Counted from the first letter of the stretch, positions 1 through 64,000 are shown. The stretch: 64,000 nucleotides of DNA from Penicillus capitatus (GCA_965649825.1 OZ287699.1:1-64000), one strand, 5' to 3'. A program made the numbers and translations. Notes: generated by a model from the letters alone, not told the origin.

Positions 1-3000
1 AAGGAGATTGAGCAAGTGGGCACGGTGCCGTGCGGATGGAAAGACATTTGGCGGTCCATCGCCCGAGGTGCAGCATATCTTTGACGGCCGTCGGACAGGC
101 CGGTCGCGGCCGCCGGCATAGCGACCGGCTGCAAAACCCGATCGTGGATGCACACGGAGAACTTCTAGGAACGTCCCGTATGCAGAGGGCGAGTCGCTCG
201 GCCGACGTGCGGAACCTTCCCGTGGACCTCCGTGCCGACATGTTCGGCCGTTCGGATGTTCGGCACCCCTCCGTCTGACGCCTCCGACTTTAGGATCTCG
301 ACGGCTGCAAACCTGATCGTGGATGCACACGGAGAACTTCTAGGAACGTCCCGTATGCAGAGGGCGAGTCGCTCGGCAATGATGCAGGACCTCTCGGAGC
401 GCCAAGTGCTCGAGCGTTCCAGCGCACACCATCCGTCGGTCGCCGGAGGGACCAAGGGTCCCCCCTTTGCTTCGCTTCCTCGCACCATCCGTCGGTCGCC
501 GGAGGGACCAAGGGTCCCCCCTTTGCTTCGCATCCGGCGTTCGGTGTAGAACGACGGTTAACACTTGGGCACCATTTGAGTCTTGGCGGACGGTTAACGA
601 ACTGTTAACGGTCGCCGACGACTTTGGCGGCCGAACCCACCTTCGCGACGACGTCGGTCGCCGTAACGTTTTTAGCGGAAGGAGATTGAGCAAGTGGGCA
701 CGGTGCCGTGCGGATGGAAAGACATTTGGCGGTCCATCGCCCTGAGGTGCAGCATATCTTTGACGGCCGTCGGACAGGCCGGTCGCGGCCGCCGGCATAG
801 CGACCGGCTGCAAACCCGATCGTGGATGCACACGGAGAACTTCTAGGAACGTCCCGTATGCAGAGGGCGAGTCGCTCGGCCGACGTGCGGAACCTTCCCG
901 TGGACCTCCGTGCCGACATGTTCGGCCGGTCGGATGTTCGGCACCCCTCCGTCTGACGCCTCCGACTATAGGATCTCGACGGCTGCAAACCTGATCGTGG
1001 ATGCACACGGAGAACTTCTAGGAACGTCCCGTATGCAGAGGGCGAGTCGCTCGGCAATGATGCAGGACCTCTCGGAGCGCCAAGTGCTCGAGCGTTCCAG
1101 CGCACACCACCGGTCGGTCGCCGGAGGGACCAAGGGTCCCCCCTTTGCTTCGCTTCCTCGCACCATCCGTCGGTCGCCGGAGGGACCAAGGGTCCCCCCT
1201 TTGCTTCGCTTCCTCGCACCATCCGTCGGTCGCCGGAGGGACCAAGGGTCCCCCCTTGCTTCGCTTCCTCGCACCACCCGTCGGTCGCCGGAGGGACCAA
1301 GGGTCCCCCCTTTGCTTCGCTTCCTCGCACCACCCGTCGGTCGCCGGAGGGACCAAGGGTCCCCCCTTTGCTTCGCCTTCCTCGCACCACCCGTCGGTCG
1401 CGAGGGACAAGGGTCCCCCTTTGCTTCGCATCCGGCGTTCGGTGTAGAACGACGGTTAACACTTGGGCACCATTTGAGTCTTGGCGGACGGTTAACGAAC
1501 TGTTAACGGTCGCCGACGACTTTGGCGGCCGAACCCACCTTCGCGACGACGTCGGTCGCCGTAACGTTTTTAGCGGAAGGAGATTGAGCAAGTGGGCACG
1601 GTGCCGTGCGGATGGAAAGACATTTGGCGGTCCATCGCCCTGAGGTGCAGCATATCTTTGACGGCCGTCGGACAGGCCGGTCGCGGCCGCCGGCATAGCG
1701 ACCGGCTGCAAACCCGATTCGGGATGCACACGGAGAACTTCTAGGACACGTCCCGTATGCAGAGGGCGAGTCGCTCGCCGACGTGCGGAACCTTCCCGTG
1801 GACCTCCGTGCCGACATGTTCGGCCGTTCGGATGTTCGGCACCCCTCCGTCTGACGCCTCCGACTATAGGATCTCGACGGCTGCAAACCTGATCGTGGAT
1901 GCACACGGAGAACTTCTAGGAACGTCCCGTATGCAGAGGGCGAGTCGCTCGGCCGACGTGCGGAACCTTCCCGTGGACCTCCGTGCCGACATGTTCGACC
2001 GTTCGGATGTTCGGCACCCCTCCGTCTGACACCTCCGACTATAGGATCTCGACGGCTGCAAACCTGATCGTGGATGCACACGGAGAACTTCTAGGAACGT
2101 CCCGTATGCAGAGGGCGAGTCGCTCGGCAATGATGCAGGACCTCTCGGAGCGCCAAGTGCTCGAGCGTTCCAGCGCACACCACCGGTCGGTCGCCGGAGG
2201 GACCAAGGGTCCCCCCTTTGCTTCGCATCCTCGCACCATCCGTCGGTCGCCGGAGGGACCAAGGGTCCCCCCTTTGCTTCGCTTCCTCGCACCACCCGTC
2301 GGTCGCCGGAGGGACCAAGGGTCCCCCCTTTGCTTCGCTTCCTCGCACCACCCGTCGGTCGCCGGAGGGACCAAGGGTCCCCCCTTTGCTTCGCTTCCTC
2401 GCACCACCCGTCGGTTGCCGGAGGGACCAAGGGTCCCCCCTTTGCTTCGCTTCCTCGCACCACCCGTCGGTCGCCGGAGGGACCAAGGGTCCCCCCTTTG
2501 CTTCGCTTCCTCGCACCACCCGTCGGTCGCCGGAGGGACCAAGGGTCCCCCCTTTGCTTCGCTTCCTCGCACCATCCGTCGGTCGCCGGAGGGACCAAGG
2601 GTCCCCCCTTTGCTTCGCTTCCTCGCACCATCCGTCGGTCGCCGGAGGGACCAAGGGTCCCCCCTTTGCTTCGCTTCCTCGCACCATCCGTCGGTCGCCG
2701 GAGGGACCAAGGGTCCCCCCTTTGCTTCGCTTCCTCGCACCATCCGTCGGTCGCCGGAGGGACCAAGGGTCCCCCCTTTGCTTCGCATCCGGCGTTCGGT
2801 GTAGAACGACGGTTAACACTTGGGCACCATTTGAGTCTTGGCGGACGGTTAACGAACTGTTAACGGTCGCCGACGACTTTGGCGGCCGAACCCACCTTCG
2901 CGACGACGTCGGTCGCCGTAACGTTTTTAGCGGAAGGAGATTGAGCAAGTGGGCACGGTGCCGTGCGGATGGAAAGACATTTGGCGGTCCATCGCCCCGA

Positions 3001-5934
3001 GGTGCAGCATATCTTTGACGGCCGTCGGACAGGCCGGTCGCGGCCGCCGGCAAAGCGACCGGCTGCAAACCCGATCGTGGATGCACACGGAGAACTTCTA
3101 GGAACGTCCCGTATGCAGAGGGCGAGTCGCTCGGCCGACGTGCGGAACCTTCCCGTGGACCTCCGTGCCGACATGTTCGGCCGTTCGGATGTTCGGCACC
3201 CCTCCGTCTGACGCCTCCGACTATAGGATCTCGACGGCTGCAAACCCGATCGTGGATGCACACGGAGAACTTCTAGGAACGTCCCGTATGCAGAGGGCGA
3301 GTCGCTCGGCAATGATGCAGGACCTCTCGGAGCGCCAAGTGCTCGAGCGTTCCAGCGCACACCACCGGTCGGTCGCCGGAGGGACCAAGGGTCCCCCCTT
3401 TGCTTCGCATCCTCGCACCATCCGTCGGTCGCCGGAGGGACCAAGGGTCCCCCCTTTGCTTCGCTTCCTCGCACCACCCGTCGGTTGCCGGAGGGACCAA
3501 GGGTCCCCCCTTTGCTTCGCTTCCTCGCACCATCCGTCGGTCGCCGGAGGGACCAAGGGTCCCCCCTTTGCTTCGCATCCGGCGTTCGGTGTAGAACGAC
3601 GGTTAACACTTGGGCACCATTTGAGTCTTGGCGGACGGTTAACGAACTGTTAACGGTCGCCGACGACTTTGGCGGCCGAACCCACCTTCGCGACGACGTC
3701 GGTCGCCGTAACGTTTTTAGCGGAAGGAGATTGAGCAAGTGGGCACGGTGCCGTGCGGATGGAAAGACATTTGGCGGTCCATCGCCCCGAGGTGCAGCAT
3801 ATCTTTGACGGCCGTCGGACAGTCCGGTCGCGTCCGCCGGCATAGCGACCGGCTGCAAACCCGATCGTGGATGCACACGGAGAACTTCTAGGAACGTCCC
3901 GTATGCAGAGGGCGAGTCGCTCGGCCGACGTGCGGAACCTTCCCGTGGACCTCCGTGCCGACATGTTCGGCCGTTCGGATGTTCGGCACCCCTCCGTCTG
4001 ACGCCTCCGACTATAGGATCTCGACGGCTGCAAACCTGATCGTGGATGCACACGGAGAACTTCTAGGAACGTCCCGTATGCAGAGGGCGAGTCGCTCGGC
4101 AATGATGCAGGACCTCTCGGAGCGCCAAGTGCTCGAGCGTTCCAGCGCACACCACCGGTCGGTCGCCGGAGGGACCAAGGGTCCCCCCTTTGCTTCGCAT
4201 CCTCGCACCATCCGTCGGTCGCCGGAGGGACCAAGGGTCCCCCCTTTGCTTCGCTTCCTCGCACCATCCGTCGGTCGCCGGAGGGACCAAGGGTCCCCCC
4301 TTTGCTTCGCATCCTCGCACCATCCGTCGGTCGCCGGAGGGACCAAGGGTCCCCCCTTTGCTTCGCTTCCTCGCACCATCCGTCGGTCGCCGGAGGGACC
4401 AAGGGTCCCCCCTTTGCTTCGCTTCCTCGCACCATCCGTCGGTCGCCGGAGGGACCAAGGGTCCCCCCTTTGCTTCGCATCCGGCGTTCGGTGTAGAACG
4501 ACGGTTAACACTTGGGCACCATTTGAGTCTTGGCGGACGGTTAACGAACTGTTAACGGTCGCCGACGACTTTGGCGGCCGAACCCACCTTCGCGACGACG
4601 TCGGTCGCCGTAACGTTTTTAGCGGAAGGAGATTGAGCAAGTGGGCACGGTGCCGTGCGGATGGAAAGACATTTGGCGGTCCATCGCCCCGAGGTGCAGC
4701 ATATCTTTGATGGCCGTCGGACAGGCCGGTCGCGGCCGCCGGCATAGCGACCGGCTGCAAACCCGATCGTGGATGCACACGGAGAACTTCTAGGAACGTC
4801 CCGTATGCAGAGGGCGAGTCGCTCGGCCGACGTGCGGAACCTTCCCGTGGACCTCCGTGCCGACATGTTCGGCCGTTCGGATGTTCGGCACCCCTCCGTC
4901 TGACGCCTCCGACTTTAGGATCTCGACGGCTGCAAACCCGATCGTGGATGCACACGGAGAACTTCTAGGAACGTCCCGTATGCAGAGGGCGAGTCGCTCG
5001 GCAATGATGCAGGACCTCTCGGAGCGCCAAGTGCTCGAGCGTTCCAGCGCACACCATCCGTCGGTCGCCGGAGGGACCAAGGGTCCCCCCTTTGCTTCGC
5101 ATCCTCGCACCATCCGTCGGTCGCCGGAGGGACCAAGGGTCCCCCCTTTGCTTCGCTTCCTCGCACCATCCGTCGGTCGCCGGAGGGACCAAGGGTCCCC
5201 CCTTTGCTTCGCATCCGGCGTTCGGTGTAGAACGACGGTTAACACTTGGGCACCATTTGAGTCTTGGCGGACGGTTAACGAACTGTTAACGGTCGCCGAC
5301 GACTTTGGCGGCCGAACCCACCTTCGCGACGACGTCGGTCGCCGTAACGTTTTTAGCGGAAGGAGATTGAGCAAGTGGGCACGGTGCCGTGCGGATGGAA
5401 AGACATTTGGCGGTCCATCGCCCTGAGGTGCAGCATATCTTTGACGGCCGTCGGACAGGCCGGTCGCGGCCGCCGGCATAGCGACCGGCTGCAAACCCGA
5501 TCGTGGATGCACACGGAGAACTTCTAGGAACGTCCCGTATGCAGAGGGCGAGTCGCTCGGCCGACGTGCGGAACCTTCCCGTGGACCTCCGTGCCGACAT
5601 GTTCGGCCGTTCGGATGTTCGGCACCCCTCCGTCTGACGCCTCCGACTATAGGATCTCGACGGCTGCAAACCTGATCGTGGATGCACACGGAGAACTTCT
5701 AGGAACGTCCCGTATGCAGAGGGCGAGTCGCTCGGCAATGATGCAGGACCTCTCGGAGCGCCAAGTGCTCGAGCGTTCCAGCGCACACCACCGGTCGGTC
5801 GCCGGAGGGACCAAGGGTCCCCCCTTTGCTTCGCATCCTCGCACCATCCGTCGGTCGCCGGAGGGACCAAGGGTCCCCCCTTTGCTTCGCTTCCTCGCAC
5901 CATCCGTCGGTCGCCGGAGGGACCAAGGGTCCCC
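1..5934. repeat. Nested tandem macrosatellite: 566-bp core (containing a 75-bp element twice, 175 bp apart) followed by a variable number of 56-bp repeats; 6 complete or near-complete units plus a partial first unit
   Basis: Units start (catccggcgttcggtgtag) at 531, 1429, 2786, 3576, 4478, 5212. Spacings 790, 902 and 734 equal 566+n*56 (n=4, 6, 3). 1357 equals 566+175+11*56. 898 is n=6 with 4 bp of indels. The 56-mer is cgtcggtcgccggagggaccaagggtcccccctttgcttcgcttcctcgcaccatc. The array runs off the left edge of the window. Confidence 0.97.
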
Positions 5935-5981
5935 ATCATCGACACCATCATCTGTCACCGTCGATGTTCTGTGCGAACGAC

Positions 5982-8189
5982 TTAGTCGGAACTTTCCTTG
6001 TTGGTCTTAGCCGCTGCATCATCCTTCTTCTTTGTCTTGAGCGATTCTGGACAGTCAAAATCCAAAAACTCACCAGCTGTCCGGGGAGGTTTGTATGTTG
6101 CTCCGTGTCTTCTCCCCACTCTCTGTAGACGATCTACCAGTCCTAATTAGCACAAGATCTAACACTTCCAACAAGAATAATATGTACAAAACTGTTGGGT
6201 GTCTTCCATAGGCGATAGCACGTTGCCATTGGTCGTTTGCCATCGCCAGCTTCGCGGCATGCTTTACAGTCAGGACACTCACGCAAATCCATTTCTGCTC
6301 TCATTCTCTTGCGACGAGCATATTCCACATGCTTGGAGTTAGTCAGATTCTTACGGTTCTAGAAGAAAGCATGAATCGAGGTGACCACACCAAAAGAGAC
6401 ATTGCTTCTTCTGTTGTTGTACCTTTCGAATACCCTCCTCTACAATTGCTGCCATGTTTTCTTCGGAAAATGTCACAAAGTCGTCTATATCAAATTCTGG
6501 TATGCCCATCTCGGCATCCGAATCCGAATCAGGGATCCTCCAGCTTTCTTTGCTAACATCTTTCTTGGAGTCGTCATTTTTTTCTGGCCGACTGGCAGGC
6601 TCTTTATCGCGATCTGCTTCTCCTTGGGGCTCTTCTTCTACAAGATCTTCTAAACCCACAAAGTTCAACAACAGCGAAACAGCTTGGGCGAGAGTCCTTA
6701 CCTTTCGGATCGCTCTGCTCGCCAGAAGGAAACAATTTGTTTTCATAGGCCGCCAGACGGGCTTCGAGCTCTTTGTTCTTTTTCTTCTCTTCCATCAGCG
6801 AATGCATTAGTTCTGGGACCATCCGTCTGAATAGCTGTGTGTACAGCTTATACTTGGCAATCTTTCTGTAGAGTTTCCCCGCCGCGTACTCGCTGATTCG
6901 CAATGGACTATTCTGGGGTAATTCCGTGGAAGGTACGCGTCCCTCTTGAGACCTAGCCACATAGGCAATCGCATTTTGACTGTGGCCCATTGCATACAGA
7001 CCGGTACGACAGCGCTCTGGCTTCGACAATGTCTGGATCGATATCGATTCTTGTGTTTTGATTGGCTGACAAACTCTTTCCATTGAAATCGTCAACTTTT
7101 GCACCTAGACACGCATCTTAATACGTCTCTCATTCATCCATCGTCGAGCATACGTGTGACAGCGATGATGTGGATGTTATCATCATTCATCAGTTCTTCG
7201 AGTTCGCTTCCTTCTTTGATGGCCATAGCATCCCATAGACTTATCTAAACGAAGACAGTGCAACGAATGATCGCAGAAGAGTGAGGCAGGCGCACTTCAA
7301 TCGAGTAGTTGGATGTGTCTTTGATCGTGACGCGCCTGATGTCCACTTCGTCGCCGTTTCTCTTTGTAATCCGGCGTTTATTTTCGACACTCGTCATGAT
7401 GCCGATCACATCGACCGGTTTGCTACTGTCGCGCGAATGTCGAGTGCAAAGATAGACTTGTCAAAAGCAAACAGTGTTCTTAAAAGATCGATAGTATGCT
7501 CAGAAACTGGGTCTTTTATACCCCCATTTTATTATTCATGCTTCACGTCATGCTGACGTCATGGGACGTCACGTCGGCTTGAGTGTCCTCCCTCCCTTCG
7601 CCTTCGCCTTCACGACACCACTATCCATGTGAAGAATCGATTCGATGGGCTTGAACTGCACACCACACATCTCACACTTCTAGCAGCCAGAAGAGTGATA
7701 TTATTATACGTGATAGAGAACGTATGGGATGTTGACGCCTGCAGCCTCATCGGGAACGAGATCGACAGTCGAGCCCATGTTAAGCCGCATCTCAAAGTTC
7801 GTCTCAAAGTCTTTGAACCTCTGCACAGAAACCGACGAATCAGTGAGAGATAAGTGTGAATATTAACATACCGGATTAGATATCACGCCGACAACCGCTC
7901 TGGCAATTCTGTAGATCTTGCCGATATGTATTCGGTCGAAGAACTTACATGCAACTGCATAAAACGCAACACAGCGCATCTGCCCTTGTTCGGCATCCAA
8001 CAGATCAAAAGAGAACAGTTTTCCTGTAAACACACATTGATGTTTTGTACGCCATATATTCGAACCTTCTCCGGATGCACTGTCAAAACTCCGCAGCTTG
8101 CTCTTGTGTGTACATCTTACAATCGTTGACCATCTTGCAGTGTTGTTTGTCAAACAACGCAGCGGCGTGTACCCAATGTAGCTCGACAT
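5982..8189 (-). CDS. RPA1: RPA70/RPA1-like ssDNA-binding protein (OB-folds A and B only) with a coiled-coil/acidic C-terminus; multi-exon, 3' exons tentative
   Basis: Spliced exons give YTPLRCL..RWSTIVRCTHKSKLRSF..GEG|KLFSFDLLDAEQGQMRCVAFY..KFFDRIHIGKIYRI (DBD-A) and VDVIGIMTSV..RRITKRNGDEVDIRRVTIKDTSNYSIE|ISLWD..AKVDDFNGKSLS..IDIDPDIVEARAL (DBD-B). The downstream exons (6000-6950) do not resemble DBD-C. Confidence 0.8.
7514..7574 (-). promoter_or_regulatory. Cluster of four ACGT cores (including a perfect TGACGTCA) followed by TATAAAA, inside the long intron of the RPA1-like gene
   Basis: ACGT at 7545, 7556, 7566 and 7571; TGACGTCA at 7554-7561; minus-strand TATAAAA at 7520-7514. Confidence 0.3.
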
Positions 8190-10541
8190 GATAATTGTGC
8201 TCGATGTCGATAAACAACGGAGACTCAACGGCGGCAGCGAATGTGAAGATAAATTAATTGTTGTCATTGTAGGCGATTTCCCTTCGTAACGTGACTTGAC
8301 ACCCTGTCACGCACTCCTCAGACGAACGGGTTGGGAAGCGGTCGACGACGAAGGCTTATCGCTTGCAGAAGACTGTCAGACAATGAAAGGTCGAGGTTAA
8401 ATACCCGAGGAACGAACTAACAGGTCACATCAAGTGTTCCTGGGCCACTCGTTGGTCCACTGCGCGGAGCTGGGCATTACGTAACTGTGACACACCCGTT
8501 GCATTAATGCGGGTTTGATTTAATCGGACATATCAGATTGACCGAATCCACGTCCACAATTTCCATTCAAACGAGACGACCGGTTTTTGCCAAGAGGATT
8601 TACAAAACTGTATCGACATGAATGTGCGAATCAGTGTATATTCTTGAAGAAGTAATCGTCATCTCCTTGTCTAGACAACTGTCTCATTCCTCATTGCTGA
8701 GTGCATGGATGGTCACGTCGTTTACTAAACGACGCCTTCGTTCCATATCTCTTCATCGCTGAGCACTTTGTCCATCATCTTATGAGTATCCTTCTAGAAA
8801 TGGCGTCAAACGTGATAGGACAACGCCTTTTCCTGTGTTTAGAAGATCGCCTGCGGTTCATTTTGGATGGATGAATGATTGATTGCCTCTTATGTCGGCC
8901 TTCCAGTATGTTTTCTGCAATCCTTCACCCACCACAAGACACAGCTCGCACGTGCCTTCCAAACAGAAGTCGCTAAACATGAACAAAACAAACACAGTGG
9001 ACATCATCTCCATCCTTCTCAACGGCTCACACATTCGGTTGGATGGCGCCACATTCTTCAGCTGTTCTTAGCACGTTATCACCGGAGAGACCCCTCTCCG
9101 CCTGACGCCATTTCAGTAATGCGCGTCTGGCCGAATAGGGACGGAGACTACAATCTCGCCTTCGCCTGTGTCGAAAGTCACTACGAGTTCGGATTCCTTC
9201 ATGTTGGCCTCTCTCTCCACTAATGCGTCCCTGGGACTCTCGAATTTCTAAACTGAGAAGGCATGGTGCATCACCGAATACGCATGTCGCCCTTTTTGAC
9301 TGTTAGACGATACCGATCCTCTCTGACAGTCCCTGAGGGTGGCAAATGTCTTTTGCTTTCTGTAGCTACTGGACGGAGACGCAGTTGCGACAGCCGGCCT
9401 ACACTTGTGCAGTTAATTCCGACACGCATAACGGAAACGAGCAAACGAACGGCGTGTCGAAAAAAGTTCGGTCTTCGCCATAAGCACCATTATCTCATTT
9501 TGCATCTTTTCGAAGCACACCGTCGTCGCAAGAAAGCCTTCCTGCACACAATCTGCTGCAGGACGAGTGAGTGGGTTTCGACTCTTCTCGTTCGCGAATT
9601 CTTTTATCGTCCCACCATAGAAACAATGTCGAATGGAGGACGTCCTGAAGGCGCAAGCAGTTCACATCGTTCCTGCCGATCCCTCGCGGGCCACCAACCA
9701 ACTCCAACGTCGTCGTCGAGATTTAGCGACGTTCCTCGTGGAAGGCAGTCTATTCTGGCGGGTCGCTACACCATTGGTGCTGAGTTAGACGTGGAGCCAA
9801 CGGCGTGTTTTTACGGCTTTCGACCAGAAAGAAGGTCGTTTTGTAGCAGTGAAGCAGATGTCCTCCCTGGAGATTCTCTCGGCAATATTGCCAATCTCGA
9901 GTGAACTCGTTCTACAAAAAGGCCGATCATGAATCACACGGCAAAAGGAAAAGTGGACAGGAGAGAGAACTGCCGATTGGAGAAAACCGAATCCTTTCTT
10001 GATGAATCTTCGACATGAGCCGCAGCGTTGTCTGTTTTTGGAGACAACTGCACGCTAAACAACTCTTCGCGTACATCGTCGGAGTCTACCGTCTCCCCGG
10101 CGATGTTGCTGGATGTCCTATTCAGAAATCACACCACTCGATGTGCTTTTCTCATTCTGCATCGTAATGGACGAACTGTTGTTACAGAGGGCTGCTTTTA
10201 CCATGCGCTTATGGAATTTCTTGCTACTGGAATCTACTTCTGTATGTTTCTTTTCTGAGTTGCTGCGCATCTCTTTGGTGGTGTCCGTGGCAGAATACAC
10301 CAGCATAATTGTTTGGAGAGTACGAAACGCTTTCCTGCATTCCGTGCATCCAAACACATGATAAGACTAGCAGCCTCTCGACGCCCATTGCCATAGTTCG
10401 CCGACGCTACTTCGAAACCAATGGCGTAAAGGCAACGCTCAGTCAGTACCTAGGAGTCACATCGACCAACACATCCGTCGACGGAGCCGAGACTCGCACT
10501 AATTGCCATCTTCAATCGCTATTCGTTCTCGAAGGACGATT

Positions 10542-11800
10542 ATGAGTTCGACGTCTGACAGAGACCACACGAGTCAATATAAATCACACAGAGAGGATGA
10601 CAGCTATAACGATTCGGCATCTTTGCCTCTTCTTTCAACGACACAGCCACCGGAACGTCTCTGTCTCGTATGGACTATACCTGGGTAATCTCAATTGCAG
10701 TGGCAGATGTCTTTTTGAATCTCATTCGCACTTTTTCAGTGTGATATGGAATAGCTGTGTCTGCTGTGCGCTTGTCGGCGTCATGTTTATGACGACGGGC
10801 ATCGTAGCTCTGAAACAACTTACAAGAGATGATATCCCGACTTTTCAAGTCGTTTTCACCCGTGGCCTAATTGCTTTGCCAATTCTGATCCCCGTTGGAT
10901 ACAGACAGACAGGTTATGTATTCGGGCCTCAGGATCACAACACGAAGTGGATTCTAATACGAGCGACATGTTCTGCGTGTGCTCTACTGTTCAGCAGCTT
11001 CTCCCTCACTCTGCTCTCTCTTCTAGAGACTGCATTCCTCAACGACACTTACCCAGGTCGGACAAACGCAGTATAAGTGAATGAATGGATTGGAGGATCT
11101 GTTCTGCAGCGGTCATGGCGTTTGTTTCCTGGATCCTCGGAATCGAATCTATCGACGCGTTGTCTTGGATTGGCATCCTGGGTGCTGTCGCCTCTAATGT
11201 GATGATCATGCGCCCGCCCTTTCTGTTTGGAGAAGATGAATCGACCGAGTGGGATACGAAACGCATTACTGGTCTTCTATGCTCCTGCGCGTGCGTGATC
11301 TGCCGGTCTTCTGGCTTCCTCCTCGTGGAGTGAGCTCATTCTCTGTCGCACGATACACCACTCAGCTCTCGGTATTGTCCAGGAAGATCGACAAAAGCGT
11401 TCCATCCGTCGTGATTGGGAATTTTCAAGTGCTGCTGTCCATGATGATGGCCATTCCTTTTTTGGCAGTTGGGTTCCCGAAGGAATTCTCTTGGGACATG
11501 TCTCTGGAACACATTGTGCTGTTCTTCGTGGCATCATTCACTGCTCTTAGCCAAATGATGCTTGTTCGGGCATTTCAGATCGGCCCTCCACTAGTGGCGG
11601 CAATGACTTCACTAATGAGAATTGTATTCACTGCCATAGCTGGCATCATTCTGTTTTCCGAAAGACTCACAGTTCTGCGTGGTCTGGGAGGACTGCTGCT
11701 TTTCTCTTCGATTCTTCTAGTAATTTGGAGCAGAGATAGAGCCAGGCGTAAGCGCACACAAGAATCGTTGCTAGACACTGGCGTTTCGCAACGTCAATGA
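10542..11800 (+). CDS. EamA/DMT-family (SLC35G-like) transporter, 4 exons
   Basis: Hydrophobic exons with DIPTFQVVFTRGLI, GPQDHNTKWILIRA, SLLETAFLNDTYP, QMMLVRAFQIGPPLVAAMTSLMRIVF..GIILFSERLT; GT-AG introns. Confidence 0.88.
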
Positions 11801-14006
11801 AGCTGTCTTTATCTATGTCTGAATCGACAGACAATTCCTTCCTTGTGTTTATTCTTGCTGACGTGTGTTGTAGCTTTGAGACAACAGTACTTGATCGAAT
11901 CGTCTTGGATCAATCGGCTGAGTGTCCATGGCTGTCCCTCCGCATACTGCTCTTAGTTTCTTAGTTCCGATCTTATTTCTTTGGTGAAAAACGATCCGTC
12001 GAACAGGAGAGAACTCTGAAGTGTCCAGTAGGTGAATTGCTGCTGGAATCGATAAACACCATTTCATCATCGATGCACGTTCAATCTCGTGTGTCGAATG
12101 GTGGATACATCTTCATATTTCTCGCCGTTGACGCGGTCAGGAGGACAGCAACCAATAACTGTTATATCCTATCGCGAAGGACTCTTGTCGTGCTTCGATA
12201 GAAGACGGACAACAGTCGTTGCAACGTTCGCTTCAAAACAACAGAGCAAAGATTTTTGTGTAGAGATGTCTTGACCGTCCTCTCGCGACAATTCAGTGCA
12301 CCTAGGATCTCACAGTGTCGAACAGTAGCGGAAGAACTCTGTCCCCATAAACAAATACTCTACTGATTTTTCATTGTGTGAGTAAACGAAGAGGATGTCT
12401 GCGCTTTGATTCATCTTCTTGCGCGCCAGTGTCGTTGAGACGCGGATTCGTTGACAGCGACATTGAACATGGATGGCATGATCGACGGCATTCATGAGGC
12501 AGCCCATCGACAGTCCTGTACTGCTCGTCGGCCGAGGATTTGTGTCTACTCCAAGAATAGCAAAGGCAGCCAGGAGAACACCTATGAGTTTATGTCAAGA
12601 ACTTTGTACATAATAACAAAAGAGGAGGGAGTACCAAGGTAAGCAGCCTAAATATGTTGATCAGGGAACGTCTCGGCTTTTTGCCACGCAAGCTTCTATC
12701 TTCAAACAGCAACGATATTCCAGCAGTCGCATGCTCATAATTCTTGTAGAGTCCTCCGCAGCCTGTTGTTAAATGCAGGAGAGGCAATCAACTAAAAACC
12801 TCGGTGAAAAATAGAGAGAAGCTATTCTTCTATTTGTCACCTCTGCTGACTTTCACCCACTTGTGCTCCAACATCGTCCTTATACTACTTACTCCCTCTT
12901 TCACCAAACCCTCTTCTCTGGATCACTCAAGACTCGGAAGCCATACAGCATTTCGCCAGCTCCAATCTCTCCGACATCCTCACGTCTCCACCGCGAAATA
13001 GAGAAGTCGACACTCCGAGTTCTAGTGGACTACGTATCTTCGACGACGCGGCTACTCGCACGTTCAAATCGATCAGGATACGTTTCTAAAGGAAGTCGAT
13101 GGAGTGACCAAATGCACACCCTGAGACCTGCTCTTTGTCTCCGTATAGAACCCGACGCGTTTTTCCTAGCACAGGCAAGATCATCCTCTCTGTCTCTTCA
13201 CGTGGCGATACGGACAGGTGAGTGATCTTTTTTTCGTTTTTGGTGTACTGAGTGATTAGTCCAATACGTTGCGCTTCAAGCAATCAGGCATTCCGCTACC
13301 GTGGTTCCTGTCCCTTCAACAGATTCTCACTCTTTGGTGTTCAATGACAAGAAGATGACCAACCGACTAGGATGTTTTAATGTGATCTCTCTTTTTGTTT
13401 GTGTCGTGGTGAACTTATCTGGACTACGAGGAATGGCTAGCCGAATACTGTCGAAAGCATGTCAGCACAACAATTTCTTACAAACACGCAGCCCGTTTCT
13501 GGTCAGGGAAAAGAGTATCAGTCTTTTTCACAATCAGTAAACATTGCCACGTACCGAAATCATTGTGCTCGTTCCCATCCATCTAACCGTTCTTTAATCA
13601 AGCTCTTAAAGAAATCAAAGCTGCCACACATTCCATGCTTAAGAATCCTTTTCCACCACCATCTTCATTTCGAAGCGCTGGATGTTCAGGAAACGATTCT
13701 ACAGGTTAGATAGATGGTTGTCATTTGCAAAAAATCACTCCTTCTACTTCTTGCTCAAATCCACCAACGCTCTTTTTGAAATTGCACTTGAAACAAGAAT
13801 AGCATACTAGAAAAAATGGATAACAGATCTATTGAACCTCAGAAAGGCAGACAACAGATCAGAGCTGAAAACACACCACAGTATGATATCATCAAGGCAA
13901 TGGCTCAACATTAGAGCCATCACAACTGAAACAGTTCAGAGTTCACTATACAGATCAGGAAAGACGTTGCCCAAAAAGAAAGCGCAAGTGAAGCATCTTA
14001 TCTCGG

Positions 14007-15215
14007 CTAGAGATCTGAGAATGGACGAGCGAGTTCTTTGTTAATTGATTCTCTCATCTCTGCATAGTTCTTGAAACCGAGTTCTTTCTCAATTGTCTCT
14101 TTCCATCTTTTGTCTATCAACTCGATCGCCGACTTCCCGAGAGATCGCTTTCCTTGACCGGAGACACCATTTCTCACTTTAGCATTGCCAGCTCCGGCCT
14201 GTTTATCGAGGCCCATTGCCAAATTGTACGCTCCTTTGATGTGATGACTATCAAACTTCGTCTTGTGTTCTTTCATGAAGGTAATGTCAGCCTGTCCACC
14301 ACAAAAGGGTTTGTGTAACAACAATGCGACGGATCAGCACCTGCCGCACAGCCAGATCGATCAGAGCCTCATCCTGTGGATCGATTCCCATGAAACTTGC
14401 AACAAGTTTCACACATTCACGCAGATCTGTTTTCAAGTCTTCAAAGTGAAGCCACAATACGTTTGGACTTTGACGAAAAGAATACCAATCCACTAAGAAA
14501 CACGCAAACATTTCGTTCTATATATCGCGCAGAGGGAAATCGGGAATTCACTCACGTGTGTATTGCATCTGACAAGGGATATGTGTTTCACCTTCCTGAC
14601 CCAGCCAGAAGTACTTTACGAAGTCATCCAGGTCCAGTTCGCTTGGGTCGAACATCCAGTTCTCCCAATAGTGATACAAGGACACAGCTGCATCGTATGG
14701 ATCTCTGGTCGCAATGCGCACACATTAAATACAGACATTGCACCAGATGAGGCCTTGCCTGATGATAACAATGTACTTTCCGCCTTTCGGGACCTCGTGG
14801 CATGTTAGATGTGTGTTGTACATCTGAGGTTGATAGTTCTGCCGTTTTGCGATATCTCCATATTTGCAGTCTGCTGCAAATTCGAGGTTTGGTATCACCA
14901 TGAATATTTCTTCGAAATCCATGTCCCCATGGGAACGCAGTCCATGCGCAATCTGTAAAAATCGCCTTTGGCATATGGCTGGTTTGCATCGAATGGATTG
15001 ACCTGTTTCATCCACGTGGTGCCATTTTTACGCGGCGCTGCAATAACGATATCTGTTGGGTGGAGCTGTAAGGACTCTCCTTTTTTCTTCGCATCTGAAG
15101 TTCCCTTATTGCGGAATGTAGCCTTCAAACGCCGAACAGCATCGGGCATCTCCTCTTGAATCACTTGACCGCATTTGTCGTCTCCTGCACTGAACCCCTT
15201 GCGTTCACTGTCCAT
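14007..15215 (-). CDS. Sulfotransferase (Sulfotransfer_1/SULT family); start at 15215 or 15149
   Basis: 5'-PSB motif DIVIAAPRKNGTTW; YIVIIR|DPYDAAVSLYHY (3'-PB); NVLWLHFEDLKTDLRECVKLVASFMG; C-terminal KVRNGVSGQGK. Confidence 0.9.
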
Positions 15216-15658
15216 TTTCCGAACGTGCGATCCTTTGTCAGCGAAAGAGACAATGCTTGGCCGTCGGATGCGCGTTGTATTGCTAGCCGCGGCTGTTTGG
15301 ATTGTGACCGTTGCATTGACGCGACGTTTCTATTTGACCTTGACCACATGTTCAGCGATGACGATACCTCGACATCGTCTTTGACTGGAAAAGAGTGTGA
15401 TATCACTCTTCGGGAAAGGACGCTTCTGTCTTAAGATACCTTGTGGTGTGGAATACGTCTTCTTTGTCATTGCGCGGATGGGGCTTCCCAAAAATCTCAG
15501 CACAACTTCGGGATGCACAAATCAGTTAATGACTAGCGTCCTTAGAACGACATTCGCTCTCAGGGATCATCATTATGTTGAGTGCACGTTTTCGGACAAA
15601 CCCACTCTTGGATGTCGAACAGACGATCACCGCATACACCGCACCAGTTCATCAGATA

Positions 15659-17438
15659 TCACAGCTTTTCTTCAATCTGTCCGACGACTCCATACGACCT
15701 CTGCCATAACCACGGACATAATGTTATCATGAAATAACTTTCAGACGTACTTTATCCTTCCAGTTGTCTTTCTTCAGAGCCGTCATCCATTCGGAAACAA
15801 CGCCTCCTGCATCCTTGATGATGTTGGCGATGGGTCGGACGTAACCTTTGTCACTGTCTGCGAAGAACGTATAGCTCACACCTAGATTCGAGAAACGGGT
15901 GGCCCAAAGAGGTCATTGACGAGGACGAACTAAACCAGAATTCCCAGCTCGACCAGTTCTGCCAATTCTGTGAATGTAGTCTGTCGTCGACTTTGGAAAA
16001 TCATAGTTGATGACCATGCGCACTCCCATAAAGTCGATTCCTCTTGAAACCAGATCCGTCGCAATCAGAATCCAAACATCGCCATCCCGAAACCGCCGCA
16101 GAATCCGATTTCTCTGACGGATCTCAATCTCTGAATGGATGCTTTCTGCACTGATTTCGTGTATTCTGAGTTCGGACAGTAGAGCATTTGCACGACTCTT
16201 AGTGTCAACGAAGATGAGAACAGGCGGCGAGATGCCTTCTGCAAAGATCTGCCGAATGGCAAAAACTTTCCCCCGTTCGCAGCCAGTATACACCAAATGC
16301 TGCCTCACAGTTGACACAGCGACGTTTTTCTTGCCGACTGTGATATGAACTGGATGGACCAGAATATTGTTCGCAAGGTCAGACACGTTGGGTGGAAAGG
16401 TGGCTGAGAACATGGCTTTCACCAACTCCTTGCTTTGACAAGCATCCACGATCAAATCCAACTGGGCCACATAGTGCTTCATATTTGCCATATCTTCTCC
16501 AGATCTGGTCTCTTTTGAAAACAGACGATCTGCTTCATCCAAAATGAGAAAACGCACATGCGACAGCTCCACGTTTTCTCTCTTGATCTGTTTAACCATA
16601 CTGAATGGAGTGCAGAACAACACATCTGGTCGTCTGTCTCTGAGCTTCTTCCTCGACGCCTTGTCCAGCAGAAATGCAGATAGCTGTTCCTTGTGATTGA
16701 GAGCAGTTAGCAGATGGAGGAAAGTCTGGTATGATTGGTTAGCAAGTTCGCACGTTGGACTGATCAGGAGGACTTGAATACAGGACACGGGTTTCTTCGT
16801 GATCTGTGCCAAGATTGGAAGTAAAAACGCCAATGTCTTGCCGGAGCCTGTAGGTGCAATACTGATGACGTCTCTCTCTTGGCACAATACCGGAATGGCT
16901 TGCATCTGAATAGGAGTCAACGTCTGGAAACCGTTTTTTGTGGCATAAGATACTAGTCCATTCAATGCCGATATTTGTTCTTCGATCTCTTCGAATGATC
17001 GAAAGGGGCAGGGGACTGTGCTCGATGGTGTTACTTTAATGCCGTGAGCCTTGCGAATCGCCGCCGTCCTTTGGAGTTCTTCAGTTCGGGTTCTCTGAGA
17101 TGACCTTCCAGTATCAACGCTACTTTTCGTCTCGACGCTATGGCCACCACGAAACAGATGAACCCCTAATAAGAACATGAGACATGAGTGTTATGCTGGA
17201 CGCATGAATTGCCTCAAGAAATGCCTTCTTTTGAGTCAGAGTCTTCCCGCTTGTCGAGCTTTGTCTTCTTCGGGTTTGATGCAATCGACGTGGGGGGCTC
17301 CTGTGTCCACGTCGCGCGTTTGGTCGTCGGTTTCCATTTCGTCAAAGCGATCCCCGTTGACAGCTGAGCGAATATCTCTCGTTGACGATCGTTCATTTCA
17401 TTCGACTGTCTTTTCGCGTGTTCGGCAACATCTCCCAT
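15659..17438 (-). CDS. DDX52: DEAD-box RNA helicase, DDX52/ROK1 type; start at 17438 or 17396
   Basis: TPIQMQAIP, APTGSGKT, DEAD, SAT, LIATDLVSRGIDF, HRIGRTGRAG, plus ROK1-like EIFAQLSTGI, PPVLIFV and RPIANII..GGVVSEWM. Confidence 0.92.
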
Positions 17439-18398
17439 GGCAGCGAACAAACGATGGTTACCTCTAGAGGCAAATCCAGATGTCATGAACACCTTCAGCG
17501 AAGCATTGGGACTGCAAACGGATCAAGTCTCGTTCCACGAAGTTTACGGCACAGACCCAGTCATCCCGCCGTTTTCCTTTACCTATCTTACTGGAGAAGT
17601 GTAGGATATGTTGGCTTTTGTTCCGAGACCTGTTTATGCTATCCTCTTGCTCTTCCCTATCGATGAACACTCCGAGACTGCCAAACGAGAAGGCAACGAT
17701 CTGCAGTTCTCAGTTCAGGCTTGTAGAGATGCTGTTTACAGAGGAAGAGAGAATTGAGAGGGAAGGACAGACGGTATCTCCTGATGTTTACTATATGAAA
17801 CAGACCGTCGGCAACGCCTGTGGCACCGTTGCGCTGTTGCATGCAATTCTCAACAACATGAGCAGATTGCCCATTCGCCCAGAATCTTTCCTTTCTCAGT
17901 TTTACAGCAGAACGATAGAAATGACACCTATGGAACGCGCCAAGTTCTTGGAGAATCCCAAAGAGGGTGATCCAGACATAGAAACAGCGCATCAGGTAGA
18001 AGCTTCTCTCAATGGAGGCACGTCCACACTGAGACTGACTGTATTTACTGCTCTCCAGCAAGCAGCAGTATCGGGAGAGACACATCCGCCAGGAATTGAT
18101 GACAAAGTGAACCTGCATTTCGCCTGTCTCGTTCAAAAAGAGGGTATGCCCTATTCAGCTATGCGTACGATTTCAGCCTCCTGGTTCTGACAGGTGGACT
18201 CTATGAGTTGGATGGCCGAAAGAAGTTTCCTATTCATCATGGACCTTCGACAGAGGTCACTCTACTGGAAGATTCTGTGAGGATCGCCGAAGAATTTATG
18301 ACCAGGTTTACTTCTGTTCTCGTTTCTTTGATTGCTCAATGCGTTGGGTATGCAGAACACAGAGCATTCAGTTCAACATTATGGCACTGGCTGGGTAG
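17437..18398 (+). CDS. UCHL3: Ubiquitin C-terminal hydrolase (peptidase C12, UCHL3-like), 6 exons
   Basis: RWLPLEANPDVMN, MKQTVGNACGTVALLHA (catalytic Cys), VNLHFACLV (His), LYELDGRK (Asp), QFNIMALAG*. Confidence 0.93.
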
Positions 18399-18617
18399 GT
18401 TCTCTTCAGAAGCATGACAGTTGTCGACAGGAAAACCTGCACCTCAGTGTAAGCAACTCTCGGTATGACGGCCCATCGAACGATACGTTATTTAGTCCTG
18501 TGTAAACAGTAGTTGGTGTCCTTTCGTCGACATGTCAACGATCTTTTTCGCGACACGACCGATTTCGCAGGATCTTCCCATTCCGCCGAACTTCGCTTCG
18601 TCGAAAGATGCGATTCA

Positions 18618-19069
18618 ATGTTGGCCGCAGATCATTCTCCAGAGGTATGGTTCCCTCATAGTTTATTTTGTGACACGTGTGTTTTCCAATGCAGGACGAG
18701 CAAACAGAAAAGCTGCATACATCCAACCTGCTAAGCAGAAATTACACGAGCATTGGGATTTCTTCAACAATCCATGCCCACACGAACCTCATCTATGATC
18801 TCCAGGCTCAAAGAAATGAGACAGATGGTTAATGATTGATACGTGTTCTTCTCTTGCATCGCCATTCGATTGGGTGAACTCAATAGCTTCACTTTGTCGC
18901 TGAGTGAAGCCTGTTATCGGCAGTCGATCATAGATCATCACGCCTACGCGGAAACCGTCCACAGACAGCTATTTGTGTTTCTGATGAGACCGACGTGGTT
19001 GTTCTTCAGAAGAGTCTCGTAGCAGAGATCACAACTTTGGAGAGACTTCATGGGATACTTTCGCGTTAA
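18618..19069 (+). CDS. Small hypothetical protein, 3 exons (tentative)
   Basis: Two GT-AG introns join open frames into MLAADHSPE|DEQTEKLH..NETD|VDHRSSRLRG..EITTLERLHGILSR*. No recognisable domain. Confidence 0.3.
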
Positions 19070-19334
19070 TCAATCGCCAATGCCGCTGACTCGCAGTGAC
19101 TGAAGCGTTTAATGAACGCTATTCGCTAGTCCGCCATACCGCCTTTCACGCATGATGACACAGTGTCATAGATCTGAATAAATGGGGAGAGCGTGCGTTT
19201 GTTTTTGGCAGGATAACAGAAAGAAATACCCAAACGACGATGATGACGCTTCGGGTTTGATGGCGACGATTCGATTAGATGACGATTCGCAGAAATCGAT
19301 GAAATGCGTTGCAAATGCTTCAACAGCAGACGGC

Positions 19335-22300
19335 ATGGGCATTGCAAGGGTCTCCTCTCTCATCTGTTTTTGTTTAACAGCGACGGCGGTCTTTGCCAAC
19401 GCGTCGCTCATCGACCAACGGTCTGTCTTCTCACTCTGACCCTGACGCTTCGCGCGACGGGGAGGGACACTCGATTCATTGTGGCTCCCATAGGTCTTTG
19501 ATTACACCAGTGGTTTCGACGTCTTCTCGTGGACGCACTTCGTCGATTGGCAGAAAAGGGCAAGCACTTCATACAAAGCAAGCTCTATTTTCCAATGACT
19601 CGCCTTTTGTGTCTCATTGTGTGTGACTGAAGTGCCGAAGAACCTGCGAAATCCCCCTCGCAGTCAGAGTGCAATGTGACTCTCGTTGGGGAAAAAGAAA
19701 AGGAAGAAGTGTCCGTGTCTGTAATATGCGACCACGGAGAACCTCAGAATAAGACCTTCAACTACAAGACACATCCCGAATCTGCACCAGCCACTGAGGA
19801 TTTTGGATTTCGTCTGTTCTCTGAAGTCCGTGGAGTCCTTTATGCAATCGTTGTGAATGCCGATGCCGAAGTTGTCATCGGCAGCCTCGAAGTTCGAGAA
19901 CTGCGTGGCCTTGGATCCATTTTCCTGGTTTCCTCCATGGTTCTCCTGCTCCGTATCCTCGAATGCGGTTTGTGGCGAATAGGTGAACAATGCTCAGCTC
20001 TCTATCAAAGATGGAACCGTTAGCAAAGTGAAAGACAGCGAAGTGGCTGGTCTTTTCGATGTCCACAAGTCCACCGTCCAAATCGAGCGTATGAACTGCA
20101 CAGAAATCAGTGGAAAGCTTGCAGGAGTGTTGGTGGCTGAGAAGTCAAACATATCTATCACGAAGTCCGTTTTCAAAGGTCTAATCAACATTGCATTTCT
20201 TCGCAATCGCATTCTAAGTTGTTTTGCAGATATCGAGGGTACAGAACGATCCCTTGCTTTTCACATTTACAGCCAAAGCACGTTATCCCTCGTTGACACA
20301 CACGTGAGAGGTCCACTATCATCATCTGGAATAGAAACGCAATTCAGACGATTGCGTGCATCATCGTTATTGTCATCGTTGCAGATCAACTTCGACACGA
20401 TCAGTGCGGAATCTGGAGTCGCTTTCGTTAATGGAAAATCCATCCTGAACATCACAAAGACACTGATTGAAAGATTTCCTTCGACAAAGGGAACGATCTA
20501 CTTAACCCGTGGCTCGAAGCTCATAGGCAGAACATCCGAGATTACGAACAATCTTGCACTGTATGGAGGTGCTGTTCATTGTGAAGACGCCGTGGTCGAG
20601 CTCCAGGACGTGCAGTTTCGAAAGAACTTTGCATCTCGGGGCGGCGGCCTTCTGTTGCACGGATCCAGTTCCTGCAGTTTAACAGATGTCTTCTTCGATA
20701 ATAACTTTGCCATCGAAGGTGGCGGAATATTCGTCGAAGTCGATGACTGCCAAGGAGACAAGTTCAGGTGAGTGTACATTGTATGGATCCTATGCTAAGA
20801 TACACCAACGGGCTGTACGACAGTGAACGGATTTCATTACAGAGGTGCAAATTTGAACGAAATCATGCCCATGGTAGTGGAGGAGGGATTTTCAGCAGTT
20901 GCATATCACTGGATATGCAGCAGTGTGCCTTTGACAGTAACAAAGCCGACAAAGAAGGTCCCTTCTGCATTGTTTTGGCCGATAGCCCATTGCACTGTGT
21001 GTGTATAGGTGGAGGACTCTTTGTTAATGCATCTTCATCGTTGACGCTTTTTGAATCGACGTTCAAAAAGAACAGTGCAGTTCTTGGAGGTGCTCTGGCC
21101 GTCTATGCTGAAGCAACACGAGGCAACGTCTCAATTAACAGTTCATCTTTCTCACAGAACGAGGCTTCTGATGGAGACGGTGGGGGCCTTTACTTTTGCG
21201 GCTCCGGGTCGACAGTCAATATTTCTGGATCGAATTTCAGTGCAAACGTCGCTTTAAACAACGGAGGCGCAGTGTATGGCATGCAGACAGAGGCAGTAGG
21301 TATTCACAACTCCGTATTCAAAAGAAACACAGCAGCAACCGGCTCCGGGGCAGCACTCTGTGTGATAGACAATCGCGAGTTTCGTTTGCAAGAAACAGAG
21401 TTTAGTTCCGGCAAAGCTGGGAGTCATGGTGGCGAGATTTACGTCGTCGGATCTGAATCCGTCATCATCGATTCCTTCAACGGGTCGAAAAGTACTGCTG
21501 GGATAGATGGTGGATTCATAGCGCTGAAGAGGGTTGGTATGTTATCTCTTGCAAACTCCACGGTAACGAGTATCATCATCAACGAATGGGTAACCTGTTT
21601 TTGCTTCTGTAGATTGAAGGTTGCAAAGCCGAACAAGCTGGAGGCGGTATCAGCTTCAAACATCCACTGTCCCTCCAAAATGCGACTGCAGAAACACCGC
21701 GAGTCCAGCTGAAAAATTCGGCGCTGGAGGCAAACGAGGCCCGAACCGGCGGAGCTCTCTTTGTGACAGCAGTTGAAGGAGTGACCATTGAAGATTCCAT
21801 AATAAAGAACAACGATGCTGTCTATGGAGGAGGTCCGCTCAAAACTCTTCAGCCCATGACAACTTCTCTATTCCTAGGTGTGTATGCAACGAACTTAACA
21901 GAACTGCGGTTGAATGGAACAGACGCGGTGGGCAACAAAGCCAGTGTGAAGGGCGGGATGCTTTACGCATCTAAGACGGGATCCTTCCACATTCTTTTTT
22001 CCCTTGTCAAGAGCAACAGTGCAAAGCATGACGGTGGTGCTATCTATCTGAAAGAGCTTCCACTGTTGAGAATAGACAATGCGACGCTGGAGAGTAACGA
22101 AGTTGCGAATGGTTCTGGAGGAGCGTTCAGCATTTCTGGAGCGAAAGAATTGCGAATAACAAATGTAACCTTTGAGAAGAACCGTGCACATGGATCTGGT
22201 GGAGCCATCACAATGAACGAACCCGACAAAACAACTGTGACGAAGACCAAGTTCTTATCGAACAAGGCTCTTGAAGGCAGCGGCGGCGCCCTACATTTTT

Positions 22301-24602
22301 GCCCTCCGCCAAGACATTCGAACAAACATTCAATTTCCAAGAAAACCACCCATGACTCTTCCGACAAAGAAGAGGACAAGCAGCCAGCTGTTGTTGTTGG
22401 AGATAGGGTCCGCTTCACCGATGTGGTCTTCAATGGAAATGAGGCCACAGAGAATGGTGGTTCCGTATATCTGCAAGACATGGTTGGAAATGTGGTGATA
22501 GAAGAGTCGAGTTTCGCAGGATGCAGAACTCAAGATGGGTGTGGCGGGTGTCTCTATCTCGATAGTGTGTAGCAGAGATGTCCATTGGTGCTGTTCTCAC
22601 ATGCATCGTCTAGATGTGACGTTTCTGAGAGTCAAGCATGGAGACTTCGAAAAGAGCAATGCAGGAGAGCACGGTGGTTGCCTATTTCTGCGCAGCATTA
22701 CGGGGATTAATCTGGACGATTCCAAGTTCGATGCCTGTGTGTCATCCAATGGAAGAGGTAAACAGACAACACTTGTCGAATTGACTAAAATGAAAAGTCA
22801 ATAGGTGGAGCTCTATACGTCTATGGAAAAGACGGTTATCTCACGACAGTCAGTGTTCGAGATGCAGTGATGACTGCCAACAAAGCCAGTGCAGGCGGTG
22901 CCTTTCACATTGAAAAAGTCCTTTCCTCATTGCCAAAGCTCACGAAGACATCTTCTTTATGACAGGTTCTTGAGGCCGACTTTGGAGAATCCAAGTTCTA
23001 TGAGAATGTGGCACGGAATGGATCAGGTGGAGCATTGAACATCACGGATTCTGGAACTGTGCATTTGACGGACGTGAGAGTGGACAAGAATGAAGCTCAC
23101 CGATTCTGTGGAGGCATTTGTGTGACCCGTGTTGAGATTATTAACATGACGGGCAGCTTCACTTCTAACAAAGCAGCAAAACAGAGCGGAGGGGCAGCTA
23201 TGTTCCAGAAGGTCAGCAATGTATCCATCAAGGGCACATTCTCAGAGAATGAAGCATCCAAATTCGGGGGTGCGTTACATGCCTTAAGGTCTGTCTGGAA
23301 ACTCTCGTTCAATCTGACACGGCCGTGTGCCCAGTTGCAAGAGGTTCATTATTAGAGACTCGGCATTCTTTTCCAACAAAGCTTCCCGACTGGGTGGAGG
23401 TGCCATGCAGGCGCAGTCGATCAGATCTCTGTCAATTGTCCATTCAAACATTACAGGAAACAAGGCAGCCACAGGCGGAGGAATCTCCCTGATGTCCGAA
23501 ACTGGATCCGTAAGAATCCGTCAAGCAATAAGAGTGATGTATCCATGGCGCGTAGAAATTTGTGGCAAATCTGACGAACAATACAATCATCGGAAACGAA
23601 GCAAAAGATGATGGAGGCGGACTCATTGTGAAAGAGATCGGCCTTGATAATTCAAAATCCCTTGACACAAATGGCGCTTCGATGAGAGTGGGCATCAATT
23701 CAACATCGTTTGCCCACAACAAAGCAGAGAATGGAGGTCAGAAACGAGACCAAGATGTTCTGGTCTGAACAGGGAACTCCCTCTGGATTATGTCTAGGTG
23801 GTGTGGCTGTGTTGGCAGGGAAAGTTCAGTTTGAAGGAAACAATTTTACCAGCAATGATGCGGACAACAGAGGAGGTGGCCTCTTTTTTGACAATGCCAA
23901 TTTTCTTGTAGTGATAAACGATTCACTCATCACCCGCAACACGGCAAAGAAAGGAGGAGCAATGGCCGTCTCCTGTCACACAAGCGTCGTCTTCTTTGGC
24001 TTTCTGCTTCCTGCAATCATTCTGTTCTGTACATAGGTCAACTTTACATACGCCTTTGTGAAGCGCAATGCAGCCGATCGACGTGATGATGGAGGCCTTT
24101 ATACGTGTGATGAGAACTATGTGTATGTGGCAAACGTCACATTTTTGCATAATTTCCGAGATCAGAAGTGGTATGATTATATCATCTTCATAGTAGGTGG
24201 CTATGCCGTGTTGTTCTTTTTCCTTGGAACTTCTTATGCTGCACTCCGTCACTGGAAGAGATTTAGCAAAATAACAAGCATCACTGTCACTGCTTACTCA
24301 GACATTGGCGAAAAGGATCCGTTGGCCACTGACCTTGATTATCTGTTTGCCGATCCACCAGCTGCGTCGCTCTCCGATGATGAGGTTTGTCTGGCACACA
24401 TTGTCACCATAGAATTCTGTTCCTGTCTTTGCTGTAGCCGATCATTCCTCCCAAGTCGATACCAGACGTGAGAACGCCAGAGCCAGATGATGACCGTGTG
24501 CACAGGCCACCCTCTGCAGCGGGATCAGGTGGGAGTGAGATCAAAGAAGGATCGCTGGAGGATTTCCCTATCAAACAAAGCCGATTCCCAGATTATGTGT
24601 AA
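19335..24602 (+). CDS. Large type-I membrane protein with polymorphic-membrane-protein (Pmp)-like right-handed beta-helix repeats
   Basis: Signal peptide MGIARVSSLICFCLTATAVFANA; roughly 30 or more FxxN-x-A..GG(A/G)(I/L/V) repeats (e.g. FKKNSAVLGGALAV, FEKNRAHGSGGAITM, FSENEASKFGGALHA); single TM YIIFIVGGYAVLFFFLGTSYAAL followed by RHWKR and an acidic Pro-rich tail. Confidence 0.85.
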
Positions 24603-24648
24603 CAGACTCAAGACAACCAGACATGATTTTGTTCTAACCGGAACCTTT

Positions 24649-24949
24649 TCATTCATCCGTTAAAGCAAACCGTTCAATGGTGTCGGATGCCAAAGATGCT
24701 AGCGATAGAAATGTGCCAACAGCTGATTTCAAGAGGCGTGCCTCTGTTGCGCGAAAACTGACCTAGATGACTGAATCAACATAGATACGCTTTGTAGTCA
24801 AGAAGTGCCTTGAGCGTTTCCTCATCGACAGTGATCTCGCGGGAAACGTGTTCTGGTCGAAGTTCGGCATCGGCAGCGAGTGCCTCCGCTACTGCTTTCG
24901 CGTCTCTTGCACTGGAGAAAGGCAGAGAGGCTTCAAAGGAGAAATCCAT
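24649..24949 (-). CDS. PCC1: KEOPS/EKC complex subunit Pcc1/LAGE3, 2 exons
   Basis: MDFSFEASLPFSSARDAKAVAEALAADAELRPEHVSREITVDEETLK|VSFRATEARLLKSAVGTFLSLASLASDTIERF; the 46-nt GC-AG intron is 24808-24763. Confidence 0.88.
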
Positions 24950-25078
24950 TTGGCCGTCAGTGAGATGTTTGATGATGCACTCATCTGACATATTTCGTCA
25001 AACCAGTCGTCGCGGTCGATAGACCATACCGTGCTTTCGACTGGATCTACCCACTGAATTCAATAACAGACAGACAGC

Positions 25079-28000
25079 ATGGATACACGAGACATTCGCG
25101 CTCTGCGTGACCGTCTCAACTCGTTGAGTTACACGCAACATTTGGAGCCAGCGAGTGCTCCTCTCGTATCAGCCCTTCTTGAAGACTTGATTCAAGTAAC
25201 TGAGGGCCATCGAGTATGCAAACTGGAGTCAGATCGATATATGCATGAAAGATCGAGATCTGACGATCAGGTAGATAGACACTTGTTGGGGTCCTTCACG
25301 GCACCTCTATCTTGAGGACGTCAGATGGAAGTTTTGAGGAGAGAGAATAGCCGTCTTGTCGCCGAGAACAATCAACTGCATGTCGATGTGATGACAGCAA
25401 CCGAGTCTGTCAGAGAAAAAGAACGAGAGTACTATCAGAGATCGAAGGCACTAGAATGTCAGATAGCGGAGTTGACATACTGGAAGAGCTGCTCAGTTAA
25501 GAAGCTCAAACAGTTGGAGGCAGAGAACGAAGGACTTCGGTCCAAAATACAAACACATCTGATGGAGGACAACGAGGAGTCTGGGGAATTGGACATGATC
25601 CAATCGTTAGACCTTCCGAACGATGAAGAGAAGATGCCCACCAAATCAGATCGGGTTAGTGACAGAGAGGAAACCAAAGCATGTGATCGAGAGATTGTCT
25701 CGACTCCAGACCCCAGGTGTGACATACATGCTGTTGCTGTTTATGCTCAAGATTCTACTGTAGAACGGGCTTGGAGCGAAGATACTGTATCCTTCAGAAA
25801 GAAATGGAAAAACTGAAGACGGAAAACAGTCGATTGACGGTAGGAAGCAAGTTGCAGTATGTAACAGTTCTTGAATATATGCAGTACAGGAGGCAAATCA
25901 ACTCAGAGACAAGGAGATCCATCGTCTGGGCAAAGAATTGGAGAAGGGACCTGACATGGAAAAGCTTCAATTGCAGCAAAAGAATGATGCTCATGAATCC
26001 ATCATTCTCACTTTGAATCAGCAAGTGCTTGCTGTCTCCCTTCTCGTGTCCCTCTGCAATTATGTATGGCTACCAAGGTCGAGTATCTAACAGCGCAACT
26101 GTCGACATCCGAGGAGCAATTAACTGAGAAGGGACTATTGGAACAGGCGTATGAAGAGTCAGAGAGAAAACGACAGCAGAAAGAGAAGGAACACACTGAA
26201 GAAAAGGAAAGGAATGAGCAGATGTCGAAACAGGTAACGATATTGTTCGCTTTCATCGTATTGTTTAATTCAGGCATGTCTGTTTGAAGGTGAGACATCT
26301 TCAGAAACTCGTGTCAACTTATACGTCGAATAAGTCACATAACCAACAGTCAGAAGTTGATAAACGCGATGCTGCCATGGAACAGGTAATGAGAAACCTT
26401 CCTCCCTCTCGCAATGAACGCCAAGAAACGAAACTCGGCATTGGAGGTGGCAAAATTGATGGACGTCATGCTCGAAGCCAAGACGGAAGCACATGCAAAG
26501 GATGCATGGATTCAAGTGACAGAAAGAGACTATGTCGAGCACGAAAAGGAGAAGGATGGACTCCACAAACGCATTCTAGAATTGGAGAGCCTTCTTGACG
26601 AAGCGAATTCGCACCAAGAAGTTCTCAGAACACAAGTCCCTTGCCGTCCTTCGAATCTGGCACATCTGCATCTTGTTCTGCAGATTGAAGATGCAAAGAA
26701 TGAAACCAGCGTCTTGAGTAATCTGGCGAAGAAACAAGCAGCAGAGATAGAAGACTATCAGGGACGCATCTCCGAACTGGATGTCCAGTGCGTGCAGCTC
26801 GCCAAGACAGCGAATGACAAACAGCATGACAATGCGAACATCACAGCAAAGTGCTTGGATAATTCTTGTGAACTGCCTGCTCGCATCAGGCATGTGTTCG
26901 CACAGACTGCAAGCGGAACAGGAGTCTCATCGGTCTGCAGTGTCCAGAGCTTCCGCTTATCATCAGAAGAATTGCGATCTCGAGAATCAGATATCGCAAC
27001 TGCAAGCAGAGCGCCAGAGACTGCGAGTGCATTTAGAGACAGCTGAACAGGAGATGGAAGATCTCAGAATGCGAAGCAAACATTCACATGCATCAGTTCT
27101 TGAACTAGAGTCCTCGTTGAAAGTTCACATCGAGCCGCGTGGCAAAGAGAAACCTGGGACGCTTCCCTGTACAGGTTTCTAAGCAAACAGAAGAGGAAAC
27201 GGCATCACTTGTTGCACTACTGAAGACGCAGTTAGAAGAGACCACTTTAGGAAACGAGGAGCTCCTTGCTGCCGTGGACAGACTCAAAATCGAAGAAGCT
27301 CGGTATCTGCTTCTCCCAGATATACCTCTTTTGTACAGAGATGTCTGTTCATCGAGACTAGATTGCGCGGAACGATTACTGCATTGACAAATGAGAAGGA
27401 GTTCTTGAACAAACGACTCGATGCAGCAACAGAGAAAGCAAAGGAAACGCATGCAAAGCTGCAAGAGAGTTGGTTAGAAACGGCACAGGCAAGCAAGCTA
27501 GCAAAGCAGACCGAGGAACTCTATATCCAACTCGAGCAATTTGCAGACGAGAGAGCAATCCTCGAATCCAAAGTATGAGCGAGACAGCAGAAAGACACTG
27601 ATCTCTTCTTTGCACCAGGTTGTGGACTTGACAAATTCAAACAGAACGCTGACGGATGATGCAGAGAAGGCCAATCATGATCACCAGTCTATCTGCAATG
27701 TACTGGACAATGTGCAATCCAAGAACCAGCAGCTGGAGCTCTTGCTCTCCAACGAGAAATCGGCAAAGAACAAAGCAGACAGTGAAATCACCCGACTGAA
27801 GGTTTCATTCCTGTCCGACAGAAGACAACATGATGGTGAGCATTCGACAGGAAGAGAATGAAAACCTGTGTCAGAAGTGCGAAGCATCCGATCAAGAAAT
27901 CACCAAAGCCAGGGAAGAAGTGGAGGGTCTGAGACAGAGAACGAAGGCTCACGAACTCGAATCCAACAATATGAAGCAAACTGTTGGTCTACTTCAAGAC

Positions 28001-30856
28001 GAAATTTGTGCTCAGTCTCTCCAAATCGAAAAGTGCATTGCGTTTTCATGTCGTCTTGTTCGCATCTCGCCTCTTCTTCCCTGGAATGCAGATACCAAAC
28101 ATCACTGAACACGACATCTACGAACCTGGATGCTTTGAGAGACGAAAAAGATCGATTGAGAGTCCAGCTAGCAGATGCGACAGTGACATGCGAGCAGACA
28201 GGGATGCAAAACCACGATCTGCTTCAGCAGATCGAACAGGTTATTCATCGAACTTGTCTATCATCCATCCATTGTGAGCGACTTTGCTTTCTTCATAGTT
28301 GAAGCAGCTCTGTGCGTCAGCGAGGGATTTTGCCGAAGAGACAGAGCAAGCAAACGCTAGACTGAGGGAAGATCTGAACGAGAAGGCAAAGGAGGTGGAG
28401 CTGCTGACCAATTTGAGTCTCAAGGTACTTGCGATTCGTGGATGTGACATGTGAGTTGCAAGAAAGATCCGTACTAGGGCGATGCAACAGTCCAAGAATA
28501 CATGAAGCACCTCAAGAATCTCAGTTCCAGTTTCCAGGCTGAACAGTTGAGGGGCAAACGACTCGAGACTGTCGTTGCAGATAAAGAAGCCCTTGTCAAG
28601 AAAACAGAACAGAATGTGAAGGACCTGGAGCGGAGCATGAAACAACTGTGTTTAGATAAGGACACTTTGCAAGTATGGATTCGAGGAGGGTCAATGGAAG
28701 TCTGTCTCTACGCGTCTCGAGCAGGATGACCTGGACACACGAACAGAGGAGCACGCACACATCAACAAAGAGCTTCAAGCTTTCAAAGGGAAACTTGTCT
28801 GTACACAAGATGAGCTATCTAACAAACAGACATGTCTCAACGATGCAAGTATGTGTGTGAACTCAAGTGGTCCTTTTGGAGCGCATTGTCGTCGATGCAG
28901 CGCAAAAGGCGACAGAGTTGGAGACTGCACTGACGCGTGCGCTTGAGGCCAAAGATGCTGTCAATGCCGATCTCCAGAGCCGATCTGCTGAACTCCAATC
29001 CATGACACAGGACTTCAGGTTCTTTCATCGGCCAGTCTGCCCCTGACACTGCAAGCAGCCTGTGTTGTGCATCTTCAGAGCTGTGAGCGATGACTTGGAG
29101 TTGATGGTTCGAGAAAACCAACAGCTCAGCGATCAACTCGTTTCGTCTCAGGCATCTCTCGAAAAGCTCACGGAACAACAAGCAGAAGCACAGGACAGAA
29201 TTGCACATCTGGAGCAATGCTCCCGGGTCAAAGACTCGGACGTGGAAGATCTCAGACAGGCTTATCAAGTCAGTGCAGCATATTCGTCTTCACAACGATC
29301 CATCTGACTTGAGATTTAAGGACGTTGCACGAGAGAATCAAAAACTCATCAACGACTTGAAAGAGGTCGATCGACAGTCCAGCGATCTGGACAATCGCAC
29401 ACGCTTAAGAGCAAAAGAGAATGATGCATTGAAGAAAGAGTATGACAGAGTTCAGGTTCAGATAACTCAGCAGCTGGCAGATTTGCAAGAGAGCGAAAAA
29501 CAAATGGATGCACTCAGTCGTCAGCTATCAAAAAAAGAAGAGGTCCTCAAAGAGAACGAAAGAGAGAAATCCGTGCTCCTAGAAGAAGTGCATTGTCTTG
29601 AAAGGCAGAAGTTCCAGCAAGAGAATGAGATAACCGAATGCAGAAGACAGTTGGCGCAGTGCGAAAATACTATCGAAACAGCTCAGGCAAGAATTGAGGA
29701 TTATGAAAAAGATGTCTCTCTTTTGAAAGGGCAATTGGACTTTAGCCACGAGAAGGTCAGAAATACAAGAACAGCTGAGACCTTGCTCGATTTTCCAATG
29801 CTACGCGTGTCCAGATTAAAGAGTTGGAGATCGTGATCGTCGATCTGAGATCACAGAAGTTCCACAGAGAGGTTTCGCACTCCGAGGATACTGCTGGAAC
29901 GAAAAGGACCTTCGTTGAAGAGCGCAATAACCTTCTAGAGTCTCAGGCATTATGATCTCTTCATTGCTTTCGTGATAGCTTGTGAGGTTCTCTGTGCAGA
30001 TTGTAGCTCTCGAAAACCAGTTGACCTATCTTGAACAGGCCAGGAATTTCTCAAATGACGAGCTGAAGAGGATGAAGGATGAGAATGCGCGTCTTCGTAG
30101 TGTGCTTTCAGCTCAGGAGGACGTGCCCAGCACAGATCCATCCTCTTTCAGTATCGACATCCTTCAAGAAAGCAACAACTCCGCGAGACACAGCTGCCAA
30201 AAATCTGATGCGGTCTCCTGCGTTTCACATGCCATTCCCATTTTCGATCGCTGTTTATTAGGAAGACGATTCTGGGAACCAAAGACACAGCGCATTACCG
30301 AGAGACTTCACGTCCACAGATGGAACTGTCGATCTAAGAAAGAAGCTATTGGAAGCCAATGCTGAAAAACAGAAGGTTCTGTTCACCAAGGCACAACGTT
30401 GTCGTCAGAGCACTTTGTTGCAAAGGCAATGGAATCGGTGAGAAGCCTTCAGCACGAGATACAAAGCCTTCAGGGGCAATTAATAGAGCTTAAGGAACAG
30501 AATGCTAGTATCTCGATCAGTTGAACAGGCAAGTGTCTATCTGATGGATATTGACGATTTGTGGATTGACAGGTTGTAAGAGTAGCCTGATAAACACAAC
30601 GGAAACATATTCTACAGAATGCACTGAGACTGCTGAAAGAGTCTGGAAATTAGAAAGACAGCTAGATGTGCGTGATGTTGTCCCTTTCTTGACATATGGC
30701 TTCTATGGATTCTCATTCAAAAATTAGGAAGAGAGGAAAAGAAGAAACAAAGCTGAGAAGGACTTTAGAAGATTGGTTGACATCACAAGAGATCTGGCAT
30801 CGTCCCCAGAAAAATCAGATGTCCGTCCACCATACACATCGCGTCGTCAACAGTAA
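25079..30856 (+). CDS. CEP135: Centriole cartwheel protein CEP135/BLD10, long coiled coil, many exons
   Basis: N-terminus LRDRLNSLSYTQHLEPASAPLVSALLEDLI..LRRENSRLVAENNQLH and QLRDKEIHRLGKELE..HESIILTLNQQVEYL match the CEP135 N-terminal signature, followed by heptad coiled coil to KLERQLD|EERKRRNKAEKDFRRL. Confidence 0.85.
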
Positions 30857-31235
30857 TCCTTCTCTCTTGGACGAAGTCCAGATCGGTGAGATGTTGTTTT
30901 AAAGACCCTTCTCTTTTCAACATAAAGCGCGTGTCAAACTGTAGGGTGTTGTCTAAAAACCAGCAATTGTTGTCTCGAATATCCCCTTGACAATTTATGA
31001 AATGGAACCAAACTGGATGTCTATCTACAGGGGCCATCATGGTTTGGCTGCGGTTTCACGGAGGAGATTTCTGTTGTTTATTCGTGGATGAATCTTGCAC
31101 ACAACCAATGAGAGAGAACCTTTCTAAGAGCCAGAGAGATCAGCTAAGGTCGGCAGTTCCAGCCGAGGACACAAGTAACAACTTAGAAGGCGCCGGTTAC
31201 GTACATCAAACACTGTACAACTCATATGGTTTGCA

Positions 31236-32509
31236 TCAGACAGCACTGCTTTCCAACTGTGAGTCTCCTTCCAAGAGCCGCGATAAGGCACAGCGATCCT
31301 TGGTGTGGAGATTCTCAATGCTGGATGTGACGTCTGCACATGCTCCAAACGCATCACACCAATGAACAGTGGCGCAGTGGGCGCAGAGAATGCCTAAACA
31401 ACACAGCCACACGCGTCTGTCTATCGGCCTCTGGGTTCTATTGCACGATCCTTACCCCTGCAGGTGATCCATCCTTCGATCATCAGATCCGAATTCGCCG
31501 AGTTCAGGTTTACATAGTCTCCTACTCGAACCAGTCCCTTTTGCAGCAAGTCGGCCACTGTTGGACAACAGTCGGGATGAATGTCATCTTCGGGCGCCGT
31601 TTCCTCTGGGGTCGGTGGTGGTGATAATGATGGCGAGGGTGATGGGTCGACGACGTCGCTCTCTGGCGGAGGTGTCGGTGACGATATGGTTTCGTTGACA
31701 AGTTCCGTTGGAGGCGGCGGTTCTTTCTCGACAGAAGTCGTCGCCGTTGTCGTCGTCGTTCGGCTCTTCTCTTCCTTTTGGCATCGATCGATGACCGATC
31801 GCAAGGAGCGCTTCTTATGACTGTCGTCTTGTTTCGTTTTCTTCGATATTCTTTCTCGTTCGATCTTTGCTCTCCCACGCGTATGGATGGTGTTTACTCG
31901 AGCTCTTTTGTTTACGAATCGGGATCGATTGGCATCGTCGCGCATGTCGTCCGTAAATTCGGTCTCCGACGGCAGTCCACAGGAAGGTCTTCGACGACGT
32001 TGTCGTCGCTCTCTGCTCGTGCCGTTTTGCTCAAATACGATGCGCTGAGGCGTGGCATCCGACTTCGGCTTCCGCGGTGCTTTGCGAGGAATCTTCTCCT
32101 CATCCTTCTCCCCACTCTTTTGCTGCAGCTGAGCCGAAGAAGGCCGTTGTCTGCGCGACATCGTTTTTTTGTCGAGCAAACTCGGCAGATCTCGAAAACT
32201 GAAATTCATAAGCTTCACGACGGTTGTGCTTCTCTTGCTTCGCGGACGGCGCGGAATCTCCATGGAAAAAATGTCCGCGACCGTTGAATGCTTCTTTATT
32301 TCTTTGTCGCCGGTTTGAACTTCTCCCTTTGTCTGTTCGATGGCTTCGACCAAACGCATCTTCGAAGAAGCTTCCAGAGCGACTGACGTCGCTGGCGTTC
32401 TAGGCGCCACGCGGCAGATATTCAGCAGGGCCGCGCTTTTCGGAGTCTTCCGGTTGGATGCGTGAAGTGTTCCCCGGTCCAATGTTTTGCGTGTTGTTTC
32501 GTTCCTCAT
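31236..32509 (-). CDS. Basic low-complexity nuclear protein with a C-terminal TDBD (Tify-domain-binding)-like module
   Basis: K/R-rich and Pro/Thr-rich region followed by VADLLQKGLVRVGDYVNL..MIEGWITCRG|ILCAHCATVHWCDAF, which resembles the plant IDM1-family segment LEGWITRDGIHCGCC..F. No PHD or GNAT domain follows. Confidence 0.55.
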
Positions 32510-32914
32510 ATGGCAAGATTTTTTCGTGATGTATTTTTCCTATTTGGCGTTCTATGCACCAAACTCTACGTCGTCAGCACAAACAGGTAGGATTCACGCA
32601 ATGCACTGAGCTCACTTTTCTTTTACTGACGAATGAAGTCCTTGTCGCGCTTATGGTTTGCCCACTCCAACGGTCAGCTCGTATTCTCACTGCACCCACC
32701 ACACCGTACGTATTCCAGAGATAGCACTCCGCTGCAGAGCACACCACCTCGACGACTGAGACACCGCCCGTTTTCACGGCGTCTCCGCAATGCGTGTTGC
32801 TGCACGCGTACACGAAACTCTGCGACAGACAGTCGTTTAATTAAGTAAGGCGTGCTTGAGAGGCGTCGACGGATTGGCGCTATCGTTTATGTGTCGTGCA
32901 GGAATCGATAGGAA

Positions 32915-33700
32915 ATGGATGTGGTTTCGCGTTTCAGAACATCGACGACGACGAAAGGTTCGCGTGAGTTGAAAGGTAAAAGCAAGACGCGATTCAAAAG
33001 ATCGGGCAACCATCGAAAACAAAACACCATTGGCGCATTTCGCGTTGCCTTGTTGGCAAGGCAAGCAACGAAGCACACGGATGGGACGAGATCGCAGTAC
33101 ACCCAACTGGTGATGCCATTCAAACAGTGCCCATGCCTGAACAACGACCTCGCCGTCGGTGTCGCCCAAAGAGGGAAGAAGAAACGTACGCTAAGGTCGC
33201 TATCTCCCGACAGAAAACGTGAAAGCGACATTCGACAACGTCCCAGAAAAGTGCGCATGGTCCAGCAGTACCGATTGACTGGTCGAAAACGCAGTCCGTA
33301 CCGCCTCCAATGCGGTTCGCGAAGGGACCAAGACAGTGATTTGTCGACTCCTCGACAAAACCCATGCGCAACACCCGAAGACACGAAACGTCAGGTGCTG
33401 TTTCGCTGTCTGACAAACATGCAGCGTGTTTGCATACAGAATGGAAGAGCGCCTAGGGCCAGCGCGACAAAAATAGACGACAAACCACAGACAGTGCCTG
33501 TCGTTGTTCGTGTAAGAGAGGAAGGAAGGCGAAGAAACTTCGCGAAGAGTTCGCGCGAGGACGACGACTTCACTGCCCTAACGTTGATCTCTAGACGAGG
33601 TCGACGTGGCGGCAACCATGATGCATCGCAAACACCAACTACGGAGCAACTACTAAAATCAACGCGTGCGGAGAAAAGCGTCCAGCCACAAAGTCGGTGA
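32915..33700 (+). CDS. Hypothetical Arg/Lys-rich protein (intronless ORF)
   Basis: Uninterrupted 261-aa ORF, divergent from the TDBD gene. No domain recognised. Confidence 0.3.
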   Translation: MDVVSRFRTSTTTKGSRELKGKSKTRFKRSGNHRKQNTIGAFRVALLARQATKHTDGTRSQYTQLVMPFKQCPCLNNDLAVGVAQRGKKKRTLRSLSPDRKRESDIRQRPRKVRMVQQYRLTGRKRSPYRLQCGSRRDQDSDLSTPRQNPCATPEDTKRQVLFRCLTNMQRVCIQNGRAPRASATKIDDKPQTVPVVVRVREEGRRRNFAKSSREDDDFTALTLISRRGRRGGNHDASQTPTTEQLLKSTRAEKSVQPQSR

Positions 33701-34014
33701 ATCTGTTTACCCAATTTGCTCGGCGAGCACCGGCTGTCTCGCTGAGAGTCCTTGTTCGCTCTTCGTCTGGCACTGCCACGTTCGCTACGCCGGTAGCTGC
33801 GCCTGGCTTCCGTTTTTGGCAGAAAGAGCGTGGTTTTGGCTGCAGTGTCGGTAAGACCGAGCAGAAAACGCACTCAGAACTTCGCAGCCTCGCTGCCAAA
33901 CACGCTACGACGGGCCAAGATGTTCTTGATCAATGTTATCAACATCAAGTCATCGCTTAACAAATTACGAGCGCGGATTTACGGAGTATTTCGGTGCAAG
34001 TGGAGAGCTAGCTG

Positions 34015-34868
34015 CTATGGACGAAATCCCTTCAACAGGCTGTCAAAAGGATTCTTTCCTTCATAACGCAACAGCAGGGCCTGAGCATACACTGCACAAG
34101 GAGACTCTTTCGACAAACAACGGTTACCTCGAAGCGTGGATCGCGTCTAACATTGTCCATATCGCTATCCTCTCTGAGATTGCGAAAATCATTGTAGCCC
34201 ATCTCCAAACAAGCTGTACACAAACAGCACGGTGATGCATCCCAGACATGAGGCATGAACCTGACAGAGCCAGGAGAGCATCCTTGATCTTCTCCATTGC
34301 AGAATAGCAGCATGCAATGTTGTAGAACGCGGCGATCTTCTCAGATTTGCTTGGCTCAGGTGGTTTATTCCTGCATACTCACGGAGCGTGATGAATGGAG
34401 GGAGAGAGTCGAAGACGCGACCCACCGAAATCTCCGGACCCCGTTACCAGGCATATCCAGACTGGCCTTAAACAGAGCAATGGCCTCTTCATATCGACCA
34501 GATTGATGCAGTTTCAATCCCTCAGTAATCGCCTCTGTTGCCGTCTCCGGCTGCGGGACGTCTTCTGCGTCCAAGTACTCAGCCGAGCGACATTTTACGA
34601 CATCCCGTGCCCGTTCAGTCAGACCTCTTCTCGATGCCCTCTCGTGCTTCCACGTGAGATCACTCCTCAGACGGCGGAGTCAGAAAGCGTCGAGGCGACA
34701 GAAGGACTCTCACTTCATCCGTGTCGAATACCTATTCCAGGCAGACCGTCGTCGCGTCTGTCTGTTACCGACATGTGTCCCCCACGAACTCAAGTGCCCC
34801 GAAGATCGCAGGGTTAACTTCATCGGCGAGTTTTCGGCGGACGGCAGCGATCGCATCATCGAGGGCAT
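34015..34868 (-). CDS. Plastid-targeted TPR protein (MET1/LPA1-type TPR module)
   Basis: Ser/Arg-rich transit-like N-terminus (MPSMMRSLPS..), then EGLKLHQSGRYEEAIALFKASL, KIAAFYNIACCYS, ACLEMGYNDFRNLREDSDMDNVRRDPRFE, and ALLLRYEGKNPFDSLLKGFRP*. Confidence 0.8.
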
Positions 34869-35207
34869 TATGGCGATGCGTGTGTTCGAATGGACTTCTG
34901 TCGCGTCAGCTCACTCTGCGGTGGTAGTTTCTTGTTGAATATGCCGCGCCATTGGCTTCATTCCCCGTTCCGCGCAGTTATTTTTTGATACTCCGATATC
35001 TCGATTTTTGTGTCATGATTTCTTTTCTGGTCGCTGGTTTGTAAAGAGTTTCAAAGCCGCCTAATTCATTTTCTCTCCGCCGCCTCGGACTTTGAGTTTC
35101 ATCGCAGCAACGGGCTTCTATTGTCCACATTCGGCGGTCGGTTTGGGCAACTGCTGCCGACAGCATCATCGTTTATTTATAGACCTTTCCAATAAAAACG
35201 AGACACG

Positions 35208-36423
35208 ATGGGCTGTGTCTGTTCCTCTATGAGAGACTCGGCATTTTACGAGGCCGCGAAGAACGGACGCACCGACGCCATTAATGTACTCAAAACACGG
35301 AAGAATTTCACGAACAATTCGATTCGTGGATTGCGTGTAGAAACTCGCTCGAATGATCAAGAACACGGATATAAAAATGTGGATGCTTGAATGGGAAGAT
35401 GATGACGGCAAGACCCCAATCATGATGAGTCTAGAACGTGGCCACGAGGAAACCACTCTGGCCGTATGCCTTACTGACACGTCTCATCTCTATGACTAAT
35501 GTAAGGCTGGTTCAGTTGCTGCAGCTTGGTGTAGATGTCAACTATATGAATAGCGAACAGGGATCCGTTTTATTGGCAGCCCTGAAAGCAGAAAATCTTG
35601 CATTGGTTTGTATCCTCCTTGAACGTGGTCTGTATCCTGCCTCTCGTCTGAAATGTGGAGTGTGTGTTGGTGCGATCAAGGTGCCTGCCCATTCTTGAAA
35701 ACTGCCAAAGGAATGAGTGCATGGGACTATGCTCTCGTCAACTCCCGTAATGCCCCTCTCCTTCGAGAGTTTGAAAGATACGGCTATGCCAGCGGCCTCA
35801 TCCGCTTTCAAGCGAGTTTTCATTTCTGGGTCACGCCGTACGATGGGTCAGTTATCTAGGTACCGATCACAAATCAGGCAGTCGATGAGACTCAGTACGC
35901 GACGCATGCCTGGCAACGACTCTGGGCATCCGTCGTTCCAGAGTACTCTGTTCATCCCCAAGGACATATTTTCGTCAGAAGGATGCTGTACGTTTTCCAA
36001 CATTCAAAAAGCTTCACTCCAATGTGCGTTGCTGAATTGGATGGCGCAATAGCAAGAATAACTGAACGAGATGACGAAGGAATGACGGCAGCACTGGTAA
36101 GTGCATCCCATTCTCCATCCACCTTTGCGTCAAGACATGGCGCATCTGTCCAGGATTTGCCAATCCTACCTTACGAACTGAAAGGTATTGCCTCCGTCGT
36201 CACACGAAACAATGCAAGACTGTGCATCAAAGAGTTCAATCAAGATAGCAAGTTCCTGATCACCTTCTTAAATGCATGCGATGGAATGTCGTCCGCAGAG
36301 CTGGATCTCTTTAGTTTGGACAGACGAACTGCAGACAGGTGGGTTAGAAACATCGAGCGTGCATCCGCCCCATCACACAAATCAATGACAGTGTCCGAGA
36401 AGTCTTTACCGTCAACACAATGA
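35208..36423 (+). CDS. XBAT35-like ankyrin + PH-like protein, paralog A (no RING; MGCVCS N-terminus)
   Basis: AFYEAAKNG, LEWEDDDGKTPIMMS, GACPFLKTAKGMSAWDYA, FERYGYASG, WQRLWASVVP, MLYVFQHSKSFTPMCVAEL. Stop at 36421-36423 with no Cys motif. Confidence 0.8.
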
Positions 36424-36709
36424 CTCCGATTTTTGATGTGCATTGGACCATCTTTCTACTGGAGGCATTTTTCTCATTTTGAGACATTTTACTGGGTTAG
36501 TAGATGTTGTTTTGCATTGGCTGACCTGTTGTACACGATAATCCGCATTCTTTCTCAACTCATGTCGATTCTTATAAATGCTAAGTCATACATTTGCATC
36601 TACAGACGGTGACCACATGAATGCTGCACGATGTCTGTACCTTTGTGTATGTAAGTGAATCCTGCCGCCTTCTGATAATCACAGCACATGGGGTGATGTG
36701 ACTGAACAA

Positions 36710-38361
36710 ATGTCGTTCGCCATTTTGCGGCGAAACCTCTCTTGTGTCCTTTCCAATCTCCAGATCCTTCGTTTACCTGCACAAAAGAAGCTTGGCTGGC
36801 CGGACTCACTCCACTGCCTGAGGTCACAGTCGACACTGACGACACCTCTGCTTCTTCGCGACTATATTCAACATCACCTCTACGATCCTTACACTGGCTA
36901 CTTCTCTCGCCAAGTGAAGATTGGAGGGAAAGAGAATCGAGGACTGTCGACACCTATCAACTTCAATCGATTGCTGGACGAGGACGATTTCCAACTCTCT
37001 GTCAAATCCGTCTATAAACAAGGTGGATCGGGCCGAACGTCTGCGGTCAACATGTCATGCGCACATAGCGACGATGTAGGTTATGGATCTTGGTTGACAC
37101 CTGTTGAACTGTTTCGTCCTTGGTATGGGTATGCCATCGCAGATCACATTTTGGCGAAAGCAACTCAACATGGCACCATAAATCCTCGATGTGTGGAGAT
37201 CTTTGAGATTGGAGGCGGCAGTGGCACCTGCATGATCGACGTGCTTGACAGAATCCATCAAAGAGACCCTGACATCTACAAGAAAACGACGTACACGTGC
37301 ATCGAAATCTCCAAGAGGTTGATCGAGACACGTGAGTGGGACAGCCTGCAGAGCAGTGCATGTCTGTGCAGATTGGTCGATACGCAAGTGGCACGAGCTA
37401 AGTCAGCAGGGTTAGATGAATATCGCTGGACAGTGATTCATGCAGATTTTCTGTCGTTGGACGAAGAATTGCCATCCAGTGGTGTGCTTCACTCTTACCA
37501 TGACCGTCATTAATGTTGATGAGATGCTGATGCGCAGAGGAACGCACTTTTGTGTTGGCATTGGAGCTTTTGGACAATTTGCCCCACGACAAAGTGATGT
37601 TCGATGACAAAAAACAATCATGGGAAGCCGTCATCGTGCCAACGACGGAGAAAACAGGCGAACGCCTCAAGAAGACGAAACAAGTCGTGGACTTTGTGAT
37701 GAGTTTCTCGTATACGGAAAGGAAGACGCTCAAATCGGAGACGCTGCAGGAACTCTACCGCCCTGCGTCAGATCCTCTCCTGCTCCGAATGATCGATGAG
37801 ATGCAAGAACTTGAGGAAACTTTCGTGAAGAAGGAAAAGGAGAAGGATAAGAGTATGTTAGATAGTGTCCAGAATATCTTGTTGGGTTATGGAAATCTGC
37901 GTTACTCGAAGACTGGAGTGCTCACCCCAGCATCAGCTGTTCGGACGAAGCAAGGAATCGCCTACATTCCGACAGGGCAGCTGCGATTTCTAGAAGCCCT
38001 TCACAGATGCTTCCCCTATCACTCTGTGTTGATCTCGGATTTTGATTCGCTGCCAGGACTGGTGTTACCTGGCGCTGGAGGACCTGCCGTTCAGTCTCTC
38101 GGTTCAGGTCATCGCATCTGCGATCGGAGTTCCTATCTGCTGCCACCGAAAGTCTCGGCCGATATCTTCTTCCCAACAGATTTTATCTCTCTCCAGCAGC
38201 TCTACGAGAAAATCACCGGCAACTCGACCAATGTTTTCTCTGCTAAAGAGTTTTTTGCTCCATTCGATGAAAGTCTGCGTGGCTGTCGGACGTTGAGTGG
38301 TTACTGTCCGCTGACTGAGTACTATTCTAATACTTCCTATCTCGTCGAGACGGATAGATAG
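36710..38361 (+). CDS. NDUFAF7: SAM-dependent methyltransferase, NDUFAF7/MidA family, mitochondrial presequence
   Basis: LLLRDYIQHHLYDPYTGYFS, TPVELFRPWYGYAIA, EIGGGSGT, YTCIEIS, LALELLDNLPHDKV, SDFDSLP, DIFFPTDF. Confidence 0.88.
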
Positions 38362-38433
38362 GCAATGAATCTTATCATCCGTCACATCTGTTCTGTCAGA
38401 ATTCGCGTAGCTTACTACCATTCAACCGGCGAA

Positions 38434-39311
38434 ATGTGTGCGACGGAGTGTCGTTTGCTGAAGGGATCTGTCGCCTTTGCTGCGCAGACAACCTTGGCCT
38501 TGTGCATTCTGGGTTCCCTTCTGTACAAACGGTGCGTGCATACGAGGCACACCGTTTCCTGTTGAAAGAGGATGGGCAGATAGACAACGAGAGCAACCAA
38601 AGCGCCCGCTACGCATCTGGGCTCTGGACGTGTCAAAGCAGGCAATCAGTGCCACAACCTGTCACATCGTCAATCTCACTTTTGCCATCATGGCTTATCG
38701 GAATGTCTCGTCCGAAGATGAGACAGTCGGGGCATCCGAATGCTCTTGGTATTTCGTTCAATTCAATGTGGACAATGTATTGGGCGTCCCACTGACCATC
38801 TTAACACACACAGTGATCCTGACATGTGCAAGGGCATACGCTGAGCGACCCGTCATCAAGAACAGGAATGCAGAGACGGAGCGCATTTCGTTCCTGGAAA
38901 TTGTCGCCAGCTGTGGGAGTTACGGCATTCCACCCAAAGCAAGATAGACGCCGTCGACTAGACTGTGCTCTGATCTTGTGAGCTGCCTAGATTTCGTGGT
39001 GGGCTGCTCAAGTATTGGAATGGATCATTGCTGTTCTCGCTGCCAGGAGCGTCAGTGGATGTCTCGTCGTTCTGCTGTCGGATGTGGCACTGAAGCATGT
39101 TGGAGCTTTGGTCGACGGCCTTTTCTGTGGCTACCCTGTACTGCATCTGTATTTTGCAATTGTGTTGTATCCTTTGATGGGTTCGATGATTGTGGCCTGG
39201 ATTCTGGACGGACTGCTTAAGAAATCGAACAAACCTACACAAATGCAAAGCCCTGAACTGACAGAGCACATTCTTGATTGCACAATTGAATGCGAAACAG
39301 TGGATTGCTAA
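38434..39311 (+). CDS. STIMATE/TMEM110-family membrane protein, paralog 1
   Basis: CRLL..QTTLALCILGSLLYKR|QREQPKRPLRIWALDVSKQ, ECSWYFV, CGSYGIPP, LYFAIVLYPLMGSMIVAWILDGLLK. Confidence 0.85.
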
Positions 39312-41255
39312 TGGAATGTATTCGAGTCGAGCCTCGCAGAACTCGAGATTAGTATTGGGATAGCCAAAACTAAAGATTTGCATGTTTAGGGTCTGTTTGG
39401 CAAATTTCTCATTTCTCTCAACGACATTGATCTTATGCATTTACCAAATCTATTTGACGTGCTGTTACGTGTCGCCAACAAAGCGATTGGACATTTATTG
39501 CCTTCATGCGAATCTCGCATTCCAAGAAGTGTGATGAAAGCATGACGTTGCCACGCTGTGTCCAGCGATAAAATCCGGCTACGACTGTCTCTTGAGTTTG
39601 AGAAGTAATGCCTGTCTTGCCGCTTGTAAATGTGGTTCTTACCTAAGGAATCTGAGAAAGCATCTCCCCGGCCTTCGCTATGGATTCCTTTTTCCTGTGT
39701 ACTGTCCCGACACAAGGAGAGAATCGCTTTCGGTGTAACGGCCGGTTGTGCTTATGTAGTATTCGGCATCTCACCATGTCTCAAAGCCTTTTCTTAGCAT
39801 GAGCGAGCGGTTTGCCATTTGTCTGTTTCTCAACTCTGTTCTTCTTCCTCGAAAACGACGCCTTGCGATTTGGGAACCTCATATGTGCTCAGGAGAAAAC
39901 TATGAAGAATAAGGCATGGATGGTAATGACATTAGGTTGCAGGCACCAATGTGACAGAAGGGAGCGAGTTTCTAGACGGAACGTCGTCTCGCAATATATG
40001 ATGCGGAGTCGTTCGTCTGAGCATAAGGCTCGATTAGCTAAAGTCGCAGTGACCAGAGGATCAACCAGATACTGGATGAAGCTGGTGGCAGAGCCACTTG
40101 CGCTCTTCCGGCTACTTGAACTTCTGTAGAAGTTCCGATCGAAGCTTTGAAAGAGTTCTCAGTTCTCTAGGCAAGACCAAGGACTGAGGTGAATATTTTG
40201 TTGTCTGTTTGCTTATCGAACTCGCATAGCGTTCTGTGTTCTGTTCTTGACTCTCTTGCACATTTTCTGCCTCCGAACTCTAGTTGTAACTTGATTCTCC
40301 AAATTTTCCCGTTTCGTCCCGAAGAGCACGCTGAGCCACTCTCACGAACTCCGATTCCTGCCTTGAAGCAAAAACTAAGGACTTCCGTTGTACAGAAGAA
40401 AAATGGCTGATCAAGAGAGATTCGCAAGAGTACTCAGCGTGCAGGCTCAGAAGAAGTGGAGTCCTCCCAACAAGATGTGCCTCGGAGATCTGAATGGAAA
40501 CGACAAGGCTTGTCTCATTCTCAGGAAGGAAAAGGTTCATACGGCCTCCGTTCGAATTGCCTAAGCGACACCAGAGAACAACGCTTGCGTTGACGAGCGC
40601 GTGTCGATGTTAAAGAAATACGTCGTGGGGACAGACATCTTTGCGAACGATGGGAACCACATACCGAAACAGACAAGTATTAAACGACGACAGATTGACT
40701 GGTGAACGGAAAATTCTATGTTTTTCGTTCGAGCAGTCACACACGTCTGCGTTAAAGCCAAATTTGATGTCCAGCCGACGGTTTGCTGTTAGAGATTCGA
40801 CAATCGGTACGCCGCGGTCACTGTAGAGGCCTCGCCGAAAGACGTCCGGCGTCTACAAACGCCCAGGGCTTCGGGTGTGGATATGTCGTGTGATTCTGAA
40901 CTCTTACTCACGTTGCGAGGCAAACAAAAGCCACGCATGAGAGAAGTTAAGCTTCGCTGATCAGCCACATTCTCGCTTTCTATCATTGCAGACGGTACAC
41001 TCCTTTAGACTGCGATTGTGAATTAAGATGCCCTGTTCATGCAAAGATTGAACTATGAGAGAAATATTATCACAGAATACTGCAGCGGTCACTGTCCTTG
41101 TCCAGAGCGCCTCTCACGTTGAAGCGAGAGCAGATCCATGCTTCAGACAACTACCGCTGCAAGAACCCGAGCGACTTAAACAGAATGAAGAAACTCGATG
41201 ACTGAATAACAGAACGACATTCATTCACATGTCTCATGATGCACCTATCATCCAT

Positions 41256-42699
41256 TTAAAGCAAGGCATGGAATCCTCGGATCATCATTTCCCTCAACTG
41301 CCAACGAGGAGGCAAGAGATTTCCGTCTGGATCAAACGCTCCATGTTCATCTTGTTGCAATGCCCAAGCGTAGTAAACCTGTCAGAACACGCTTGCAAAG
41401 GGAAACCGTTGATAGGTAGACAGACTTGTTGGATTTCATCTTCTTTCCCGTCGACCACATTTCCAAACTTGTCTCTCATGCAGTTGATTTGCTGACATGA
41501 AAAGGTCACGACGATCACAGGCTGCTTCTCGACAAACATTGCGTCCAATAGTTCGACATCATTAATGAAAAGCAAGGTCGAGTCCTGAAAGGTTCCCTGA
41601 GCCTCCGAGTGGCGATAGAGACCCATCAATCTCTCAAGCAGTTCATCGGTGCAATGTTGGCGCAGAATGTCTTCCTTGCCTTCTAGATATGCCTTAACCA
41701 CCACCTGCAAAGACATTTACACAAGGAGCATCACAGACGACAGAGAACGCAACGGAGACATCTTCTTTGACGCTTCTTAGGAAATTGACCATCTTGAATT
41801 CTGGACTTCGTTTCAGCACCTCCCTCATAACCTGAGCTGCCTCTGCCTCTTTGGTAAAGCTTTCATGGTAGTCCTGCACCGAAACAGCTGCTTCTGCCAT
41901 GGAATGAGAGATCGGCAACACCCCTTGCCTGAATCTTATGCATCATTGGATGATCACTCGATTCCATTCTGTCTTTGAAATCTCCGGCCATCTCCTTCCC
42001 TTGATCCGTCCATCCCCTTAGTCTTGTGTAAACTGGATGGCCTTCAAACTGGACACAGCCATTGCCATCACTCAATGCCTCTATCGGATAGGATTCTTCT
42101 GCTATTACATGTTTGTGAAATCTGTTCATGATTCTGGACAGCAGGGTCTCTTTCTGTTTTGCCTGGACAATGTGTGTGGGTCCCTGGAATTTTGCCTCGT
42201 TCACTGGCGTTGCGCCCGTTCGAATCCGAGTGGCTGACATGTTCTCATCTCTCGGCAGAACGGCATCCTTCACCTCCTTCCAAACTCTTTGGGCCACGTC
42301 TTGAATATCTCTCTTCGAATCGTCTTGAAATCCAAACTGGAGAACAGAGCAAGCAATAAACAGATCACTCACGTCACATCGTGTGTAGTATGGGCAGACA
42401 TCTGTGTTCCTACTTTGATGTTCTCTCTGAACGTGTCCCAACCTCCTCGAGAGTCTTTTGTTTGGTGCTCGGACTCCGTGGCCTTGGGACTGAGAGAACA
42501 GAAATGTAAAGGCCGCCACGTTCTGTTCGATAGAGTGACACTTGGCTGTTGCAAGTGACCGTGACAGATTAAAGCAGAGAGATGGCGAGATCGATTCCAG
42601 AAGGTCCTGTTTGAAGAGCCGCCTCAGTGCCTGCTCGCGCACAGCTCTCACAAAAAGCTGCTCTCTCTAATTCGACCTCACTGGAGTGCGCTGCATCAT
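41256..42699 (-). CDS. TIM44: Mitochondrial import inner membrane translocase subunit TIM44; 5' end uncertain
   Basis: DRMESSDHPMMHKIQ, TKEAEAAQVMREV..PEFKMVNFLRSV, VVKAYLEG, VIVVTFSCQQINCMRDKFGNVVDG, YAWALQQ..WQLREM. Confidence 0.9.
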
Positions 42700-42784
42700 T
42701 ATCCAAAACACGTCGAAATGCACTCAGTCATTGAAGCATCTAAAAGAAGAACGCTCTACAACGCTCGCCATCAGAATATTCGTC

Positions 42785-43752
42785 ATGGTGGACAACGATG
42801 ATACCAAAGAAGAACTTTGTCATTTACTCAACGGTAGAAGGCAACTGCATCGGCAGTCATCCCGTGAACAATGGTGGTTGGATAGGCCTTGTGGACTACT
42901 CGGCACAAATTGTCTTGCTGCTCGTTGCCTTTGGCGGTCTGTGGTATAAAAGGTGCGTGCGCCTGTACCTCATCTCATGTGGGGGACACCCCTTTCCTCT
43001 TCTGTGTCAGAATTGTTGAAGAACCACGACGCCCAGTGAAGATATGGGCACTTGATGTGAGCAAACAAGTATTTTCCGGTCTAGCGGCACACTTGTGTAA
43101 CATGCTCATTGCCACCATTGTTGCAATGGACTTAAAACATACATCTCCATGTTCCTGGTGCTCTCTCACTCTTTTGTGATCCGCATTGTCGAGTCACCTC
43201 CTTCTTTTCAGGTATTTTGTGGTGTATATGATCGATACGGTCTTCGGAGTTACACTCACCTATCTCTTCCACCGATCTGTCCTGTCATTTCTCAGTCATC
43301 GAATCGAGCGTCAGTATTCTGCCCTCTCGACCGAGGAAGGGAGTGAGAAAGAGACATGGATGCAACATGTGGTTCGTTGTGGTGACTACGGAGATCCACC
43401 GTCGCTACATGTGTGGACATCTCAGATGATCGAATGGGTAAATCCTGCTACGCATTCTGAACACCGACCCGTATCTGAACGCGTGTATTTCTGTTTGTTC
43501 CAGGTCATTGTGACCTTGATTTCACGTTTTGTTTGTGGTGGGACAATCTTTGCGCTACGCGAATTCGTCCTGATTGATATTGCAACATTCATTGATCGAT
43601 TGTTCTCTGGGCATCCACATTTACTGCTCTTTGCCGTCATGGTCTTGTGCCCCGTCCTGATGAATCTCATTCAGGCTTGGATCCAAGACAACATTCTAAA
43701 ATGGAGAACCCGTAAGATGATAACGAAGCCGACCTTCCTTCCACGTCCATAA
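42785..43752 (+). CDS. STIMATE/TMEM110-family membrane protein, paralog 2
   Basis: LCHLLN..QIVLLLVAFGGLWYKR|IVEEPRRPVKIWALDVSKQ, PCSW|YFVVYMIDTVFG, CGDYGDPPS, LFAVMVLCPVLMNLIQAWIQDNILK. Confidence 0.88.
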
Positions 43753-43908
43753 CAACACACGTGGTGTCGTAGGGTTAGTACCTTGGACAAAAGAAACCGA
43801 GATTTGCTGAGAATAATGATGATGTTAATGATGATAACAAGGAGAACGGCGACAGGCAGATTCTCTCAATAATGAACTTCCTTTCATTGTAAATGTTTTG
43901 AATCAACG

Positions 43909-44875
43909 ATGGAGACACCACCTGCGTTACCGAAGGCGGAAGACGCATCGATGTATGCATTGCGGTCTCCGCGATCCAGTCGCTCCGTCGCCGCCGACCA
44001 AGATCCACTGGGAGCAAAACGAAAGCGCGAAGAGCAGGAGGGCGCTGCCAATTCGGCTGTCCAATGGTCGACACCTGTCAACCCATTTCCCAAAACAGGC
44101 AGCGAAGCACCTCTGCCAATGCGTCTGTTGACATGTCTCTCGCTTTAGGTCCAAGAAAGAAAGCTGTTGCCCGGCCTGAAGATCCAGGAGGGGTAGAGGA
44201 CATCTGCTATGCCGAGATCCTGTTGAGTGTCCCAACCGAACTCTTCAAACTCGATGGGCTGCAGTCCATCCTCAATCTGACCACGTCATACAGACAGAGC
44301 CTCTGAGTCCTGTTAGCAGGACAATGAGTCGTGTGTGTGGTTTAGATGGGATGAGAGTCTGTCTGAGAAGGAGAAAGAATTTCTGCTGCAATTCCTTCCT
44401 GATGTTGATGATCCGAGGGAACTGCTTTCTTCTCTGCTCGACGGACACACGAATTTCTCATTTGGAAATCCTCTACAACAAATCTGGGAACTCATGAAAC
44501 AGGGTCTGTGACACATCCAACATCCCTCGGTCCTCTCTATGGTGCGTGTGTGCGTGTGTGCAGGCGAATGTCACCCTCGCGTGGCAAAGTACAGAGAAGC
44601 ACTGCGTTGCTTGCAACACTGTCAACACTTTCACGTCGTCAGGGATTATCACAACAACATGGTTATGCAGCTGAGACAGATGGCTCAAGATGATGCCGAA
44701 GTGCCTCTGCAGCAGCGCCTGGCAAAGTGGAACGCAAAGTTCAAAGACAGAACCCCTCACTTAGGTACGACCAGCTATCCAGCTAACCGTACACACATCA
44801 CACTGCACTTGACAAATTGTCTTCGCACTTCCAGGACGTGATGTCAGAAGACAGAGAAGAAAAAATAATGGCTAA
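43909..44875 (+). CDS. NFRKB/INO80G-like DEUBAD-domain protein (short)
   Basis: SVPTELFKLDGLQSILNLTT|WDESLSEKEKEFLLQFLP, NFSFGNPL, G|ECHPRVAKYRE, HFHVVRDYHNNMV match the plant NFRKB DEUBAD/ASXH pattern. Confidence 0.8.
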
Positions 44876-45966
44876 TGCATCCAAGGAACTGAAGAATTTT
44901 GAAGAATAATAGATGATTTAGAGGGTCTGCCCACAAGCACTTTCTGAAAGGTATCTGTTCTGGATAAACGCGCTGCATGTTCGTATCCAAGATGTATCAT
45001 GTTCATGATTTCGACTGGGGTTTTCAAAGCAATGAAATCGAATCTCTTGTATTTCAAGTGTGGGTCCTGTGGCACAGAGAAACGATGAGACGGTTATGGA
45101 TGCATCATCTCTCGGCTTACGTCAAAGTAGTCAATGACGAGGTTGCTGCCATTGCATGTTAACAAATTTGAATTCGAACCGGAGAGAAAATCATGCAACG
45201 ATCCGTCTATGCACCGAAGACCTCTGTATCGTACACAAATGTGTGAGAAAGAGTGAGAGGCGGCGGAGAGTTGACAGACCTGCAGTCTGTAGATAGTTTA
45301 CCGTCCAAGAAGAAAGGGATGTGTGCCGAGGCCATGTTTGCATCCACAAGGGATTCCTGCACCATCAATCCCTGATCGTTGAGATCCGTCTGAACCGATA
45401 AGAAATGACCTTTGAGTCAAAGTCCGACAGGATCTTCAATTCAAGGTTTGGCAACGTCGTCACAACAATAGAGACTCGATTCCTACAAATACTCCCACAG
45501 TTGTTCTGGCAGAGAGAGGGGGCTACCGTCTGACCTGCAGATCTCAGCAGCATCAGCAGGCAGCAATTCATCTAGCCACGATCGAATGAGTTTGCCCCAG
45601 ATTCCGGCGACACCTATGCCTAGCTAGCTGTCTGCCTGTCCAAGAAAACATGTGATGCTGTTCCACCGAGAGGTCGTTCGAAGATGTGGTTCTCCTTGGA
45701 GAGTCTGTTGGCAACGTCGAATGCCTTGTATGGATTGATTTTGCAGGCCATTAGTGTAGCTGCGAGAGCACCACCACTGGCGCCGTAGAGTGGACACGTG
45801 TCCACATCCACGTTCTCCAGTAGCCACAGAACACAACCTGGCCAGACATCCAACCGTGGCATGAGGAATCGAGACGTCAATGCGTGATCGGTGTACCCAG
45901 TTCCCACCAGAAGAAGATTCCGGCCCCGCCGAAACTGACGCCTTTTAGTTGATAAGGCGTCGCCAT
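44872..45966 (-). CDS. Patatin-like phospholipase (PNPLA)
   Basis: VSFGGAGIFFWWELG, nucleophile elbow GASGGAL, SWLDELLPDDAAEIC, ANMASAHIPFFLDG, CIDGS (DG motif). Confidence 0.9.
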
Positions 45967-47148
45967 CGTTGACGAGATCTCGTTCTCGCAGACAGCATGC
46001 GTCGAGGATACGCCTGGCTCCTCTACCCAGACGCGCGGCCGCAAAGAGGACACACGGCGGTGAACATTTTTGTATTGGCGGCTTCGCACGCGGAGATTAG
46101 CGTTCTGCGGTGGAGCGACCCTAGACAGCCGTGATGTATACAGCCGCCGCCCGTCGCGATCCACAGTGTATAAGAACGTACCCGTGTGTATTTGACGCGA
46201 TACCGTTCCGGGAAGGCTGCATCTGAAAGAATGCTGCAGTATATCTATGCCGTTGACTGAGATGACGCGCTGATAAGCCAATCATTAAAGAGAAATGGAT
46301 AACAGCGCCAATAACAAGACAGTGATTCTGACAAATTCCATCGAAGGTGTTTAGAGATTGGCATTTTCTGCAAAAAAGAAAGAGGAGGACAAACGGCGAC
46401 AGGAGCATCCCGCTCATCTTTTTGCCTCTGTGCGTGTGTGCAGTCAGTCACGAACGGGTGAATAGGTTTGTCGTGTGGAGGAAGGAGGACATGAAGCAGT
46501 TGTCGTGTCGAGTGTTGTTCGTTCGCAGAACCTCATGATCTAAGAGGTACGGATGCAGTGAACATCGCAGAACGGTCACCGTTTACATCCGCAGATGTCA
46601 AGGAACGCAGAATCGGCCGTTTGACAAGACGTTACCAGTTTAAAGGGATGATCCAGTGGATCATCCAAAGCAGCGAAGCAAAAGGCGTCTTCTTCTTCTG
46701 CACATCATTCTCCTGCGCAAAATTCTGAAAAGAGAGGCAGAAGACGAGGCGAATGGCGTCCCCGCTGCATAGAGAAGACGCATAATGACAACCGCCGGAC
46801 ACATCATCGAGTACATTGACAAACGACCCCGCGCGCGGGAACCATGCCGCGTCTGCCTTGAAAGGAAACGCACATAATCACTCTTCTCGCTCAAAATCGC
46901 AGGTCTCCCATCACGTCACCTCACCCCGGCGTCGTAGTTTTCTCTACTCGCTCTCTCCGCATCCTCCATGGCGTCGCCGCCGTGATAATGAATGGTGATC
47001 ATGTCGATGATCATGAATCATTAGGTGAGGTATATGAACGCATTCGAGGATACCTAGAATCATTGGTTCGAGACGATAAACCTCAAATATCAGCCACGCC
47101 AACCTTTCATCACGCGTTCTTCTCTCTCTCGCACAAGCGTCCAACACA

Positions 47149-48702
47149 ATGGGTCAGTGCTGCAGTAAGCCGACGGAGACGACGTGGGAAACAAAGGACG
47201 TTATGGAGTTCGACCAGCCGGTCCACCAAAACCAACACCAGCCCTCGAAGAAGAAGGACGAATTCGGCATGGGAAACCACTTCGAGACTCTGCATCTTCT
47301 GGGCGAAGGCGGTTCTGGAGAGACATGGCTTATGAGGGATAGAGAAACGCAGGAGCTTGTTGCCGTCAAACTTATTCCTCGTCCGATTCCGAAGGCGCTG
47401 CATCAAATGCTTCTTCAAGAAATTCTAATTCAGCGCGACTTGGGTCAGGGCCATGTCAATATCGTCACTTCGAAGGAGGTCGTTCTAACGCGAACGCATC
47501 TTGCATTCGTGTTGGAATTCGTTTCTGGAGGAACATTGACAAAGTACGTATCCGACAGATGGTCGACTGTTGGAGACCGTAAAGGACTCTTCCTCTCAGA
47601 GGAAGAGGCGCGCTTCTTCTATAAAGTAATGAGAATGCATCGAGGCAGAGGTCGATAGTCAAAGAGTGTGTGTTTGTTTGTGCGTGTAGCAATTTTTGTC
47701 AGCCGTTGAATATTGTCATAAGCACAAAGTGGCGCATCGAGATCTGAAACTCGATAACACATTACTGGATGAAAACGATCCGCCCTACGTCAAAATCTGC
47801 GACTTTGGATTTGCAAAGAACTTTGAAAGCAATTCAAACATGTTCACGCACATCGGCACACCGGTGTACATGTCCCCTGAAGTGAGAACCCAATGCACAG
47901 ACGGCTAGAGATGGGCTGTGGACTAAGTTGCGTGTTGTTGTGTGGATGTAGCTAATCAGCAGCAAACGAGGTCGAATGGGTTACGATGGTCAGAAAGCAG
48001 ATATCTGGGCAAGTGGTGTGCTGCTCTTTGTGATGCTGTTGGGTATGTTCCCGTACGAACACAGCGAGCATCCTGATCCGAATACATCTGCGGCTCAGAT
48101 TGAAGTGTGGTGAGGCTGATGCATGATCACAACCTACCACACACTCTAAATGTATGTCTGCCATACATTCAGGCTCCAGCAAATAAAGAGCAAATGGAGA
48201 GAGAATGGACGTGTCAAAGACGCTGCCAGAAGGCTATCTCCCGAATGTCGTGACTTGCTGGATCACGTGTTTGATTTGAATGAGAAAAGACGGCTGTCGA
48301 TTGCCGGTGAGTTGTTCCCAACAGATGTCCCATCTTGGTCACTCACTCTTTGTCTCCTGCAGACATTCGTTCTCATCCCTGGTTTGACAAGCCGATGTCT
48401 GAGAAATACGAACGCGCTTGGAAAAAGCTACAACTTGCCCAAGAACAGATTAATAGGGAGATAGAAAGCGGTGCCTTCAAAGTACACCGATCTGCATCTC
48501 CACGTCCTGTGTCCAATCGTGTTATGTGTGTGCGTTCTTTTAACAGAGTCCGCAGAGAGATGAAGCATTGAAGGATTTAATGTCCCAAGCTGCCTCTGTT
48601 GGCCGACCAGACGACGATGCTAAGAGGATTTCGATGACCAACATTCATCGATCTTACAGTTACATCCGAAAGGATCGTGGAATGTCGGAAATAACCGAAT
48701 GA
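47149..48702 (+). CDS. SnRK2-like Ser/Thr protein kinase with MGQCCS lipid-anchor N-terminus
   Basis: LGEGGSG, VAVK, HRDLKLDNTLL, KICDFGFAK, GTPVYMSPE, ADIWASGVLLFVMLLGMFP, HPWF. Confidence 0.92.
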
Positions 48703-49187
48703 GGCAATCATCCCTTTTATTGTTCGCTTCTTCTTCAAATAATATCGACATTGTCATGTCCTTGCATCAGCCATCGACCATCACAACCTATCTGTCCATC
48801 CTTCCCTGCTCTATCCGCATTTTACTGTCCTTCATTATTTCTGAAGAGGCGAATCTGGTTGGACTCCTGCTACCAGCAGATACGTTATACGATTCTTTCT
48901 CCTGTCCGAGGCATGTGATACACCGTTCTTTATGCGATATCCACCTCAGTTACACACGCGAACGCAGGCGAACGTACACACGGACTGTGAGACGTCACGT
49001 CACGTCGTGCTATCTGGTCCCTTCATTGTCCGCTTTCGTCTTCAAGCGCGTCATTATTAACGCATCACTCTGTATTTCAGTGTTGTTTCGATTAGGTTGC
49101 ATCCTCTTTCGACGCACTCTTTATTGCCGTCTCGTGAACCAAAAGGAAAAGGCGGCCGACAACAGAGCTTCCAGCTGAGGCTGTCCG

Positions 49188-51067
49188 ATGGGGAATAAGC
49201 AGTCGCTTCCCGTAAACGAAGCAATTTACCACGCTGCCAAAACTGGAAAATCAAGAGAACTCGAGGTCGACCAACAATGTCACCTGGCATACCTCACCAA
49301 GCAGCGCTCGTGTGTGTCCCTTTTAGGCGTTCTTGAGAAACGCCCGGCCCGAAACGTCTCCGGAGAATTTGCTGGAGTGGCAAGATGAAGAGGGAAGGAC
49401 GCCATTGATTGTCGCCGCCTCAAAAGATCAAGTTACCTGTGTCGAACTGGTGGGTGATCCCGTTGCGAGGAAGAGGGGATAGATGGGTTCTATCCACCAT
49501 TGCCTCTCCCTCCCTCCCTTGGTAACCACGGTGCACAACAGCGATGTGCGTTGCATTTAGCTTTTGAGATATCGAGCCAATGTTCAACATATGAGTCGCA
49601 GAAGAGAAGGGGGAACCGCATTGCACGAAGCCGTTTTCCGTCAGTGCAATCGAGCGATCATCGAAGCTTTGTTAAGATATGGTCCAACCACGCCATTTCG
49701 ACTGACGGCATGGTGAATGGTCTGCTGATGTTGTGCAGGTGCCAGTCCGTTTGTGGAGAATATTTCTAAGTTTACTGCCATGGACTACGCCATCGTGAGA
49801 AGAGATGCGGGTTTACTAAGGCGGTTGGAGCGTTGCGGTTACTTCTCTCAGTACATGAATTTGCGTGTTCGTCGCAATTTTGGTCTTTCAAAAGGCTGGG
49901 CACCCAAGTGGATCTCTATCTTTCCCCGCTACGGTTGCCCTCTGCGCCCCCGAGAACCCATTCGTCGTGTCATGCTTGTCTACAACGATGCCAGAAGCTA
50001 CGATCCCATCAGTAAAGTCTATCTGGATGGCTCATCTGTCCGACAAGTGGTGGGAGATAACGGTCAGCCCCAAGCTATGCTGGTAGGATCCACGCACACC
50101 CCCGTATGGATGGATCCAATGTATCTCTCTGTCTGTATACAGGCATTGCATGCTTCTCATATCCAACCAAAGATCATTTCTGTTACAAGAGATGCCGTTG
50201 GCCAATGGATAATCAATTTCAGATCCTTCGAGCAAGATCCATCCCATGTGACGAATTTGATTCAAGCTGTCAGTGCTCAGCACGATATCCGAGTACAGGC
50301 AATAGAAGGAGGCGAGTGTCTGTGTTCGTCGTTTAGACAAGTGGTATGAGACGTGGCGTGGGTATGTAGAGAATGACGAGCAGTTGGCCAGGAGAATTGA
50401 GCGACATGGATCTTTAGAAACACCTGTGCACACAACGGAACCGCCAGTACTTCAGACTACGCATTCAGCACCACCGATAAGATCTGCTCCAGCTGTCGAG
50501 TACGCACCACTCCTTTCACAATGTCTGAAAAGCCAATGGATGTATCGGCAGCCGTGACGTGGAGGAGCCTGTGGAGCCACAAGAAGTCATGTCGCCAGTT
50601 CGTGAAATGGAGGATGACGAAGAAGACATCGATGCCGAAGCGGATGCCCCATCAGCTCCTCCTCTGCCACCCGATTACTACGAATCTGCACCCGGAGGTA
50701 GGACACTATGTTGCTGTTACGGTTAGATAAAGACGTCTCCTTGTACTCAGTCGAGTCGCATGTTCCGCATGTTCCACCCGAACCCAAATTCGATTTGCTG
50801 GGTCAAGACTCGAAAGAACTGGTCGAAGACGAAGGTCTCTGTGTCATCTGTCTGGACAAGCCCAAGACGGCTGGCTTTGTACATGGATCGAGGTACCTGC
50901 CCTATCACTCCTTTTGAGATGCCGATGCCACATCGAATGTCTGTGTGTGTAGTATGCATCGCTGTGTTTGCAAGGATTGCGCACTTGCCGTGCAGAAGAA
51001 TGGTAATGGACTTTGCCCAATGTGTCGACAGCCGATCGACCATGTCATCACAAATTTCTTCCTCTAA
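49188..51067 (+). CDS. XBAT35-like ankyrin + PH-like + MDM2-type RING E3 ligase, paralog B
   Basis: MGNKQS, AIYHAAKTG, LEWQDEEGRTPLIVAA, GGTALHEAV, GASPFVEN, WAPKWISIFP, then CVICLDKPKTAGFVHGSSMHRCVCKDCA..CPMCRQPIDHVITNFFL*. Confidence 0.88.
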
Positions 51068-51193
51068 GCCGCTTTTTGATGTCCGACACACAACTCAGCT
51101 GCGAACAACGGACATACATCTGTCACAGCCTCTACGTATACTTGCATTCAGAGCATGTGTGCTTTAATCAACAGACATGATCATTGAATGTTG

Positions 51194-54100
51194 TTATAAC
51201 AGACATCCTATCCCTTTACCATTTTCACTCCGTTGATCGGACCATTTCCTACACAGCTGCCGATCGCTGCCAAGAACACGGAGACATTGTGTTGTGTGCC
51301 AGACCTGAATGGTGTTACGGAAGGGCACAATCAGAACAACGAGCAGTGCAACGAAGACAGGCCAATACGAGGCCTTCTCATAGTCCACATTCTCTGCCTC
51401 TTCTGACTGTCCACATTCCACCTTCATGTCTCCAATATAGATCTAACCAAACGGTTCATCGATCGCATTCATGAGTAGATGCAGAGACGAATAGAGTGAC
51501 CTCTTTGCGAGAGTGCGCGTCGAGAGCTATGGTTTGGGATGGCAATGAGCATGTGGCTTCCAGTCCCTTGTTCATGACTTTGAAGATGTACTTGCCAGGA
51601 TAAGTCAGGTCTATCTCGAACCATCCATTGAAGTAGGGCTCGAGAATCGACACCGTTCTGGTGCCACCATCGCTGCGCACCACTCTCATGACATGGATTT
51701 CTGTCGCTGTCAAATGCTCTGGATCCACATCGACAGCGCCATTCACATTCACAGTTCCATCATCCCTGCAAGCAGACATCCCAAACGTCAAATCACGCTG
51801 TCGATCAGGGCATCGACTTGTAGACAACGAAATGGACGTCTTCGAGATCTGTATAGTCTTGAAGATGGTTGTCATGTTGAATCGAGGCTTGAATGGAAGA
51901 TGGCCAAGCTGCTCGAACAGATCCCACTGTCAGGACAGAGATCGTATACTTGATCGAAGGTCTAAGGTTCTGAAGATGGAATTGTCCTTTCTTGTCGGAC
52001 TGGCAAGACTCTTCATCATCTTCAGCAGAACGGGCAAGGATGGACACATCAGATACAGGCTAAAGGGCAGGCACATCCATAAACGGCACTGCCAGAAATG
52101 ATTCGCCTGACCGAACCTGTCGGTTGAGACTGGTCACGTTGCCAAAGACAGAGAAGCCTGTTCGTTTTGCCTCGAACTGGACGCGTTCGTCCAAAGTGCC
52201 ATCGACTTCGATCTGCACAAACGGTGGATCGAAATTGTATTCCTTCAGCATCGGCTTGATGTAGTAGGAATCTGCGGGAAGCTTCCAGAAGGATACCACA
52301 CCATTGGCATCGGTCTGGGCATTGCTGCGATGTTTGTGCCGAGATCCAGCCAGAGCAATTAAAACGCCGCTCTTGTCTTCTTTGTTCATGGAGACGATCA
52401 CTTCCATTCTGACAAGCTTTAGGCAGACCACAGAAAAAGAAATGTTCTCCCCGTCTATTTTCGAGATAACGAATTCGTAGCCTTGCTTCTCGATGATGAT
52501 ATCGACATCCGTGTCAATGTCATAGTATGGTCCAAATGAGAAGGTTCCTGTTGCAGATGATGTGACTTGACCCACAACGACGCCCTTCAGCACAAGCTGA
52601 ACATGTGCATCCTGAAGGACTGGCCGAATGGTCCCAGTCACAAACGTGCCATGCCTCGCCGAAAACGGCTGTAGTTGTGGCGGACACTGGATGCCGGAAT
52701 GCGAAAACTCCAGTTTCTGGGGATTGAAGAGAAGGCTCTCGTGCAATGGAGTGATCTGTGGATTCATAAGTGAGAATGGATGAGTCCTGGATGGATGAAG
52801 AGGTCATTCTCTACCTCATAGTGTTCGCCGAGGATACCACTGAAGTCCATGACCATCTCTCCTTGCTTCGATCCGGGAACGGCAACAATCTCTTCCACGT
52901 GATCGGCTGTCGTCGATTTCACACGTGCGGTGATCTCTGCCGTGTCCATATCTGAGGGCAGAAGGATCGTGCCTCTTGCTTTGAAACCGGAAGCAGAGAT
53001 GGCAAGAGTGGCTGAATCCGTAGGATCAATAACCATATTCTGGCAACAAACGCATTTCCATTCCCAACGAATGCATGCCTTGTTTTTTCACGCACTTTGC
53101 TAAATGTAAAGCATCCGGATTCTTTAGCGTTGACAGTGTGCGGCTCGTCAGATGTGAAACAGAGATGATGCACCATGCCTTCTTTGTAGAAACCTGAAGC
53201 CACACGAATGTCAGATGACCTGAGATCCCAACCAACCAGATCTGTTCACGACCATCTTTGAGATACTGCGTTCCGGGTCCATCAAATTGCAGCTCTGCTT
53301 GATGCGTCAACCTACATCGAAAAGGGTCAGGTGTGGATGGAGTGGTATGACCGCTTCCTTACATCAGTTTCTTTTCCAGACCAATCTGCTGAAAAGGCGG
53401 CGCTTCGAGATCATTTTCGCCGAGAGCAATTTTCATTTCGGTCTCTTTCCAACACCATCCGTCTCGCTGAATCTGTCATTCATAGAAAACGGAAAGGGTA
53501 AGGGTTCGTAGGGGAGAGATGTCATGTCATGTACTTCCAAGTGGTACTCCTGAGGAGAAATGCTCTCAAAGACGCCACGATACGTGTTTCCATCTTCGGA
53601 GCTCAGTTTCAGGCCAGCAGTTACTGTCAGTGTTCGCGTAGCTCCATCGTCCGGAAATCTCAGACGACATGAGACATCTCCCCACACAGACTGCGGCAGT
53701 TTCTCTATGGCGATTGCGAGATGCACTTTCTTCTGGATGAACTTGATGCCATCCAACGGCTGGTCGACCACATGTATTCTCCTGGACTTTGGTGCAAACA
53801 CCACCTCACTCATGACCTCCATTGTGTAACGATCGGGTTCGAGCATCAAGCAGAACTCTCCATCGTTGTCAGTATGGATTGTCTCAGCAATCTCAACAGA
53901 TACCACTGTTGATCGGCGTCATTGCAGGAGGCAACGTACTCCAGACGATCGCGTCAGTCGGACGGTGTATATCTGCCGTTCGTCGTCCTCTTTTCCAACA
54001 ACCGATCCACAGACAGCGTATGCAGATGGAGAAACAACCGGAACCTCGTACTGAAAAGGAGTAAACTGCAGCAGAACACAGCACACGTCGCATAAAGACT

Positions 54101-55664
54101 GACAGATATCGTGTGATCAACCCTGAGGCCTGTCAGAGACTCAAACACCATTCCTTCCTTGCCAAAGTCAAGATCGACGGCACCATCTCCAATATCGTGG
54201 AGAATATAAGATCCATCCTCTCTCGACGTCCGTGCTGCAAACAACGGTTGCTTTGCAGATAAGAGGGTCAGAAGAAGTGGTGCCCTACCGTAAGCCTTGT
54301 CTTTGGTGGTGATCTGAACATCCGGTATGCTCTTGTGTGTCTCTCGATGCTGGACGATGCCTAAGACAGAGAAGGCTGTCACTTCTATCGCTCTGGTAAT
54401 CTCCGAGTCTCCCAATGAAACGTCCACTTGCATTTCTGCCGGAGAAAAACGATAGACGCGCTCTTTGTCGAGACGGGAACTGCCGCAACATATCTATCAC
54501 TGTTACTCAGTGCTACTGTAGGTACCTTGGAACGATGATGTATTGGCCGCACGGGATTCTGTCAAACGCGAAACGGCCCTCTTCGTTCGTCTTTGTCATC
54601 TTCAAATCCTCTCTATCCTTACTGTCTTCTACAATGAATCCCAAAAAGAGTGAGATAAAAAGAGTGATGACAGGAGGACGGACGTGAAGATCGAAGTAGC
54701 TGAATGTTGATATCTTCTAGCGGCTGTCCTTTCCAAGCAACTGTTCCTGTCAACCTGAAGCCTACACGTGATATCCATGATGCATGCTAGAATACCGTCT
54801 CTGGTGCAAACCTTGGACAGTGTAGGTCGATTCGAGCACGACAGACTCCCAACCGAGATGAACAGGGATGCCATCAACAGGACCTTGGAGATCCCATACG
54901 GGATGCTCCGCACGAACCCGGTATTCTCCAGGCATAACACCTAAAGGCGTCCAAGAGCATTCCAGTCACATCTGCCGCATTTACGATACTATCGAACGAG
55001 AACGAGCCATCCTTGTTGCATGGCACTTGTGTCAACGGCTGTCCACCTAGTTGAGAGACGCTTATGCCGATCTCCTCCTGTACTGGCCGAGTGGTCTTGC
55101 CTTTCTGTGAGAGGTGTACTGTGATGGAATCCATTGCTGGATTCGATTGATGCAAACAGCCATTCGATTCCGAGGCTCGAATCTTTCCATGAATCGAAAA
55201 TCCATTGACTTCAAAGATCACATCATGGCCAGCGTTGCACTCGGACGCTCCACAATCGATCATTTTTTGAACAGGCGTAAAGGACCATCCTTGAAATCCC
55301 TTTGGCTTAACGATGTACTTTCCTTTAGGCAGGGACACATTTGGCACATCCCTCCCGTTCTTATGAGGTATGATGTGACACCTGGCTTGCTGAGAGGAAT
55401 GAAGAAGTATCCATCCGGCGCACAATCCGTGTCCATCAACCGAGCTCCACTCAAGGAATGCACTTCTACTTTCACTTGTGTGAGCTTAACATTGCTGTCG
55501 TCTGTGCTGGACAGGGCGACGCCCACCTAAACCCGATAGTCCTCAAAAGCGAGACACATCTACGTGAATACTTTAATAAATCCATGAACTCCGAGCAGAT
55601 CCTCTGCAGAAGAGGGTGCTGCGAGTGTAAGAGTGAGAAGAGTGAGAAGCGCCGTTCTGCGCAT
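51194..55664 (-). CDS. NOMO1: Nodal modulator (NOMO / BOS complex subunit); last exon uncertain
   Basis: Signal peptide MRRTALLTLLTLTLAAPSSA, then GVHGFIK, DCAPDGYFFIP, KGFQGWSFTP, CNAGHDVIFEVNGFSIHGKI, GTFSFGPY, YYIKPMLKEYNFDP, RTGFSVFGNVTSLN, and a C-terminal TM. Confidence 0.9.
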
Positions 55665-55936
55665 AGTGGGGTCGGCGGGCGGCAGCGACGTCTGCACTTT
55701 GAAGTCCGGGAGTCGTCGGATTGATGATGTGACATGATGTATAACACCATACGATAGCTCATAGTGTCACAGTAATGCAACCGACATCCAAATCACTTTC
55801 AAAAGGACCAATGCCGTTAGTCGACAATAAAAAGTCGAAGCGCATTGGACGGAAATGAAAACTTCCTCAGATCCTCGAATTTAAGAATAGCGATGATGAA
55901 GATAGGTAGTACACAGAGGAGCCACAGCCAGTGAAG

Positions 55937-57625
55937 CTAATGCAGTCCTGTCAGAATGCGATCAATCTTTCTGCGGCAGATGGGACATCGACTTCTCTCT
56001 GACAAATAGACTTGGAAGGCACAAGAATCGCATACACAGCGATGAACACTGTATGGCACAAGATGCAAGAGGGATTCCATGAGCTGAAGCTTACCTATCA
56101 CCATGAAGAAATCCAGCAGATTGCGGTTTATCCATACACACGACACAAATACCACCATTGATATCATTGTCATCCGCTGCGCCGTTGTACACAGAAATGT
56201 GAGCGGCATTCACTGGACCATACAGAAAGAGGTTATTGATAGCTATTTTTTCAGATCCCTGAACGCACCATCCACAATAGACATAGGCGTGGTGTTCTGG
56301 CATGGATCATTTTCATTCTCAGCAATGCTTCTGAAGATGGACACAGGAATATGTGAAAAGGATGTCGGACTCCGTTGACAGCAAGCAAGTCACCTGATGT
56401 CCTGGGAGATTGGCTCGTCTTCTTGAATGGTGGGATGGATCAGTTGGGGACCTTCGGCATTCACTACACCGTCCGTTATCTGTCTCGATTCAGCGAGAAA
56501 GAGATTGGGGATCTCACATTGCAGTTGTTGCTGAATGATCGTTTCGACCTCTTCCTCATTGATCACCCTTTTGAGTCTGTTAAGATTGGCAACTCCATTC
56601 CGAAACGTCGCGCTGAGAGAAATCGACCAAGCAGAGTTGGTCTCTTTGGCGGAGGCAACTCCGATAGGTTGACGGTGATTTGGCCCCAATATCTATCAGA
56701 CAATCACCATGCATTCCCCAAAGATGGATGGCTGCGGCCTTTCGACCACTCTTAATCTGTCCGATGCCAATTCGGCATGAGCATTTGTCAAGTCAATATA
56801 AGATACAGGATTCCGCGTAGAATAGCCATCGTATATGATCATTGTCTTTTTGAGACATTGCATGTGATCTGGATCTGATGTGGTGTACAGAGGAACAACA
56901 GTGACCCAACGGGACAGCCATGACACATCCGCATGCAAAAACTGCGTTCGCACCTACATTCGCCGTATTCATGCGTCTGAACAGATGGAGCATTTGGCGT
57001 GGACATACCATCAATTCATCGGCAAAGTATCCATAACGATCAAAAGAAATAAGCCATGGGGTGTATATGTTCCTGGGGGCATTCGCGATCAAGCACAGAT
57101 CCAGTACTGTTCGATTATGTGTGTTCCTGACAAACGGATTTGCACCTGACAGCAAACATGTGCAGCAGAAGTTGATCTATCAGCAGATACCGTGTCTCAA
57201 GAGCGCCTCGACGATTCCATTGGAACGCCATTTATAGTAAACAGCCTCGTGCAACGCAGATCCGCCAAAATCTCTTGCGCTGATGTGATGTACATTAACA
57301 TCATGTCTCAACAACTAAGGGGAACACCCATCCTGCTAACAACTGTTATTCAGTATTGCGATTCTGCAGAACCTCTAGGACGCAATTGACTTGTCCCTTT
57401 TGCGCGGCAATGATGAGAGGCGTCCTTCCTTTCCCATCTTGCCAGTCGACCAAACGACGACGGCTCTCCGGATCGTCCACTTCCGATAAAAGCGACTAGA
57501 CACAGGTCGGAGCTTCAGAAGTCTTTCCGGATAGCTTCCTATCGCACTTGTATCCGTACGCTATTGCCTTTGCGTGAGGCTTGATAGACAGCAGAATCGT
57601 GCGACCTCGACACTTCGTTTCCCAT
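55937..57625 (-). CDS. XBAT35-like ankyrin + PH-like + MDM2-type RING E3 ligase, paralog C
   Basis: MGNEVS, AVYQASRKG, VDWQDGKGRTPLIIAA, GGSALHEAV, GANPFVRN, RWVTVVPLY, then CVVCMDKPQSAGFLHGDSVHRCVCDSCA..CPICRRKIDRILTGLH*. Confidence 0.88.
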
Positions 57626-58565
57626 TCGAAGAGACAATTCTCGTTGCGCTTTTGGCGCTGCAAACACGAGGCTTTTGTTCCCGAGGCTCCTTTAGAAGAC
57701 AATGAGCTGAAGGCCAAGCAGCAATGAAAGTGTTGCGATCATTGTATGCCATCGATGCAAATGCCATAAAAATCTCGTAAAGGCGACGTAACGATTGAGA
57801 CCATCCGTTTGACGTCGCATCCAAACCAGCGGAATCTCCCAGAAGAGATCCCAACAGAAGATTCCAATCGCGGCAGTAAACACTTCCAGAGATCATACAA
57901 TTCGCATCGCTCTTACTCCAATCTCCTGCGAGTCCATCTGATGACGGTTGTTGTTATGTGAGAAGATGATAGCGTCATCGTGATCTGTCGGAACATTATT
58001 ACAGGAAGGATGACAAGAGAGAGGTTGACAATGACATGTGTGATGGAGAGAACAATGACAAGGTCGGCAGTCGAATTCAATGGGACAGGAGCAGAAATGG
58101 CCGAAAGAAATGAAGAATTTGGATCATTGGATCTCTCTGCAGTGAGCAGCTTCTTCGGCGATTCCGTTTCTCTCTGCGAGCCTATGAACAGGGACGCGTA
58201 GAAAAACTGTTAGGGCGCATGCACCGTATGCGCTTTTGAGAGTCGGATTGGCGTGAGACGACGAAAACAGAGAGAATACTGTTCACGACCGTTCGCATTT
58301 CCTCGACGAAGAGTTTCTTGACGGGACCAGAATCGAGGCGAAACGTCCTAACCGTTGGTGGACAATCAAACTTGAGCATTCAGTCTGTGCAGGAGTCGGT
58401 CGAGTGAAGCCACAGCCCACGGCATGGAGTAAAGGTCGGAGTCAGGAACAGTTCTCCTGAAGGAAACGGGTCCCGCGATTCTCGTGGCCTTGTCGACTGT
58501 CTTGGTATGACGATGACGTAAGGCGTGCATTCCTGCTCGGCACCACGTATCTGCTTCCGCGCGAT

Positions 58566-59105
58566 ATGCTCCTTCCGTTTTTGAAAGCGGACAAGGAACA
58601 AAATTCGACGCGGTTGTTTAGCAAAACACATTCATATATTGTCGTCGATGGCGTTGTCACTCATATTCTCGACATGAGCGCGTTGCCGCCAGCGGACCCC
58701 GTCGAAGACGCTTTCGTACGATTTTGCATTTCAGACAAGCTGCCGTGCTTTCATTGCTGGAATGCTTCTACGATAGAAGAGTGCAATACGGTCATGAATT
58801 TGGAACGCGTCCACGGAAAGCGGTTATCGAGACATATTTGGATTTCGATGGGTAATAAAAACGATCGAGCAAAGTCGCACTTCGAAACGGCGGCTTGGAC
58901 AGTGAAAGCGACAGTATTGAACAGATGTGCAGCGTGGTGGCATCACGCTCGTTTGCTTTCTGTAGCAGACCGTCTGGAGTCCACCATGGATGGATTTCAC
59001 AAGAGATCACTTCTTTTGCGTCTGACACGACTTAAAGCGTTGTCGAATGAGAAACGACAATTCGAAAAGAAGACGAATGTTGTGAAGATAGACACACTCC
59101 TGTGA
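58566..59105 (+). CDS. Hypothetical protein (intronless ORF; probable start MSALPP at ~58674)
   Basis: 179-aa ORF with protein-like composition. No domain recognised. Confidence 0.3.
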   Translation: MLLPFLKADKEQNSTRLFSKTHSYIVVDGVVTHILDMSALPPADPVEDAFVRFCISDKLPCFHCWNASTIEECNTVMNLERVHGKRLSRHIWISMGNKNDRAKSHFETAAWTVKATVLNRCAAWWHHARLLSVADRLESTMDGFHKRSLLLRLTRLKALSNEKRQFEKKTNVVKIDTLL

Positions 59106-60081
59106 TCTTCAGCATTGGAAGTACAGTTGGCCACCCGTACGACTGCTCGTGTATTGCACGTTCATCGATATGGCTTCTGGATTGTTGTGTACGACACGTG
59201 CCGTGGAGTGACTCTCTCTCTCTCTCTCGCTTTCTTGTCATTATACTGTGGGTAGGGGTTGCCTCGCTTCCGATATCATGAAATCCTTGAATGCATCCGG
59301 GCGGTTCAGACGATCGACATCGATGCGTTTCGCACTCTTGCAGCATGTAAGAGAAGACGGCCGCCGTGTCCATTTCGTCAGACACAATCGAATTCGGAGC
59401 ACTGTCTCCATAGACTGTATTGTCTCGGTATGAAAAATCTGGGAACTGTACTTGCTACATGCTCTTCCCGACACCACATCTCAACACTCCGACACCGCGG
59501 CGTGAAGGATCATTTGCGACTGTGCTGTCAGATAACTCTCATTCGCCAAAGAAGTCTGCGTCCGTGCGAACTGTTTCCTTCCTATCTCTGCCACCGAGCC
59601 GCTCGCGGATCCGTGTTGTTCACGATTCCGCGAGCTACTGCTGCGCTATCTGGCTGTACAGGCGCTGTACTGGATAAGCGGTTGGTGCCCTGGCCTGCAT
59701 TCATAGCAACCAATGTACTCTTCTGGCCGACGAAGCTCGCAAAGCGGTTCTTTCTTCACGGACATGCACAATTAAACTGTCACCAGATATTCGAAGGGAC
59801 GGGTCTCTTTTCGCGTCGTCGTGGTGAGCAAACAGGTACCCTGTCTTGAGCATGTGCCTTCGTTCAGGACACTATGTCTCTATAGGATACCTCTATTTGC
59901 TGCCTCGTTGTCTGGGGAGTAAGGAGTCAGAGTTGACGGTTGCACCTTCTGCACCTAAATCCATCGTGTACTGCTCCTCCGTCTTCTCCTCTCATTCGGA
60001 GTTCGTCTCACGACACGCGTTTCCCCAAATCCTTTCCCTCGACCCAAGCCTCGGAAGACTCGGAAGGTAGTCCTACGCCTC

Positions 60082-61833
60082 ATGGGTTCTGCAGTTTCCG
60101 TACCTCCACAATTAGCCATATATCAAGCGGCCTGTGCTGACCGGCTCGATGACATAAAAGTACATCCCGAACTCAGATGACGACGGAGCTCTTTAACAAC
60201 GCCCCTGGTCGCAGAATGCTTTTTTGGACGAGTTTGGAGAACAGACTCCTGCTCGATGCCTTGATTGGGAAGATGAGCAAGGATACACGGCTCTCTCGAT
60301 CGCCGCCCGAGAAGGGCGCGCTGCTTGCGTAAGACTGGTACGTGTTTCTTATCCTTGTACGTTAGAGTGCCGTTATGCTCTCTGACAACGTCATACCGAG
60401 ACAACACTGGCCCTGTGCTCAGTTGCTTGAACTCGGAGCAAATTGTCGACACTCCAGTCGGCGACATGGAAGAGGGACAGCATTGCATGTAGCTCTGGGA
60501 AGCCCGACTCTCTGCGTTTCAGTCATAGACTGCCTCCTCCTAAACGGTAAGATCACACCGTACGCGATTCCCCCACAGATGCCCCACATGGCTTGGCAGG
60601 TGCAAATCCGTTTGAAGAGAATGCTCAACGTGTGACGCCGTGGGAGATGGCGGCGGCCAAAGGAGAGCCGAACATCCTCAGAAAGTTTGAAAAACAGAAA
60701 GCCTTTTTTGCGCATCAGCTTCGCGTCAAGATTCATGGAGACACCGCCCAAGATCGACGAAGATGGGTTTGTGTCCTTCCACGATACACCTATCGCTCCT
60801 CCGGCGTATCGTATCAAACCTTAGCATCGACGTCGCTTTACGTTTTTGACTCCATCCAGTCAACAGCTCCTGGAATCAAGATGAACTTGAGATGCATAAA
60901 GAAACCCACCATCCGCCGAACAGCATCAACCGTCAAAGTCTATCTGGTCCGTATCGCCGCCATTCTCGGCAGCTTATGATGTCGACTGCTCGTGTGTCAC
61001 ACAGTGTCCTGTCAGCAACACACATCCTTCGTATCGAGCTGCCGAGTTGGAGTTCGTTTTTGATATGAGCTCTGACCATCAGCTTCTGTTGAATCACTTC
61101 CTCAAAATCCTCCACAAAAACATGAACATTCCATCAGCTTGGCGGCGAGGTAAGGATGCTGTGCCTACATGCATTGCACCTGAGTGTCCATCCTGCTAGA
61201 CGACATGGTTCCAGATGTCGGTATGGATTCGGCAAGTGATATTTGCGTGCTCAGAGAGGAACGCAGAGAAGGAGCAGCACGCAGCGAACGTATGCAGCAC
61301 TCTGCTGCCACGGCTTCAAGATCAAAGTCATCGTCGTGGTCCGATTCAAGGTCTGTCTTCGTACCCATCTCCTCGCAGCCGATCTCTGAGAGATGTATGG
61401 CGGGTGGCAAAGGTCATTCCACATTGGTCCACTGACTCCGTGGGATACCACACCAGTGATCCGACACAAATCACTGCGCCGATCTGTATCCGGTCCGCTT
61501 TCACTCGAGAGCACTGAGAAGCGTAAGGCGGACGCCATCGAACTGCAAGATAGAGCCTTGAAGGCGAGATCGCATCCAAGGGACAATGGACATGGCAACA
61601 GTGGACGTTGCGTGATTTGTCTTGAGAGACCTCAAGAAGCGGGTTTCGTCCACGGCTCCAGGTGACCCCTACTGCCTGAAAACAAACAGACAGTGTTCAC
61701 CATGACTGTGTATGTACGTAGCATACATCGTTGTGTATGTCGACAATGTGTGCGTCATTTTGAAGGACAGGGCAAAGAGAAATGTCCCATTTGTCGTAGA
61801 GCGATCGAACACGTTGTTACCGATTTTTACTGA
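60082..61833 (+). CDS. XBAT35-like ankyrin + PH-like + MDM2-type RING E3 ligase, paralog D
   Basis: MGSAVS, AIYQAAC, LDWEDEQGYTALSIAA, GRGTALHVA, GANPFEEN, RRWVCVLPRY, then CVICLERPQEAGFVHGSSIHRCVCRQC..CPICRRAIEHVVTDFY*. Confidence 0.88.
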
Positions 61834-62690
61834 TACCTGACAGACATTCTTTCTGTCGTGGACAGTCGTCAGTCAGTGGGTGATATTCTTGGATTCTCTG
61901 AACGATCGTTTCTTAGAAAGAAGGATTCAAACTAATTTTTTTGTGTCATGACTTTTCTGACATGCAGAGGGTACGTGGCAGGTGAACATGGTCTGTACAT
62001 GACAGCAATCTGCCACCCACATTCCTCGCTGTTTCCAAGTTCTATACGGTTAGCATTTCACACGTCTTTTCTGACACCTTAGTCTTTCAGCACTGACCGC
62101 ATCCGAGCGTTCAAAATCATCCAATGGGTTTGGTTTCCACTGATCGTTCAGGATGAGCACAGCTGGGAGCAGCACATTGGGCCTGTCTGCCTTGCGGCAG
62201 GCCAGATGTGCCATATCCGGTCCCTGTGTCCGGGGTATTCTAGGAAGATCACTTTGTGGACTCTATTGATGATGTTATCGTTGTCGTCGTTGTGAAGACT
62301 GTCTTATCATTTGATTCGGATCGAATACCTTGTAACAGATCCTTGTTCTCTGGATCCAATACATCTGCGTCACCGTTTCGGCTCGAGATCGCTTTTTAAA
62401 TAGCAGGCAAACAGACAACACATGGGATCAGTTAAGGAGATTGGGTCCGGAGAAGGCAGATTTCAGAGCAGAAAATAGCAAAGGAAACAGAAACCTAAGA
62501 TGGACGGACGCCAAGATGCACGGATGATAACGAATCAGACTGCAGAAACACATCCACCGAGAATCAGCTTTATTGCTGCTAACTAGGACTATTCGGTAAC
62601 GCTTGTTTGCATGTGTACTGCAAGGTGTTCCAACATTTCTGCCATGGATCGGCACAAACAAAAAGAGAAGGCATCATCCATCTTTCTTGC

Positions 62691-64000
62691 TTAGCTGGAT
62701 CTTGACGAGTTGCTGGAAGGGAAATCGTTCAAATGTGTGTGTGGTCTTGTGTTGTATCTGGTTGGATGGACGACACAGTAAAAAGAAACATGCACGTCTT
62801 TTTTAAAGGCGATGTGGAGTGAAGGGTCTCTCCTTGAGGGAGAACCCGTTCCAATGAAATATTGTTAGACCTCACACAGTCTCGGAGCAACAGTCACAGG
62901 GGTCTGTGTTGTTGTGTTCGCTCTTGTCTGTTTGTTCAACGATCTCTGCTTTTAATACATCGGAATCTATCGAGGGCGCACTGGACAAAGAAAATGAAGA
63001 CATCTCCTGCCTAGCCGAAAACAAAACGGATGCCGAATCCCGTATTCGTCGATTCTCTTTCCAGATGTCTGAAAGACAGAACACACGACATCAGATGGGA
63101 CGGCAGTCCATAGGGGAGGGAGTCGTTACTTCTTATGCAGGCACTGGTGCTCAAGCCGTCTTCGATGTTGATGATTTTCACCAGACGCAAACACGTGTCG
63201 TCAGTTGAAGTAAAAGACAAGCATAGATCAAACAATGATGATCCGGCCGATTTATTAGTCACGGCCCAATTCGACGTCAAAACTGAATCGATTGGAAGTA
63301 TCTGCAACAGACAGACATGGCATAGGTGTGAGAGAGATGTCATTGGAATCGGCAGGTCGGTGAGTAGGTACCAATCGCACACTGCTTCCGTTTGGATCCT
63401 GCTGGAGTTCGGCTTTGGCTTCGTAGAGGTCCATCTCCAGCACTGGTTCATCGTGACCGGATTCATAGATGTGCATCGTTTTGCTGATGCGGCGAAGGTC
63501 CTGCAGTCGATCACAGCACGCGTAACGCGGAGCAATGAACACCAGATAGTCTTTCTCCAATCCAATTGTTTCCTCAGTTCCCTGTAGATGCACAGCAACA
63601 ACGCAGTGCGTTACTTCCTACTGAGAGGGCAGTGCAGATGCGCGTTACTTGAATTGTCAGGCTTCCTTTCAGCACCTCCTGGAAGAGTAGCTCTTCAGTC
63701 GTCATCAAACTACGATCACCACCACTGAGATCAGCCGCGGTAACGCGATTGCTATTCTCCACAAGAGGATTCGAATCTAGAATCGATCGGGCATCGCAAC
63801 ACAGAGCAGGCCGCCAAGGGCTTACGGTATTTGAGAAGAAGTTGTATGATTTCATTTGGCAGTTGGTTTGCGATGGCAAGATGCAAAGCAGTTCCTTTAT
63901 TCTTCTGTCTGTTTGTATGATACACATTCGCGCCATGTCGTAGCAACTGATGACACAGCACAGATCGATCCGGTAGGCCTTTTGAAAGAAGAAGGGTACC
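62691..64000 (-). CDS. XBAT35-like ankyrin + PH-like protein, paralog E (5' end outside window; no RING found)
   Basis: LLRHGANVYHTNRQKNKGTALHLAI, SNPLVENSNRVTAADL, YLVFIAPRY, KTMHIYESGHDEPVLEMDLYEA. The 3' exons end near 62.7-62.8 kb with no RING motif. Confidence 0.72.

Follow-up and report, generated by a model that had tools for sequence, protein, structure and literature searches.

A probable local expansion of XBAT35-like ubiquitin-ligase genes in the chlorophyte Penicillus capitatus

Within a stretch of 64,000 nucleotides from Penicillus capitatus (GCA_965649825.1 OZ287699.1:1-64000, hereafter the window) we found five diverged XBAT35-like paralogs, termed A to E, spread over positions 35208-64000, with A, B and D on the plus strand and C and E on the minus strand. 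The region probably belongs to a cluster of XBAT35/XB3-type ubiquitin-ligase genes that expanded locally in this ulvophycean alga, comprising a conserved ortholog (B) that most likely resembles XBAT35 in its action, two sub-functionalised ligases (C and D) and two copies without a RING (A and E). XBAT35, XBAT34 and tomato XBSL35 represent the two-ankyrin branch of the XB3 family, whose members are E3 ligases with ankyrin repeats and a RING. The C2H2C4 RING encoded in the Penicillus cluster is the norm for the XBAT35-like family in chlorophytes and no speciality of this cluster; the copy-number expansion is its only local feature.

Gene models and shared features

Spliced gene models were built by hand and predicted from the sequence using GT-AG introns of 44-111 nt and one GC-AG intron. 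A sequence-only reading of this DNA had placed five paralogs at these positions, and the spliced models, pairwise BLASTP (25-32% identity between paralogs, E 1e-9 to 1e-59) and a family HMM all agreed with it. The HMM, applied to all six frames of the window, recovered only A-E and no sixth locus. Common to the paralogs are an N-terminal Met-Gly (A-D), ankyrin repeats (two to three) and a predicted PH-like beta-sandwich, here termed the PH-like domain. In the full-length members a disordered linker connects it with a RING at the C-terminus.

The intron positions were found to be conserved as the earlier reading had stated. Introns 26/0, 67/0 and ~107/1 (position/phase) are identical in A-D and the third one is also present in E, all five paralogs have a phase-0 intron within the middle domain, and a phase-2 intron follows HG(S/D) in the RINGs of B, C and D. 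Three motifs had further been ascribed to all five proteins, which applied only in part. The MG-x3-S start occurs in A (MGCVCSS), B (MGNKQSL), C (MGNEVSR) and D (MGSAVSV), with the 5' end of E lying outside the window; GAxPF is found in A-D and replaced by HSNPL in E; B, C and D conform strictly to [RK]W-x2-hydrophobic-x-P, where A shows LW and E no tryptophan.

Paralog B and the XBAT35 family

Paralog B (49188..51067, plus strand; exons 49188-49265, 49327-49449, 49561-49681, 49739-50082, 50143-50311, 50370-50499, 50552-50697, 50751-50892 and 50953-51067) encodes for a predicted protein of 455 aa with the start MGNKQS, ankyrin repeats, the PH-like domain, a short acidic LARR helix (ENDEQLARRIE), a PSAPP motif and the RING. 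Full-length relatives, among them a protein of Caulerpa lentillifera, show 53-60% identity to B, in which Pfam identified Ank and zf-C3HC4_3 (E 6.9e-11). The exon 5/6 junction probably uses a phase-1 GC-AG intron of 58 nt (50312..50369, plus strand), which was preferred by homology over a GT-AG alternative at 50293-50341 and yields ...AIEGENDEQLARR, matching ...AFDGENDEALARR of P0002. D and E likewise have an intron of phase 1 at the corresponding position. The PSAPP motif (residues 355-359; 50649..50663, plus strand) is a candidate site for the UEV domain of ESCRT-I VPS23/TSG101. The RING is encoded by the last two exons (50751..51067, plus strand; 50751-50892 and 50953-51067), which are separated by the phase-2 intron after HGS, and reads CVICLDKPKTAGFVHGSSMHRCVCKDCALAVQKNGNGLCPMCRQPIDHVITNFFL up to the stop codon.

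The proposed XBAT35-like identity was borne out by an end-to-end hhalign alignment of the family profile (14 members, positions 1-492) with verified Arabidopsis XBAT35 (positions 1-460; probability 99.9%, E 5.7e-33, 422 aligned columns). BLASTP of B against XBAT35 gave matches from the N-terminus to the middle domain (2e-15) and from PSAPP to the RING (1e-8). XBAT35 is collinear with the family in MG-x3-S, two to three ankyrin repeats, middle domain, PSAP, zf-C3HC4_3 RING and a 13-residue tail, and is close in size to B (462 aa vs 455 aa). It differs in ligand 3 of the RING, which is Cys in XBAT35 (VPCGH) and His in B (FVHGSSMH), where ligand 4 follows after a loop extended by three residues (H-G-x-S-x-H). 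Two PSAP motifs are reported for XBAT35 whereas B has one, and the algal gene is amplified into a cluster in which some copies are without RING or PSAP. B, C and D possess the N-terminal ankyrin repeats (at least two) and the C-terminal RING by which the XB3 family is defined, but the C3HC4 pattern of that definition is replaced in all three, and in all retrieved chlorophyte homologs, by one with His at ligand 3. B, C and D are XBAT35 homologs with a variant RING.

The RING pattern was identical in every retrieved chlorophyte homolog (32 sequences from Caulerpa, Ostreobium, Bryopsis, Coccomyxa, Scenedesmus and others). Nearly all of them start with MG, the exceptions being a few 5'-incomplete or divergent entries, and P[ST]AP was present in 23/32 with SAP kept in 8 others. 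Because chlorophyte homologs share its RING and mostly also MG and PSAP, B is the conserved chlorophyte XBAT35 ortholog. For the same reason the paralogs cannot be called a lineage-specific set, as had been suggested. The alternative named with that suggestion, a standard family across chlorophytes, describes the widespread architecture and not the local gain in copies. B-type and D-type orthologs were also found on intron-free contigs of ~1.4 kb from sequencing runs, which we read as cDNAs.

B would most likely act as plant XBAT35 does. XBAT35 binds the UEV domain of VPS23A via its two PSAP motifs (PMC9400068), and tomato XBSL35 combines ankyrin repeats, a UIM and a C3HC4 RING with a putative site of N-myristoylation (bioRxiv 10.1101/2023.08.10.552820). 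We suggest that B is tethered to an endomembrane via an acyl group (N-myristoylation at Met-Gly), that its PSAP docks on the UEV domain of ESCRT-I VPS23/TSG101, and that a putatively dimeric RING holds the E2 and transfers ubiquitin from it, in which case the NFFL end of one protomer might steady the ubiquitin on the other protomer. The tail of RING dimers is described to pack on ubiquitin in trans (PMC7190642). Since B is the only paralog with P[ST]AP, the presumed link to ESCRT-I would not extend to A, C, D and E. A similar link is described for the animal RING E3 MGRN1 (mahogunin), whose PSAP binds the TSG101 UEV domain and which ubiquitinates ESCRT-I (PMC9400068), and the XBAT35 RING matched MGRN1 in a search of solved structures. 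MGRN1 differs in having no ankyrin repeats and another domain order, and is compared here in the RING alone, as a functional analogy only.

The RING of B, C and D

RINGs of the C2H2C4 pattern are otherwise known from MDM2 and MDMX. The RINGs of B, C and D follow the pattern C-x2-C-x10-H-x4-H-x3-C-x2-C-x11-C-x2-C. The claim that they are of the C2H2C4 type, as opposed to C3HC4 in XBAT35, was supported by H-x4-H in place of CVPCGH and by MDM2 and MDM4 as top matches among solved structures. Using phmmer, the B RING matched best to MDM2 (1.9e-10), MDM4 (1.4e-6) and cIAP2 (1.8e-5). MDM2 was also the best solved-structure match for the RINGs of D (2.3e-8 vs 3.2e-4 for MUL1) and C (6.7e-7 vs 5.3e-4 for the next non-MDM match), with a lead over the next non-MDM family of about 1e3 to 1e5 across the three paralogs. 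Pfam assigned Ank families and zf-C3HC4_3 to B, C and D above curated cut-offs.

In the alignment of B with MDM2 all eight ligands and the 13-residue tail were aligned with a sole 1-residue gap, in the loop that precedes the final pair of Cys, and MDM2 H452 and H457 aligned with the two His of B (H415 and H420 in the 455-aa model). The spacing C-x2-C-x10-H-x4-H-x3-C-x2-C-x10/11-C-x2-C and the CP-x-CRQPI motif are common to MDM2, MDMX and the algal RINGs. Outside the RING the proteins are unrelated; Pfam detected ankyrin and RING families alone in A-E, with the p53-binding (SWIB/MDM2), acidic and RanBP2-finger regions absent, and MDM2 orthology was rejected for A-E on these grounds. The His variant appears MDM2-like by sequence comparison, a likeness for which we do not claim common descent. 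The short aromatic tail had been taken for an MDM2 hallmark, which it is not: dimeric RINGs of the clade have it in common (PMC7190642), and the XBAT35 tail is equally long. Since IAPs and XBAT35 have it too, this feature is not discriminating.

Both His and all Cys ligands were invariant in the 14-member alignment, and zinc is probably ligated by both His. The algal RINGs differ from MDM2 and MDMX in an additional Cys at position +2 from the second His (H-R-C-V-C), which was invariant in 14/14 sequences and is Met in MDM2, so that an alternative ligand assignment is possible. This Cys (C422 in B) could be a ligand itself, in which case H-x-C would supply ligands 3 and 4, the His upstream would have a structural role only and the MDM2 likeness would be convergent or superficial. 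In a control the C3HC4 RING of XBAT35 matched MDM2 at 1e-7 and MEX3C, cIAP and MUL1 equally well. The resemblance therefore partly belongs to the whole clade, and the Cys-to-His change together with the 3-residue insertion might be enough to mimic MDM2. However, the extra-Cys assignment would separate ligands 4 and 5 by a single residue, a non-canonical spacing, H-G at the position of MDM2 H452-G453 was invariant in the 14-member alignment, B aligned with MDM2 at all eight ligands, and MDM2/MDM4 were top for C and D as well. We consider this assignment unlikely and favour ligation by both His.

The middle domain

In an AlphaFold2 model of the ortholog P0001 the ankyrin repeats covered residues 1-138, followed by a block of seven strands (143-153, 158-172, 183-189, 199-202, 207-212, 218-223 and 237-249) and a helix (256-264), in total 143-264, with pLDDT mostly 86-95. 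A further helix at 280-291 was modelled at pLDDT <50 and the RING block at pLDDT ~73-77. The middle domain may be PH-like, judging from this predicted topology and one match to the PH domain of SKAP55 on GYL..K..W.KRW.V, which was non-significant (E 0.6). Pfam showed nothing in the middle domain, and a fold search for it was swamped by ankyrin matches.

Paralogs C and D

Paralog C (55937..57625, minus strand; exons 57625-57548, 57495-57373, 57314-57191, 57145-57009, 56953-56750, 56692-56518, 56463-56394, 56330-56269, 56212-56095 and 56048-55937) encodes for 400 aa with the start MGNEVS, ankyrin repeats, the PH-like domain and the RING CVVCMDKPQSAGFLHGDSVHRCVCDSC...CPICRRKIDRILTGLH. Paralog D (60082..61833, plus strand; exons 60082-60159, 60215-60337, 60423-60546, 60600-60946, 61005-61149, 61200-61350, 61413-61661 and 61722-61833) encodes for 442 aa with the start MGSAVS, ankyrin repeats, the PH-like domain and the RING CVICLERPQEAGFVHGSSIHRCVCRQC...CPICRRAIEHVVTDFY. 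A motif check of the models found no PSAP in C and D. They are probably sub-functionalised ligases that kept the RING and lost PSAP.

The RING strings and protein ends were as the sequence-only reading had described them. The tail after the last Cys has 13 residues in B, ending in NFFL with F-F at the positions of the MDM2 aromatics Y489 and F490, and 12 residues in D, ending in DFY with F-Y at the aromatic positions. The tail of C has 12 residues ending in GLH and is indeed without aromatic residues, with Leu and His aligning with MDM2 Y489 and F490. Along the lines of the sequence-only reading, C could be seen as an MDMX-like partner, inactive alone, in a set of combinatorial homo- and heterodimers formed by B, C, D and copies beyond the window, a model that we regard as possible yet rather doubtful. 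[quoted passage not shown] Moreover, the C tail (...RILTGLH) is identical in a sister species, and dN/dS of the C RING was 0.14. On the other hand, MDMX itself has the aromatic F488, which makes the analogy loose, and RING interfaces of the clade usually favour homodimers.

RING-less paralogs and selection

Paralog A (35208..36423, plus strand; exons 35208-35285, 35341-35463, 35516-35627, 35681-35829, 35878-36096 and 36154-36423) encodes for 316 aa with ankyrin repeats and the PH-like domain, ends with ...RASAPSHKS...STQ and has no RING. In its start MGCVCSS, G2 is a predicted myristate site, and Cys3 and Cys5 are possible palmitate sites. It matched B in BLASTP (E 4e-27), and Pfam showed ankyrin repeats and nothing else. 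The 5' end of paralog E (62872..64000, minus strand; exons 63946-63826, 63776-63649, 63581-63372, 63301-63130 and 63068-62872) is cut by the window edge, which falls in the intron before exon 63946-63826. The 275 aa visible contain the last ankyrin repeat, the PH-like domain and SSAPS, end with ...CDCCSETV and have no RING. In the six frames of the window the family HMM gave no RING match downstream of A or between E and D. Because they have ankyrin repeats without a RING, A and E are truncated derivatives and not full XB3 members, which may serve as adaptors or competitors.

The missing RING in A and E and the missing PSAP in C and D would also fit extra copies (A, C, D and E) that are decaying duplicates without a function of their own, and a naive read-through of C meets two in-frame stops. 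These stops, however, sit in a 57-nt intron at a position common to all paralogs. A collinear contig of the sister species (83.8% nucleotide identity), which covers C, D and E and does not reach A, further showed C, D and E to be intact at ~16% DNA divergence with every splice site kept. Values of dN/dS against the sister species were 0.16 for C, 0.32 for D and 0.08 for E, and the E protein was 96% identical to its counterpart. Purifying selection acts on C, D and E, which are therefore working genes. A D-type ortholog (P0046) was additionally found in a more distant relative on a transcript-like, intron-free contig from a sequencing run, 43% identical to D over the full length. Decay is thereby largely refuted for C, D and E, and for the extra copies as a whole we hold it to be highly improbable. 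On the sister contig three further copies lie past the edge of the window.

Gene models and conserved features of the cluster

Five homologous genes are found where the sequence-only reading had placed them: paralogs A (35208-36423, + strand, 316 aa), B (49188-51067, +, 455 aa), C (57625-55937, -, 400 aa), D (60082-61833, +, 442 aa) and E (window edge to 62872, -, 275 aa visible, with the window edge inside an intron). The gene models were assembled manually, using the DNA and its translation in three frames, and were then refined against relatives. Pairwise identities between the paralogs were 25-32% (E-values 1e-9 to 1e-59), and a six-frame scan of the window with a family HMM returned these five loci and none besides, giving a density of five copies within 29 kb. 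A GALPF string and a weak tblastn match pointed to a possible sixth copy near 33.4-34.4 kb, which was discarded because the HMM scan was empty there. An Rfam scan of the window gave no matches.

The modelled introns are 44-111 nt long and of GT-AG type, except for one probable GC-AG intron in B (50312-50369, AG|GCGAGT...TGTAG); a GT-AG alternative at 50293-50341, yielding ...RWYETWRGYVEN, was dropped on ortholog comparison. Alignment with a sister species placed indels that were not multiples of three inside exons of the first models, so that C received an extra 54-nt intron and D a different linker intron; read-through of 56517-56464 in C and an intron at 61413-61456 in D were excluded on these grounds. 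An alternative genetic code was also considered for the in-frame stops of C and was rejected, since one of them is TGA and the stops sit in a conserved intron. The conservation of intron positions noticed before held up well. Introns at 26/0, 67/0 and ~107/1 (codon/phase) are identical in A, B, C and D, and a phase-0 intron within the middle domain, the region between the ankyrin repeats and the linker, is common to all five. In the refined models all eight intron positions and phases of B (0, 0, 1, 0, 1, 2, 1, 2) recur in C and seven of the eight in D, while a further phase-0 intron, close to where the middle domain begins, occurs in each of A, C and E.

The motifs described as common to the family (MG-x3-S, GAxPF and KW) hold overall, with E as the exception. 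The MG-x3-S start is present in A, B, C and D, and in A it reads MGCVCSS, with Cys residues suited to palmitate as well; E has HSNPL in place of GAxPF and no W at the KW motif, and its N-terminus lies outside the window.

Relationship to XBAT35

Pfam domains in B, C and D were ankyrin repeats and zf-C3HC4_3, and in A and E ankyrin repeats only. The XBAT35-like identity was confirmed: the family profile aligned end-to-end with Arabidopsis XBAT35 (Q4FE47 / NP_566724, sequence verified by exact look-up) in hhalign with 99.9% and an E-value of 5.7e-33, and BLASTP of B against XBAT35 gave 2e-15 and 1e-8. XBAT35 and tomato XBSL35 combine a putative N-myristoylation site, ankyrin repeats, a putative UIM and a C3HC4 RING (bioRxiv 10.1101/2023.08.10.552820), and two PSAP motifs of XBAT35 bind the UEV domain of the ESCRT-I component VPS23A (PMC9400068). 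Paralog B encodes PSAPP at residues 355-359, and its ENDEQLARRIE helix occupies the position of the XBAT35 UIM. Residual motifs are found in A (ASAPS) and E (SSAPS), and none in C and D.

The middle domain is tentatively assigned a PH-like topology. This assignment comes from an AlphaFold2 model (14-sequence alignment) of a full-length B-type ortholog, P0001, which served as proxy for the window proteins. In this model residues 1-138 form ankyrin repeats and residues 143-264 form seven strands and a C-terminal helix, the block having a pLDDT of mostly 86-95. The only hint at sequence level was a non-significant similarity (E 0.6) between its opening segment, G-Y-L-x-K...W-x-K-R-W-x-V, and the PH domain of SKAP55. 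A profile of the middle domain had no significant matches among PDB sequences and Pfam, and a PDB fold search with the full model was uninformative on this domain, as the top 50 hits were all DARPins or other ankyrin proteins. Single-sequence prediction of the domain with AlphaFold2 was unusable (mean pLDDT 39).

An MDM2-like RING domain

The RING strings and the protein ends NFFL*, DFY* and GLH* read as previously reported, with the RING of B being CVIC-x10-H-GSSM-H-RCV-C-KD-C-x11-CPMC-RQPIDHVITNFFL*. A His at ligand 3 together with the MDM2 loop length is otherwise treated as a hallmark of MDM2/MDMX. XBAT35 has Cys at ligand 3 (CVPCGH) and a loop three residues shorter, whereas ligand 3 is His in B, C and D. 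Among all solved structures, MDM2 chains were the best match of the B RING (1.9e-10), followed by MDM4 (1.4e-6) and cIAP2 (1.8e-5). MDM2 was also best for D (2.3e-8; next family 3.2e-4) and for C (6.7e-7; next family 5.3e-4). The alignment of B with MDM2 is ungapped over ligands and tail, and places the His pair of B on H452 and H457 and its F-F on Y489 and F490.

The assignment to an MDM2-type C2H2C4 RING thus stood as far as the best matches are concerned, but not all of the likeness is specific. In a control the RING of XBAT35 also matched MDM2 (1e-7), level with MEX3C, cIAP1/2 and MUL1, which indicates that part of the likeness belongs to the whole zf-C3HC4_3 clade; judged by sequence, the specific part is what the His and the longer loop appear to add. 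Furthermore, an extra Cys in H-R-C-V-C is family-specific and invariant, and leaves room for another assignment of the zinc ligands. On the sequence comparisons, the His RINGs of MDM2 and of the XBAT35 branch might reflect shared descent or convergence.

Distribution in green algae

The XB3/XBAT family has been described as C3HC4-type and as a land-plant family. The motif G-[FL]-[VL]-H-G-x-[ST]-x-H-[RK]-C-x-C was nevertheless present in every chlorophyte homolog retrieved (32 sequences), from sources including Caulerpa lentillifera, Ostreobium, Bryopsis, Coccomyxa, Apatococcus, Scenedesmus, Hariotina and Chlamydomonas sp. UWO241, which makes C2H2C4 the family norm in Chlorophyta. Apart from a few entries that are divergent or incomplete at the 5' end, these homologs all have an MG start, and most of the set carry P[ST]AP, a candidate UEV-binding motif. 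B was the closest paralog for all named homologs compared and is therefore considered the conserved ortholog; its best named match, from Caulerpa (54%), puts the alga near Bryopsidales. A full-length XBAT35 counterpart is thus present in several green-algal classes; an earlier survey had found XB3/XBAT members to be absent from Chlamydomonas reinhardtii and Volvox (PMC3596331). The idea of a lineage-specific architecture had to be given up, as the architecture is widespread, and the locally restricted part is the amplification in copy number. The counter-case named in the sequence-only reading, an architecture already standard among chlorophytes, is thereby partly borne out.

A search of 1.84 billion representatives with a whole-length profile (full HMMER) was swamped by giant ankyrin-repeat proteins through summing of their repeats; with the ankyrin region included in this query, the list contained only eight true family members and no streptophyte. 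In full-text literature searches for C2H2C4 or MDM2-like RINGs together with algae, Arabidopsis or Chlamydomonas, no description of the variant turned up. Conservation of the PSAP motif suggests that the link between XBAT35 and ESCRT-I predates land plants. The chlorophyte RINGs further offer an outgroup for tracing how the MDM2 RING arose, and the natural Cys-versus-His pair within one family could be used to probe the effect of the His on RING stability, dimerisation and E2 choice.

Sister species, selection and putative transcripts

A 790-kb contig of a sister species (ctg303740 of metagenome assembly ENA ERZ26696514) runs collinear to window 50693-63998, with a nucleotide identity of 83.8%. 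All inferred splice sites of C, D, E and of the end of B are kept in it, and the refined models of C, D and E have uninterrupted reading frames in either species. The selection comparison covered C, D and E, as the contig does not reach A, and gave dN/dS values of 0.16, 0.32 and 0.08, respectively, the ankyrin, middle and RING regions showing the lowest values. Two sequencing runs yielded intron-free contigs of ~1.4 kb, interpreted as cDNAs, that encode full-length orthologs of B-type (P0001, 60% identity) and D-type (P0046, 43% identity). With open frames, kept splice sites, low dN/dS and such cDNA-like contigs, C, D and E are working genes rather than decaying copies. The D lineage was already distinct before the present alga and the source organism of P0046 diverged.

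In the sister species the probable first exon of E opens with MDWIRQQ and closes at a GTGAGT donor; since Gly2 is missing from it, E may not be myristoylated. Beyond the position of the window's right edge, at 13400-20546 of the sister contig, the 7 kb after E contain three further family copies in the orientation of E. At about 14.0-14.8 kb only ankyrin repeats and the start of a middle domain are visible, and the copies at about 15.6-17.3 kb and 17.8-19.6 kb have RINGs reading …GFVHGN…HICVCETC…MKIY* and …GFAHGN…HWCVCKNC…TDFYAS*, both of the same type as in the cluster.

Possible functions of the paralogs

B most likely works like XBAT35, as an acyl-anchored E3 that would dock on ESCRT-I through its PSAP motif, while its RING would act as a dimer that binds an E2 and passes on the ubiquitin. 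When RINGs of this clade dimerise, the three C-terminal residues of each subunit contact the ubiquitin on the other (PMC7190642). Aromatics are kept at the tail positions of B and D, and C has Leu-His. That C might be a weak subunit or a partner subunit, and that the paralogs might pair combinatorially, would be reasonable ideas; the analogy with MDMX suggested for C before is loose, as MDMX itself retains an aromatic. The RING-less copies, E being strongly constrained and A probably so, might serve as adaptors or compete for partners shared with the RING-bearing proteins.

The cluster is a well-defined family of XBAT35-type ligases with a C2H2C4 RING and an ordinary local gene expansion, and a lineage-specific combinatorial system is not established. 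A more far-reaching scenario appears improbable to us: the C2H2C4 RING would be an old subtype and not an animal invention, surviving in the chlorophyte XBAT35 branch and amplified here to a cluster of at least eight genes, whose RING-bearing members, including C without tail aromatics, would pair as active/inactive heterodimers like MDM2/MDMX while A and E tune the system. With its strongly constrained RING-less copies, the local expansion offers a modest case study of E3 family diversification.

Neighbouring features

An intron-bearing protein-kinase gene (47149-48696, +) adjoins B upstream. The same order of kinase and B-type gene is found on an intron-free contig of JGI sample 3300008031 (positions 78-1295; per-exon identity 63-89%), where the kinase starts with MGQCC, another acylation-type N-terminus. 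The multi-exon gene between B and C (51400-55500, -) has a sister-species counterpart with weak to clear matches to Pfam NOMO_5th, NOMO1-like_1st and NOMO1-like_9th. Directly downstream of A, the gene at 36698-38361 (+), with a GGGSG motif and a presequence-like N-terminal region, looks like an NDUFAF7/DUF185-type methyltransferase.

The window is eukaryotic in character, and from about 6 kb onward it has 47-50% G+C and numerous short spliceosomal introns. Among its few long intron-free stretches is a 421-aa uninterrupted ORF (15913-17178, -) with the DEAD-box helicase motifs AxTGSGKT, DEAD, SAT and HRIGRTGR. Three successive long ORFs at 19983-22572 (+) with short repeats GGG(I/L)(F/Y)...N.A...GG(A/G) look like a repeat protein of parallel beta-helix or polymorphic-membrane-protein type. 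Positions 1-6000, with 63% G+C, are a nested satellite in which arrays of 2-11 copies of a 56-bp minisatellite, CACCA[CT]CCGTCGGTCGCCGGAGGGACCAAGGGTCCCCCCTTTGCTTCGC[AT]TCCTCG, are enclosed in a higher-order repeat of roughly 0.8-0.9 kb, and the long ORFs in this region are repeat artefacts.
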